Source of the DNA: a virus
Taxonomy: Duplodnaviria; Caudoviricetes
Direction: 5' to 3' (one strand)
DNA length: 52,535 bases
Virus record (IMG/VR): IMGVR_UViG_3300024520_007217
Span: 1 to 52,535 of that record
Part shown: positions 1 to 52,535 of the stretch, in pieces
Layout: every line of letters starts with the position of its first letter
Numbering within the stretch: position 1 is the first letter of the stretch
The notes under the pieces: model-generated
Seen by the model: the letters and a program-made list of their open reading frames with translations, nothing else
Database searches by the model: none
What the model was told of the DNA's origin: nothing
Translations under genes and position numbers: made by a program

Positions 1-236
1 CGGGCTTCTATTAAGGCTATTTTGGATTCAGTTGCAAAATGGGAATGATCAGTCGATAAGTCAACAAAATAGCTGTCATAAGTCCCAGAACCAGAAGACA
101 TTACATTCGGTTTTGGACAGGGCTCGCTGTTTGGAAGATCAAGTCCTACAGATTTACATATGTGCTCTCTTAAAAGAGAGCCGCCCCCGCTTCCCAATAA
201 TATTTCAGCTTTTGTTTCTTTAAGAGGTTCTTTCAT
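1..236 (-). CDS. Hypothetical protein, runs off the left edge (partial)
   Basis: Manual translation from ATG at 236 (MKEPLKETKAEILLGSGGG...) is open to base 1 and overlaps the end of the upstream gene; not in the ORF track. Confidence 0.6.
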   Translation of the reverse strand, partial: MKEPLKETKAEILLGSGGGSLLREHICKSVGLDLPNSEPCPKPNVMSSGSGTYDSYFVDLSTDHSHFATESKIALIEA

Positions 237-780
237 TTTCATAAGCCTCCTTTGCCCGCTTAAAATTCCGTTCTACCCGAACCCCCATCAGGGGTGGCTC
301 GACGGTCCCGTCTAACCACTCAATAGGAAAGGCAGAACTTGCCACTGTCGGTCCTGGATTCGATGGCATACTCACCCGGCTCTCGTACAGTTTCAACTCG
401 TTGACGATGCTCTGAGCCGCGCTGATGATTCTCAACGCCAGCACCTCATCAATACCCTTGAGTGCAGCCAAGCCCCTGGCTGAAGCGAGGGCAACATTTT
501 GCACGCTTAAGCCCTCGCTCCCCCAATCATTCAGAATTTTTCTAGGAGGGGATTTTTGATAATAATACTCTTTTTCCAATTGTTTAGCATTATCTAATCC
601 CTCCCGATTCATCAACTTTCCAGCTTCTATGATCGCATTTTTAGCCGTCACCTTCCCTATCCCTTTATAAGGGACAAGCGCTTTTATTGTTGCCGTGGCC
701 AACGTTTCAACCGTCCAGCCATCGGCCTCGAGTAGTGCCACCATCGGAGCGGTTAACGATTCCATCTCATCCAATCTCAT
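220..780 (-). CDS. Helix-hairpin-helix repeat protein
   Basis: Two HhH-like units: TVETLATA...YKGIGKVTAKNAI and SVQNVALA...LKGIDEVLALRII. Confidence 0.65.
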   Translation of the reverse strand: MRLDEMESLTAPMVALLEADGWTVETLATATIKALVPYKGIGKVTAKNAIIEAGKLMNREGLDNAKQLEKEYYYQKSPPRKILNDWGSEGLSVQNVALASARGLAALKGIDEVLALRIISAAQSIVNELKLYESRVSMPSNPGPTVASSAFPIEWLDGTVEPPLMGVRVERNFKRAKEAYENERTS

Positions 781-1441
781 AAGTTAATCCCCATTTCTTG
801 GCAAATTTCTCGCGATTGGTTTCTGTGATTTTTTGGCGGCCAGGTAACCTCTTCCCGCTTTGCTCCCCCAGGTGCTGAAGGGGCAAGGAGATTTGTTGTA
901 GCCCATAACCTTTTTGAGCTGCACTATAGCACAAATCTATGTCCTCATAGTAAGCTGGTGTGAATCGTTCATCGAATCCGCCCAAATCATCATAGATTTC
1001 TCTTGTCATTGCCAGGCACCAGCCCGCCAAATAAGGGATCGGTTGCCCATCAAAAACATTCCACCCGGTGTCAGTGGTTATCAATTGCGCTCCGATTAAT
1101 GATTTGGGATTCGCCGAGATTGCTTTCTCTATAGCCGTGATGAAATCCCCTTTAATGATTATATCATTATTCAAAAAAACCAGGATGTTTCCCATGGCTT
1201 GTTTAGCCCCCTGATTCCCGGCTTTGCTAAATCCCAGATTTTCCTCATTACGCAGAACGATAAGCCTGTCGCATATAATATTGCTCCAGTACCGAAGTAT
1301 CCCGCCTGTTCCGTCCGTGCTCCCATTATCAATGATAATCCATTCGATAGTCGTGTCTTTTGGGTAATGGATGTCGTTTCCATAGAGATATTGTGCGGTC
1401 AGGTCCGCTCGATTCCAGACTGGGGTTATGACACTAATCAT
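767..1441 (-). CDS. Glycosyltransferase family 2
   Basis: ISVITPVWN, IIIDNGSTDGT, NLGFSKAGNQG, FLNND, GGFDERF, YEDIDL motifs. Confidence 0.92.
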   Translation of the reverse strand: MISVITPVWNRADLTAQYLYGNDIHYPKDTTIEWIIIDNGSTDGTGGILRYWSNIICDRLIVLRNEENLGFSKAGNQGAKQAMGNILVFLNNDIIIKGDFITAIEKAISANPKSLIGAQLITTDTGWNVFDGQPIPYLAGWCLAMTREIYDDLGGFDERFTPAYYEDIDLCYSAAQKGYGLQQISLPLQHLGEQSGKRLPGRQKITETNREKFAKKWGLTYEIG

Positions 1442-1970
1442 CGTTTCTCCCCACAGTCCTCAAAGCGGCCAGGCAAATTGCGTGAGGCGTAGTAGAGGCG
1501 GCATTATGTTTGGCGTCCTGATGAAAACAACCCTCCTCAAAGGCCGTCCATCCATCCTTAAAAGGAATGACACATAATCGGCACGTCTCAACCAGTTCCC
1601 ATGCTGACTTTATGTCTTTGGAAAAACGGGGAAGTTGCAAGGGATTCTGATCATCCGTCTTCAGGAACCACCAAGCACGCGCCCCTCCAACATCGCTAAA
1701 GTGATACCACCCCAAGACATCTTTAGCTATCAACTTGTCTAGTTCAAGCCCAGGTTTCAAATGGTCTTGCGTTACTATAAATGGGGTGCGCATTCTTGAC
1801 GATTGTTCCAAAGTTTTTATTTGTTTGTCCAACTCGATGACGGCTGATCCCAAGGCTAGTTTCCATCTGACATGCCCATTATATGTAGCCTTCATGATAG
1901 CATCATTAACAATAGAATTATTGTTAGCTATCTGATAAATTAATCGTTTGGGAAAACTATCCGATTCCAT
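1434..1970 (-). CDS. Phage ABA-sandwich-like domain protein (copy A)
   Basis: ELDKLIAKDVLGW...PRFSKDIKSAWELVE...PHAICLAAL signature; paralogue of 2052-2480. Confidence 0.7.
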   Translation of the reverse strand: MESDSFPKRLIYQIANNNSIVNDAIMKATYNGHVRWKLALGSAVIELDKQIKTLEQSSRMRTPFIVTQDHLKPGLELDKLIAKDVLGWYHFSDVGGARAWWFLKTDDQNPLQLPRFSKDIKSAWELVETCRLCVIPFKDGWTAFEEGCFHQDAKHNAASTTPHAICLAALRTVGRNDD

Positions 1971-2065
1971 CTATCGTCCTCCTTTATTCGCCCAGCGCCT
2001 CACGCCATCCGCGTCGGGCAGACCGCTACGGTTCCAGGCCGGGTGATAATGCTAATCAGCGTCAT
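1971..2065 (-). pseudogene. Chimeric remnant: frameshifted GT2 N-terminus joined to the C-terminus of the 89-aa gene
   Basis: MTLISIIT/PAWNRSGL resembles MISVITPVWNRADL (gene 767-1441); DADGVRRWANKGGR* resembles NADDVRRWTNKGGR* (gene 2480-2749). Confidence 0.7.
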
Positions 2066-2480
2066 CAAGGTTGCCAATATTCAAAGCTGCCAGACATATC
2101 GCATGGGGGGCAGTTGGTGCGGCGTTTTTAGACGCGTCGTGATAGACACGATGCTCTTGGAAAGCAGTCCACCACCCTTCCCAAGGAAGGATGCATAATC
2201 GAAACATTTGAACCAAAAGCCAGGCTGCCTTTATATCGGAAGAAAAACAATTAAGATGTACAGGCTGAATCGTTTTTCCTTCTATACGCCACCAAGACCG
2301 ATCTCCCCCGACATTGCTTTTTCGGAACCATCCTAAAACATCTTTAGCTATCTGCTCATCCAACTTGATGCCTGGCAGACCTTTATATGAAACAGGCTGA
2401 TTATATTTGTCTGCTATTTTTATGGCTTGTTTTAAGATTTCGTTCTCTCTAGTTAGTCTTGCAATCTCATCTGTATCCAC
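2052..2480 (-). CDS. Phage ABA-sandwich-like domain protein (copy B)
   Basis: KLDEQIAKDVLGW...FSSDIKAAWLLV...PHAICLAAL. Confidence 0.7.
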   Translation of the reverse strand: MDTDEIARLTRENEILKQAIKIADKYNQPVSYKGLPGIKLDEQIAKDVLGWFRKSNVGGDRSWWRIEGKTIQPVHLNCFSSDIKAAWLLVQMFRLCILPWEGWWTAFQEHRVYHDASKNAAPTAPHAICLAALNIGNLDDAD

Positions 2481-2749
2481 TATCGTCCCCCCTTATTCGT
2501 CCAGCGCCTTACATCATCCGCGTTGGCCAGGCTGAATGCCTTCTGCTTTTTCCCGCAGCAGCCACCTTTTTTACCCAAAATGAATTCAACATCCCGCTGA
2601 TCAACCCAGGCCAAGCAAATATTAGCCTCCGTTACGGCTACATATTCCTTCCCGCTAGGCCCCCCTGTTATCAATACCTGCCCCGGTTGCCGATATTTGA
2701 CGGCTATTTCGCCGGCCTCGTTTGTTTGTTGTGTCATTATCATTTCCAA
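2480..2749 (-). CDS. Hypothetical protein (GGCCG motif)
   Basis: Stop overlaps next start; exact start among three nearby ATGs uncertain. Confidence 0.65.
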   Translation of the reverse strand: MEMIMTQQTNEAGEIAVKYRQPGQVLITGGPSGKEYVAVTEANICLAWVDQRDVEFILGKKGGCCGKKQKAFSLANADDVRRWTNKGGR

Positions 2750-2762
2750 TTGAGGGCAGCAT

Positions 2763-2907
2763 CCCTCGTTCCCCGTGCCTGTGGGGGCGACACTGCCTTC
2801 TACAATTATCCGTCTCCCACGGTGCGGCGATTCCTGTTTCGCAGGGCTGCCATTGCATAGCCCTCCACAGGCATTATTATCGAGACGACGCGAGTCCTAC
2901 CGCCCCG
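2763..2907 (-). repeat. 145-bp dispersed element, copy 1 (candidate structured RNA or mobile unit)
   Basis: Gap-free alignment with 16089-16233, 18844-18988 and 24075-24219; strand inferred from the adjacent promoter motif. Confidence 0.95.
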
Positions 2908-3301
2908 TTTTATCACCTTGCATGTTACCACGCATCTCGGCGAACTCAACTACCGATAATCCTTCTCTAATTAGCTTCCGACAATTGGGGTGGCCCATAT
3001 CAGGGGCCTTTAGCCAATAGTAATAATGGCTAAGAAGCCGCTCTACTGGGTCCCGAAACAACATACCCCGCTGCAAGCCAGGAATATGGCGATACCGGGA
3101 CAAGAAAAAATGGCCATGGATAATGGTCGTCTTATTTTTTCTCAGTTGGGCTAATACGGGGAGGGGAGCCGGTTCGGGAATGTAATCGGGTCTATCTGTG
3201 TGGTTATAATCCCAAAAGACACGCTTGCCAAAGAGGTGATCAAGGTGCTTTTGGAATGATAGACCTGCACTTTTTGGTACGTGGACACTAACTAACTTCA
3301 T
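2897..3301 (-). pseudogene. Sulfotransferase family protein, probably 3'-truncated
   Basis: 5'-PSB-like HVPKSAGLS, IHGHF, 3'-PB-like FRDPVERLLSHYYY; after EFAEM the DNA switches to the promoter/element sequence shared with 16234-16265. Confidence 0.75.
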
Positions 3302-3343
3302 AACCGCAGCCTTTTGCTTCGTTCAAATTACACTTCTACTGAA

Positions 3344-3372
3344 ATGATACTCGGTTTTAATGAGTACGTCAA
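3344..3372 (-). promoter_or_regulatory. Sigma70-type promoter of the sulfotransferase gene
   Basis: TTGACG-17 bp-TATCAT on the minus strand. Confidence 0.6.
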
Positions 3373-3376
3373 CAAT

Positions 3377-3556
3377 CTAAATCGCATCAAACAATTGGGT
3401 CTCTAATAATTCTATCTCTTTTTGTTTTTTGGTAAATTGGTTCTCTAATTGCCGCCTGACACTAACGTCTTGTGTATCAGCCGCCTGATTGAATAAAATA
3501 TAGGTATCTATTTCAACAGCTTGTAATTGCTGTTCTAATTGTTTGGGGGTTCCCAT
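3377..3556 (-). CDS. Small coiled-coil hypothetical protein (59 aa)
   Basis: Manual translation MGTPKQLEQQLQAVEIDTY...LETQLFDAI*; starts immediately after the upstream stop with GGAGG RBS. Confidence 0.65.
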   Translation of the reverse strand: MGTPKQLEQQLQAVEIDTYILFNQAADTQDVSVRRQLENQFTKKQKEIELLETQLFDAI

Positions 3557-5128
3557 CTATACGCCTCCTGACAATCCTATTTCTCTAATCGCAGCAGACA
3601 TCCCTCTTATTTGAATATCTTTGAATTCATCAATTTTCCGGCTCCGCGAGTCCCTGAGCGCATACTCAAATAATGCCTTTCTCCGTAGATCATCCATTTT
3701 ACGCCGGCTTCTTGATTGGCGACTATACGACCCTATCTCATCTTCAAGAACAGATATCTCATTGGTGAATTTTTCTTGATTTGCACGAATAATTTTTTGA
3801 TTGTTTTTTATACGTGTTATTTTGGTATCTTTATGTAATTTTCTGACCCCTTCTACACCAATTTTATCTTGATCGGCTACATTGAAATGATCTCTCATCA
3901 CGGCCATAGCCGTCTTCCGTTCAGAGGGATCAACAAGCCATCGGCGCCGCTCAGAGTCCCATGTTCGCTTAGAAGCAACTACATTGCTTTTTAAATCCGA
4001 GACAAACTCGGCATTATAGGGAGTTACCAAATGTAATCTCCCCCTCTTTGTTCCGATTACCCCAACTTCTTTAGACAACCTGATTGCTGTATCCCGTTTC
4101 CCTCTGGCACGTTCCTTGTAAACCTCCCGTTCAGATTTATCGCTATCCTTGAAAGCTCGCTTGGCATCTTTCGTTGTCCCGTACTTCCAGCCATGGCGCT
4201 TTTGATTATGCTTTCCCTGCATGTGGCGCAAAACTAATATCTCTCCAGTCAACCATGCTAAATCCGCTTTAGCCCGATAGCCCGGTATTTCGTCCGGTCT
4301 CTGTGCTTCCCAACTATCACAAAAGTAGTCCTGATCTGCGACAAATTCATATCGCTCGCACCAATCACGACCAGGGTCTCCTAAGAACTGCTTGCAGTTT
4401 TTGCAGCGCCTGGGGTCAGTCGCCGGCGTATAGTTGGGGGCGTCGGATTGGGATTTGGTTACATCAGCTTTATTTTTAAGCTGCTTTTTGAGACCCTTAA
4501 GCTGTTTTTTTAATGCTCTTTCAATAAGTGTCGCTTTTACATTAGCTTCTTGCTTTTTCTTGAAATCATTAGTCGTTTCAAGTGTTTTTAGTTGAGCATC
4601 CATTTCTTTACTCAACTCGTCAGAAGTTAGTTTAGACAACTTATTTACAATCGGTTTGCTTATTTGGCTGCTCAATAATCCCAGATTATCAGGAAGGGTC
4701 GAAAACGCCTCATCTGTCTTTGATTTGGATTTAGAAGACGGTTTTTTCTCCCCACTCCCTCCCTCTTTTCCTGAATGTCTTTTCTGACTGTGTTTGCCGC
4801 GTAAGTGTCTCTCGATTTTCGCGTCACTCCCATACAAATTATCATCCATATGCTGCGCTTTCTCTGGACACGTTGCCCCCAAGTCAACGCAGCTATCATG
4901 GGCCCGCTGAACCATAACTCGGTCTTGCTGGCTATGTTTTGCCCCGGCTCTCTCAGTTATCGGCTGACATACCGCGCCAAGGGGAAGGGATAGGTCATGC
5001 ATCTTTTGAATGAGTTCGTTTTCGGGCTTCGTGTGACGGGTACCCAATTTTTCGATCAAAATATCGTCTTGAGACTGACTCCGAACTGTTAAAATCATGT
5101 TTGCTAATTCGCTCAGTGATGTTTGCAT
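3557..5128 (-). CDS. Multi-module putative internal head protein
   Basis: Two QxxHDxxxxLGAxC repeats, two HxxGKHxQKRH motifs, a four-Cys module (CKNC...WC...FCDSW), a HARP-like segment (TPYNAEFVSDLK...TWDSERRRW). Confidence 0.6.
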   Translation of the reverse strand: MQTSLSELANMILTVRSQSQDDILIEKLGTRHTKPENELIQKMHDLSLPLGAVCQPITERAGAKHSQQDRVMVQRAHDSCVDLGATCPEKAQHMDDNLYGSDAKIERHLRGKHSQKRHSGKEGGSGEKKPSSKSKSKTDEAFSTLPDNLGLLSSQISKPIVNKLSKLTSDELSKEMDAQLKTLETTNDFKKKQEANVKATLIERALKKQLKGLKKQLKNKADVTKSQSDAPNYTPATDPRRCKNCKQFLGDPGRDWCERYEFVADQDYFCDSWEAQRPDEIPGYRAKADLAWLTGEILVLRHMQGKHNQKRHGWKYGTTKDAKRAFKDSDKSEREVYKERARGKRDTAIRLSKEVGVIGTKRGRLHLVTPYNAEFVSDLKSNVVASKRTWDSERRRWLVDPSERKTAMAVMRDHFNVADQDKIGVEGVRKLHKDTKITRIKNNQKIIRANQEKFTNEISVLEDEIGSYSRQSRSRRKMDDLRRKALFEYALRDSRSRKIDEFKDIQIRGMSAAIREIGLSGGV

Positions 5129-5131
5129 TGG

Positions 5132-5437
5132 TTAATCCCTTGCTTTTAGTACCCTTTCAGTTAAATCAATTAACCCCTTAACATCAGGTTTCGCAGCCCT
5201 GCCATCTCCCAATGTCCCCGTTTCAATATATCGTGCCGACCTGATATCAACCGGTCTGACGGTCTCCCAAATTTGCAATAATCCCCGATATTCTTTCTCG
5301 TTAGCGGCTTGTATCAATCCGCGCAAGAAGTCAAGGTCGTTGATGTAACTAGCCGGGGGATTCGACAAATTAGACAGCAGGGTCATATAGCGACTAATCT
5401 GGGTATTTAGGGTCCGTTTATCTGCTTGTAGGCTCAT
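5132..5437 (-). CDS. Hypothetical protein
   Basis: Operon spacing; C-terminus LIDLTERVLKAR resembles the leader of neighbouring proteins. Confidence 0.65.
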   Translation of the reverse strand: MSLQADKRTLNTQISRYMTLLSNLSNPPASYINDLDFLRGLIQAANEKEYRGLLQIWETVRPVDIRSARYIETGTLGDGRAAKPDVKGLIDLTERVLKARD

Positions 5438-5449
5438 AATATTCTCGAA

Positions 5450-5692
5450 CTAATAGACCACTCTTTTATCGAATTTACTCTTATCGAATGATAATATCTT
5501 GCCCCCAAACTGGTTTACCACATCCTGAGCCACAGTGTAATCTGGATTTGGGTCCGAAGCCTCTGCCCCATCAGGGGGTAACAGGTTATTCAGAATCCGG
5601 GCTACCTTGGGGGTATCTGATGTCCAAACGTAGCCACTAATCGTTGCCTCAATACCATCTCTAAACCAGGGTAATTTTATCGTTGCCGCCAT
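5450..5692 (-). CDS. Small hypothetical protein coupled to the polyvalent protein
   Basis: TAATG overlap with upstream gene. Confidence 0.65.
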   Translation of the reverse strand: MAATIKLPWFRDGIEATISGYVWTSDTPKVARILNNLLPPDGAEASDPNPDYTVAQDVVNQFGGKILSFDKSKFDKRVVY

Positions 5693-8600
5693 TATGGGGT
5701 CCTCGATTGAGCATATATAAAATCAAACATGTCAGGGTCTGACTCGGCAAATTTAAGGGGGTCTTTATACATCATTTCTATGCCCATCGAAAAGACTTCG
5801 GTCGCTCGGGCTCCGTAATCTTTGCCAATATAAGCACTAAAAAACTTATCGGCCTTAGATTGTTCACTGTCATTATATCCTTCATTGCCTGTTAATTCTG
5901 CCAAGGGCCTGAATTTTTCGTCCTTTGTCCGCTTATCTCGCCACTCAATAGATCGCTGCAATAGTCGAGGGCTATTATGCTCGGCCATGTGTCCTAATTC
6001 ATGAGCCATCGTCGCACTGCCCGCAAATCCAGACATGTGAACCTCTGAAATATACCCAGGGCCACCGGAAGTGTGGAATGAGCGGTCCTCCGATGTATGG
6101 GCGAATCTCGTTCGTGTCCCTGCAGGAACCACATCATCACTGACCAACGATTCGAATCCTTCGCGCCCCTTTTTCCAGCCGCCCTTTTCTATAATATCTT
6201 TGTCTCGTTTGCTGCCTGAAGCAGCAACGATTTTGGTGGGATTATCAACAGCCACTAACCTCTTGATCTTTGATGAAGGCTTGTGCAAATCTCTTAATTC
6301 TTTGTTGATCTGTATTTGCCGGTCAGTATGTTCAAGTTGCTTATTAATCATAGCTATAGCCCGAGGGTCATTATCGGCGAAACTAGATTGCTGCATCTGT
6401 TTTATCAATTTGTCTGCGCGATCCCCCTCTTCTCTTGCCTCTTTCCCAAGCCGCGCTGATTCCCTCCTCCTAACCCGCTGTTCATTGGACATCTCAACCC
6501 TAACCCGCTTTGCCTCATTTAAATTATGCTGGAATAAGACATTGCTGCCCCCCTCAGTTTCAACCTGGTAACTTATCATGATTCCTTCTGTGGTGGCCTT
6601 ATCTGGGGGCAAAGCGTTGCGCTTGGCTTGCAATTCATTTAGTTTGTTTGTAGATCGCTTAAGTTTTTCGTCCTTTGCCTGCAATTGCAAAGCCAGCGCT
6701 TCCCTTTTTTTCCCCTCTTTCTCTAATTGCACTTGGAGCTTGTCTATCTTTGGCTTGTTGGCAAAGAAATTTCGGGAATCGCTCGATAAATCAAGAATTT
6801 TGCCACGGATTTCTTCTTGCTTATCCATGGAATTCCATAATTTGTTTTGAGCGTTATGAGCTCTAGTTCGATTTGTGTCATCTTGGCTCTGGGCTTTCGT
6901 TATATCATTATCGAGAACTCTAACCGTCTTAAGGCTCCTATCCCTCGTTTGTTTTGCTGCTGCAACTGTTGCCCTCGCTTCAGCCAACTTTGCAGGAGAA
7001 ACCCTAACGATTCCCTCTTTTCTAGCTTGGCGTTCTTTGGCGGCAGCCTCTTTGACAATTCGTCGGGATTCCCTGGGAGATGCGTTTATAGCCTCAAACC
7101 CCCCGCCACGTTTTGAGCCCCCCTTTTTGCCAGGACGACCAACGTGCCCCCAATTGCCCGATGTCGGCCCGCCCCTGAGCGTAATTATAGCCGCAGCCGT
7201 TGTAAACAGGCCCGGCTGAGGAGATTGCCCGGCTGAACTAATCCAGGCATCAATCAATTGATCCTTTGATCGGCCGCCTCCCCCACCAAATAATGACCCT
7301 TGTGACGGGTGAGGCTCACCTTCTATCAAGTCACTCCAGCCCCCGAAGAATTCTGATAACTGCTTGCCCGATCTGCGGCGTTTATCTATCTCTACCAATA
7401 TTTTCTCTTGTGGCGCATTGAGCTCTCGGCCAAACAGTGCTCCCTGAGCAAGAAAATCAGAGACAGATAGATTGCGATCTTTCAGACTAGAATAGACCTG
7501 GACGGTCTTGGTAATATCGCCTGCGATACTAAGCCCTGAGCTCCTCTGCCCGGTCCTTACTAGCTCTTCAGCCCGAGACATGGAGCCCAGGCTGTTCATG
7601 ATTCCATTAGTGACATTCTTGATGTCGTTATCCGTACTCTCGAATATGCGGTCGGATAGTTCCGGGCTATCAAAAACCCTATTAAACATCGCTGCTTTGA
7701 TTCTATTCTCGCCACTAGCAGTGAGGGTTCCGTTCCGATCAATCATCGTGGCACGCTCGACCTCTGGTGTGTTGGCCACGAATGAGCGCACAAAATCACG
7801 ATTGGCCGGCGCTTTTATTGTTGCCTCTATACTATCACGGGTCGTGATTTGTTGTAAATGCTCTGAGCTAATTCGTGATGCATCTGACCTGGCCCGCTCG
7901 GTATCGCTCGCGCCCAAGATGGAAGCGGTGTTGGCCTCCTTTGCGAATTCTACCCGATCAACATCCGTTTTCCGAACACGCACCAAAACGGGATTATCGA
8001 ATCCCTCGAGCGAAGCAGGATCGAGACCTTTGTCCTGAGCCGTCTTTTTTAGCTCTTGCTGGTATTTTGCGTATTGTTCAGGGTGTTGGTCTCTGGCTCG
8101 CCTAAGCGCCATGGAACGCCCATTCCCGCTCTCTACGGCGTTATCGTTTCCAATGATGGGCGTCCCTCGATCAATGGCCTTAAACTCACCTAATAGGGCT
8201 TCAGGTTCCAAATTAGCAGCAATGCTATCAATTTGACGCTGACTGGCAACGCGGGTTCGGTCTCTGGGTTGTAGTTCCTTGGGAAAATCAGGGTTAATCG
8301 AGCCACTATCGTTATTTGAGGTTATCAGATTATCAAGCTCCCTAACCTCGTAACGCATCTCAAACTTTTTGCTAGGGTCAGTCCCGAGAACGGTGACGGT
8401 ATGCCCGTGCGTCGTCTCTGGTTGTTCCCGCTTTAAGGAGTCGTTGGCTCCGTTGGAATCGCCTAACATCTGATCAATCCGAGAACGCAGGGTGAGCAAC
8501 TCGTCTCGAGAGAAGTCTTCAAGAGCGCGATCTTTGAGAAGTTTGGATTTTACCTCGCGGGTCGTGCGGGTTTTTTGCGAGGCTTGTTTTCGCTCTTTAT

Positions 8601-8760
8601 GGCTTGACCCCGGTTTAGCCCCAATAGCCGCCAGGCCCCCACCTCTGCCACTTCCACCTCGTTTGCCCTTGCGACCAACATGGCCCCAGTTTCCAGAGCC
8701 TGCGCCACCGCGTAAGACAAGTACTTGTTCGATCAGGTGAAGAAGATTGTCAAAATCCAT
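5692..8760 (-). CDS. Polyvalent protein: DdrB-like ParB domain, coiled coil, C-terminal zincin-like metallopeptidase
   Basis: ELQPRDRTR...GTPIIGNDNAVESGNGRSMAL (DdrB-ParB type); HELGH...EVFSMGIE (HExxH plus downstream Glu). Confidence 0.8.
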   Translation of the reverse strand: MDFDNLLHLIEQVLVLRGGAGSGNWGHVGRKGKRGGSGRGGGLAAIGAKPGSSHKERKQASQKTRTTREVKSKLLKDRALEDFSRDELLTLRSRIDQMLGDSNGANDSLKREQPETTHGHTVTVLGTDPSKKFEMRYEVRELDNLITSNNDSGSINPDFPKELQPRDRTRVASQRQIDSIAANLEPEALLGEFKAIDRGTPIIGNDNAVESGNGRSMALRRARDQHPEQYAKYQQELKKTAQDKGLDPASLEGFDNPVLVRVRKTDVDRVEFAKEANTASILGASDTERARSDASRISSEHLQQITTRDSIEATIKAPANRDFVRSFVANTPEVERATMIDRNGTLTASGENRIKAAMFNRVFDSPELSDRIFESTDNDIKNVTNGIMNSLGSMSRAEELVRTGQRSSGLSIAGDITKTVQVYSSLKDRNLSVSDFLAQGALFGRELNAPQEKILVEIDKRRRSGKQLSEFFGGWSDLIEGEPHPSQGSLFGGGGGRSKDQLIDAWISSAGQSPQPGLFTTAAAIITLRGGPTSGNWGHVGRPGKKGGSKRGGGFEAINASPRESRRIVKEAAAKERQARKEGIVRVSPAKLAEARATVAAAKQTRDRSLKTVRVLDNDITKAQSQDDTNRTRAHNAQNKLWNSMDKQEEIRGKILDLSSDSRNFFANKPKIDKLQVQLEKEGKKREALALQLQAKDEKLKRSTNKLNELQAKRNALPPDKATTEGIMISYQVETEGGSNVLFQHNLNEAKRVRVEMSNEQRVRRRESARLGKEAREEGDRADKLIKQMQQSSFADNDPRAIAMINKQLEHTDRQIQINKELRDLHKPSSKIKRLVAVDNPTKIVAASGSKRDKDIIEKGGWKKGREGFESLVSDDVVPAGTRTRFAHTSEDRSFHTSGGPGYISEVHMSGFAGSATMAHELGHMAEHNSPRLLQRSIEWRDKRTKDEKFRPLAELTGNEGYNDSEQSKADKFFSAYIGKDYGARATEVFSMGIEMMYKDPLKFAESDPDMFDFIYAQSRTP

Positions 8761-8779
8761 AATCTACAAAAAAGAGGTA

Positions 8780-9004
8780 TCAACTTGCGCCAAGTATACC
8801 ACTATCTATCAGGAAATCTGCATCTTCCTGATCTATAATGGCATCAGCAACCAATTGCGTTAAATATGCAATAGCGTTCTTAGCCGTCTTCGGTGCATTT
8901 GAAACTACTTCTTCCAACCGACGAGGCACACCAATTCCGTCAACCACTGAAAGTTCTCCACTTTTCCAGGTGTATCTGTTTTTTCTATTCTGTGATATGG
9001 CCAT
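8780..9004 (-). CDS. Small hypothetical protein downstream of ADP-ribosyltransferase
   Basis: Starts 4 bp after the ART stop; GAGG RBS. Confidence 0.65.
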   Translation of the reverse strand: MAISQNRKNRYTWKSGELSVVDGIGVPRRLEEVVSNAPKTAKNAIAYLTQLVADAIIDQEDADFLIDSGILGAS

Positions 9005-9008
9005 AATC

Positions 9009-9839
9009 TTAGTCCTCTACAATTTCAGCTATTATTTTTTTAATTCCCTGATTTCCAAATAACCCGCCCGATTCAACCTTTTTGATAAGTAACTTTTGCC
9101 CTCGTCCTAATAACAATTCTTGTTCATTATTATGAACTCCCCCGGGTAAATTCCCAAGATACCCACCTTTGCTCCCCTTCGGTACACGAATTTCCATTGA
9201 TACTCCAGGGAATGTGCGTTTTTTGTTGACAGTGGTGGATATATATGCTTTATCTTCAATAGTCTGCCCCACCCACCCCGGCTGATCACTTCCCAACAAA
9301 TCAGATAAAGTTTCAACCTCTATCCCTCGATACACTGTGACATCTCTTGGTACCGTAGCTTTGCTTAATGCCTTGTCAATATTCTTTATAGCTTCTTGAT
9401 TTTCTTCACTAATCTTTTTCCCCCCCCTCAGATGTCCATTAATTTGTAAATAATTACTAGTTTGATAAGTAATCAATCCATCATTCTCTCTCTCTGTCAT
9501 TCCCTTATGCCAACTATCATAGCTCTTCGACATTTCCTTATGGTTAGTCGGTTTAGCCAAACCTCGTTTAACCGATTTGAGCTTTGGTTTCTGAAGGGAT
9601 AATACAGTTTCTTTTTGGGTTATCCCAGAATCGGACGCTTTCTTAGCTGCCTGCTTAGCTGCCTGCTTGACTGCCTTTCGGCTGACTCCAGGTTTAACAC
9701 CGACTCTTTTGAAACCTCCTCCCTTGCCGCTTCCGCCGCGCTTCCCCTTACGTCCTGCATGCCCCCAATTACCAGAAGTAGAACCGCCGCGTAAAATAAG
9801 TATCTTTTCAGTTAGGTCAAGAAGTCGCTGTATGTCCAT
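9009..9839 (-). CDS. VIP2/Alt-like ADP-ribosyltransferase
   Basis: YLQINGHLRG, VYRG, YISTT, VPKGSKG, EQELLL: R-S-E triad with ExE. Confidence 0.88.
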   Translation of the reverse strand: MDIQRLLDLTEKILILRGGSTSGNWGHAGRKGKRGGSGKGGGFKRVGVKPGVSRKAVKQAAKQAAKKASDSGITQKETVLSLQKPKLKSVKRGLAKPTNHKEMSKSYDSWHKGMTERENDGLITYQTSNYLQINGHLRGGKKISEENQEAIKNIDKALSKATVPRDVTVYRGIEVETLSDLLGSDQPGWVGQTIEDKAYISTTVNKKRTFPGVSMEIRVPKGSKGGYLGNLPGGVHNNEQELLLGRGQKLLIKKVESGGLFGNQGIKKIIAEIVED

Positions 9840-9842
9840 AAT

Positions 9843-9874
9843 AAAAAAGGGGCAGGGTAGCTATACCCCACCCC
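9843..9874 (-). terminator. Intrinsic terminator after capsid/HNH genes
   Basis: GGGGTGGGGT-loop-ACCCTGCCCC followed by T6 on minus strand. Confidence 0.7.
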
Positions 9875-9900
9875 GAGGAGGAGAGAAACAATGAATTACG

Positions 9901-11115
9901 TTAGATGAGTTCTGATCGAAATTTTAGGACCATCACGTCCTTTGTTGGACTAGCTGAATGAATTCGGTTGTGACATCCTATGCAAATTAAGATTAAGTTA
10001 CCAATATCCGAATTTTGTTTGTCACCATCTCTGTGATGAATGTGACCTCGTTTGCCTTTTGCGTCTTCTATGCATGATTGACAAGTTTGGTTGTCCCGGC
10101 GGCGAACCCTGCGCTTAAGATTGTGGTCAAATTCGGGGGGATAAGGGTTGTATGAAACGCCGCCCTTCCAATTAGAACTATCTTCCCCTGTGTATTTTCC
10201 TTTTAGGGATTTAGATAGATTATCTCGATGCTCCTTAGTGATGTCACGCCCTTTTTGAGATTCACCAATTCTGCGTTTGTGTTCCTCTGATAAAGGTGTT
10301 CCTTTTCGAGCCTCCCCATTCTTGCGTGCCGCTTCCAGCCATTTTTCGGTAACGGTTCGCTTTTTTCCTCGCCGCATTTCCGATAACTTTTCGCGGGTCT
10401 CATCACTTGCCTTATAATTTCCAGACCCCCGCTCTAAAGCTCTCTGTCTAAGTTTTTCTCTAGTCTCATCAGAAACCACACGCCCTTTTCCAGCTTCGGC
10501 TATCTTCTGCTTATGTTCCTCTGAGAGTTTTTTCTTTTTGGCACTTTCGGACATCTTGCGCCGGGTCTCAGCAGAAACCGTTTTGCCTTTTTGAACCTCG
10601 CTCATTTTTTGCTTGGTGGCTTCAGTGTGCTTTTTCCCTTTTTGAGCTTCCCCTATATTATGCTTATGCTCATCAGAAAGCACTTTGCCAGCGTGAGCTT
10701 CACTTAACTTCTGTCTGGTTTCTTCAGTTACAGGCTTGCGAGATATTCCTTTGCCGGGATGTTCGTTTTCTTGATAATACTGCTTTAGAGTCTCGCTTCT
10801 TTTCTTTCGGGTTTCAAGACTTTGCTCTCTGCCCTTGCTAGCCTCGCCGACTTTGCGCCTATGCTCTTCGGTAAGCAGTTTACCCTTACTATGATGGGGC
10901 TGATCTTCGTAACGTTCTTTAAGGGTAGCACTAATTTTGGTTTTTTGCTCTTCAGAAATAACTTTGCCCTTATGGGCTTTTCCTATCTTGAGCTTAGTTT
11001 CATCACTAAGTTTAGCCCCCTGTCTTGGGTGACCCTTCTCTGTAAATCGTTTTTTTGCAGCCTCACGCAGTTTTTGTTTAGCTTCTTCGCTTTGCTTTTG
11101 CCCTTTTCTCGGCAT
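9901..11115 (-). CDS. Free-standing HNH homing endonuclease with tandem NUMOD3 repeats
   Basis: About 14 [ST]EE[TH]KxK[IL]S-type repeats, SNWKGG, RDNQTCQSC...HIHHRDGDKQNSDIGNLILICIGCHNRIH. Confidence 0.9.
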   Translation of the reverse strand: MPRKGQKQSEEAKQKLREAAKKRFTEKGHPRQGAKLSDETKLKIGKAHKGKVISEEQKTKISATLKERYEDQPHHSKGKLLTEEHRRKVGEASKGREQSLETRKKRSETLKQYYQENEHPGKGISRKPVTEETRQKLSEAHAGKVLSDEHKHNIGEAQKGKKHTEATKQKMSEVQKGKTVSAETRRKMSESAKKKKLSEEHKQKIAEAGKGRVVSDETREKLRQRALERGSGNYKASDETREKLSEMRRGKKRTVTEKWLEAARKNGEARKGTPLSEEHKRRIGESQKGRDITKEHRDNLSKSLKGKYTGEDSSNWKGGVSYNPYPPEFDHNLKRRVRRRDNQTCQSCIEDAKGKRGHIHHRDGDKQNSDIGNLILICIGCHNRIHSASPTKDVMVLKFRSELI

Positions 11116-11127
11116 TATATCCCCCGA

Positions 11128-11184
11128 TACAATATCAGTATTAAGTACTACTGATATTGTACCAGAAGATCACTGTTTAATCAA
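11128..11184 (-). promoter_or_regulatory. HNH promoter overlapped by a 13-bp inverted repeat
   Basis: TTGATT-17-TACAAT; TACAATATCAGTA (11128-11140) / TACTGATATTGTA (11149-11161). Confidence 0.65.
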
Positions 11185-11225
11185 TGCGGACAAGAATATT
11201 TAATAAATACTAATCCGTCGTTATG

Positions 11226-12446
11226 TCAACCAATTGTGGGACATGTGACAGAAATTCTTCCCGTGAAAACCGTGCTGAACGTCGAATGTGCGCAAGCGTG
11301 CTTCACGATCAACGCCGTAGCCGCCCAGACCTCAAACGAGATCGCCGTACAACCCGGCACCAGGTCCACCATCTGGAGCGGGATCTGAGTCGATTTATAC
11401 ACCAACGGCGTGCCATTGTGGGTCATCCTCAGACCAAATAACCGGCCAAAGAATGTGCCATCACCCAGATCGGAGCGAGTGAAGTTGTTGTCGCTGACTA
11501 CTGCCAGCCTGCCAACACCGGTATTCACAAACCCGGCAAAATTGAACCCTGGGGTGATGCGATTGCCATCATCAAAATTGACAATCTGAGAGCCGGCAAA
11601 TCCTAGCTGGAAATAGCCGGACAACATCTCTTGGACGGCCTGCCCGTGGCCAAAGATGTGAGTCGGTTTAGCGCAACTTTCCGCAAGGAAGCGGTCATAA
11701 GTAGCGGCACTGAATGTACCGGAAGGGGTAGCGCTATTGACATGTGAACCGCCGGCACTCGTGACTAGCTGCTCAATGCCGTCAAACTCAAGGCTGTTAC
11801 TAGAAGCGTTGCCAACGGCCAACAGCCGATCCCAGCCGTTCAGGACCAGGGTCTCTTGAAGCCGGACCTCTTTCTCTTTTACACCGGCAACGGCTTCCAT
11901 CAAGAATGAACCTACATCAGACCCGCCCGGGACTCCCTCACCTGAAGGGATGCCGCCAACAATACTATTAATGGCGCCCATAGGCAACGCGGCCAGGGTC
12001 ATCGAATGTTTAATGCCACGCTGGGAGAGCGACTTTTTAGCCCCAATGTTTTTGTGGGCTATAGCTGTATTGGCCCCGCCATGGGTGTACTCTTCCGGGC
12101 ACTCCCCATCAGCAAAGGCAATGTAAGCCGACCCAGACGTAAAGGCCAGGCTATTTAATTCTCGCCATGTGACGGTATTGATACCCGTCTCCTCTTCCGG
12201 GATCGCCTGCCAAAGTGTGATTTCTTCACACATGGCAACGATTTCTCTTGGATCAAGGAGGTTGGGATATTGAGCCGTAAAATCGGCAGGTTGAGCATAG
12301 GGTTGCGGTAGGGTGAGGGGGTCAGCGGTTCGAGCCACGAAAGCCCCCTGAGCTTGTACAGGCGATGCGTCACCTTGCTGACCGGACCCACCACCAAACT
12401 GCAAAACATCCTCGCCTTGAGCGAGGGCTGGCGCTTGAATAGGCAT
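11226..12446 (-). CDS. Major capsid protein
   Basis: Position after portal and protease/scaffold; 406 aa; GNASSNSLEFDGIEQL motif typical of HK97-fold capsid proteins. Confidence 0.8.
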   Translation of the reverse strand: MPIQAPALAQGEDVLQFGGGSGQQGDASPVQAQGAFVARTADPLTLPQPYAQPADFTAQYPNLLDPREIVAMCEEITLWQAIPEEETGINTVTWRELNSLAFTSGSAYIAFADGECPEEYTHGGANTAIAHKNIGAKKSLSQRGIKHSMTLAALPMGAINSIVGGIPSGEGVPGGSDVGSFLMEAVAGVKEKEVRLQETLVLNGWDRLLAVGNASSNSLEFDGIEQLVTSAGGSHVNSATPSGTFSAATYDRFLAESCAKPTHIFGHGQAVQEMLSGYFQLGFAGSQIVNFDDGNRITPGFNFAGFVNTGVGRLAVVSDNNFTRSDLGDGTFFGRLFGLRMTHNGTPLVYKSTQIPLQMVDLVPGCTAISFEVWAATALIVKHACAHSTFSTVFTGRISVTCPTIG

Positions 12447-12581
12447 AATTATACCTCTTTTGATAATTTAAAGTTTGAGTTCAAGCGCACTGACTTGACA
12501 TTGTACATCGGACAGATCACACCTGAAGGCAGGCTTAACGATCTGCCCAATTTAACACAATACGTAGTGCGTTAGCAGGGC

Positions 12582-14630
12582 TCAGTTATGCAGCCCTACA
12601 GATTTTCTAATACTATCGGTCAAGGGTGATGGTTGCCCGGTGACCGGTGAAACGTGATTTCCCTGATTCCCACCGGCTTGTACCGGTTGCGGCGTTTGGG
12701 CGGGAGAAACCATCGACTTTTGTTGCGGGACAAAGACTTGTTGTGGCGCATCTGCAGTCGTGGCTGGTTGCCCGCTCATCTTGGCTGTCAGCAACCCAAC
12801 CTGCTCGGCCAGAGGCGTTAAAACTTCGGCCAGGGCGCCCTTGATAGCCTGAGCCATTTGATCAGCCGGAGGCATGGGATGAGCCTGGTCAAGTTGTGCC
12901 TGTACTGATTGAGCGTAGACATTAAATGCGGCTTGGACCGCTTTCTCTTGATCCGAGCGGGGCAAAGATTGATTGGTCAAAGTTGCGTCAACTGCGGCTT
13001 TCAATTGGTCGGCTGGATGATCTGTCTGATTTTCTGGGAGACTCATAATTTCAACCTCGTTTTCTGGCGGAGATTCCGCGATATTATCATCGGCAGCTTC
13101 ATAAGCAGCCGAACTTTCCTGGATTAAAAAGGCATCAGACAATCCCGCTTTTAGAGTGTCGATACGATTGCCTAAATCGCCAACTGCCTGAGCCATGGCT
13201 GCAACTCTATCTGGAATAGTCTCATCATCAGCCGTCATGATATTGTTGACAACTGCCTGGAACACATCCCAATGAGAGTACAATTTGTTCATTTTCTCTT
13301 TCGTTTCGATATAGCCCTCGGCGTCTTTTATGGAGGTGGCGCCGCCAAAGGGTCTCATTGAAACTTCTGATGCTTCTACCTCATAATAACCCATTTTTTC
13401 AGAATCGATTCCAACATCATCAGACGATTCTGCCTCTACGTCCCCCTTATTTTTGGAGACGTTTTCATTTGGCTCGGCGTTGCCTGGCAACAAATTCAGC
13501 AAGGATTCCTCGCTCACATCTAATGCCTTGGCAATATCGGCAATGACCGGTTTTGACGGTGTTTCAATGACCCCGCTTTCGATGTCTCCAATAGTCCCGT
13601 CTGTCACCCTTGTTTGGTCTGCCAGGTCCACCAATGACATCTCCAGATCTTCTCGCTTGCGCTTAATGAAACCGCCAATTTTTGTAGCGGCTTTAATCAC
13701 CATCCCTGGAGGCAATTCGCCCTCTGCCTCAGATTTGCCTACTATTTGAGCCCGGCGTTCCATCTCCTCTGCCCCATCTGCGCCTATAATGCTTTCCGCA
13801 TCCTCTCTTCGCGTGATTTTATCAGTCATGGATTTTTCCTCTAATTCCAAATTAGTCCGGGGATGCATGGGCACCCGAGTAGAAGCAAAATGATCTAGCT
13901 GGCCCGCTTTATAAATCTTGTCGCCCATCTGCCCTTTTTGGCAGATAGGACACTTGTCGGTCAAAGATTGACGAGTAAACAGGTAATTGCTATCCTCATG
14001 ATAATGCTGCAAATCCCACCAACCCGCCGAGATGCGAATAGGGCGTTCTATTGTGTCGCCCTTTTTAACGAGCGCCAATTCCATCCGAACCGCATCCAAT
14101 AGCTTTTGGCCAATCGAATTATCAACATTAAAAATTCCGTCCGCTTTGAAGGTGCTCCCATCAATGTACATCCGATGAGTGACCCCTGCCTCTCCATAGC
14201 CGTCCAAAGCCGGGTAATGAGACACACCCAAGAATGGCATCTTGGGCTCGGGAAGGTATGGAACCGATGACTTGTAGGTTACGCGGTCAATCCAATCTTG
14301 GAAAAGTTCACCCGATGTCTGCTCGTTGGCCTTATCTTTGCCGGTATCGGAAGCAACAGCCTGCCAACGAACTGAGCCATCAGGTTGCAAGCTGGCCTTG
14401 GTGACAGTTAGCAAGATGTCGTGATAGGCTTCTGATTTGCGTGCTACCCACTCATCTTTTACCTTACGATAGGAGCCCTTAACATTATTCCATGCGATTT
14501 TGGCGGCCTGCTCGTCACACTCTGAAGCAGAGGCATCACAATCTTCCAGAACTCCATTAAACGTATCAACCCATAATTTCTTTGCAGTCTCAGGTAGCAC
14601 GTCAGGGGCCTTACTTAATCCTATTGGCAT
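12582..14630 (-). CDS. ChaB domain + prohead protease-like + XRE HTH + scaffold fusion
   Basis: LPETAKKLWVDTFN...AAKIAWNNVKGSYRK (ChaB-like); AVASDTGKDKANE and ISAGW (protease-like); IKRKREDLEMSLVDLA...IESG...IAKALDVS (HTH); Q/A/P-rich tail. Confidence 0.72.
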   Translation of the reverse strand: MPIGLSKAPDVLPETAKKLWVDTFNGVLEDCDASASECDEQAAKIAWNNVKGSYRKVKDEWVARKSEAYHDILLTVTKASLQPDGSVRWQAVASDTGKDKANEQTSGELFQDWIDRVTYKSSVPYLPEPKMPFLGVSHYPALDGYGEAGVTHRMYIDGSTFKADGIFNVDNSIGQKLLDAVRMELALVKKGDTIERPIRISAGWWDLQHYHEDSNYLFTRQSLTDKCPICQKGQMGDKIYKAGQLDHFASTRVPMHPRTNLELEEKSMTDKITRREDAESIIGADGAEEMERRAQIVGKSEAEGELPPGMVIKAATKIGGFIKRKREDLEMSLVDLADQTRVTDGTIGDIESGVIETPSKPVIADIAKALDVSEESLLNLLPGNAEPNENVSKNKGDVEAESSDDVGIDSEKMGYYEVEASEVSMRPFGGATSIKDAEGYIETKEKMNKLYSHWDVFQAVVNNIMTADDETIPDRVAAMAQAVGDLGNRIDTLKAGLSDAFLIQESSAAYEAADDNIAESPPENEVEIMSLPENQTDHPADQLKAAVDATLTNQSLPRSDQEKAVQAAFNVYAQSVQAQLDQAHPMPPADQMAQAIKGALAEVLTPLAEQVGLLTAKMSGQPATTADAPQQVFVPQQKSMVSPAQTPQPVQAGGNQGNHVSPVTGQPSPLTDSIRKSVGLHN

Positions 14631-14929
14631 CAGATCACCATTACCCCAAATTTGCTATTCCAACCCAGGCGAAGCAGATGAGCCACAAAGGTACTAAAGG
14701 TTGCCTGTACCAGATAATTGAACCACCCTGGACCTGTATTTGAATACTGATGCTTAAGCAAGATACTCATTATCAAAAAAACCCAAAACCCCAAGCATAG
14801 ATCGCATTCGTTCATTTCTTCCAAGAGAGGATGTAACTTTCTAATGGGGTCTAACAGGCCATTGGTCTGCAGAAACCAGGTTAGGAGTCGGCCTGTCATT
14901 AGGAATAGAACGAAGTTGGGGACTGTCAT
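14630..14929 (-). CDS. Small membrane protein with CxxCxGFW motif
   Basis: Three hydrophobic segments, CDLCLGFW. Confidence 0.65.
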   Translation of the reverse strand: MTVPNFVLFLMTGRLLTWFLQTNGLLDPIRKLHPLLEEMNECDLCLGFWVFLIMSILLKHQYSNTGPGWFNYLVQATFSTFVAHLLRLGWNSKFGVMVI

Positions 14930-15192
14930 CAGTCCTTGATCAGAATGTAAAGTACTTGCAATGTAAAAATGCCGTTAACGTCACCCGCCTGGATTCTCTC
15001 AACGCTGTGCAGTCTGAAGCCTTGTTCCAGCCAGGTCCTCAGTTGCGCGTCGGCCATGTCACCAGTAATGGCCCCCCCGGGTAATTGGTCGGGGTTTTCA
15101 GTGGCCGCCACGGTTCTGATCATGTGGTGAATGTCGGCGGTGCTTTCTTTTTGCTTATGCTTAACTTCCGGTTGTTTTGTGATTGTGGCCAT
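14929..15192 (-). CDS. Hypothetical protein
   Basis: Start moved to ATG 15192 behind GAGGAG RBS. Confidence 0.65.
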   Translation of the reverse strand: MATITKQPEVKHKQKESTADIHHMIRTVAATENPDQLPGGAITGDMADAQLRTWLEQGFRLHSVERIQAGDVNGIFTLQVLYILIKD

Positions 15193-15204
15193 GGTCTCCT
15201 CAAA

Positions 15205-15285
15205 TAAAAAAAGCTGCGGAACATTCCGCAGCTTCAAACAGTTATATTATGTATTGCATTATATCACAGATTAATGCAGGTACAA
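15205..15285 (-). promoter_or_regulatory. Promoter followed by a terminator-like hairpin
   Basis: Extended -10 TGATATAAT; hairpin AAGCTGCGGA-ATGT-TCCGCAGCTT then T run. Confidence 0.6.
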
Positions 15286-15304
15286 ATACAAATTTATTTT
15301 AATT

Positions 15305-16069
15305 TCAAGTAAAGCAATAGCCACTGTCACAGCCATCAAAAAAGGATGGCTGTGATGGAAAATTCTTAACAGCTTCTTTTAAGGGTATTCGTTGATCGGT
15401 AAAATATAGGCCGGGTAGGTTTTTTTCTATTTTAGATAGCTCCTCTATTATGATCGAGGATGTTCGTTCCCATCGGGCCTTATCTTTATGAGGGCACATA
15501 TCACATTCAGTCGAGAGGAGGTACGGTATCCCTCGTTCAACCAGATTTTCTTGTATCGTTGCCCGGTACAACTTCAAATCGACTAACGGCCAGTAATGAA
15601 AATTCCACTTTACATCTGAAATTTTCATCCGTTCGGTTTCTGCAATCGTTAATCCAATAGCAGTTCGGGCTGTAATAGCCCCGCGCCGCCGCAACTCCTG
15701 ACGAACTGCACGGATTTTATATTTTCCTGTACAGGATTGGAGATTGCGCCCCCCCATACTACCAAACATTGGAACCCCGGCGCTCTTCCCCTGACGCATT
15801 AAATCAATAATTGCTGGCAATTCTTTGCCATTTTTATCTTGAACTCTCACAAAAACAGCGTTTATCCCGTTTTCAGAGGAGTAAGGTTCAATCACCCGGT
15901 CAAAGTATTCTTTTGCCGAGGTTCGTTCCCCGGTTGACCAAATGCAATCATTCTCCGAACCAGTATCAGCAGTAATTGATAATTTTGCAGGAATTTTGCC
16001 TTCTGCCGCCAAGACTAGCATCATCATTGATTGACTTCCCATCCCGTTACTTATCGCTTCTATGTGCAT
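15305..16069 (-). CDS. PAPS-reductase-like (adenine nucleotide alpha-hydrolase) protein
   Basis: ISNGMGSQS PP-loop variant, ADTGSE, SCTGKYKI, ECDMCP, C-terminal CDSGYCFT. Confidence 0.75.
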   Translation of the reverse strand: MHIEAISNGMGSQSMMMLVLAAEGKIPAKLSITADTGSENDCIWSTGERTSAKEYFDRVIEPYSSENGINAVFVRVQDKNGKELPAIIDLMRQGKSAGVPMFGSMGGRNLQSCTGKYKIRAVRQELRRRGAITARTAIGLTIAETERMKISDVKWNFHYWPLVDLKLYRATIQENLVERGIPYLLSTECDMCPHKDKARWERTSSIIIEELSKIEKNLPGLYFTDQRIPLKEAVKNFPSQPSFFDGCDSGYCFT

Positions 16070-16088
16070 CTCTGTTCGTCCTCGAACT

Positions 16089-16233
16089 CCCTCGTTCCCC
16101 GCGGCTGAGGGGGCGACACTGACTTCTGCGCTTGCCCCTCTTCCACAGAGCGGCGATTCCTATTTCGCAGGGCCTCTAGCGAGTCGCCCTCCACAGGCAT
16201 TATTCTCGAGACGACGCGAGTCCTACCGCCCCG
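16089..16233 (-). repeat. 145-bp dispersed element, copy 2
   Basis: Gap-free match to the other three copies; begins 14 bp downstream of a -10 box. Confidence 0.95.
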
Positions 16234-16247
16234 TTTTAATACCTTGC

Positions 16248-16276
16248 ATGTTACCACGCATCTCGCTTGATGTCAA
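16248..16276 (-). promoter_or_regulatory. Sigma70-type promoter directly upstream of element copy 2
   Basis: TTGACA-17 bp-TAACAT with extended TG; same design recurs at 20498-20526 and partly at 2922-2949. Confidence 0.8.
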
Positions 16277-16378
16277 CCCCTAATGTGGGGATCCAAGGCA
16301 TCAAAAAAGGGCCAAAATGCTGACCCTAGAGAAACTTTGCTAAATTGGGAATAAAGAGGGTTATCTAACCCATCTTTC

Positions 16379-18754
16379 TCATGATCCATCCCATGCGTTT
16401 AACTCGCCCGCTTTAGAAATCAGTTCATCCTCGTTAAACTGAATATGGCAGTGACAGGTATTCGGGTGGCCGGGAGGGCCAGGGGTATCAGCATCACCAA
16501 AAACCGAAGGATACATAAAACCAATATCCACAAGCCCCATTTGAATATTGGCCGTGCAAACCTTACAGGGTGTATCAGGGCCTGTATGTACCCATGCCTT
16601 TTGGGTGAGTCCCTGCTTATCCCACTGCTGAATTCTTCCATTCGTTTCGCTCTTGTTAATCTCCGTATTGACAATGGACTTAATCCGCGCCTCAGACAGC
16701 CCCTCGATTTCTTTCCGGGCCCGGTCAGTCACCTTCGCCACCAGGGTGCTTTCCTTCAGTATCTTATCTAGCCCCTGCCCCTCTTGAATCCTTAACGAGA
16801 TTTCATCGCCGCTCACCCCCTCGTCAACCGAAGATGTAATAATCCGCTTCAAATAGAACTTCGTGCCATCATTGACGTGTCTCACCAAATCAGCGGCTTT
16901 AGCGTTTAACTCGGCCAGGGTGACCGGGTTTTTAAGCTGAAAGTTGAGACCAATCAAGTCAGGCGAGTTAACCAGCCCCTCCTCATAAAGAAATTGTTGC
17001 ACCAATTCAGCCGCAATTGTAGCCCCCTCGCTAAAAGCCAGGGTCAGCACCTCCAAGATTTCAGCCACCGTGTCCGGCGGTAATTCCCACCACTTGTCTT
17101 TCTCTAACAGCGCCTCAAGCTCATCTAAAATCGCCTGATCAATCTTCTGGACCTGCGGGATATCGTCAAAGATGCAAGCCTCACCAAACCATGCTTTTAT
17201 CCGCTCCGCTGCCCATTGTCCACGATCTGCATCAGAAAGGTTGATAATAGCCTTGGAAGAGATGGGGAATTGAGACTTAGCCGCGGCTCGAATAAGCCGC
17301 CTAAGCTGGATATCTCCCATTTGTCTCAAAACCGCATCAAATGCCTTTTTGAATACCAACCCCAGGCGATCATAATTAGACGAGCTCGGAGGTACGGCTG
17401 ATATAGCCGGGTCCCCCAACGTTGCCCGTTGCGTTTGCCCCACATCTCCGCGCCCCCCCTGGCTAGGAGGTACGCGGTCCAACTCTTCATCAGTTTCGGG
17501 TGATCCATTCCCATTTGGCAGAGGCTGAGGTTGCTCTTTTGGCGGCTCCAATTCAACAGTCAACAGCCCGTCCTTTTTCAACTGCGCTTGCCCGTCCCCG
17601 ACTGTGATGAATCCACCCTCCCCCAGAGCCTTTAGGGCTTGCGCATTCAACAGCCTGGCCCGTCCGGTGTTAGAGAGAGCTTCATCATCACGCTCAATCC
17701 AGTCAAATTCAAGGTAAGGAGGCAAGACATTATTATTGAAGAAATTCTTCGTTTTCTCCCTGATCATACCAAACCCGGTTTGCCGACTTTCCCTTTGCCG
17801 TCTTATCTCCCCGGCCAACGTCCCTCCAGCCGGATCAAGGCCGATATCTTTTAATGTCAGCCAATATCCAGCCGCCACGATCCGTGATTCCTTCAAAGTT
17901 ACACTGTCATACATCATCTCTGACGGAGGCCGGCCAAACGGTATCCATTTTGCCGCCTGTGTATGCTCATACAGAACCCCTATTTTTAACGGATCCACGC
18001 CTTGCAATAGGGTCTGATAGCTAGATACCCACGCGGCAGCAGATTCTTGATCCATATCTAATAAATCAAGAATGCCTGCCTCTGGAGTGTCTAGCAACAT
18101 TTTAGCATAATATTGATTGCCATAATATAGCAAGCTAATAGCCATATAAATGCGCTGTGGGGGGGGCATCCCGTAGCCTTTCACGCGCATCTCTGGACGG
18201 GGCGTCAATACGATTCGTCCAATCTCATTCCGGGCAAAAAAGACCGGATTCGCCATGTTTCCCTGGATTTTTTGCATTATCGGGAATTCAGGATCATGGG
18301 TAGGGATGATCGTTGCCCCATCAATATTAATAATCTTGAAAATATGACCACGAGGGTGAGGGCGAGTGACACGAAACTCTTCGCCGTCAAATTCAATTGT
18401 AGGCAAAACGTTAAGTGGCCAACGTACTAACTCTGCGGTTCCACCCGCAGGCAAGTCAAGAACATCTTGCCATAGAAGATCGAGAATTATATCAAATTCA
18501 CGTAAGACATAATTTTTATAGTAGGCTATATCCGGCTCTAACGCCTCTTGATCCTCTGGTTTCTTGGCAGTGATGTCCCAGGGGAGCGCCTGGGCATAGA
18601 CGATAAGCCGATCTCGGCAAATAATGGCTACCGGCTCATTTCGCACCACATTGCGCCATCGAGCGGCCTCTACCCACATCGGAGCCAAAAAGTCTGGCAG
18701 ATAGCGCCTCAAAAACGAGGGGATTTCAAGTGATTTTTGTTTGGGGTCGGCCAT
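16379..18754 (-). CDS. Portal protein fused to MuF-like head morphogenesis domain
   Basis: Follows terL; IDGATI and GYGMPP portal-like segments; C-terminal TEINKS...KAWVH...CKVC...PPGHPNTCHC MuF signature. Confidence 0.85.
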   Translation of the reverse strand: MADPKQKSLEIPSFLRRYLPDFLAPMWVEAARWRNVVRNEPVAIICRDRLIVYAQALPWDITAKKPEDQEALEPDIAYYKNYVLREFDIILDLLWQDVLDLPAGGTAELVRWPLNVLPTIEFDGEEFRVTRPHPRGHIFKIINIDGATIIPTHDPEFPIMQKIQGNMANPVFFARNEIGRIVLTPRPEMRVKGYGMPPPQRIYMAISLLYYGNQYYAKMLLDTPEAGILDLLDMDQESAAAWVSSYQTLLQGVDPLKIGVLYEHTQAAKWIPFGRPPSEMMYDSVTLKESRIVAAGYWLTLKDIGLDPAGGTLAGEIRRQRESRQTGFGMIREKTKNFFNNNVLPPYLEFDWIERDDEALSNTGRARLLNAQALKALGEGGFITVGDGQAQLKKDGLLTVELEPPKEQPQPLPNGNGSPETDEELDRVPPSQGGRGDVGQTQRATLGDPAISAVPPSSSNYDRLGLVFKKAFDAVLRQMGDIQLRRLIRAAAKSQFPISSKAIINLSDADRGQWAAERIKAWFGEACIFDDIPQVQKIDQAILDELEALLEKDKWWELPPDTVAEILEVLTLAFSEGATIAAELVQQFLYEEGLVNSPDLIGLNFQLKNPVTLAELNAKAADLVRHVNDGTKFYLKRIITSSVDEGVSGDEISLRIQEGQGLDKILKESTLVAKVTDRARKEIEGLSEARIKSIVNTEINKSETNGRIQQWDKQGLTQKAWVHTGPDTPCKVCTANIQMGLVDIGFMYPSVFGDADTPGPPGHPNTCHCHIQFNEDELISKAGELNAWDGS

Positions 18755-18766
18755 AGTAGAACCTTA

Positions 18767-18835
18767 AATAAAAATAACTGCGGACATTTGATCCGCAGCT
18801 ATGAATATGATACCTTTTTTCAGTTGTCAGGTCAA
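18767..18835 (-). promoter_or_regulatory. Portal promoter followed by a terminator-like hairpin
   Basis: TTGACC-17-TATCAT; TAGCTGCGGA-loop-TCCGCAGTTA then T-rich tract. Confidence 0.65.
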
Positions 18836-18843
18836 TTTTACTG

Positions 18844-18988
18844 CCCTCGCTCCCCGCGGCTGAGGGGTAGACACAGACTTCTGCAATTATCCATCTCCTA
18901 CAGAGCGGCGATTCCTGTTTCTCAGGGCTGCCATTGCATAGCCCTCCGCAGGCATTATTATCGAGACGACGCGAGTCCTACCGCCCCG
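18844..18988 (-). repeat. 145-bp dispersed element, copy 3
   Basis: Gap-free match to the other three copies. Confidence 0.95.
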
Positions 18989-19135
18989 AATAAAAGTCTC
19001 CTAGCCTACTGCCATCCAAAGGTCGAGTCCCACACCTTAAACTGGCAAGTCGATGGGGATGCCGTATCTTGCTTTTCGGCTGGCAATTCTGCAACTTCTT
19101 TCCACCCCTCCTCCCCGTCCCAAAAGCAGAGGTGC

Positions 19136-19357
19136 TCAACCTCTGCCCTCTCGCCATTGTCCCCCCCCGCACCAGCACCGCCGCCCGCCAATATTGCCCG
19201 TGTCCCGGCACGCCGTGCAGGTCACTGGTAAAAGCGGCTGCGTGGCGACCGGACGCGGGATGAACGGGGCCTGCCCCGCGCGGGGGGCGGTCTGGCTGAA
19301 GAGGGGTAGGTCTTGCCCCTGGGTGAAAAATGAGGGTTGTTGGGGTTTTGTTTTCAT
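19136..19357 (-). CDS. Small protein with CxxC...CxC zinc-ribbon motif
   Basis: AAGGAG RBS; CTACRDTG...CWC. Confidence 0.6.
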   Translation of the reverse strand: MKTKPQQPSFFTQGQDLPLFSQTAPRAGQAPFIPRPVATQPLLPVTCTACRDTGNIGGRRCWCGGGQWREGRG

Positions 19358-19384
19358 GAGGGCTCCTTTCTTTGAATGGGGGGG

Positions 19385-19681
19385 TTAAATAATATACGTT
19401 ATTTCGCCGGGCCAATAGCCAGGTTTTGTATATCGGCTAATTGCTGCCAAACTGTCGTTTTTCCCTTCGCTAACGACATAAACGTTATCGCCAGCCCGGG
19501 CGGCGGCCAGGTCGGACGCGCTCTCAAATATGTCTGTAAAATCCAATGCCTGGGGCATACTTTCGTCCCCTTCTGGGATCGAAATAAATGCATTGGGCTT
19601 TCGCTCAAATAATGCAATTAATTGGCGTTCTTGCTCATCTTCCAGGTATTCATAAATTATTGTCGAAACTTGCGCGTACAT
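19385..19681 (-). CDS. Hypothetical protein
   Basis: AAGGAG RBS; cassette gene between terL and portal. Confidence 0.65.
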   Translation of the reverse strand: MYAQVSTIIYEYLEDEQERQLIALFERKPNAFISIPEGDESMPQALDFTDIFESASDLAAARAGDNVYVVSEGKNDSLAAISRYTKPGYWPGEITYII

Positions 19682-19706
19682 TTTGTTGCTCCTTGAGTTC
19701 GTTGAA

Positions 19707-19910
19707 TTAAAGATTAGATTTATCTAGCTTCTCGAATTGTTCTGGGCGAATTGTCCCCGTGTGGTACGGATGCATTTCGCCCAACTGGGTTATTTCCAGG
19801 TCTTGTATTTGATCCTGGATAATGCTGGTCAAATTGAAGATGTCGGGCGTGTCGGGGGTGTCGGGGGTATCCAGTTCTTTTCGTAATTTGAAATATGATG
19901 CGAGGTTCAT
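19707..19910 (-). CDS. Hypothetical protein
   Basis: Start moved to MNLASYFK behind GAAAGGAAG. Confidence 0.55.
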   Translation of the reverse strand: MNLASYFKLRKELDTPDTPDTPDIFNLTSIIQDQIQDLEITQLGEMHPYHTGTIRPEQFEKLDKSNL

Positions 19911-19926
19911 GTTTGGCTTCCTTTCG

Positions 19927-20220
19927 TTAAGAGTATTGAGTGTCGGCGAATTCAATATCTTCGTCGCCGTCCTCGATTCCGAGTTGGCGTAATTGCTCAT
20001 TAATATCGTCATCAGAGGGGGGAGGTGTAATGGGGGGATCCATCACTTGAATTACACGCGGGTCCCTGCTCATATCCGGGCTGCCCAATATGGACTTTGT
20101 CTCAGCGTCGTAAAATTTGCTATAATCTGCTGTATTAGCAGATGTTTTTATCAAGCTAATCGGGTCTACATGATAAAACAATTTGAATTTTTGCCCTATT
20201 TTCAAATCTAAAAATTTCAT
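19927..20220 (-). CDS. Hypothetical protein (MKFxDLKIGQKF N-terminus, acidic tail)
   Basis: GAAAGGAAG RBS; operon position. Confidence 0.65.
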   Translation of the reverse strand: MKFLDLKIGQKFKLFYHVDPISLIKTSANTADYSKFYDAETKSILGSPDMSRDPRVIQVMDPPITPPPSDDDINEQLRQLGIEDGDEDIEFADTQYS

Positions 20221-20249
20221 TTTGGCTTCCTTTCCCCGTGGGGAATTAA

Positions 20250-20456
20250 CTAACCCAATTCAACATCGAGCCCGAATTCTCGGACCGTGGGCTTCCATTG
20301 GGCTTCGAGTCTAGCCCTGAAGGATTCAATATCCCCTTCCGGAATTTCATGATCGAACAAAATAGCTGACATCTTTCCGGCCACGCGCCCCTGGAGGGGG
20401 TGACTGACGAACTTCACGGTATTAATCGGTCCTTCCTCTATAGTTACTCGTCTCAT
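20250..20456 (-). CDS. Hypothetical protein
   Basis: AAAGGAG RBS; first gene after promoter 20498-20526. Confidence 0.65.
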   Translation of the reverse strand: MRRVTIEEGPINTVKFVSHPLQGRVAGKMSAILFDHEIPEGDIESFRARLEAQWKPTVREFGLDVELG

Positions 20457-20497
20457 TTTGTTTCTCCTTTCGTTAGGTCCTTCTCAAATCTAAATAC

Positions 20498-20526
20498 ATG
20501 TTACCACACTCTGCACTTAATGTCAA
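20498..20526 (-). promoter_or_regulatory. Sigma70-type promoter of the small-gene cassette
   Basis: GGGGTTGACA-17-TAACAT with TG extension, same design as 16248-16276. Confidence 0.75.
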
Positions 20527-20545
20527 CCCCCAAAGTAGATGAGTT

Positions 20546-21889
20546 TCACACCCCTAACCCCCCTCCCCCCTGACCAACACTCAAAAACTTGATTGACCGC
20601 CATGGGGAACCACCATCGAGGTACATTACTGCATAACGCATCGCATCCATACCGTGATCATTCTCTTTAACCGGGGCTTCTTTTGTCTTTGAACTTTTCC
20701 AAATATAACTATCAATTTCACTTTCAGTACAAAGGGGGGAATGATTAGCTTTTGATTCCTGATCGATTTCAATCAAACTATCACGAAGAAAAAACAGACG
20801 GGCACGCCCATCAATTTGTTTTGATAATCTATCCTGAACCAGCCCAATACCTTTCAATACGTCTTTTTTTGCAGCAATATTTGGAATACCATTCTCTTTT
20901 AATGTTTGGCGGTCTTCCGCATCATGATCACAGATAGTTTGTTCTATTTGTTCACCTTTAGATAATTCCTCTATCAGTTCGGAGTGGGTTTTTACTGTTC
21001 GCCCGGTCATATAGATTTCACGATAAAGATACATTCGACCATCGCCATCAATGGCCCACCATTGGCAAATAAAAGGATGTACTAATCCAAAATCTATGAC
21101 TCTAATGCGGCGCCATTCATCAGGAATATCAAATCTATCTACTAGATGAATAGCGGCATCATAGGTATCATAGATTTGGCCTTCAGCACTAACCCACTTT
21201 CCTAACCTCAATCGTTGATATCTAACTCCGGTCAGACTATCAAGAACGGCCATTGTACGCCTTCCCTGTTCGGTTATTTCCCCAGTTAAAGGATCAAATA
21301 ATGTAGGGTTATCCTCATGTCTGCTTGTTAAAAAGGCAACAGTTTCAGTTTGTTTTCGTTGTAATATCCAATGTGCGCTAGCGCCTGGGTTAACATCTCC
21401 TAATACCTGAGCATAAGGCATATTCCCAGCCCGACCGGTAGCACGAGTAAGTAATTTTTCCCAGTCATCTAATGTTAGTTCTTCCGCTTGGTTCACGTAA
21501 ATCACATCATATTCAGCAGATAAAACTTTATTAGGGTTATCCATACCCCCTATAACGATTCGCGATTTATTGGGGTAATCAAACCATTGAGGCTTATGCC
21601 CCCCATACGTGAAAATATCAGGGTGTTTTATCTTATCCTGATATGTTTTTAGAACTGACGAATCCATAGATTGTCGAGTCTTACGAATCATGGCAATATG
21701 AGCTTTAGGGTATTTCCAAGCCAATGCATCAATCTTATGTAATGAAGCCAATGTCTTCCCGGTCTCAGCCGGGCCACTAATGATGATCTCTGATTTTTTG
21801 CACATCCAAAGATCAGCCGCCGCCCCATAGGGATGATAGACCCCTTCTATATCATTTCCGGTTGTCTCTATAATCTGGTAGGTAGGCAT
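20546..21889 (-). CDS. terL: Terminase large subunit (PBSX-like)
   Basis: Walker A SGPAETGKT, Walker B variant VIYVNQAEE, DVNPG coupling motif, nuclease IDFG...NDHGMDAMRY. Confidence 0.95.
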   Translation of the reverse strand: MPTYQIIETTGNDIEGVYHPYGAAADLWMCKKSEIIISGPAETGKTLASLHKIDALAWKYPKAHIAMIRKTRQSMDSSVLKTYQDKIKHPDIFTYGGHKPQWFDYPNKSRIVIGGMDNPNKVLSAEYDVIYVNQAEELTLDDWEKLLTRATGRAGNMPYAQVLGDVNPGASAHWILQRKQTETVAFLTSRHEDNPTLFDPLTGEITEQGRRTMAVLDSLTGVRYQRLRLGKWVSAEGQIYDTYDAAIHLVDRFDIPDEWRRIRVIDFGLVHPFICQWWAIDGDGRMYLYREIYMTGRTVKTHSELIEELSKGEQIEQTICDHDAEDRQTLKENGIPNIAAKKDVLKGIGLVQDRLSKQIDGRARLFFLRDSLIEIDQESKANHSPLCTESEIDSYIWKSSKTKEAPVKENDHGMDAMRYAVMYLDGGSPWRSIKFLSVGQGGGGLGV

Positions 21890-21893
21890 TTAG

Positions 21894-22472
21894 CTATAAA
21901 TCATCCATCGAAACACCCTTCAAAATCTTAATCACCAAAGGCTTATCCTCATTATCCCCGGCAGCTTCAAATAGCCCATGATGACGAGCTAATTTTTCGA
22001 GGGCCCCCTGAGCATCGTGCAGCTTAATTCGAGTCCGGGCTGTGATTGTACCGTCTTTGTTACGCCGGGCGTCAATCGTGATCTCTTTGACCAGGTGAGA
22101 GTTAATCTTCCCTTCGAGGTCCGACGGCTGCCGCACATCCGCGAAGTCGGCCATATCTGCCCGCCCCATGTCGGCCAGCCGGGCCAGGACTTCAGCCTCG
22201 CTCATGTGACGTTGGCGGTATTGCTCAAGGGCTATCTCATCGTCTATCTCTTTTTGGCGGGCAATGCGGGCTTGCCAATGGTGACGAGCTGACCACGTTT
22301 TTAGCGTTTCTAAATGTTTGGTAGGGGGTTTCAGGGTAGCTTTAGCATATGTCTGGCGCAATTTATCAAGGGATCGGCCCCCTCCCATAAGCCAATAATC
22401 CATAAGAGCAGTATTCGCTCGTTTGGTTTCTTCAGCTATTCGACTGAGGGGGGTTTCATTATCAAAGGTCAT
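21894..22472 (-). CDS. terS: Terminase small subunit
   Basis: Directly upstream of terL; RSLDKL...WSARHHWQAR, AEVLARLADMGRADMADF, IKLHDAQGALEKLARHHGLF. Confidence 0.8.
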   Translation of the reverse strand: MTFDNETPLSRIAEETKRANTALMDYWLMGGGRSLDKLRQTYAKATLKPPTKHLETLKTWSARHHWQARIARQKEIDDEIALEQYRQRHMSEAEVLARLADMGRADMADFADVRQPSDLEGKINSHLVKEITIDARRNKDGTITARTRIKLHDAQGALEKLARHHGLFEAAGDNEDKPLVIKILKGVSMDDL

Positions 22473-23698
22473 TTGATTAGTTCAGGCTTGTCTCCCGTGA
22501 GATCGGCCCAGCGTTGAAGACAAACCGCAGCATAGCCAGGGTCTATTTCAATGCCACGACATGCACGGTTGAGTTGGTGAGAAGCGATTAGAGTCGTGCC
22601 AGAACCAAGGAATGGATCAAAAATAATATCATTCTTTTTAGTGCTATTTCTCATTGGACGAGCCATACATTCCATTGGCTTTTGAGTAGGATGATATTCA
22701 TTAATGTTTGGCTGTTTTATATCCCAGACCGACGTTTCATTTGTGTCCCCATACCAATTAGCCCCATTCCGGACACAATACAAACAGGGTTCGTGTTTCT
22801 GCAAATACTGAGCCATAAAGTTCCCATAATGAGCATCTAGCTTATTCCATACTATTAAAGCCCGGACAGACAACCCTATATTATCAACTGCAGAATAAAC
22901 TGCTTTTCCATTTCTGCCTGCAAACCATAGATAAAAAACGGGTTTTTCAGCCTCAAAACGTTGGCCGGTCGATAAAGCATCGAAATACAATAAAATATCA
23001 TCATTTTCGAGTTTAGGTCTTGGCTTATTACTAATGGGATTTCTGCCCCCAATATATGACACACCATAAGGGGGATCTGTAATCATTGCATTGAATCTAT
23101 CGTCTTTCATTACACTTTCCACTATATTTTTATCGGTACAATCCCCCACAGCCATCCGATGCTCACCTAAAGCCCAAAGTTGCCCCAACTTTGTCCCATA
23201 CTCCTCTTGCAGCTCAGCCGCCCGGTCAATCTGCGGCTCGACGTCTTCTGGCGGGTCGTCCTTCACCAACTCGCCCAAAATCTCTTTAAGTTCATCTTCT
23301 CGAAACAGATCATCTAGTTGAATGCCCGTCTCGAGATCAGCCAAGATACGTTCCGGGTCAAAGTCAATCGAGACCTGGGCTGACCGATTGAGATAATAGC
23401 TTAACCGTCGGCCGGCTTCCGTCTCAAGATCAATATCAGCGCGTTTGATGAACACCGGCTGTTGGCCATCGACCTCAATGATAATCGCCTCCTCTGCTGC
23501 CAGCACATCAGCGCTGACCTCCGTCCGATGATTGCCGCCGATGATGCGGTTATTTTTATCGAGCGTTCCTGCCTCTGCAAAGCCAAATTGCTCCATAGAG
23601 TTACGGAGCAGAACATTGCCGCGTTCGGTGTGTCGGTTGGCGTTTAAGAGGTCGGGTTCAATCTCGGATAGTTTGACGACTTTGATTGAGTTGGTCAT
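22469..23698 (-). CDS. ParB-like N-terminus + N6/N4 DNA methyltransferase
   Basis: IIGGNHR; ITDPPYG, HPTQKP, DPFLGSGTT, GIEIDPGY. Confidence 0.92.
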   Translation of the reverse strand: MTNSIKVVKLSEIEPDLLNANRHTERGNVLLRNSMEQFGFAEAGTLDKNNRIIGGNHRTEVSADVLAAEEAIIIEVDGQQPVFIKRADIDLETEAGRRLSYYLNRSAQVSIDFDPERILADLETGIQLDDLFREDELKEILGELVKDDPPEDVEPQIDRAAELQEEYGTKLGQLWALGEHRMAVGDCTDKNIVESVMKDDRFNAMITDPPYGVSYIGGRNPISNKPRPKLENDDILLYFDALSTGQRFEAEKPVFYLWFAGRNGKAVYSAVDNIGLSVRALIVWNKLDAHYGNFMAQYLQKHEPCLYCVRNGANWYGDTNETSVWDIKQPNINEYHPTQKPMECMARPMRNSTKKNDIIFDPFLGSGTTLIASHQLNRACRGIEIDPGYAAVCLQRWADLTGDKPELIK

Positions 23699-23740
23699 CG
23701 GTCACCTCGCTAGGGATATTATACAAGGGCTGAGGCAAAA

Positions 23741-23762
23741 TAAAAAACCGCCAGGTGGCGGT
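23741..23762 (-). terminator. Intrinsic terminator
   Basis: ACCGCCA-CC-TGGCGGT hairpin followed by T run on minus strand. Confidence 0.6.
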
Positions 23763-23798
23763 ATGGATAAAATATATTGCAAAGAGAGGCGGTTTAGC

Positions 23799-24125
23799 TC
23801 AAAAAGGCAAATCAAATTGGGTTGATGGTTCAGGCACAATCCCCGAATTCCTTTTTTTTATTCCCCAGTTTTTAGCCAGAATACAATATTCTGGGATTCT
23901 ATCTGCTTCTGTCCACATGAAATTAGCCATGGCTCCGTCCCTTTGATTGGACCTCATGCCCCATTTGATAATCCCCTGGTTTGTTGCTCGTTGGGTTGCT
24001 CCCCAGTCCAGGAATATCCAATCCTCAAAAAGATTATCTTTATCACGATCATAACCCACGAAATAATAGAGAGCCCCTCGCTCACCGTGCCTGTGGGGAC
24101 GACACTGGATTAAAATCTTATCCAT
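23799..24125 (-). CDS. Hypothetical protein whose first 17 codons lie inside element copy 4
   Basis: GGGAG-ATG and MDKILIQCRPHRHGERG come from the repeat; the remainder is unique sequence. Confidence 0.55.
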   Translation of the reverse strand: MDKILIQCRPHRHGERGALYYFVGYDRDKDNLFEDWIFLDWGATQRATNQGIIKWGMRSNQRDGAMANFMWTEADRIPEYCILAKNWGIKKRNSGIVPEPSTQFDLPF

Positions 24126-24219
24126 CTCCCACGGTGCGGCGATTCCTGTTTCGCGGGGCCTCTAGTGAGTCGCCCTCCGCAGGCATTATTATCGAGACGA
24201 CGCGAGTCCTACCGCCCCG
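24075..24219 (-). repeat. 145-bp dispersed element, copy 4
   Basis: Gap-free match to the other three copies. Confidence 0.95.
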
Positions 24220-24270
24220 GATTGGCATTTTAAACGCCTGCCAACCTAAGCGCTTTATACTTGTCCAAAC

Positions 24271-24390
24271 AAAAAGGGCTCAGTCTCTAGGTAGCGACAC
24301 CTGGAACGAGGTTTCCCGCCGAGACTGAGCCCTTTATTAGCATTTTACTTGATAATAGCAGCCGTTCCAAATGTCGCTAGAAGTATTATA
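24271..24390 (-). promoter_or_regulatory. Structured leader: terminator hairpin whose loop is complementary to the transcript 5' end
   Basis: 15-bp stem AAAGGGCTCAGTCTC/GAGACTGAGCCCTTT; 24363-24379 pairs with 24292-24308; TATAAT at 24385-24390. Confidence 0.65.
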
Positions 24391-24420
24391 CCCCCATTCA
24401 CCCAAAACCACAAAAACAGA

Positions 24421-24548
24421 TGACCCCGGCCAATGCGCTGCGGAGCACCAACCGGGGCCAAATAAAATAATGCTGCAGGGTCGCTAAATCCATCGCCCTC
24501 CGCAGCATTACATTATATGAAGTTTACGCATGGGGTGGCGATTGTCAA
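24421..24548 (-). ncRNA. Candidate small RNA with two hairpins
   Basis: TTGACA-16-TAAACT, then hairpins 24468-24510 and 24421-24460; no ORF. Confidence 0.4.
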
Positions 24549-24557
24549 ACCCTGCGC

Positions 24558-24590
24558 AAAAAAATGGCCTGATGAGAAAGGCATCAGGCC
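24558..24590 (-). terminator. Intrinsic terminator
   Basis: GGCCTGATG-loop-CATCAGGCC followed by A and T7 on minus strand. Confidence 0.7.
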
Positions 24591-24648
24591 GAACAATCAG
24601 CAATGGGTCATACGATTGAATTTGGCAAAATTATACCACATAGCCAGA

Positions 24649-25227
24649 TTAGTTGTCAACCCTTTTTAATACCGCAAAGGGTTGGGTGACCCACGATACC
24701 TCTCTCTGGATACAGAAGCCGGCCAAACAGATATCATAAACCGATCTGCCCTTGATAATCGCGCTTTCTGCAAAAAAATCTTCGGGGATTTTACCGACTC
24801 TCAGATGATCTAGCCCGCAACCCTCAGAATCGGAAGGACTCGACACTGAGGGGATGATTCTTACTTTATCGTTCCTTATCTCCATAAATCGCTCACTTGC
24901 CCCAGATGTGTACCGGCAATACACAACCGTGATAATTATCGAATCGCCTGCTTGATAAACATCACGATTTGTATCAAATGGCGCATTAAAAAATTCTATC
25001 GGCGGGTTCTCGTAGAACCTGACAAAAACTAACGCGAAAAGAACCAGGCCCACATTAATCATGATTATGACTGACACTATGGACTCCCGGATTCTGTCTG
25101 AATCAAGGGAGGCTAACTCCAAAAAGCTGGAGAATAATCGCGAGACCTTGGGCGCCACCCAGGACGCCCAAGCCAATTTGAATGCCGGTAATTTTCGCTT
25201 TTTCGACTTTTCGTTCTTCTCTTTCAC
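24649..25227 (-). CDS. Membrane-anchored hypothetical protein (true start probably near 25060-25110)
   Basis: Hydrophobic segment IVSVIIMINVGLVLFALVFV then a Cys-containing domain; called 5' end overlaps upstream gene. Confidence 0.55.
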   Translation of the reverse strand: MKEKNEKSKKRKLPAFKLAWASWVAPKVSRLFSSFLELASLDSDRIRESIVSVIIMINVGLVLFALVFVRFYENPPIEFFNAPFDTNRDVYQAGDSIIITVVYCRYTSGASERFMEIRNDKVRIIPSVSSPSDSEGCGLDHLRVGKIPEDFFAESAIIKGRSVYDICLAGFCIQREVSWVTQPFAVLKRVDN

Positions 25228-25480
25228 TCCTCGATTCTTCCCTCACTTCCTTAAGAATTTTTTCGTATTCATCAAAGCGGTCCAAGAGCCCCTTAACTCG
25301 GATGTCTTTCTCCCCGTAAACTACCAGCTTTAACTGGTCTAACGATAGATTAACGTGATTCAGATGCTCGCCGGTATCTGCATCAACTTTGTTCAAAAAC
25401 GTTTCAAGGTCCTTGATCCTCTGCTCATGCTCATTAATCCGATTTTCAATGAGATTCACTCTGGAGTTGTCATCCACCAT
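25103..25480 (-). CDS. Coiled-coil protein with C-terminal transmembrane helix (holin-like candidate)
   Basis: Heptad pattern then ITGIQIGLGVLGGAQGLAIILQLFG. Confidence 0.55.
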   Translation of the reverse strand: MVDDNSRVNLIENRINEHEQRIKDLETFLNKVDADTGEHLNHVNLSLDQLKLVVYGEKDIRVKGLLDRFDEYEKILKEVREESRSEREERKVEKAKITGIQIGLGVLGGAQGLAIILQLFGVSLP

Positions 25481-25553
25481 ACTGTATCCTTATCCGAATC
25501 TTGTTCTCATTTAAATTTTACACGATTCTGAAGGTACGTCAATGCTTCGCAAC

Positions 25554-26060
25554 TTAAAGTTTCGTTTTTGAGGATGGAGAACCAACCAAGAGTCCTCCAA
25601 GCTGAACCCGAGATGTCGCCTCGATGCGGAGCGGATCAGGGTCATTATCTGCGGACAATAATCGGCGCTCTCCCGTATTGAAATCGATACTTCGCGGGTT
25701 GTTGGCCGGCCCATAATAAATCAAGACAGGATACTGCCTGGTGACGCTATCTAGCGGAATCTGTTGTATCCGATCATGCTTAATTCGATTGGCGGCCAGG
25801 GCAACAAAATAATAGCTGGAAGCCAGGGTTAGGGAGATCATCATAATGCTCAAGCTGCCAGTTAGCACCCACATCGCTACCTCTTTGGTAGCCAGACGAG
25901 TATCTTCCAGTATCCGATTATCGGTCATTGCCTGGTTATGCAAATCTCGAGATCGCCTGGTCCGTTCTCGAATCCGTTCGGCCTTTGCGTCACGAATCGG
26001 GTTAGTGCAGCCGGTTGAGAAAATCAAAAGAACGAATAAAACAACTATTAATTTGTTCAT
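25554..26060 (-). CDS. Putative lipoprotein / membrane protein
   Basis: MNKLIVVLFVLLIFSTGC lipobox-like signal; second hydrophobic helix. Confidence 0.6.
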   Translation of the reverse strand: MNKLIVVLFVLLIFSTGCTNPIRDAKAERIRERTRRSRDLHNQAMTDNRILEDTRLATKEVAMWVLTGSLSIMMISLTLASSYYFVALAANRIKHDRIQQIPLDSVTRQYPVLIYYGPANNPRSIDFNTGERRLLSADNDPDPLRIEATSRVQLGGLLVGSPSSKTKL

Positions 26061-26203
26061 TCCCAATAGTAGATAATGCTTACTGAAATAACCCCAGCAA
26101 GGAAACCGAAAAACCAATGGTAAGCGGGATGAAGAGAATTCAGGAAGATACTAATTACAAAAAAAAGAGCAGTGATCGCCATGCTAACAAGTAGATATTT
26201 CAT
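26057..26203 (-). CDS. Small two-helix membrane protein (48 aa)
   Basis: Manual translation MKYLLVSMAITALFFVISIF...VISVSIIYYWE*; GAGG RBS; ATGA overlap with next gene. Confidence 0.6.
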   Translation of the reverse strand: MKYLLVSMAITALFFVISIFLNSLHPAYHWFFGFLAGVISVSIIYYWE

Positions 26204-26276
26204 CTGTTCCTCCCCTCATACTGTTGACTAATTCTACGACAAAATCGGTTTCTCTGTTGGTCATGTAATGCCCCCT

Positions 26277-27092
26277 TTAAACCTTAATATACCAAGGTTT
26301 CCAAAACCCATCCTCTTTATAAAAATCCTTAAAAATTAATGGCTCCGACTCAATCATCCGCTCTAGCATCATAGACGCCACCATACAAATTTCTTCCTCT
26401 GCGTGAGGAGAACAACGCATCGTAAAGATATGACGCAGCGCCCTCAAATTGCCAGACCAAACGCCGCCGGTCGCTACGCCTGTCCCGATGATACGCCGGA
26501 AGAGGGAAGTAAGTTTCTTCTTCTCGCTAAATTTTTTGACGCTCTCTGAATAATCCCAGATGGCTAATAATTCCCTGTAATTGTCTTCCATCTGGAGAAA
26601 GGCCCGATCAAACAAGGCTCTTGTTTGACCCTTGGCGGCCAGAATATGGGGCGAGTCCTCCTCCTCATCTTGGATAGACAAGGGGACCCAATAGGGAATA
26701 TCTGCAAAGGAAATATACCGCATAGACCCCTCGCTAATTGCCATCCCCGCTCGATGGCGGTTCATCTCGGCTGTGAACACTCGCGATACATTTTCTAATG
26801 CGAATGTGCAAGAGGCATGTTCAAGAACTGATCCATGCCCAACCCGAAGAATATTGTCTATAAAATCCCCCAGGTCTTTCCTCACCCTCGTTATGTTCGG
26901 ATTGGGGCCAACCTCATAGCTCATATAGCAGCGCTTTGCCGCCAACTGAACCAACAAAGTTCCCATTTGGATAGCCTGCTTCTCGGGCAAAATGTATTGT
27001 TTTGCGCCAATAGAACCTAACCAATGTCTTGTTTCTTGATAATCAATCTCAGTCTTAGCAATCAAAAACACTGTGGGGGTAACATGTCTCAT
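26277..27092 (-). CDS. thyX: FAD-dependent thymidylate synthase
   Basis: GHGSVLEHA, NVSR, EMNRHR...SEGSMRY, NLRALRHIFTMR, HAEEEI. Confidence 0.95.
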   Translation of the reverse strand: MRHVTPTVFLIAKTEIDYQETRHWLGSIGAKQYILPEKQAIQMGTLLVQLAAKRCYMSYEVGPNPNITRVRKDLGDFIDNILRVGHGSVLEHASCTFALENVSRVFTAEMNRHRAGMAISEGSMRYISFADIPYWVPLSIQDEEEDSPHILAAKGQTRALFDRAFLQMEDNYRELLAIWDYSESVKKFSEKKKLTSLFRRIIGTGVATGGVWSGNLRALRHIFTMRCSPHAEEEICMVASMMLERMIESEPLIFKDFYKEDGFWKPWYIKV

Positions 27093-27108
27093 TCTTCATC
27101 TCCCAGGT

Positions 27109-27966
27109 TTATATTACTTCAGGTTTCGCTTTCCCGTTTAATGTCCTCAAGTCTCGTTTCACTGTAGATAGCGAGGTGCCAAACCCAAGGTCATTCAATT
27201 GGGTCAATAGCTCATTTTGAGTGATACCGGAATGAGCCTTTTTGAGGTCCAAAATGGCCTGTTTCCGCTCATCCGACTTAGTTCGTTTGACCTCGTTGGC
27301 CCGATCTAATAGGGTCATTTCATTGGTGTCATTTGCCGCATATGACCCCATAATTAGCTCATTTTCTCTTTTAGAAGTTTCCAAAATTAAAGTGTCAAGT
27401 TCTGTTTTTTTATCTTTAATTAAGGTGTCAAGCTCTTTGACCTGAGCCGACAACCCGCTCCTCTTTTTTTGCAGAGTGACCCGTTCCGTTCTCTCCTTTT
27501 GCCACGTTTGCATATCAGTCGAAACCGCATTGCTGACATAAGTTGAGACTGCAACTATCACAAAGCTGGGATAGATTATAATCAAGGCGTCCCGATATAT
27601 TTCAACGCCGATAGCCAGAGCAAAAACAACCGCAAAATAGATAATGGCCATAGTTAACGTCACCTGAAACGGAGCAACGGGTTCTGACTGTATTCTGGAT
27701 TTATTCCAATTCCAACTTTTTACCGCCGTCCGGGCGGAAAACATACCAATTAGTTCAATTGCTACGGCAGTACTGTAAGCTACCCAAAGCGGTGTCTTGG
27801 TAACCATCGCGCTATAAATAGCGAAGGCTGGGGGTAACGGAGCCAGGATCGGGGCGAATCGAGTGACAGTATCGGTAAAAATGCCCTCCACCATCCCGAT
27901 AAATCCAGAGACTACAGTTTGCGTCCCATCATAAAACGCCAAAATTTTATTAGGTAAGGTGGTCAT
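27109..27966 (-). CDS. Membrane protein with coiled coil and C-terminal HTH
   Basis: Four hydrophobic segments; ITQNELL...SLSTVKRDL. Confidence 0.65.
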   Translation of the reverse strand: MTTLPNKILAFYDGTQTVVSGFIGMVEGIFTDTVTRFAPILAPLPPAFAIYSAMVTKTPLWVAYSTAVAIELIGMFSARTAVKSWNWNKSRIQSEPVAPFQVTLTMAIIYFAVVFALAIGVEIYRDALIIIYPSFVIVAVSTYVSNAVSTDMQTWQKERTERVTLQKKRSGLSAQVKELDTLIKDKKTELDTLILETSKRENELIMGSYAANDTNEMTLLDRANEVKRTKSDERKQAILDLKKAHSGITQNELLTQLNDLGFGTSLSTVKRDLRTLNGKAKPEVI

Positions 27967-27991
27967 TTATCTGCTCCCTCTCTTTTGGCCA

Positions 27992-28495
27992 TCAACATCC
28001 CCCCCCCGCTGACGAGCCTTGACTGGTGCTATTCTCAGTTGTAAATCCATCAGGATAGCGCCCCCTCAATTTATCCACGTTCCCCTGAGCCACATCTTCC
28101 AGAAGCAGACCCACCTCACCAGTCAATGCCGCCCAATAAAATCCGTTGTCCCCAAGCTCATCAGCCCACATTGCGGGAGTCCCTTTATCAAGAAGCTCGA
28201 TCAATTCGCAAGCTTCCCCAATCAGCCCCAGGATGCACAGGATTTTGATCAGATGCCCGTCAACCGTAATATCTCGGCCATCAACCCGCGAGACATTATC
28301 AAGGTCGTCATACGTTCCTCCTCTATCAAGGTCACGCCCGTGAAATAATCCTTTCTTGATCCGCTCCACGGTCCTTCCGAATACTTGAGCGCAGGCCAGG
28401 GTTTTTTGCAACAGGGCTCGACTGCTAAAGTCGAGGTCCGGGGGATCGACAAGCAACGTTCGTTTTACGTGTTTTTGATATTCATTCAGTTCCAT
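27992..28495 (-). CDS. MazG-like nucleotide pyrophosphohydrolase
   Basis: LNEYQ, LGLIGEACE, DELGD, NVDKLRGRYPDGF. Confidence 0.8.
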   Translation of the reverse strand: MELNEYQKHVKRTLLVDPPDLDFSSRALLQKTLACAQVFGRTVERIKKGLFHGRDLDRGGTYDDLDNVSRVDGRDITVDGHLIKILCILGLIGEACELIELLDKGTPAMWADELGDNGFYWAALTGEVGLLLEDVAQGNVDKLRGRYPDGFTTENSTSQGSSAGGGC

Positions 28496-28758
28496 AAATC
28501 ATCATCTCCTATAATATATATAATTGTCACAATAAAAATTATTGACACGATGACAGCCGCTATTATCGCCCCTACCAAAAGCATATTTTCGCCCGAATTC
28601 CACTTTGACGCAGCTTCCACCACGTTTTGACAAGCGTCAAAATGCCATAAACCACTTTTGCACGCCCGCCATAGATGATCGTAAAGCGCATTTTTGGCTT
28701 TGACATTTTGATTTTGACGGATTTTGACGGAATCGGGGGCATAATCGCACCTTGTCAA
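28486..28758 (-). CDS. Small membrane protein (start uncertain)
   Basis: C-terminal hydrophobic helix; overlap with MazG start. Confidence 0.5.
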   Translation of the reverse strand: MTRCDYAPDSVKIRQNQNVKAKNALYDHLWRACKSGLWHFDACQNVVEAASKWNSGENMLLVGAIIAAVIVSIIFIVTIIYIIGDDDLWN

Positions 28759-28902
28759 AAAGACTGGGGGGGGGAGGGGCAGTATCTAAATACTATCCTG
28801 TCAGTTCCTTAGAAATCTTTTCGAATATACGATCACGATCTTCCGATGAGTCGTACTCGATTTCTCGACTCGCCCCCTTTGAAAAAATCGCTGATTTTGG
28901 AC

Positions 28903-29115
28903 TTAACCCACAATATGTTGTATTTTTGCGCTTTCAATTACATCCTGGGCAGTCATATCCCAGCAGTTGATCGCTTGGAAATCGACTGTATTGCCATTCT
29001 CGATTTCAATACTTGATGATTCAATAGCTGCCACTGTGGCGGTTTGCCCGTCACACTTCAAGATGACCTGCTGACCGATTTCTAAATTTTCCTTGTTTGG
29101 CCGGTAATTAATCAT
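28903..29115 (-). CDS. Hypothetical protein
   Basis: AAGGAG RBS. Confidence 0.55.
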   Translation of the reverse strand: MINYRPNKENLEIGQQVILKCDGQTATVAAIESSSIEIENGNTVDFQAINCWDMTAQDVIESAKIQHIVG

Positions 29116-29190
29116 TTTCTTTCTCCTTAATTTAGTTAAATTTAATTGTCAACCCCCAAAATTCACAAATTCTTAGAGAGTCCCTATTTA

Positions 29191-30087
29191 CTACCTCTTC
29201 CAGGACATATTGATCCGTTTGGCAAGATCAACAATATCTACCTTGAGGGAATCGGGGCAAGGCGCTTTTGCCGTTCCTCGTCCAGAAAAAAAGCCAGCCG
29301 GATGGTTGAACCACGTTTCTAATTCCTCCGCCATCTTCCGATGCGAAGGCTGCCCCATCGCAATTGCTTGCTTTACTATCTGCCCAATATGAGGGGTTTT
29401 CCACTCAGGAGCCCGGCTTATCCCGACCGGATAAGTTGTACTTCCGTCTGCCAATTCAATTGGCTTCGCCTCAAATGCTACCAAACGAGCCCCCTGATCA
29501 TAGGCCGCAAAGGATGATCCAATTGATCCATGTCGGATAACCCAAAGTAGGCCATCATCAGACTTATAGACGACTTTCTCTTCTAATTCCGCAGCATTTT
29601 CCGATTGTCGCCTCAGCCATAGTTCATTCATTGTCAAAATGCGGATGCCGTACCCCATAACGTCATTATCTGTCAATATACGTCCGGCATCCTTGTTACA
29701 GATCTTCCAACCTCCCATTTGAGAATGAATACCCACCGGGTCTATATGCCCAATGTCTCCCTGATAAATGACTTCGATCAACGGAGCCAGATATTCAAGA
29801 TCGATTCCCTGCTCTCCTAGCCATTCCCAAACCATCCGGGTCGCGCAAGTGGCTGTGCTTTCGCTGCCGGGCAGATGGTGGTGATCAAAGCGCCTCCGCT
29901 CTGGGTCGTACTCGCCGCCGATGTCGCCAACGCTATCGGCTCGATTCAGTAGGTCGTGGCCTGGAGTACTGACCGATGTATAGGTGATTCTTGCGTCTTT
30001 GAATCCAGGCGCAAATTTGATCATCAGCCAGGCGTAGCCAATGGCGTCGAAATCGGGCGCAACATGTGTCAAAATCACTTTAGTCAT
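29191..30087 (-). CDS. MYG1/DHH-superfamily hydrolase
   Basis: THVAPDFDA, DIGGEYDPERRRFDHHH, CATRMVW. Confidence 0.75.
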   Translation of the reverse strand: MTKVILTHVAPDFDAIGYAWLMIKFAPGFKDARITYTSVSTPGHDLLNRADSVGDIGGEYDPERRRFDHHHLPGSESTATCATRMVWEWLGEQGIDLEYLAPLIEVIYQGDIGHIDPVGIHSQMGGWKICNKDAGRILTDNDVMGYGIRILTMNELWLRRQSENAAELEEKVVYKSDDGLLWVIRHGSIGSSFAAYDQGARLVAFEAKPIELADGSTTYPVGISRAPEWKTPHIGQIVKQAIAMGQPSHRKMAEELETWFNHPAGFFSGRGTAKAPCPDSLKVDIVDLAKRINMSWKR

Positions 30088-30093
30088 AATAAT

Positions 30094-30861
30094 TCAAGAA
30101 TTCCTTTCCGCCATCAAGAGCCCTTGATGGTCAATTAAAAAATTGATTACTTGAAGGTACTCCCGCCCCAGAACCTGAGACGGGTAATCGATTGCGCCCC
30201 AGTGAGCTAATGCCTCAGCCAGGGTGAACGAATGACAACCCGCGTTGAACAACATCCACTCATCAAGACGCTTCCAACATACCAGCGTGTATCCTCTGTG
30301 GTCAAAATTTACACTAATTATTCCTAAGGCCCCACACAGTTTAGCCTCGTTCAAGATGGCCTGGCTCAGGTCGGCCCTGCTCAGGTCAGCCCGGCTCAGG
30401 CTGGCCTGGCTCAGGTTGGCCCAGCACAGCTTGGCTCCGCACAGGTCGGCCTCGCTCAGGACGGCTCCGGTCAGGTTGGCCCAGCGCAGGTCTGCTCCGC
30501 GCAGGTAGGCCCCGCTCAGGTCTGCCCCGATCAGGTTGGCCTCTCTCAGGTTGGCCTCTCTCAGGTTGGCCTCTCTCAGGTTGGCCTCTCTCAGGTTGGC
30601 CTCTCTCAGGTTGGCCTTGCACAGGTTGGCCTTGCACAGGTCGGTCCCGCGCAAGACGGCCTTGCGCAAGACGGCCTTGCGCAAGACGGCCTCGCGCAGG
30701 TAGGCTCCGCGCAGGTCGGCTCCGCTCAGGTCGGCTCCGCTCAGGTCGGCTCCGCTCAGGTCGGCCCCGCGCAGGTTGGCCCCGCGCAAGTCTGATCCGC
30801 GCAAGTCTGATCCGCGCAGGGTTGCTTTTTGCAATATTTGATCAAACCTATCTTTTTTCAC
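30094..30861 (-). CDS. Pentapeptide repeat protein 1
   Basis: A[DN]Lxx tandem repeats; C-terminal AGCHSFTLAEALAHW domain. Confidence 0.92.
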   Translation of the reverse strand: MKKDRFDQILQKATLRGSDLRGSDLRGANLRGADLSGADLSGADLSGADLRGAYLREAVLRKAVLRKAVLRGTDLCKANLCKANLREANLREANLREANLREANLREANLIGADLSGAYLRGADLRWANLTGAVLSEADLCGAKLCWANLSQASLSRADLSRADLSQAILNEAKLCGALGIISVNFDHRGYTLVCWKRLDEWMLFNAGCHSFTLAEALAHWGAIDYPSQVLGREYLQVINFLIDHQGLLMAERNS

Positions 30862-31577
30862 TCAATGCCCCCTCTCATTTTTAGATACTGCTTGAATCCA
30901 CGTATACCAGCCATCGTCAACGACTGCCCATAGTAGATGCCCTTTGCCCGGAGCAACCGGGCCAACGAATCGAACTCTCTCTGGCTAAAGAGTTTCCCAT
31001 CTTTTTTGGGATACCAGTACTTGCCCACGAGCGGGGTACCCTCAAGCGCTTTTTCAACAAAAACATCAAACCCGTCAATCGGAACGGGCAGCGCACCGGG
31101 GCGCTCATACCAGGGCGATTGATAATTTGGATGGGCGTGACGAATCGAGAGCTCGACCGGGGGCTTCTGAGGGAGGGATTCACCTTTAGCGACCTTCTGA
31201 CAACCGATAAAATGAGGCAAGGCTCTATTGATGTATATTTTTAGCTCATCAATAGACCAGGCAAAAGCCAGAGTTCCCCCCATTGCCACACAAACGAGCA
31301 TTATTCGGCCAGTGGCACTCGGGAAAAATGCTAATTCCAACGACATCCCTAATGTCGCTCCGGCGAATATCCCAACCATCGTATCGAATCCTATTTGTTG
31401 CCATCTGGTTAGCACCTGCCCTTGAAATACTTGATCAGGCAGAGAAACGCTATAATCAAAACTGCCCGAATCCAACCGATCAGCGCGAACCCAGGACCTG
31501 GTATAGTGCCTTATTTTCTCTTTTTGATGTTCAAACCGATGCCCGCAGCTCGGGCAATGAATTATCTCAGTTGGCAT
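30858..31577 (-). CDS. Zinc-ribbon membrane protein
   Basis: CPSCGHRF; two hydrophobic helices. Confidence 0.6.
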   Translation of the reverse strand: MPTEIIHCPSCGHRFEHQKEKIRHYTRSWVRADRLDSGSFDYSVSLPDQVFQGQVLTRWQQIGFDTMVGIFAGATLGMSLELAFFPSATGRIMLVCVAMGGTLAFAWSIDELKIYINRALPHFIGCQKVAKGESLPQKPPVELSIRHAHPNYQSPWYERPGALPVPIDGFDVFVEKALEGTPLVGKYWYPKKDGKLFSQREFDSLARLLRAKGIYYGQSLTMAGIRGFKQYLKMRGGIE

Positions 31578-31593
31578 ATCATCACCTTTTGAC

Positions 31594-31665
31594 TATCATA
31601 CCCGATTATTAGCCACATGTCAAATGTATGATACAATTGACAATCTTCGTGTACGGTTGTATCAT
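31594..31665. promoter_or_regulatory. Back-to-back promoters with an inverted-repeat operator candidate
   Basis: Plus TTGACA(31637)-17-TATCAT; minus TTGACA-17-TATGAT; ATGATACAA (31628-31636) / TTGTATCAT (31657-31665). Confidence 0.75.
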
Positions 31666-31671
31666 TAAAGC

Positions 31672-31872
31672 ATGGAAACAATATCGGACGTATTGAAAAC
31701 GTTGGACGATAGATCCACCAACCTATCCAAAATCGGCAGAGATAGCGGGCTTGCCCGTGCCACCATATACAATATCATCCGCAACCCAAAAAAAAGAGCG
31801 TTTTGGACTTTAGAACGCTTTTTTGATTCTCTGGGCTACGAGATTATTTTGAGAAGAAAGGGTGAACTATAG
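31672..31872 (+). CDS. Small XRE/Cro-like HTH regulator
   Basis: LSKIGRDSGLARATIYNII...TLERFFDSLGYEI. Confidence 0.8.
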   Translation: METISDVLKTLDDRSTNLSKIGRDSGLARATIYNIIRNPKKRAFWTLERFFDSLGYEIILRRKGEL

Positions 31873-31941
31873 TTCACCCCTTCTTCCTATTTGATTGTAT
31901 ATCCAAAAAGCTCCCTGGGCGCTTTCCACCCTTTAGGAGCC

Positions 31942-32181
31942 TTAAACCACTGAAACGCAGGTCTCCCTCCCTTGACGGATAATTACAGCTCCATTGACTA
32001 ATGCGACATTAGCCGCTTCTACCAAATCAATATCAGCATCGATATCGATTAAATGGGCCATTTGTTGTACCCGACGAGACATCCCCCATCGAGGAGAAAA
32101 CATCACCGCCTTGTCTTCGACGGGAATGCCTTTTTCCAGAACATTCCCTCTTAATGTGTAGCATGCAAAGGTTATAGCCAT
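31942..32181 (-). CDS. Hypothetical protein
   Basis: Start moved to MAITFAC, overlapping upstream stop. Confidence 0.55.
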   Translation of the reverse strand: MAITFACYTLRGNVLEKGIPVEDKAVMFSPRWGMSRRVQQMAHLIDIDADIDLVEAANVALVNGAVIIRQGRETCVSVV

Positions 32182-32675
32182 TCCCCTTCCCCCCTTTCCA
32201 AAGCAGCAATTGCCAATCGTGCTTTGCGTTCTTGCGGCCCTTCGATCTTCCATGCCCTCCCCCCCCAAGAGAACCAGCTTTCATCATACTTGGAGAGCAA
32301 ACGGAATTCTACTCCAGGGGAGCAGATCACCAGAGCAACCTCACTATTCCCTGCTCTGCCTGCGATTCCGTTCGCGTGATTCCCCTGGGATATTTTTTTC
32401 ATCCCATCTACATTTGGGATGGTATAGGATCGCCCCTTGCTGTAGCCTCCAGAGGAATTGATGATCGCTATACAGCGACCATTATCCTCAAATTCGCCTC
32501 TTACTATCAGCACTCCCGCAGAAGTGATTTTAACACCAAACGAAGACCCAGTTCCCATAATAGGAACTATTTCTTGATGTCTCCCTCTTCCTGATGAGCC
32601 AATCTTTAGCTCATCAGGAATGTCTGCCGGGATCATCTGGGTTACAGAACCCGGCGTTATTTTAAATATTTTCAC
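32172..32675 (-). CDS. Hypothetical protein
   Basis: GAGGAGG RBS, GTG start. Confidence 0.65.
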   Translation of the reverse strand: MKIFKITPGSVTQMIPADIPDELKIGSSGRGRHQEIVPIMGTGSSFGVKITSAGVLIVRGEFEDNGRCIAIINSSGGYSKGRSYTIPNVDGMKKISQGNHANGIAGRAGNSEVALVICSPGVEFRLLSKYDESWFSWGGRAWKIEGPQERKARLAIAALERGEGEWL

Positions 32676-32744
32676 TTTGCCTCCTCAATCACTGTCAAGA
32701 CGGGTTCTGGCAACCAAAACCCGTCTTAATCGTTTTTCTGCACT

Positions 32745-33473
32745 TTATTTCAAATATTCAAACGCCACGTAATTTTTGCCAAAAGCTGGCAGGACAAACA
32801 TTATCCCCCCAGCTTTAATGTAACCTGAGACATTAGCATTGCCTCGCTCTCGAGACAATATCTTTTCAGCACCCTCATTCCATGCATCCATTGCATTCGC
32901 GGCAATGGACGCGACAGTGATGCCGCCGACTTTTGTACTGTCCTTGACAAAAACCTCAACATACTGAGATTCGTCAAAGGGGAATTGGTGCAACTCCGCC
33001 GGATAAAACCGGCTAATTGCATTTTTTAACAACTCCGGAAGTTTTTTTGTCACAAACTCCGCGGAGCTCCGCAGTTGCCAATGATCCCGACCGGAATAGC
33101 TAGCCGGGTGCCCAAACAGATTTGAATGTGAACTCTGCTCACAAGAGAGTTCACAGTGTCCTGCGAATGGACCACGACTGAACATTTCATAGCCCGCCTC
33201 ACGCAAAGTTTCGGTCTCTTTTGCCAGAAACGAAACTTTGCTTTCGTAATTATATTTTCCATCGTCAATGGCCACTTTAAGTGGCCATGACTTTTGTATG
33301 GCGACCAGCCCCAGTTCTACTTGCCCCAAAAACGGCAAGACGATTTTATGAAATTGTGGGGGGTTGGCGAATACATCATGATTTTGAAATTCTGCGGCCA
33401 ACGATTCAAAATCGAATTTTCCGAAAAATTCGACCTGCTGGTAAAACTTCTTAACTTTCTCTAAATTAATCAT
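32745..33473 (-). CDS. Hypothetical protein
   Basis: Starts just after repeat 33479-33513, which supplies the RBS. Confidence 0.7.
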   Translation of the reverse strand: MINLEKVKKFYQQVEFFGKFDFESLAAEFQNHDVFANPPQFHKIVLPFLGQVELGLVAIQKSWPLKVAIDDGKYNYESKVSFLAKETETLREAGYEMFSRGPFAGHCELSCEQSSHSNLFGHPASYSGRDHWQLRSSAEFVTKKLPELLKNAISRFYPAELHQFPFDESQYVEVFVKDSTKVGGITVASIAANAMDAWNEGAEKILSRERGNANVSGYIKAGGIMFVLPAFGKNYVAFEYLK

Positions 33474-33478
33474 TTTTC

Positions 33479-33513
33479 AATCCTCTCAGACAGTTTCTCG
33501 ACTTGCCCAGGTC
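33479..33513 (-). repeat. 35-bp intergenic repeat, copy 3 (pseudoknot-like + RBS)
   Basis: GACCTGGGCAAGTCGAGAAACTGTCTGAGAGGATT. Confidence 0.9.
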
Positions 33514-33520
33514 TGCAAAT

Positions 33521-33844
33521 TTAGTACTCCCCTTCGTTTATTTGCCCCATCAGGGACAAATAGCTAACCTCTGCCGAGGACAGCGGGTCTAATTGATCGG
33601 AGCGGAAATATTCTCCATCCCGCTCAATCACCTCCACCTCTTCTGTCTGGCTGCGAGTACCATGATAATTGTACCCGCAACTCTGTCCGTCCAACTCGTT
33701 GGCCAGATTACGAACTATCTGGCCAACATCATCGCCGGATTCCCATTCAATGGGAAATTTCTCAAAACTGCCATCGACCAGGACGATGGCAACCCCCTCA
33801 TTCTGAGTGGGATTTTGTTTTTCAAACGAGAATAATACTTTCAT
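33521..33844 (-). CDS. Hypothetical protein
   Basis: Start moved to MKVLFSF after the repeat RBS. Confidence 0.65.
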   Translation of the reverse strand: MKVLFSFEKQNPTQNEGVAIVLVDGSFEKFPIEWESGDDVGQIVRNLANELDGQSCGYNYHGTRSQTEEVEVIERDGEYFRSDQLDPLSSAEVSYLSLMGQINEGEY

Positions 33845-33848
33845 GTGT

Positions 33849-33883
33849 AATCCTTTCAGGCAGTTTTTCGACTTGCCCAGGTC
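33849..33883 (-). repeat. 35-bp intergenic repeat, copy 2
   Basis: GACCTGGGCAAGTCGAAAAACTGCCTGAAAGGATT. Confidence 0.9.
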
Positions 33884-33891
33884 ATTGATGG

Positions 33892-34272
33892 TTAAAGATT
33901 CACCCATTTTTCATCTAGTGGCCAGGAGCCACGATTACCTTCCGACGGGATATTTTTTATGGGGTCATTGGCAGATAAATTCTTTGCTAATGCCCCCATC
34001 TCCATCGTTTTTGTCTTCCAGTATTCGCCTTCTGGGTCTTGAATACTGGTCAAAAAACTATTTATTCCCTTCACGTCCTCTTCCGCCTCCATCAGGTCCT
34101 CGATGGAGATGGCCAGCGTAAACCGGCCAAAATTCCCATCATAACAACGGGCAACGGCTTTTAATTGCCCGTTGCTTTCTACTATTTCGCTTTCGTCCAG
34201 CCATTCTCTGGCCAGACGCAGCGCTTTCTTATCTATTCGTGAGATTATTTCTCTTACTTTCATCTTGCTCAT
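33892..34272 (-). CDS. Hypothetical protein
   Basis: Start moved to MSKMKVR after the repeat RBS. Confidence 0.65.
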   Translation of the reverse strand: MSKMKVREIISRIDKKALRLAREWLDESEIVESNGQLKAVARCYDGNFGRFTLAISIEDLMEAEEDVKGINSFLTSIQDPEGEYWKTKTMEMGALAKNLSANDPIKNIPSEGNRGSWPLDEKWVNL

Positions 34273-34279
34273 CTCTTTC

Positions 34280-34314
34280 AATCCTTTCAGGCAGTTTCTC
34301 GACTTGCCCAGGTC
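34280..34314 (-). repeat. 35-bp intergenic repeat, copy 1
   Basis: GACCTGGGCAAGTCGAGAAACTGCCTGAAAGGATT. Confidence 0.9.
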
Positions 34315-34328
34315 TCTAATTAGGCGGC

Positions 34329-34847
34329 TCAACGGAGGGCGTCTCCGCGATATATGTGGGAGTATTCATTGTCGGTGGTTTCGGAGGCGTAGTATTCCTC
34401 CTCATCCGCCTCCTCATCCTCAGCCTCAGCCTCGCTATCGGCCATCGCGGCCTGCTCGGCCTGGGGCTGCGGCATCGGCTCGTCGGGGGTCGCGGGCTGG
34501 GCGTTGCCGTTGGTGCCATTGGCGGGCGGGATGGTGGGGGAGACCCGAACCGTATTATGGGTCTCCCCGAACGCCCGCACCTCCTCAGAATAAATTTTGA
34601 TGCGCTGACCATTCCAGCCGTCAGTTTCTGGGCCGTACAATTTGGCGATAGTGCGCGCGTTGGTTTTGTTCAGGATTAGAGTTTTGGGGGTTTCCCTAAA
34701 CCCCAAAACGTATTTCTCCTCTTCCTGCCCGCGCATGTTTTTCAGAGACTCACTCTTAACGCCGGTCATTGTCAAGTTGACCGTGTTCCCTTTGGGTATA
34801 TGATCCCCCTGAAGGTGGGGGAATAGGTTAGTTTTGTAAATGTTCAT
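34329..34847 (-). CDS. Phage protein with acidic tail (possible ssDNA-binding protein)
   Basis: LILNKTNARTIAKLYG.ETDGWNGQRI motif; acidic C-terminus; function is inference. Confidence 0.6.
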   Translation of the reverse strand: MNIYKTNLFPHLQGDHIPKGNTVNLTMTGVKSESLKNMRGQEEEKYVLGFRETPKTLILNKTNARTIAKLYGPETDGWNGQRIKIYSEEVRAFGETHNTVRVSPTIPPANGTNGNAQPATPDEPMPQPQAEQAAMADSEAEAEDEEADEEEYYASETTDNEYSHIYRGDALR

Positions 34848-34887
34848 TTCGCTCCTTTAGTGGGGGGCCAGCCCCCCAGGTAAAGTT

Positions 34888-35382
34888 TCAGTTATTAATC
34901 ACAACCGGCTCCCCTGCGAAGGGGATCGGCGGCGCTGGAAGGTCCAGCGCCAGCAAATAGGCCAGATGTTGCGCCAGGCAATGGGCGCATATTTTGCCGA
35001 GTTGGGCATCCCAGACACGCGCCTCGCAACTGCAACTGTACTTTTTTGTGACCCCATCAAACCGGGTCTTGTGGTAGACATCGGCCCGGCTCTGGCTTCC
35101 AACTTCGCCGTTTGAATAAACCTTGCCGTGTACGATCAACGAGGCCGCCTTGAGCAAGCCGTTGGTGATTGTTTTGCCGTGTGCGGCGGCAAGTTGGACG
35201 ACCTTGGCGGCCATCTCCGGGTGGTCGCTGCCCAGGGCCACAAGCATCGCCTCCTGTCGGCTTGCGCAATCCGTTGTGCGTGTGTTCCTAGCCTGCCACA
35301 TTTTCTTATCTCTATTAAATCGAACCGCCGTCTTGACGGGCGATTTAGTTTGGTTTATCATTATATAACCTTTATTTATCAT
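34888..35382 (-). CDS. SWIM zinc-finger protein
   Basis: CSCEA...CAHCLA. Confidence 0.7.
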   Translation of the reverse strand: MINKGYIMINQTKSPVKTAVRFNRDKKMWQARNTRTTDCASRQEAMLVALGSDHPEMAAKVVQLAAAHGKTITNGLLKAASLIVHGKVYSNGEVGSQSRADVYHKTRFDGVTKKYSCSCEARVWDAQLGKICAHCLAQHLAYLLALDLPAPPIPFAGEPVVINN

Positions 35383-35449
35383 AGGTAGGAATGTTTCATC
35401 CCCCCCCGTTAGGTATACAGCGGGGGGGGTTTTATTTGCAAGTGGGCGT

Positions 35450-35899
35450 CTACAGGTTGGCGCCGGTCAGGTTGGCGCCGGTCAGGTTAGCGCCGGCCAG
35501 GTCGGTCCCGCGCAGGGCGGCGCCGGTCAGGTCGGCCCCTTCCAGGTCGGCCCGGCGCAAGTTGGCCTGGTTCAGGTCGGCCCGGCTCAGGTCGGCTCCG
35601 CGCAGGTCGGCCCCGCTCAGGTCGGCCTCGCGCAGGGTTGCTCCGCGCAGGTTGGCAAAGCTCAGGTTGGCTCCGCTCAGGTTGGCTCCGCTCAGGTCGG
35701 CATTGCGTAGGTAGGCTCCGCCCAGGTTGTCTCCGCGCAGGTTGGCCCCGCTTAGGTCGGCCTGGCTCAGGTTGGCCCAACGCAAGTCGGTCCCGCGCAA
35801 GTCGGTCCGGCTCAGGTCGGCCCTGCTGCCGGAATTGCGGGCTTGAAGCCATTCGCGATGGCTTTCAAGAATACTTTTAATTTCTGCAGCGTCTAACAT
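35450..35899 (-). CDS. Pentapeptide repeat protein 2
   Basis: [10 protein letters not shown]-terminal cap then A[DN]Lxx repeats. Confidence 0.92.
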
Positions 35900-36249
35900 A
35901 CTATTCTCCTTGCTCTATTCTGGCTGGGGGGGTATGCCCACCGCTTATTGTACCATTCGCTGTTTTCATGCCCATAGCTATAGTCGGTATGGCGAACGGG
36001 CGTCTTTTTAGCAATTAATACTCCGTTCCGTTTCAACAGAGCCCGGGCCTCGATCTCGTTCATCTCTCCAAGCGCTGTATGATTCCAATCATCGGTAGTC
36101 CCTAGCCAGCCGCTTGTTTTTGGTTCGTTACTCATGTTTGTTTTTCCTGCCCGTTTGCCCATTCTGATTTTCTGGCCAAGATGCCCTTTATCCCTGTTGG
36201 GGCCGACGTATTCAATTCTGATTGGGTAATATTTCTTTGCCATTGTCAA
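35893..36249 (-). CDS. Hypothetical protein
   Basis: Overlapping operon gene, GGAGG RBS. Confidence 0.65.
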   Translation of the reverse strand: MTMAKKYYPIRIEYVGPNRDKGHLGQKIRMGKRAGKTNMSNEPKTSGWLGTTDDWNHTALGEMNEIEARALLKRNGVLIAKKTPVRHTDYSYGHENSEWYNKRWAYPPSQNRARRIVC

Positions 36250-36455
36250 TCACCTCCTTTCGATGCTGATTCAATTTCTACTAAAAGCGCATACGGCACG
36301 CTTTTAAGTTCGTTAATCTCCTCCGCCTGGAGCCACTCCAGGCTGGCCTCGCCGTCTGCGTGGCCTTCGTGCCATCCGAGGCGGCGGCATAGCTCCTGCC
36401 GATCCTCGAATGTGCTCTCGACATTCCACCAGTCTATGGGGTATTCGTCTTTCAT
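36246..36455 (-). CDS. Hypothetical protein
   Basis: Overlapping operon gene. Confidence 0.6.
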   Translation of the reverse strand: MKDEYPIDWWNVESTFEDRQELCRRLGWHEGHADGEASLEWLQAEEINELKSVPYALLVEIESASKGGD

Positions 36456-36712
36456 ATTAATCCTTCCGGGTTGATCCCGTCGAATTCAATGGTGATTTGC
36501 TCATCGCATTCGACGTAATCGTGGTCCTCGTCGAATGCGGTATATGGGGATTCTGCCAGGAAGTCCCAAGGGGTTGCGACTACCTGGTCGTATTTGAAAC
36601 TGGCTTGACTGGCCCAATATGGCCGATCTGAGCCGGGGGTGAGCCATAAGCTCATTCCCTGCAGTTGCATCGTGTCACAATGGGACAACCATTCTGTATG
36701 TTCTATTTTCAT
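36452..36712 (-). CDS. Hypothetical acidic protein, first gene of the left arm
   Basis: AAAGGA RBS after leftward promoter. Confidence 0.65.
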   Translation of the reverse strand: MKIEHTEWLSHCDTMQLQGMSLWLTPGSDRPYWASQASFKYDQVVATPWDFLAESPYTAFDEDHDYVECDEQITIEFDGINPEGLI

Positions 36713-36745
36713 CTGCGTTTTCCTTTATTTTTAACCTGCCTGTTT

Positions 36746-36849
36746 ACTATCTACCATTATATACTATAATGTTCTATATTAATATAGGATAAAAGTACCA
36801 AAATAGGAGGTTGCAATACAGAACAAAACAGTATATAATAGTAGATAGT
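36746..36849. promoter_or_regulatory. Central divergent promoter region
   Basis: Plus TTGCAA(36811)-17-TATAAT; mirror TATAAT on minus; 19/20 inverted repeat 36746-36765 vs 36830-36849. Confidence 0.8.
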
Positions 36850-36878
36850 TATGGTGATATTCAAGGAAAGAGGGCCGA

Positions 36879-37466
36879 ATGAAACGGAATATATCAGATC
36901 TAAAAAAGAAAGCTCATCTGTGCCAAGTTACCCCCATCAGGGGAGATCAGTTCCGAGTCCAGAGCCCGTCTGGACAAAGTTACATTGTCCGACCCCAAGT
37001 TGAACACTGTGAGTGCAAATGGAATAAATACACAGGGAAAGCCTGTGCCCATTTAATCGCAGTAGAGGCGTTCGTTGACGATCTTCGCGGACGCGGAACT
37101 TCCGTCTGGCAGAAACGGGAAGAAGCAAAAAGGCAGAGACGCCCCACAAGCCAGGTAGGGGATATCTTTCTCACTCATCGCAAAAAAGAAACTACCCCGA
37201 CAGTCACCTGGGTGGTGGGCCGAATGACCGCTACACATTCATCAGGTTACGATGCGGGTGTGGCGGTTTATATTCGCCACACCAAATCAGCTACAGCTAC
37301 CAAATGGATTATTTTTAATGGGCTGCCCGGCTTCCCGTCGCTGTCTGTGGATAGCGACAAAGCAAAGACAATAGTGGCTACTGACCGACATGAAGGGCGG
37401 CCAGTAGTTGCTAAAAATCAAACAATCATAGAATGGGCATATCAACGCTCATTCGGGAGAGGATAA
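36879..37466 (+). CDS. SWIM zinc-finger protein
   Basis: VQSPSGQSYIV...CECKW...CAHLIAV. Confidence 0.75.
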   Translation: MKRNISDLKKKAHLCQVTPIRGDQFRVQSPSGQSYIVRPQVEHCECKWNKYTGKACAHLIAVEAFVDDLRGRGTSVWQKREEAKRQRRPTSQVGDIFLTHRKKETTPTVTWVVGRMTATHSSGYDAGVAVYIRHTKSATATKWIIFNGLPGFPSLSVDSDKAKTIVATDRHEGRPVVAKNQTIIEWAYQRSFGRG

Positions 37467-38572
37467 TGGCTCTATCTGAAGAAACAAAAAAAATTCTTGA
37501 AAGCCATCACCGATGGCTTCAAGACCAGAATACCGGAAGCAGGGGCGACCTAAGCGGGACCGACTTGCGCGGGTCCGACCTGAGCGGAGCCAACCTGAAC
37601 GGGACCGACTTGCATGGAGCCGACTTTCGCGAGGCCAACCTGAGCAGGGCCGACCTGAGCGGAACCGACCTGAACGGGACTGACCTAAGCGGAGCCAACC
37701 TGAGCAGAGCCGTCCTGAGCGGAGCCGACCTTCGTGAGGCCGTCCTGAGCCGGGCCGACCTGCGCAAGGCCGACCTGCGCGGGACCGACCTGGGCAAGGC
37801 CAACCTGAGCGGAGCCGACCTGGGAGAGGCCGACCTAAGCGAGGCCGTCCTGTATAGGGGAAACCTGAGCAAGGCCGACCTGAGCCAGGCCAACCTGAGC
37901 CAGACCGACCTGAGCGAGGCGAACCTGAGCAGAGCCAACCTGAGCGGGACCGTCCTGAGCGGAACCGTCCTGAGCGAGGCTGACCTGAGCAGGGCCTACC
38001 TGAGCAAGGCCGACCTGCGCGAGGCTGACCTGAGCAGGGCCGACCTGAGCGGAGCCGACCTGAGCGGAGCCAACCTGCGCGGGACCGACCTGAGCGGAGC
38101 CAACCTGCGCGGAGCCAACCTGAGCAGGGCCGACTTGCGCAAGGCCGACTTGCGCGGGACCGACCTGTGCGAGGCCGACCTGTGCAAGGCCAACCTGAGC
38201 GAGGCCGACCTGTGTGGGAGTCACCTGTGTGGGGGCTACCTAGGCAAGGCCGACCTAAGCAAGGCCAACCTGATCGGGGCCGACCTGCGCGAGGCCAACC
38301 TGATCGGGGCCGACCTGAGCGGAGCCTACCTGCGCGGAGCCTACCTGCGCGAGGCCGTCTTGAGCGGAGCAAACCTGCGCAATGCCAATTTGAGCCGGGC
38401 CGTCTTGAGCGGAGCAAACCTGCACGGAGCCGACCTGAACGAGGCCAAACTGAACGAGGCCGACCTGTGCGGAGCCGACCTGCGCGGGGCAAACCTGAAC
38501 AAGGCCAAACTGAACAAGGCCAAACTACACGGGGCTGACCTGAACAGGGAGATCAGCCTAATGTTAGGCTGA
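37466..38572 (+). CDS. Pentapeptide repeat protein 3 (longest)
   Basis: Start moved to MALSEETKKILESHHRWL (GAGG RBS, TAATG overlap); nearly all A[DN]Lxx repeats. Confidence 0.92.
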   Translation: MALSEETKKILESHHRWLQDQNTGSRGDLSGTDLRGSDLSGANLNGTDLHGADFREANLSRADLSGTDLNGTDLSGANLSRAVLSGADLREAVLSRADLRKADLRGTDLGKANLSGADLGEADLSEAVLYRGNLSKADLSQANLSQTDLSEANLSRANLSGTVLSGTVLSEADLSRAYLSKADLREADLSRADLSGADLSGANLRGTDLSGANLRGANLSRADLRKADLRGTDLCEADLCKANLSEADLCGSHLCGGYLGKADLSKANLIGADLREANLIGADLSGAYLRGAYLREAVLSGANLRNANLSRAVLSGANLHGADLNEAKLNEADLCGADLRGANLNKAKLNKAKLHGADLNREISLMLG

Positions 38573-38575
38573 TCA

Positions 38576-39325
38576 ATGAGACCATCTAATATCATCCTCT
38601 CCCAGATTATCAAAGGCGAACTGACCTTTGATAATCTAAGAGAATACAACGAAGAGTTGTTGGCCGATACCAAAATCCGGATAGAAAACCTCTATCCAGA
38701 AGAAATCAACTCAGGTGAGTTGAGCGGGATCACGTATCAGGCCATGCTCATCCTGCATGATCTAAAGAGTCTTGATGTAGAGACACAGATCAAAAGTATT
38801 CTCGTTTTATCTCGACTCCACATAGCGAGCGAGAGGCAGCTATATGTGGCGGCAGGCTATTCCTCAATTGAAGATTGGCTCGATAGCTACGGGCTAAATG
38901 CCAGGTCAGGGACACTCAGCCAACTACTGGCTGTTGCTAGAGAAATTGTCCCTTGGTGTGTTGCTCACCAAATAACGGTCGGCGGGAACCCAGTAACTAT
39001 AGACTGGTTCAGGCGAGTTGTAGGGGGAAAGTGTCTCGCATCGAGAGCCTGTCTGATGGTAAGTTTTTTTAGAAAAACCATCACTCAGGGAGATATTGTC
39101 CAACAAAAAAAGACCATCCAATTAGCCCTGGCTGCGGTAGAGAGCCCAGTATTCACGCGAGGTTACCTAAACGACACATTTTCAGGATACACTAACCCGC
39201 AACCGATAATCGGTCGGATTGAGGAACTGAAAGGCCAACAAGTATTAATCGTTATCCTCGAAGACAACGATCAACTTGATTGGATCAAACGGAAACTGGG
39301 GGCAACCCTGGAAATTATGATATAA
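38576..39325 (+). CDS. Hypothetical protein
   Basis: 249-aa ORF in operon. Confidence 0.65.
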   Translation: MRPSNIILSQIIKGELTFDNLREYNEELLADTKIRIENLYPEEINSGELSGITYQAMLILHDLKSLDVETQIKSILVLSRLHIASERQLYVAAGYSSIEDWLDSYGLNARSGTLSQLLAVAREIVPWCVAHQITVGGNPVTIDWFRRVVGGKCLASRACLMVSFFRKTITQGDIVQQKKTIQLALAAVESPVFTRGYLNDTFSGYTNPQPIIGRIEELKGQQVLIVILEDNDQLDWIKRKLGATLEIMI

Positions 39326-39343
39326 TAATCGGGAGGGAAAATT

Positions 39344-39583
39344 ATGGCCAACTTGCAAGAATGGAGAGGTGCGCCAACGACAATAAACGCCAGCGAGGCA
39401 GCAGACCTCGTGGGTGTAGAATATCATTCAGTTTGCCGCTGGATAAAAGAAGGCCGGCTAAACGCCTGGAAGAACGGGCGGGAATGGGTGATACTTAAGC
39501 GGGACGCGTTCCCGTTCTCTAAGATTTATCAAGCGGCAGTACTTAGAGGGGAGAAGTTGAGCCTCTATGAGAGGAATCCTTAA
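39344..39583 (+). CDS. Excisionase-like HTH DNA-binding protein
   Basis: ASEAADLVGVEYHSVCRWIKEGRLNAWKNGREWVI. Confidence 0.8.
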   Translation: MANLQEWRGAPTTINASEAADLVGVEYHSVCRWIKEGRLNAWKNGREWVILKRDAFPFSKIYQAAVLRGEKLSLYERNP

Positions 39584-39608
39584 CGATTCGAGAGGATTCC
39601 CAACCAAG

Positions 39609-39643
39609 AAAAAAACGGCCAGCATCTTAGCCGGCCGCTTTTT
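39609..39643. terminator. Possible bidirectional terminator
   Basis: A7-CGGCC...GGCCG-C-T5. Confidence 0.45.
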
Positions 39644-39679
39644 CAATCCGATCAACAAAAAAGGAGAAACAAAAGAAAC

Positions 39680-40612
39680 ATGACAAATATACCATATTCT
39701 CAAGATAAAGTCAATATAACATCACATAATGTTTTAAGATTGCCTCATTCTAAGCTACATCAAAAAAGCGACCCAAATAAATATACGAGTGCTTGCCCGT
39801 TTTGCAACCAGGGCAAGGATAGATTTTATTTCTGGGCCGACGCGGGTAATTTTTGGTGCAATGTTTGTAATCAAAGCGGGTTCGTGTCAGATGCGCCTGA
39901 AAGCCCGGGTATCCCATCCTCAAAGCCAGGCCCGGACCCATCACAAAAAGAGAAACACAAGACAATAATCAGTCGTTTAGAGGCTAAGGGGCAAGCAGAC
40001 CGCTATCACGCCGCCCTTAACCCAAGCCATAGAGAGTATTTACATACTACCTATGGGCTAACGAATGACAGCATCAATGAGGCAAAGCTAGGGTATGTGT
40101 CTCATTGCCCAACATGTCCTAGGTCCGACAGCATCTCGATTCCCTACTATTGGACAAACGGACGAGTGAGATTGCTCAACCTGCGGCATAGGCTCCTTGC
40201 GCCTGAACATCAAACAGGCGACAAATACCGACCTGAACAAGCGGGAATGACCTCAACTTTGTTCAATATTGATCTTCTATTGGACAAAACAGAACCAATT
40301 GCCATTTTGCTTGAGGGCGAATTTAAGGCCCTGGTTTTAAAACAATTCTACTTGCCCGCAGTGGCAATCTCAGGTCTGCACGCCTGGGATGCATCCTGGG
40401 CAAAATATTTTGAGGGGAAAGAAGTTTACATCGCGTTGGATCCAGGAGAAAAGGAACACGGCAAAGCTATCGAATATGGCCGCGCTATTTCCAACTTCGC
40501 CGCTCGAACCTATATTTGCACGTTGCCGTTTAAGCCGGATGATATGTTGATTAAAATGGGATATGATATCGAGTCATTCTCGGCGTTCCTGGAAATGGGG
40601 AGGAGGCTATGA
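39680..40612 (+). CDS. DNA primase (zinc finger + TOPRIM)
   Basis: CPFC...CNVC; LLEGEFKAL; IALDPG; KPDD. Confidence 0.85.
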   Translation: MTNIPYSQDKVNITSHNVLRLPHSKLHQKSDPNKYTSACPFCNQGKDRFYFWADAGNFWCNVCNQSGFVSDAPESPGIPSSKPGPDPSQKEKHKTIISRLEAKGQADRYHAALNPSHREYLHTTYGLTNDSINEAKLGYVSHCPTCPRSDSISIPYYWTNGRVRLLNLRHRLLAPEHQTGDKYRPEQAGMTSTLFNIDLLLDKTEPIAILLEGEFKALVLKQFYLPAVAISGLHAWDASWAKYFEGKEVYIALDPGEKEHGKAIEYGRAISNFAARTYICTLPFKPDDMLIKMGYDIESFSAFLEMGRRL

Positions 40613-41325
40613 AAATAACATTAACACAATTACAGCAGCATAACGTCTGCGCTGATGGCATAGAAATATTCAAAAAGCTATGTCCAAACGGCGAAACAGG
40701 GGATATCGAATGGACCCCAGCCATGCAAGGATTCTTGCTCGGAACTCCGCTTAAAAAATATTTTGCCTGGCTGGTGACAGAGGGCTTTATCCCATGCTTG
40801 TCGATGGCCGAAGCCAACCTAAGCTATGTCAACCTGTGCTATGCTGACCTGCGCGGGGCTGACCTGCGCTTTGCCGACCTGCGCTTTGCCGACCTGATCA
40901 TGACCGACCTGCGCGGGGCTGACCTACGCTATGCCGATATGAGAAAAGCTAACCTGACCGGGGCCGTCTTGCGCAGGGCTGACCTGCGCAAGGCCGATCT
41001 GCACGGGGCCAACCTGACCGGGGCCAACCTGAGCGGAACCGACTTACGTGGAATCGAGCTAATCGAGACAAATTTACATCAAGCCGATCTGTACCAATCC
41101 GATCTACGCGGAGCAGATCTGCACAAGGCCAACCTATACAAAACTAACCTAATCGAAACCGATTTGCGCTATGCCAATCTACATGATGCCTATTTACGTG
41201 AAACCGATCTATGCGGGGCAGAACTGCGCGGAGCGGAGCTGAGCGGAGCTGACCTCCATAGTATTACCTACAATAATTGTACTCAATTCCCAATGTGTTT
41301 TGACCTAAAAGAGGCCGGGCTATGA
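40609..41325 (+). CDS. Pentapeptide repeat protein 4
   Basis: N-terminal CADGIEIF domain then A[DN]Lxx repeats ending YNNCTQFP. Confidence 0.92.
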   Translation: MKITLTQLQQHNVCADGIEIFKKLCPNGETGDIEWTPAMQGFLLGTPLKKYFAWLVTEGFIPCLSMAEANLSYVNLCYADLRGADLRFADLRFADLIMTDLRGADLRYADMRKANLTGAVLRRADLRKADLHGANLTGANLSGTDLRGIELIETNLHQADLYQSDLRGADLHKANLYKTNLIETDLRYANLHDAYLRETDLCGAELRGAELSGADLHSITYNNCTQFPMCFDLKEAGL

Positions 41326-41503
41326 TCACTTGGGACTTTGATTCGCAAATAAAATCTATTTGGCTGACCTCCCACATCCTGATTACTTGGGAATGGGACT
41401 ATAACTTTTGGGAAACTCTTAGCATAACATTCTATAAAACCCCATATGAATAAAAAAGGTGGATAAAATGAACATACCAGATTATTCTATTGGAAACCAA
41501 GTC

Positions 41504-41770
41504 TTGACCTGACCAAAGTAATGAGGTATACTATTAGTGCAGATTCGAACCGATCTATAGTGGTCGGTGTAGGACCTGCTAACGAGACATCAAGCCGGGC
41601 TGTAGTTTTTGCGAGGATTCTACAGCCCGGCTGGACCAACAACCTAACGCCATCCGTATGGCAACCCAAGGACATAAACCGTTTCGGTTTTGTATTCTTG
41701 CTTCGTTGCGCTCTCCTTGGGGCAATACGGAGCAACGAGGCAAGAATACAGACCCTAAGCGGTTTTTTTA
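41504..41770 (+). promoter_or_regulatory. Promoter with long structured leader
   Basis: TTGACC-17-TATACT; hairpin GCCGGGCTGTAG/CTACAGCCCGGC; long hairpin 41676-41765 followed by T run. Confidence 0.7.
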
Positions 41771-41795
41771 TTCGCAAAACGGAGAAGAGCACATT

Positions 41796-43085
41796 ATGGA
41801 CAAAGCGATTCCATTAAATGTTTCAGATATCATATTCAGAGAGGACCTTTACCCTCGGTTTGATTCTGATCCTACCACCATTCAGCAATATGCAGAAAAT
41901 CTGGACGTATTGCCGCCGGTTGAAATCAATCAACACAATGAGCTAATAGACGGCTATCATCGCTGGACGGCTCACCGAAAAAAGGGAGAAAAGACCATCC
42001 AGGCGATTGTCACAGAAACCAAAAGCGACAATCACTTTTTGAGATTAGCGATAGAGCGCAATGCCTGGCATGGTCTGCAACTAAGTAACCCAGAAAAGAA
42101 ACATCTGGTACTCAAAATGTACACTGGAGATAAGGACGAGAAGGCAGAATTCGCCAGGTTGCTATCGGTCACTGAACGCACGATAAAAAATTGGACTAGC
42201 CGCAGGGATAAAGACCTAAAAGAAAAACGCAATCAAGATATCTTTGATATGTGGCTGGCTTGTTATACTGAAGATGAGATCGCGGAAGAGATGGGAACCG
42301 TCCAGCAAACGGTAAGCAATGTGATTAAAGAATCCCTAATTTTGGAAAACTTTCCAAAATTAGGGATTTTCGCCAACTACCAAGAGCCAGGCTGGAAACC
42401 ACCAATCTACAACATATGGAAAAAACAAAACAAAACTAATAAAGTCACACACCCCGGCAATTCCGAGGCGGGGTTTTTAGATAAGCTACTGTATCTGTAT
42501 ACAAACCCTTTTGATATTGTGGTTGACCCCTTCGGTGGGGGGGGCTCGACTATTGACATCTGCAAGAAACGGTTACGCCGATATTGGGTCAGCGACCGAT
42601 TGCCAATAGTTGAGCGAAATGATATCAGGCAGCTAGATATTACTCAATCTGTCCCCCCGTTACATAAAAGATGGGGAGACGTGAAGCTGTTATATCTTGA
42701 CCCTCCATACTGGAAACAGGCCGAAGGGGCGTACAGCCAAGATGAAACTGACTTAGCAAACATGCCGCTTGATGAATTTTACATCAAGCTAATGAACTTG
42801 GTTTACACATGCGCGGACAAGATGAAACCAGGCAGCCATCTCGCATTAATGATCCAACCTACACAATGGAAAAATGAGGACAAGTCTGTAACCGATCATG
42901 TGACAGACTTAATTGCTGCAAGCCTGGCCTATCAAACCCTATCTTTGTCTATTCGCATCAGTTGCCCCTACGAAAGCCAACAGGCAAACGCCCAACAGGT
43001 GCAGTGGGCTAAAGACAATAAACAAATACTCGTTCTTAGCCGAGAAATAATAATATGGGAGGTGCTAGGTGACAAGACAAGCTAA
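41796..43085 (+). CDS. ParB-like + HTH + DNA methyltransferase-like protein
   Basis: LIDGYHRWTA; VVDPFGGGGST; YLDPPYW; start moved to MDKAIPL behind GGAG. Confidence 0.8.
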   Translation: MDKAIPLNVSDIIFREDLYPRFDSDPTTIQQYAENLDVLPPVEINQHNELIDGYHRWTAHRKKGEKTIQAIVTETKSDNHFLRLAIERNAWHGLQLSNPEKKHLVLKMYTGDKDEKAEFARLLSVTERTIKNWTSRRDKDLKEKRNQDIFDMWLACYTEDEIAEEMGTVQQTVSNVIKESLILENFPKLGIFANYQEPGWKPPIYNIWKKQNKTNKVTHPGNSEAGFLDKLLYLYTNPFDIVVDPFGGGGSTIDICKKRLRRYWVSDRLPIVERNDIRQLDITQSVPPLHKRWGDVKLLYLDPPYWKQAEGAYSQDETDLANMPLDEFYIKLMNLVYTCADKMKPGSHLALMIQPTQWKNEDKSVTDHVTDLIAASLAYQTLSLSIRISCPYESQQANAQQVQWAKDNKQILVLSREIIIWEVLGDKTS

Positions 43086-43593
43086 GAACAACTATGCATG
43101 TTTATTTTGTCAAGTCGATTTAGTTTGCCCATTGTGCCGCAAGACAAGAAAAATGGGAACCCCATTTAGTTTGTGGCTTAGGCAGCTATCTGCACCATTA
43201 ACCAGTCGCACGGTCTACAATTCAGATATTGACCATGTTTGGTGGCATTATAAAGATGGGTGGCTCATAACAATAGAAGAAAAACAATATGGGGCTGATA
43301 TAAAAAGACCGCAGCAAGAATTAATAGATATAGTTTCAGAAAGGCTTTCAGGGTTCACCGGGATTACCCAAAAAACGCTAAGGGGCGTCAGACCTGTTCA
43401 ATACAGGGGACACTATAATATAATATTTGAAAAAACCTGTCCAACTGATAGTCAATGGATTCGGATTAACAAACAGACAACAAGTATTGAACAACTAATG
43501 ATTTTATTATCTACTGGCAATTTATCGCTTCCTTTAGCGTATGATTATGATATTGATGAACTAGTGGCCAATATATTGCCAACATTTATATAA
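43069..43593 (+). CDS. Hypothetical protein, possible PD-(D/E)xK nuclease fold
   Basis: SDID...IEEK...Q pattern; N-terminal CxxC-CxxC. Confidence 0.5.
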   Translation: MTRQAKNNYACLFCQVDLVCPLCRKTRKMGTPFSLWLRQLSAPLTSRTVYNSDIDHVWWHYKDGWLITIEEKQYGADIKRPQQELIDIVSERLSGFTGITQKTLRGVRPVQYRGHYNIIFEKTCPTDSQWIRINKQTTSIEQLMILLSTGNLSLPLAYDYDIDELVANILPTFI

Positions 43594-43625
43594 TTTAATA
43601 GGTTTTATCATTCAGGAGAAAAACA

Positions 43626-44675
43626 ATGAGCAAACTATTAATTGATTCCCCCCCCCTCCAAGTATTACCCCAACTTGCAGTACTTATCGGCCTAAATCAA
43701 GCAATTGTGTTACAACAACTCCACTATTGGCTAAATAACTCAAAAGTCGGAAAAACAGATGATAACGGCGTAAAGTGGGTTCGCAACTCTGTTCCAGAAT
43801 GGAGACAAGATAACTTCCCTTTTTGGAGCGAGAAAACAATTAAACGCATTTTTGATGATCTTGTTGAACATAATCTATTATATCGAACTGATACCCTCAA
43901 CAAATTCAAACAAGATCGCACTCGTTGGTACACCATCAACTACAAACAGCTTGAAAACATTATGGCAACTGGACAAGTTGTCACATCCAAAGGGACAAGT
44001 TGTCACCCCCCAAAGGGACAAGTTGTCACCCCCCAAAGGGACAAGTTGTCACCTACGTTACCAGAGACTACAACAGAGACTACAACAGAGAATCCGCAAA
44101 CCCCCAAAAAAAACGACTGCCACCCCGCACCAGAAGAAGTATCTCTCGCCTACGACATCACCGGCGAACCGACTAGAAGAGACATATCACCTTCCCGATT
44201 CCAACCTCTCGACTTCCTTCCACCACACAACGAGTCAAAGCCAAGGCTAACTCAATCAGAACAAGACAACCTTTTGATTTTTGGGCAAATCAATCCAGGG
44301 CAGGGGCTAACAAAAACAGAGGAAGAGATTGAGGACAAAGTGCGCTCCTCGGGATGGGAGCTTGACGATCCAGACGAGCGACAGGCGCTCATACACTTTT
44401 TGGTGGCCGCCAAAGAAACCGACATCTATATGCACATTCCCCAGGATGACTTCAACCGGGGCAAATGGCGCATTGGATTACGCGAACATATAGATAATTT
44501 TCTCTTAGCAAAGCTCCGAGATATGTATACTGCTGCATTTAATGCCTCTAAGGGGAACTTCCGTGTGGGCCATCCCAAAGCGCTGACAACGACGCTCTTT
44601 ACCATCGACCCGGACAATCCCACCGCAGGCAATGATGATGACAATGATGAATTCCTGCCAGAAATTACGTTTTAG
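43626..44675 (+). CDS. Replication initiator (replisome organiser type)
   Basis: LAVLIGLNQAIVLQQLHYWL...FPFWSEKTIKR...DRTRWYTINY; PETTTETT linker; contains iterons. Confidence 0.85.
   Translation: MSKLLIDSPPLQVLPQLAVLIGLNQAIVLQQLHYWLNNSKVGKTDDNGVKWVRNSVPEWRQDNFPFWSEKTIKRIFDDLVEHNLLYRTDTLNKFKQDRTRWYTINYKQLENIMATGQVVTSKGTSCHPPKGQVVTPQRDKLSPTLPETTTETTTENPQTPKKNDCHPAPEEVSLAYDITGEPTRRDISPSRFQPLDFLPPHNESKPRLTQSEQDNLLIFGQINPGQGLTKTEEEIEDKVRSSGWELDDPDERQALIHFLVAAKETDIYMHIPQDDFNRGKWRIGLREHIDNFLLAKLRDMYTAAFNASKGNFRVGHPKALTTTLFTIDPDNPTAGNDDDNDEFLPEITF
43971..44052. repeat. Iterons, probable replication origin
   Basis: Four copies of GGACAAGTTGTCAC at 22-23 bp spacing. Confidence 0.85.
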
Positions 44676-44733
44676 ATAATGGAGACCCTGATCTCTGAGC
44701 TAACCCATTTTTTGCTAACTGAAGGAGAAACCC

Positions 44734-45045
44734 ATGATTAATATAGGGCCACTCAACAAAGTAGTATGTATTCAATGTGGAAGAGAACCTTATAAACGGA
44801 AAGGAATCACATATAAATTATGTTCCCAATGTGGTTGGGATGCGTTAATGACTCTCTTAGAGCAAAGCGAAGAAGAGGAACAACAAAACGTTGATGAATA
44901 CCTGCGGAATAATGGCTATGATCCCGAAAAAATAGCGAAAGAAATCGAAACCCTTGTCTCTAAATTGGTTGCGCGTCGGAATGAAAAAGAGGGATTGCCA
45001 ACCGAAGAGAGGCTTAGAAATTGGTGGACAAACGCATTAAGCTAA
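44734..45045 (+). CDS. Zinc-finger hypothetical protein
   Basis: CIQC...CSQC; AAGGAG RBS. Confidence 0.65.
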   Translation: MINIGPLNKVVCIQCGREPYKRKGITYKLCSQCGWDALMTLLEQSEEEEQQNVDEYLRNNGYDPEKIAKEIETLVSKLVARRNEKEGLPTEERLRNWWTNALS

Positions 45046-45049
45046 ACCG

Positions 45050-45301
45050 ATGGATTTTAACGAATTGTGGCAAAATTGCCTAAGTCAGCCTGATAAAAAC
45101 GATACATTCTGGTGGGTCGGATGGGACGTGAGGCTTGGGAAGCAATATATCCCCAGAGCAGAACGCATTTTGGTGGCAGTCGCGTCAAGTGATCGGTGCG
45201 CCATTTGTCCGAGAGCCAAGTTGCTTTACCCCGATGGTCATCGGTCAATGACATGTGGCTCACCTGATTGCATCCGAAAATGGCTGCATATTTCTAAGTG
45301 A
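45050..45301 (+). CDS. Small Cys-containing protein
   Basis: CAIC...TCGSPDC. Confidence 0.55.
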   Translation: MDFNELWQNCLSQPDKNDTFWWVGWDVRLGKQYIPRAERILVAVASSDRCAICPRAKLLYPDGHRSMTCGSPDCIRKWLHISK

Positions 45302-45311
45302 GGTAAAGAAA

Positions 45312-45569
45312 ATGATTGAGCAAACCGAAATTATTGGGCCGACCGACGAACACAGATGGGCTATCAGGCTTACTATTCTTGCGTTTGTCCTGGCTTTTGG
45401 GAGCGGGCTGGTAACTTCATTCCAAAAATCTAATATCGCGCTTAAACAGCAAAAAATAGCTTATTGCGCGGAGCAAGATAGGTTGCTTATCTCATCCAGA
45501 TTGTTTTATGATGAAAGTTTGGGTTTTTGTCGATTTGTGCATATTCCAGATGTGAGGTTGTCAGAATGA
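45312..45569 (+). CDS. Small membrane protein
   Basis: Start moved to MIEQ behind GAGGT; one hydrophobic helix. Confidence 0.55.
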   Translation: MIEQTEIIGPTDEHRWAIRLTILAFVLAFGSGLVTSFQKSNIALKQQKIAYCAEQDRLLISSRLFYDESLGFCRFVHIPDVRLSE

Positions 45570-46486
45570 GCGTAGCCCCTTATCCTGGACCTTGTATCAA
45601 TTGTGGGACGTTTGACAAGGTACCCTCAGCAGGGTTTCGATTAAAACGCTGCTATGCGTGCTATAAATATCATTGGCGGCATGGCGTTGAGCGACCGTCG
45701 ATTTTTTGGACTCTTGACAAGGGATTTTGTTCTAATTGCAAAATCCCGCTTATTCGGAAAAAAGGAAATTCAATAAAAGGGCGCTGCTCAAAATGCAATC
45801 ATTATTTTTGGCGGCATGGGGTTGAGCGACCGCAATCTTTAGTTTGTCCCCCTTCCCCCCCCACCCATTGCAAGAACAGTAATTGCAAAAAATTACTGTC
45901 GGATGATCCTTACGCTCAGGCGGGATACTGCAATCCTTGCTACTGTTATCAAAGAAGATGTGATATGGAACGTCCGAAATATTTATGCCTGAATCCCGGC
46001 ATAATCAAAAGGAACGAATATACCTATTGCAGAAACGCCAATTGCGAAAAATTATTAAAGGAAGATAGACGACCTATACGGGGATATTGCAATGCTTGCT
46101 ATTTCTACCACCTGACCAGGGGTCGGAAGCGCTCAAAATACCTGTGCTCACGACCCCCATTGGTAAAAAGGGGGCAGTACACGCATTGTAAAAACAACAA
46201 CTGCGGGATACCGATTTTTGATGGGCATCAATACATAATCCCCTCAACAAGAGGTTGGTGCAATCCCTGTTACCGATATTATAAAAAATATGGGGGGAAG
46301 AAGAGTAGACCAAGAGAATTGTGCATAGAAGCAGACGTTTTGGGGTGGTGCGATTGTGGAAAAGCAGCATTTTATGAAGAGCCTATCACATTACTTGGAT
46401 TCGGCGAGCGAGACGTGACAGAGAGACAAGAGAAATTACTATTATGCAAGGAATGCTTTTATGACTTTTATCAATACACCGGTTGA
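45566..46486 (+). CDS. Tandem zinc-finger protein (GATA-like fingers)
   Basis: Five CxxC/CxNxNC...CxxCYxY...RP units plus a terminal CxC...CxxC. Confidence 0.7.
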   Translation: MSVAPYPGPCINCGTFDKVPSAGFRLKRCYACYKYHWRHGVERPSIFWTLDKGFCSNCKIPLIRKKGNSIKGRCSKCNHYFWRHGVERPQSLVCPPSPPTHCKNSNCKKLLSDDPYAQAGYCNPCYCYQRRCDMERPKYLCLNPGIIKRNEYTYCRNANCEKLLKEDRRPIRGYCNACYFYHLTRGRKRSKYLCSRPPLVKRGQYTHCKNNNCGIPIFDGHQYIIPSTRGWCNPCYRYYKKYGGKKSRPRELCIEADVLGWCDCGKAAFYEEPITLLGFGERDVTERQEKLLLCKECFYDFYQYTG

Positions 46487-47411
46487 AAGTTCAAATTCTT
46501 TTCTGCGGTACGCGGACGAGATCAAGCACGATCCGGGCGTGAAATTCGGAACAAACAGACTTGATAAATTCATCATCCCGGCTCGAAGGGGAGAAGTCAT
46601 CGGCATTGTGGGCAATTCAGGCTATGGTAAATCGAGCTATATGTCCTTTATTGCAGTCAACGAGGCTCGAGCAATAAAATCTCGAGGCACCGGCACTATA
46701 AACAAAGATAAACCAGGGGAAGCGGTTCTTTATGTCACCTGGGAGCAAACAATTGAGACCCAGGAGGCATCAACACAGGCCAACAAGCGCTTGACTATTA
46801 GCGACATCGCCTGGGGGAGAGTCCATCAAAAGAGCCTCGTGGAGGCACAAAAAACACGCCTCCAACTTCCACTATGGATTGCCGGACGCAGCCACTATAG
46901 CAGATCCGTAAATAAGATGTTTGTGCCTGATTTGTTTGCCGAGATAGTGCAAACACAAACTCAATTCAATATCACATTTAAGGCCATAATTCTGGACTAT
47001 TTACAGCTTATCCCGGTTCAAAAAGGGCAAACGAGAGTCGAACAAATCAGCCAGGCCATTCTCGATACCAAAGAGCTTGCCCTCAACGCAGGTTGCCCGG
47101 TTTTTGTTGGCGTTCAGGCAAAAATAGCGGTACTTGATCGCCCCGATCCCGTACCTGGCATGGGGGATACTTTCTATTCAAGCGAGTTGGACCACGTGCT
47201 CGATAAGGGGCTGGGGATTTTTAAGGTAGCAAAAAAATACCCAATCGGAAGCGAGTATAAATTCTCGACTAACGGGCAAGCTCAGTCAATACCCGTGACT
47301 GATGAGCTGTTTATTTTTAATCTTTTCAAGCAGAGATGGGACACGAGCAACATGCGGCAATTCATTCATTTTGACATCAACAAAATGGAATTAGGAGATA
47401 TGGTTTCATGA
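46461..47411 (+). CDS. DnaB-like replicative helicase (C-terminal domain only)
   Basis: GNSGYGKS, VTWEQ, IILDYLQLI, KELAL...PVFVGVQ, KQR. Confidence 0.88.
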   Translation: MTFINTPVESSNSFLRYADEIKHDPGVKFGTNRLDKFIIPARRGEVIGIVGNSGYGKSSYMSFIAVNEARAIKSRGTGTINKDKPGEAVLYVTWEQTIETQEASTQANKRLTISDIAWGRVHQKSLVEAQKTRLQLPLWIAGRSHYSRSVNKMFVPDLFAEIVQTQTQFNITFKAIILDYLQLIPVQKGQTRVEQISQAILDTKELALNAGCPVFVGVQAKIAVLDRPDPVPGMGDTFYSSELDHVLDKGLGIFKVAKKYPIGSEYKFSTNGQAQSIPVTDELFIFNLFKQRWDTSNMRQFIHFDINKMELGDMVS

Positions 47412-48769
47412 CACTTCCAACCTGCAAAATCATCAATTCTGATATCATCCAATGGGGCAAGGGTCATGAGTGGCTGGTCCAAAACGCAGATGGGCCATTC
47501 CATTTCATCTTCGGAGACTGGCCATACAATCTGGAATCGATTCTGAAGCGGTTCGGGGGGGCAAACTCAGCGCCTGCGCAACCTGGCAAGGACGGGTCGT
47601 TCCAGCGTCAAAGCGCGGGCTTTATGGGCCTCGATTGGGATGGTTCACAACTGGCTTACCAAGCATCAACCTGGAATCTACTTGCCCGCCTCCTTCATCC
47701 AGGCGGGTTCACTGCCTCATTCTCTCACGCCCGCAAATTTCACCGACTGGCGATGGCCCAGGAGGAAGCCGGGTTCATCCTCAATCCGGCCATTGACACT
47801 CGCATCGTGCCCATGACCCTGGCCTGGCTTTACTCGACCGGCAAACCGAACGGGACTAGTGTTGAGGCTGGGTTACAGAGGGGGGATCACCCATTGGCTG
47901 GAACGTGGGAAGGGTTTCAATACGGCTGCCCTTTGGCGCCCGAGTACGAACCGATTGTCATCGCCCAAAAGCCGTATTCTGGCAATTCAGTCGATTCTAT
48001 CACTCGCACCGGGGCTGGAGCCTACAATATTCAGGCTGGAAAAGCATTTCAAACTAATGGTCGGTTTCCTGGTACAGTGGCCTTGGTACATCATCCAGAA
48101 TGCAAAAAAGGGGGACATCGAGAAATCAAAAATAACAGCGGGCATGTCTCCGGTAATGAGCCGAGCGTGTCGGGCAAGCATGTTTACGGCAAACAGAAAC
48201 GTACCAGCTACAAAGCCAAAAAGGGAGAGGGAGGGAATGAACCGATTCCCGATTATCATTGCCACCCTGATTGCTCAGTAAATGAGGTTCCAGGGCCTGA
48301 CAAGGCTCATTACTTTGCCCAAGCCGATTGGTCCTGGGAAGTGTTGGAGTGCATGGCAACCGCAAATCCCTACTTCTACGAAGCCAAGGTTGGGCCGAGA
48401 GAGCGGGATGCAGGTTGTCACGATCTGCATAATAATCATCCAACTTTAAAACCCATAAAGTTGTGCCAAGCTATTGCGGCTCTGTTTTTGCCGCCAAAGG
48501 AATATTCGCCCCGGCGAGTCCTGGTTCCATGCAGCGGTACGGGGAGCGAGGCGATTGGCTGTTTACTGGCCGGCTGGGATGAAATAGTGATGGTGGAATC
48601 GAGTCCTCATTACTGCAAAATAGCTGAAACTCGAATGAAGTTTTTCTATGAATTTGTCCACTACGGGCAGACAGACGTTGATACCATTTTGAATAGCATT
48701 GCTGAATCTAATGAGAGCGATAAAGATAAACAATTAAGCCTTCTGGACCTTGAGGAGGAAATGGCATGA
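47408..48769 (+). CDS. N6/N4 DNA methyltransferase
   Basis: GDWPYNL, GFMGLDWD, PEYEPIVIAQKP, GRFPG, HPTLKP, LVPCSGTGSE. Confidence 0.85.
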   Translation: MTLPTCKIINSDIIQWGKGHEWLVQNADGPFHFIFGDWPYNLESILKRFGGANSAPAQPGKDGSFQRQSAGFMGLDWDGSQLAYQASTWNLLARLLHPGGFTASFSHARKFHRLAMAQEEAGFILNPAIDTRIVPMTLAWLYSTGKPNGTSVEAGLQRGDHPLAGTWEGFQYGCPLAPEYEPIVIAQKPYSGNSVDSITRTGAGAYNIQAGKAFQTNGRFPGTVALVHHPECKKGGHREIKNNSGHVSGNEPSVSGKHVYGKQKRTSYKAKKGEGGNEPIPDYHCHPDCSVNEVPGPDKAHYFAQADWSWEVLECMATANPYFYEAKVGPRERDAGCHDLHNNHPTLKPIKLCQAIAALFLPPKEYSPRRVLVPCSGTGSEAIGCLLAGWDEIVMVESSPHYCKIAETRMKFFYEFVHYGQTDVDTILNSIAESNESDKDKQLSLLDLEEEMA

Positions 48770-49821
48770 AAGCCTTCGTCGGGTTTGCTGGGGTTGGGGG
48801 CGTAGACATCGCCCTGCGCGAGTTCGGATTTGATATCGTTGGGGTTGAGATTGATAATGACATTGCGGAGGCAAATCGGGCAAATGGCGGCAACGTCATC
48901 ACGGCGGACATCAGGGAAATTAACACAAGAGACTACGCAGACTACAACCTGATGCACTTCTCTCCGCCGTGCCCGAATTTCAGCCAGGCCAATGCGAGAA
49001 GACGAGAAACAAACTTAGATAGAATTTTTGGGCATACGATGGCTGAATTTGTTGCCCTTGCCAGACCTGAGTATTTTACACTGGAAAACGTCTGGAGTTA
49101 TCAGAGGAGCGAAGCCTGGGCTATTGTCGAAAATGCGCTATTGCAAAATGGGTATGGCGTAGATTTTTGGCATCTAAATGCCGCTAATTATGGAATTCCT
49201 CAGACCCGTAAGCGCATGATAGTCATCGCACGGCGAGACGGGCGGAAGCCGCAAAAGCCGTTCCCCACTCACGCTAAGTGCCCGGATATGTTCACAAGGG
49301 TCTGGGTTGGTTGGCATGAAGCCATTGCCGACCTGATACCTGAACTACCTGAAACGAATCTGGCTCCCTGGCAGATTGATCGTATGCCAGAGGAGATTAA
49401 TACCTATCTAATCATGACCGGGAACAAAAACCGGAACGGAATAGATAATGTTCCAGGGAGAGGTTGGTTGAAACCTTCATCACCGTCCAATACGGTCACG
49501 ACAAGGGGCATTCCTAGAGCTGTACTTGTTAGCGGCCAGTATCAGACGCCAAATTATGGCAGTAAACGCATTGTCCAAAATCGTTCAGCCGATCAACCCG
49601 TATGGACAATCACGGCAAGTGAGCATCTGGATACTCGATGTTGTTTCATGGAAACGGGGCGAGTTGTAGCCCTAACGCCGAGAGCACTGGCCCGGCTTCA
49701 GGGCTTCCCAGATTGGGTCCAACTTCCGACGGACCGGGGCTTGGCTTGCCGTGTTATTGGCAATGCGGTACCGCCGGGGTTGTATCGGGCGATATTAAGA
49801 AGTCTTGGATTCGTAAAGTAA
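48766..49821 (+). CDS. dcm: C5 cytosine DNA methyltransferase
   Basis: FAGVGG, SPPCPNFS, LENV, PQTRKR, ARLQGFPD, IGNAVPP. Confidence 0.95.
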   Translation: MKAFVGFAGVGGVDIALREFGFDIVGVEIDNDIAEANRANGGNVITADIREINTRDYADYNLMHFSPPCPNFSQANARRRETNLDRIFGHTMAEFVALARPEYFTLENVWSYQRSEAWAIVENALLQNGYGVDFWHLNAANYGIPQTRKRMIVIARRDGRKPQKPFPTHAKCPDMFTRVWVGWHEAIADLIPELPETNLAPWQIDRMPEEINTYLIMTGNKNRNGIDNVPGRGWLKPSSPSNTVTTRGIPRAVLVSGQYQTPNYGSKRIVQNRSADQPVWTITASEHLDTRCCFMETGRVVALTPRALARLQGFPDWVQLPTDRGLACRVIGNAVPPGLYRAILRSLGFVK

Positions 49822-49829
49822 TTTGGACC

Positions 49830-49857
49830 TTGACATTACAGAACAATGTAGTATAAT
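49830..49857 (+). promoter_or_regulatory. Sigma70-type promoter upstream of ERF
   Basis: TTGACA-16-TATAAT. Confidence 0.7.
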
Positions 49858-49917
49858 ATAGTATATATCTAAATACTCTGTAACCGTTACGGTTGGTGCC
49901 ATGACCATGATCTGGTT

Positions 49918-50883
49918 ATGGCACTTATGAACAAAAAGGAGCAAACAGTGAGTACAAAACGAAGCGAACACATAAACGAGTTAGCATTGGCCCTAAGCCT
50001 GGCTCAGGCCCAGATTTCGTCGGCCAGGAAGGACTCGGAAAACCCACATTTAAGAATCGGATACTCATCCCTAGATAGCGTATGGAACGCGTGCCGGAAG
50101 CCATTATCGGATAATGGATTGGCTGTTGTTCAAATTCCCAGTAACAATGAGAATGGCCGCCTTATGTTAGAGACGATTCTTATTCATTCTTCTGGGCAAT
50201 GGATCAGCACTGGAGAGCTAGAAGTTCCCCAATTTAGTCAGAAGGGAATCAACGAATTGCAAGCGATGGGGGGAGCGATTACGTATGTCCGGCGGTACGC
50301 GCTGGGGGCGCTCGTGGGAGTGACAACAAAAGAAGAAGACAATGATGGGAATAATGACCCACATTGGTCGGAGATTTCAAGGAACGTTAAAACCATCAGC
50401 GAATCTCTAAAAAGTGAGGGAATACAGATCGAAACATTGTTTGAGGCTTGCAAGGCGAGAAGCTGGTCAGAGATGGTTACATTTAGTGGATCAGGGCAGG
50501 ATGCGCTGAGAAAAGCACGCAGCTTGCATAAGACAAGAGAGGAAAAGCACTGGTCATCCGTGCCAGAAAACCGCATTGGGTTACTACAGTTAATTAGCGA
50601 GAAAGATATCCCAGTATCTTCGCTATTTGAGGCTTGCAAGGTGACTAGTTGGGCAGAGATGGTTACCTTTAGCGGATCTGGACAGGATGCTTATAACGCA
50701 ACTTTGGCTAATTGGAAGCCACCTGCCCCGCAAGATAATACGTCTACCGCTGAGGAATGGCGGAGAGAAGAGGCTGACGCAGATTCGCCTCAATCTCATG
50801 ACTTCGTTACTTCTGCTAAGGAATGGGCGGAAGAAGTGACCGACACAAGCGCGCCTCAACCGAATAACCCTAATGCCTCCTAA
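49918..50883 (+). CDS. erf: ERF-family ssDNA annealing protein (start possibly GTG 49948)
   Basis: KDSENPHL..YSSL, LSDNGLAVVQ, TILIHSSGQWI, QAMGGAITYVRRYAL, EDNDGN. Confidence 0.9.
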   Translation: MALMNKKEQTVSTKRSEHINELALALSLAQAQISSARKDSENPHLRIGYSSLDSVWNACRKPLSDNGLAVVQIPSNNENGRLMLETILIHSSGQWISTGELEVPQFSQKGINELQAMGGAITYVRRYALGALVGVTTKEEDNDGNNDPHWSEISRNVKTISESLKSEGIQIETLFEACKARSWSEMVTFSGSGQDALRKARSLHKTREEKHWSSVPENRIGLLQLISEKDIPVSSLFEACKVTSWAEMVTFSGSGQDAYNATLANWKPPAPQDNTSTAEEWRREEADADSPQSHDFVTSAKEWAEEVTDTSAPQPNNPNAS

Positions 50884-51251
50884 TGCCTAAAATATTCACC
50901 TGTTTTATCCCCACCTTGCCCCCTGGAATCAACAAAACTTATCTCATCCGTCAAGGGGGCAAGGGGCTGGCACTCACAAAAGAGGCACGCGATTGGGACA
51001 AAAAAGCAGCTTTGATAATCGGAGCCGAAGCCGGGCTTCAAGACTGGCAATATGAGCCCGGCTTTGGCTATGGATTAGTGATAATCTGGGGTGGGGGGTA
51101 TCATGATGCAGACGCTCACCTGAAATTAGTCCAAGATTGCGTGTCTCGAAAATTAGGGTTCGATGACCGATATATAGTAAAATCGGTCATCGAACGAAGG
51201 AAGCATTGGGACGGGCTTTACGTAGGATTGGCTGCAATAGAATTAGGCTGA
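50883..51251 (+). CDS. RusA-like Holliday junction resolvase
   Basis: LPPGINKTY, DADAHLKLVQD, GFDDRYI. Confidence 0.75.
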   Translation: MPKIFTCFIPTLPPGINKTYLIRQGGKGLALTKEARDWDKKAALIIGAEAGLQDWQYEPGFGYGLVIIWGGGYHDADAHLKLVQDCVSRKLGFDDRYIVKSVIERRKHWDGLYVGLAAIELG

Positions 51252-51305
51252 TTAGAGAGAAAAAGATGAAACTTGAAATCAAAATGCAAATCGGTCCTGT
51301 CGGCG

Positions 51306-51473
51306 TTATATTCCCAAGTTTAACCAGTGGATTCCACGTTGGCTGGGGCCTGATTCATATAGGCCGATTGTGGATAGACTGGTGAACGAAACCATTATTT
51401 TGGCAAAGCGCTCGTTGTCATCTGCGCATCGGGCCTCCTCATAGCGTGTCCCTTGACCTGCGGTGCTGGCCAT
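51306..51473 (-). CDS. Small hypothetical protein
   Basis: Likely start MASTAGQG; weak support. Confidence 0.35.
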   Translation of the reverse strand: MASTAGQGTRYEEARCADDNERFAKIMVSFTSLSTIGLYESGPSQRGIHWLNLGI

Positions 51474-51486
51474 TGTGATCAGGCCA

Positions 51487-51666
51487 TTAGCCTTCTTGTT
51501 TGGGTAGGGGGACATCAGAATCCTTGTTAAATTGTTTGCTAACTTGTTCCTGAATTTCATTAATGAGTCTGAAGACTTGCCCGAATGGTCTCCCCCCCAG
51601 AGCAGATAAAATTATATTTAGTTCATCTGAACTTAGCACCAAAGTAATTGGTTTTGCCTTTTCCAC
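51487..51666 (-). CDS. Small helical protein downstream of tail fibre (59 aa)
   Basis: Manual translation from GTG behind AGGAGG: MEKAKPITLVLSSDELNIILSALGGRPFGQVFRLINEIQEQ... Confidence 0.7.
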   Translation of the reverse strand: MEKAKPITLVLSSDELNIILSALGGRPFGQVFRLINEIQEQVSKQFNKDSDVPLPKQEG

Positions 51667-51675
51667 TGCCCTCCT

Positions 51676-52535
51676 TTATGGCTGGATCGCCACTTGTTGA
51701 GCTATTCCAGTATTAAAGATGGCCATTAACCTCGTCTTCCCTGCCCCGTTATCATCTGCATATAGGGTCACCGTCCCCGTCGCGCCTGCCCCCGGGGCTG
51801 CCATTTGTGCTATTCCAATGGCCCCCGCACCAATGTCAAGACGGGACGCTGGATCCACCCCGATCCCAACTTGACCATTATTATCTATCCTCATCCGTTC
51901 AGTGCCTCCCTGTGTCGTATTATCTGCGGCAGTCCAGAATGAAATTAAGGTGACAGCGTTTCTTGGCGTATCCCCCCCTCCTATTGCCACTTCTGTGTCA
52001 GATACAGTTGAATTTAAGTTCATCTGAGTAATATCTTCCTCAGAATTTGTATAATGCCTCCCAACTATACGACTCAGCTTATTAGTTGCATCGGTTGATA
52101 CGTCGGCTATCCTGATCTGAAGCGTCCCCCCTAAAATATCTAGTCTGTCCCCAGGTGAAGCCGTGCCAATACCGGTATTCCCTGATGTGTCTATTGTGAG
52201 TCCGTCGTTCCACGTGACCGCGGAGCCTTGCGAGATTCCGGAATCGTATCGAATTTGGAATAAATCTGAGGTTTTGTAAATCTGGAAGTTACTTCCAGCA
52301 TCTGAACTTTTCCAAGACCCATCCCAATAGCTATCAAAATTGAGAGAGATATTATCATGCCCCAGGTGCAAATCTTGCCTGATCGGATAATCATCAACCG
52401 CTGTTGTAATTTGAATATGAGGCCCGGCTGCGTCGGTATCTTCCCCATCTATGGCTAATTTTGCCCAACCAATACCGCCATGAGGAATCGCAGTAGTATT
52501 TATTCCGATTCTGCCATCTGCGTCCACCCTCAACG
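51676..52535 (-). CDS. Tail fibre / tail spike C-terminal part (partial)
   Basis: Repeated (R/T)IDxxGxxGIGTxxP units; open to the right edge. Confidence 0.8.
   Translation of the reverse strand, partial: LRVDADGRIGINTTAIPHGGIGWAKLAIDGEDTDAAGPHIQITTAVDDYPIRQDLHLGHDNISLNFDSYWDGSWKSSDAGSNFQIYKTSDLFQIRYDSGISQGSAVTWNDGLTIDTSGNTGIGTASPGDRLDILGGTLQIRIADVSTDATNKLSRIVGRHYTNSEEDITQMNLNSTVSDTEVAIGGGDTPRNAVTLISFWTAADNTTQGGTERMRIDNNGQVGIGVDPASRLDIGAGAIGIAQMAAPGAGATGTVTLYADDNGAGKTRLMAIFNTGIAQQVAIQP

Follow-up and report, generated by a model that had tools for sequence, protein, structure and literature searches.

Four copies of an intergenic element and their sister loci

The window, a stretch of 52,535 nt of phage DNA, contains four copies of an element that form a gap-free 145-nt alignment (2763-2907, 16089-16233, 18844-18988 and 24075-24219). 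All four lie on the minus strand, which is the strand of the adjacent genes. A repeat search of the window returned a single family of four copies, with 76-86% identity to the reference over 178 nt, and BLAST within the record recovered the three other copies at E = 1e-44 to 2e-52. Read on the minus strand, the first 28 nt are the same in 4/4 window copies, and in 10/10 when six further copies are included; in the alignments, similarity stops after ...CGAGGG in every copy, and an apical segment is exchanged between two forms. These observations agree with an earlier note on this DNA, which had also placed the copies at module borders. That placement is right only in part: all four are intergenic, directly upstream of co-oriented genes. 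The elements are richer in G+C (59-65%) than the window (47.7%), suggesting that they are foreign in origin or under constraint.

A 35.9-kb contig adjoins window position 1 and carries four more copies of the first 116 nt of the element, each of which leads into a mini-array with 29-nt repeats and 1 to 4 spacers. A bridging contig of 1253 nt (L060) has 100% matches both to window positions 1-683 and to the end of the 35.9-kb contig. By this bridge and a 127-nt identical overlap, the window and the adjoining contig are one marine phage genome, at least 88 kb in size, which holds eight leader-bearing CRISPR loci, four solitary and four in the form of mini-arrays. The mini-arrays on the adjoining contig are as follows.

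Array A: 5 repeats, spacers of 33, 32, 32 and 33 nt
Array B: 3 repeats, spacers of 33 and 22 nt
Array C: 3 repeats, spacers of 32 and 35 nt
Array D: 2 repeats, spacer of 14 nt

The last 29 nt of each window copy are the repeat unit of these mini-arrays, and the 116 nt that precede the window repeats give a gap-free alignment with what lies upstream of the four real arrays. Since this 116-nt sequence precedes repeat-spacer arrays in the same phage, the 145-bp element is very likely a CRISPR leader of 116 nt plus one CRISPR repeat of 29 nt, without a spacer. The four window units have no second repeat, and for copy 1 none occurs within 80 nt downstream with up to 7 mismatches allowed. Under this reading, the features of the window are the following.

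1..127: shared with the end of the mini-array contig, 100% identity over 127 nt
2763..2791, minus strand: copy 1, solitary 29-nt CRISPR repeat (GTCGCCCCCACAGGCACGGGGAACGAGGG), matching the mini-array repeats
2792..2907, minus strand: copy 1 leader, 116 nt, aligned without gaps to the leaders of four arrays
2857..2894, minus strand: copy 1 anti-repeat (imperfect inverted copy of the repeat), leader nt 14-51, from inverted repeat and duplex energy
2922..2927, minus strand: copy 1 TAACAT -10 box with TGG in front, from alignments
15305..16069, minus strand: phosphoadenosine phosphosulfate reductase-like gene (phrog_424, E 1.6e-11), starting 19 nt past the copy 2 repeat
16089..16117, minus strand: copy 2, solitary 29-nt CRISPR repeat, loop variant CTCAGCCG
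16118..16233, minus strand: copy 2 leader, 116 nt
16183-16220, minus strand: copy 2 anti-repeat, within the leader
16248..16276, minus strand: copy 2 promoter TTGACA-17-TAACAT with TG; a terminator-like hairpin precedes it at 16308-16327
16379..18754, minus strand: portal / head-morphogenesis-like gene, downstream of copy 3
18844..18872, minus strand: copy 3, solitary 29-nt CRISPR repeat
18873..18988, minus strand: copy 3 leader, 116 nt
18938-18975, minus strand: copy 3 anti-repeat, within the leader
24075..24103, minus strand: copy 4, solitary 29-nt CRISPR repeat with a weakened stem (GGTG)
24104..24219, minus strand: copy 4 leader, 116 nt
24169-24206, minus strand: copy 4 anti-repeat, within the leader
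24227..24232, minus strand: copy 4 TAAAAT box within the near-palindrome GGCGTTTAAAATGCC, read by eye

The geometry of these loci, with 29-nt repeats, 32-33-nt spacers and a CCCC/GGGG hairpin followed by 8 nt, corresponds to that of class 1 type I-E. Like type I-E repeats, they carry CCCC...GGGG arms in the register of the E. coli repeat and 8 nt after the hairpin; unlike them, the 8-nt tail reads AACGAGGG instead of the ...ACCG type, and the hairpin has just four G-C pairs in most copies, which counts against the CRISPR reading. The degenerate leader-proximal repeats of arrays B and D also count against it, as does the conservation profile of the leader. Adaptation signals are normally conserved in the repeat-adjacent leader, and here the 32 nt next to the repeat are the least conserved part (15/32 columns invariant), whereas the far 84 nt are the best conserved (69/84). 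Of the five repeats of array A, the pair nearest the leader share one sequence, the following pair share another, and the distal one diverges most; this is the pattern of leader-end acquisition.

An alternative is that the solitary units are collapsed or empty arrays with no role of their own, their spacers having been lost by recombination between repeats, and that they persist as landing pads for host Cas1-Cas2 or as decaying remnants. In E. coli, a leader and one repeat suffice for acquisition. The spacer-bearing sister loci share the same leader, arrays B and D look decayed in both their degenerate repeats and their 22- and 14-nt spacers, and mosaic copies, with a copy-2-type leader joined to a copy-1-type repeat in L062, show recombination among loci. 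However, two strain variants, from the loci of copies 1 and 2 and with flanks 93-98% identical, are still solitary, and contigs from four other runs show no extra repeat-spacer unit at copies 1-3, a weak line of evidence, since the elements are where contigs break. The low conservation of the repeat-proximal leader also speaks against this alternative, and the invariance of the far leader across all eight loci is hard to reconcile with decay. We consider it unlikely.

RNA folding and an anti-repeat in the leader

The element had initially been described as a candidate new class of structured RNA. Its constant scaffold stands, and the unit is very probably transcribed, as judged from consensus-like promoters at 3/8 units; the evidence for a global fold is weak. 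The helices proposed then are pair-compatible in 99.1% of 220 cells, but 15/22 pairs never vary and thus neither support nor contradict the structure. Folding energies are no better than those of shuffled sequences (z-scores from -1.45 to +0.06), and compensatory change occurs only at two adjacent apical pairs, equivalent to one haplotype swap. The 3' arm of the supposed 3' stem falls within the CRISPR repeat. In Rfam, the repeat matches no family, CRISPR-DR included, even at E up to 10. The proposal of a new RNA class is not sustained: the 3' 29 nt are a CRISPR repeat, and real arrays in the same phage are preceded by the remaining 116 nt.

The best-conserved far 84 nt of the leader hold the anti-repeat. 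The repeat search recovered it as an inverted repeat in copy 1 (2776-2787 / 2862-2873, 12 nt, 92%) and copy 4 (24077-24096 / 24177-24196). The duplex between leader and repeat has a predicted energy of -34.9 kcal/mol in copy 1, with 1/300 shuffles as good, and of -37.1 kcal/mol in copy 4, with 0/300. In these two copies, the predicted minimum-energy fold of the whole element pairs the repeat with the leader, and would thereby hide the repeat from a Cas6-type enzyme.

These pairings raise the possibility that the conserved 5' domain acts as a module of tracrRNA-like or antisense type whose anti-repeat pairs with CRISPR repeats. In cis, it could form a natural single guide, in the scaffold - repeat - guide order of engineered Cas12 guides, or a leader-repeat hairpin controlling processing; in trans, it could anneal to the pre-crRNA of the host and prevent its maturation. 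Leader nt 14-51 are predicted to be pairable with 27/29 repeat nt, including a 15-bp core with one bulge, and 32/38 columns of this best-conserved region are invariant. With a copy-1-type repeat, 10/10 leaders beat their shuffles (z from -2.0 to -5.1, 0-7/200 as good). On the other hand, covariation is absent from the leader-repeat helix, and the repeat variant CTCAGCC (copies 2 and 3, array C) breaks it with no compensation in the leader (z from +0.9 to -1.2). We know of no tracrRNA-dependent system with 29-nt repeats and 32-33-nt spacers, no candidate effector was found in the 88 kb among the matches listed, and the inverted copy could be a relic of rearrangement. Taken jointly, the cis and trans forms of this explanation appear quite unlikely.

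Two precedents are relevant to such a module. Migur et al. 2026 (PMC13187072) present type VI and II leader RNAs complementary to the first repeat, with predicted masking, in class 2 systems with crRNAs in guide-repeat order. The leader RNA of our phage is likewise complementary to the repeat and predicted to mask it; unlike theirs, it occurs in a class 1 type I-E geometry with a distance of 65 nt between anti-repeat and repeat, and half of the copies have lost the pairing. Similarly, phage-encoded single-guide RNAs against Cas9 unite repeat and anti-repeat in one phage RNA (10.64898/2026.06.01.729453). Both would be present in one molecule here too, but in reversed order (anti-repeat 5', repeat 3'); a tracrRNA tail and a Cas9-type repeat are lacking, and the same scaffold also stands in front of real spacer arrays.

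Promoters and downstream genes

Copy 2 is preceded by the TTGACA-17-TAACAT promoter and upstream TG that had been reported earlier, ending 14 nt before the copy, and in all 3/8 phage units have this arrangement at the same distance from the leader. As had also been claimed, copy 1 keeps the TAACAT box in the alignments; the promoter scan flagged neither copy 1 nor the box of copy 4. By eye, the upstream type of copy 4 also precedes arrays A and B.

The position of the units could indicate a cis-acting promoter/5'-UTR cassette, that is, a portable promoter and leader for downstream operons in which the repeat serves RNA processing or stability. Each of the eight loci, window units and arrays alike, has a co-oriented gene directly downstream, and for copies 1 and 2 and arrays A-D no terminator-like site is predicted in between. 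Copy 2, with its short distance to the reductase-like gene, follows a terminator-like hairpin and is therefore at an operon start. In contrast, between copy 3 and the portal gene lie a separate promoter-like site and a 12-bp terminator-like hairpin; the promoters are not part of the conserved 145 nt and vary from unit to unit, and promoter function would leave the CRISPR repeat and the arrays unaccounted for. A cassette of this kind is an improbable explanation.

More improbable still are two other readings of the element, as a non-autonomous MITE-like mobile element or as a micro-ORF for a 22-aa peptide (MPVEG...RNRNRR...). Dispersed copies with sharp ends would suit the former, but terminal inverted repeats are absent, the sole inverted repeat is internal and no target-site duplications were seen by eye in the flanks, and a mobile unit has no support. 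An ATG-initiated frame is present in 10/10 copies; however, the stop position is common to 6/10, with the other four continuing into the repeat, variable sites are spread 12/8/14 over codon positions 1/2/3, and no Shine-Dalgarno or ribosome-binding site was seen before the ATG, and the micro-ORF reading fails.

Host dependence and comparison with known systems

No Cas families occur among the first 25 families per list for 88 ORFs or in 30 proteins scanned individually, and six-frame searches did not find Cas6e or Cas1. With no recognizable cas genes in the 88 kb of the phage, the loci must rely on the system of a host. A scan of genomes from 185,579 species gave 45 single repeat matches with no nearby second repeat, and no host array or cas locus with this repeat was found in it; a metagenome scan, in which the pattern was narrower than for the genomes, found the repeat only in this phage and its strain variants. 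No protospacers were found for the array spacers, in a related virus or elsewhere. These outcomes speak against the explanation favoured below, as do the Rfam result and the leader-repeat pairing predicted for copies 1 and 4.

The units most likely interfere with or exploit host CRISPR immunity, and their most likely function is that of a promoter-driven crRNA mimic or decoy, or of a spacer-less array using host Cas proteins. Transcription of the unit would start at the promoter just upstream, and a host Cas6-type enzyme would then bind and cut the repeat hairpin. The solitary units would give rise to crRNA mimics that have no guide and sequester Cas proteins, and the spacer-bearing sister loci would yield real guide RNAs. 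As a whole, we lean towards this explanation of a promoter-driven, host-dependent leader and repeat cleaved to guide-less crRNA mimics; that the solitary units then act as decoys is put forward tentatively, by analogy with RNA anti-CRISPRs (Racr).

In Camara-Wilpert et al. 2023 (PMC10651486), Racr are solitary repeat units downstream of promoters, including two I-E candidates. The expected product here would likewise be a guide-less crRNA mimic; unlike the Racr described there, a conserved 116-nt leader stands between promoter and repeat, and this phage has four units plus four real mini-arrays sharing that leader. For archaeal viruses, Medvedeva et al. 2019 (PMC6858448) describe Cas-less arrays of few spacers behind a promoter-containing leader, together with stand-alone repeats in the same viruses; by their account, those repeats are without a recognizable leader, as were the phage mini-arrays known at that time. 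Our phage resembles these viruses in combining cas-less, leader-bearing arrays of few spacers with solitary repeats in one virus. It differs in being a tailed phage, in bearing leaders on arrays and solitary repeats alike, and in that no spacer target was found in a related virus.

The viral crRNA-like regulatory RNA arrays ('Cracr arrays') of the preprint by Liu et al. (10.1101/2024.10.29.618823) have degenerate repeats and pseudo-spacers of 21-24 nt, and membership depends on a pseudo-spacer match to a host cas or toxin promoter. The window units differ from them in having no second repeat; array B, with a spacer of 22 nt, and array D, with one of 14 nt, look similar to them.

CRISPR repeats behind a common leader

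A gap-free alignment confirmed the four 145-bp elements reported in the earlier note. They lie on the minus strand, where the neighboring genes are also encoded, and form one repeat family; comparisons of the copies within the record give E values of 1e-44 to 2e-52. As the earlier note describes, their first 28 nt are invariant and the similarity ends at one common base, here placed after ...CGAGGG; the likeness of the four copies is far beyond chance. When IMG/VR was searched for a stretch of 21 invariant nt, a single further contig emerged. It measures 35.9 kb and carries another four copies, behind each of which the final 29 nt recur at CRISPR spacing. Because the same leader precedes repeat-spacer arrays, the 145-bp element consists of a 116-nt leader and one 29-nt CRISPR repeat.

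Leader-bearing loci of the phage
Window 2763-2907 (-): copy 1, leader and a single repeat, no spacer
Window 16089-16233 (-): copy 2, leader and a single repeat, no spacer
Window 18844-18988 (-): copy 3, leader and a single repeat, no spacer
Window 24075-24219 (-): copy 4, leader and a single repeat, no spacer
Adjoining contig: array A, leader and 5 repeats, spacers of 33, 32, 32 and 33 nt
Adjoining contig: array B, leader and 3 repeats, spacers of 33 and 22 nt
Adjoining contig: array C, leader and 3 repeats, spacers of 32 and 35 nt
Adjoining contig: array D, leader and 2 repeats, spacer of 14 nt

The two contigs are neighboring parts of one phage genome, since the adjoining contig shares its terminal stretch with window positions 1-127 at full identity and a 1253-nt contig from another sample matches both sides across the junction at 100%. 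The joined genome measures at least 88.3 kb and carries eight leader-bearing loci; searches with the other end of the window and the other end of the adjoining contig returned no further contigs. What had appeared as a new structured RNA from one window could thus be resolved through the rest of the genome.

The adjoining contig contains several near-identical direct repeats, within the 23-50 nt range and at regular spacing, as in a CRISPR array, and the 116-nt leader lies upstream of all eight first repeats. Spacers are unique and of similar length in array A (32-33 nt), and arrays B and D hold short ones (22 and 14 nt). No spacer matches another among the nine; within the phage, seven match their own array only, and A3 and C2 each have one additional 14-nt match elsewhere. 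Tandem Repeats Finder reported nothing on the arrays, as expected with unique spacers. In array A the two repeats nearest the leader have one sequence in common and the two after them another; the distal repeat, which has the best hairpin (CCCCAC/GUGGGG), is the most divergent. Identical leader-proximal and divergent distal repeats are the usual polarity of arrays.

The repeat occurs in variant forms, including GGCGTGGGG and CTCAGCCG. Its 29 nt, the 32-33-nt spacers and an internal hairpin followed by 8 nt correspond to type I-E geometry, and it is by this geometry that type I-E is tentatively assigned here. No typed repeat family, Rfam CRISPR-DR or other, matched at E up to 10, and the genome and metagenome scans with the repeat revealed no cas locus beside it.

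These loci are best read as orphan phage CRISPR loci that would rely on the Cas proteins of a host. Solitary repeats and mini-arrays carried by phages are known viral routes to exploit or disarm CRISPR immunity. RNA anti-CRISPRs from solitary repeat units (Racrs) have been shown to sequester Cas proteins as guide-less crRNA mimics, according to the part of PMC10651486 cited here. By analogy, the solitary units of this phage would most likely act as promoter-driven, guide-less decoys for Cas proteins, for which we infer transcription, processing and inhibition. The sister arrays may provide real or regulatory guides, as in related systems (cf. PMC6858448; 10.1101/2024.10.29.618823).

Fold, conservation and setting of the units

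The earlier note had considered a structured RNA, a micro-ORF or a mobile unit for these elements. The folding energies lend no support to a structured RNA, being no better than those of shuffles for the four elements (z of -1.45, -0.48, +0.06 and -1.42) or for two leaders alone (-0.26 and -0.05). We compared ten copies, namely the eight loci and two strain variants, L062 at the copy 1 locus and L059 at the copy 2 locus. Among the helices that had been proposed, only the central hairpin retains some support, and 15 of the 22 pairs never vary. In 3 of 10 rows both partners of the adjacent apical pairs 51:60 and 52:59 are changed, as one haplotype swap, and the 3' stem has one pair changed on both sides once and broken once. 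The micro-ORF did not hold either: a stop is common to six of the ten copies, variable sites number 12, 8 and 14 at codon positions 1, 2 and 3, and no ribosome-binding site is seen. Similarly, a MITE or IS end was rejected for lack of both terminal inverted repeats and a target-site duplication; the flanks differ, no duplication is visible by eye, and the only inverted repeat is internal.

Known families offered no other identity. The window gave 0 Rfam matches at the gathering threshold, and at E up to 10 the matches around copy 1 (Histone3, Pyrobac-1 and ssnA) and in array A (Chlorobi-1 and Pyrobac-1 only) are at chance level. The tRNA/tmRNA scan of the window found none. Against GenBank phages, copy 1 had no BLASTN match and array A reached three records at E = 4; against plasmids, array A reached two records at E = 5, both results being at chance level.

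Conservation is uneven along the unit, as summarized below, and because all ten copies come from one phage lineage, it may reflect recent duplication and gene conversion.

Invariant columns among ten copies of the unit
Leader nt 1-84: 69 of 84
Leader nt 85-116, adjoining the repeat: 15 of 32
Repeat: 17 of 29

The copies are mosaics, which suggests that the loci exchange sequence by gene conversion and not by transposition. For instance, L062 combines a copy-2-type leader with a copy-1-type repeat. The units have 59-65% G+C against 47.7% for the window, and the leader, at 55-61% G+C, is atypical for a CRISPR leader.

All eight loci lie directly upstream of co-oriented genes, and copy 3 is the only unit with a predicted terminator-like site before its gene. 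This arrangement would suit promoter or 5'-UTR cassettes, a rival to the decoy reading; the promoters themselves lie outside the conserved 145 nt. A consensus-like TTGACA-17-TAACAT promoter with a TG ends 14 nt before the leader of copy 2 and of arrays C and D (3 of 8 loci), and copy 1 retains the -10 box. By eye, copy 4 and arrays A and B share a second upstream type with a TAAAAT box, and copy 3 has a third. A promoter within 250 bp upstream is a criterion for solitary repeat units in the cited part of PMC10651486, and each window copy has a candidate at that distance, flagged in copy 2, represented by the -10 box in copy 1 and recognized by eye in copies 3 and 4.

Other observations concern the same upstream regions and the genes that follow. 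The near-palindrome GGCGTTTAAAATGCC lies at window 24220-24240, just upstream of the leader, and at the same positions before arrays A and B (3 of 8 units); it may be an operator. In L059 the unit and downstream gene are 98% identical to the window, and the promoter region upstream of the leader is swapped for unrelated sequence, with about 510 nt inserted before homology resumes. On the adjoining contig, positions 1-15508 of L056 hold a sugar-modification cluster with a DegT-type aminotransferase, an RmlD-like reductase and several glycosyltransferases, and two of the CRISPR mini-arrays are directly upstream of glycosyltransferase genes.

Passive empty arrays, in which the solitary units would be arrays without spacers and nothing more, are another rival. 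Contigs of four runs compared with window 1-20000 displayed no new spacer at copies 1-3. These contigs break at the elements, and the joints there lead into other copies and arrays.

An anti-repeat in the leader

Leader nt 14-51 form an imperfect inverted copy of the repeat, with a 15-bp core that includes one bulge; as many as 27 of the repeat's 29 nt can pair, and a search for repeats in the sequence confirmed the inverted copy. The leader is thus complementary to the repeat, as an anti-repeat in a tracrRNA-type scaffold would be. When leaders were paired with their own repeats, shuffles did as well in 1 of 300 cases for copy 1 and in 0 of 300 for both copy 4 and L062, and pairing did not stand out from shuffles in copies 2 and 3 or arrays C and D. 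All ten leaders gave z values of -2.0 to -5.1 with the copy-1-type repeat. The repeat-loop variant CTCAGCC, present in copies 2 and 3 and array C, abolishes the pairing, and the leader shows no compensation.

A functional anti-repeat or tracr-like domain is a further rival to the decoy reading, which leaves the conserved far leader with its anti-repeat unexplained. The highly conserved 84-nt 5' domain, instead of being a passive leader, could be a phage anti-repeat RNA, either a natural single-guide scaffold (scaffold, repeat, guide) for an unrecognized effector or an antisense on host CRISPR repeats that blocks pre-crRNA maturation; we regard this as improbable. Under it, the solitary units would be the minimal form of the proposed RNA. 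A tracrRNA-type scaffold would call for pairing kept by compensatory change and for a tracrRNA-dependent effector; the repeat variant is not compensated, and the phage searches showed no such effector. The closest precedents for the anti-repeat leader include leader-repeat hairpins, as outlined in the cited part of PMC13187072, and phage single-guide RNAs, as outlined in that of 10.64898/2026.06.01.729453. If a functional anti-repeat is true, leader-repeat or tracr-like RNA pairing would extend to a repeat of class 1 geometry.

Cas genes, spacer targets and further features of the phage

We return to the decoy reading, for which host Cas proteins would be needed. No Cas family appears among the matches listed for the 88 ORFs of both contigs (25 of 44 Pfam families and 25 of 120 PADLOC families) or in 30 proteins scanned singly. 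Six-frame searches of the phage for Cas6e and Cas1 gave no match, and the Cas6e search may be insensitive, because its control was detected in only 1 of 14 control genomes. The window units therefore correspond to solitary repeats as defined for viruses, a single repeat in a viral genome and not next to cas genes. Two effector candidates were discarded: a 617-aa protein just after array C, which belongs to a widespread phage hypothetical family, and a 523-aa protein near copy 1 with no usable relatives, both without a Pfam, PHROG or PADLOC match.

Likeness to host repeats is a further criterion for Racrs, and the repeats of the units are those of the phage's own arrays. A degenerate repeat scan of the genome collection gave 45 loci with one match each; we take these as chance, because a re-scan at up to 6-7 mismatches revealed no second repeat at CRISPR spacing. 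The metagenome scan for a host array, whose narrow pattern misses the GGCGTGGGG variant, found six loci on five contigs, all of them this phage or its strain variants. The phage occurs in sequencing runs of seawater metagenomes, with no RNA run listed among them. Its TerL is too distant to name a host, since the best identity to GenBank phages is 43% (Thermobifida and Streptomyces phages), and the portal-like protein had no match there.

No protospacer was found for the phage spacers, with all nine compared with the sequences collected here, four with IMG/VR and array A with GenBank phages. In the collected sequences, seven spacers gave only self-matches above 14 nt; A4 also matched over 17 nt with 2 mismatches (E 28), and C2 matched exactly over 14 nt (E 0.032). 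Among the four of nine searched in IMG/VR, A2, A3 and C1 matched only themselves. Matches of A1 on three other IMG/VR contigs were dismissed as protospacers, because 9-12 of the 33 positions disagree and the stretch is periodic and of low complexity.

Viral solitary repeats and mini-arrays are already known, as the cited part of the review PMC11656645 states, and the phage mini-arrays known in 2019 had no leaders, according to the cited part of PMC6858448. The stand-alone repeats in the cited parts of this literature likewise have no recognizable leader. A word search of titles and abstracts, with incomplete coverage, returned neither leader-bearing solitary phage repeats nor an anti-repeat in a class 1-type leader. 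In this phage, eight loci share a highly conserved leader; half are without a spacer, and all head phage transcription units. If the decoy reading is true, it would represent an unusually heavy, multi-copy investment in RNA-based counter-defense.

Several other features of the genome were recorded. On the adjoining contig, 125 nt at positions 11702-11826 (+) of L055 match the tmRNA family RF00023 (70.6 bits, E ~1e-25). The match covers the tRNA-like ends only (acceptor stem and T arm), with 55 nt between them and without the tag-coding part. ARAGORN made no call on this stretch, which might represent a mini-tmRNA of the phage or the relic of an attachment site.

Within the window, one contig of run X3 skips the 1336 nt of 9889-11224 and has 30 other letters instead; an ORF at 9901-11115 in the skipped stretch has homing-endonuclease, NUMOD3 and HNH matches. 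Members of the phage population thus seem to differ in whether they carry a homing endonuclease gene. Among the head genes, an ORF at 9009-9839 (-) carries an ADP-ribosyltransferase exoenzyme-type domain (Pfam E 8e-32, pooled scan), and its PHROG matches are Alt-like RNA polymerase ADP-ribosyltransferases. At 5692-8760 (-), a 1022-aa protein has a ddrB-like ParB domain (E 4e-35) and strong matches to PHROG families with no assigned function.

Repetitive sequence is also present. Long runs with a 15-nt period lie inside ORFs at window 30292-30891, 35393-35800 and 37442-38500, and four of these ORFs match pentapeptide-repeat families, an unusual phage cargo. Three 40-nt copies at 33475-33514, 33845-33884 and 34276-34315, 83-95% identical and 370-431 nt apart, fall in a run of small minus-strand ORFs and might represent the ends of paralogous genes or a regulatory site in several copies. 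Finally, three tandem 22-23-nt units containing GACAAGTTGTCAC at 43966-44039 resemble iterons, and a replication origin or an operator may lie there.
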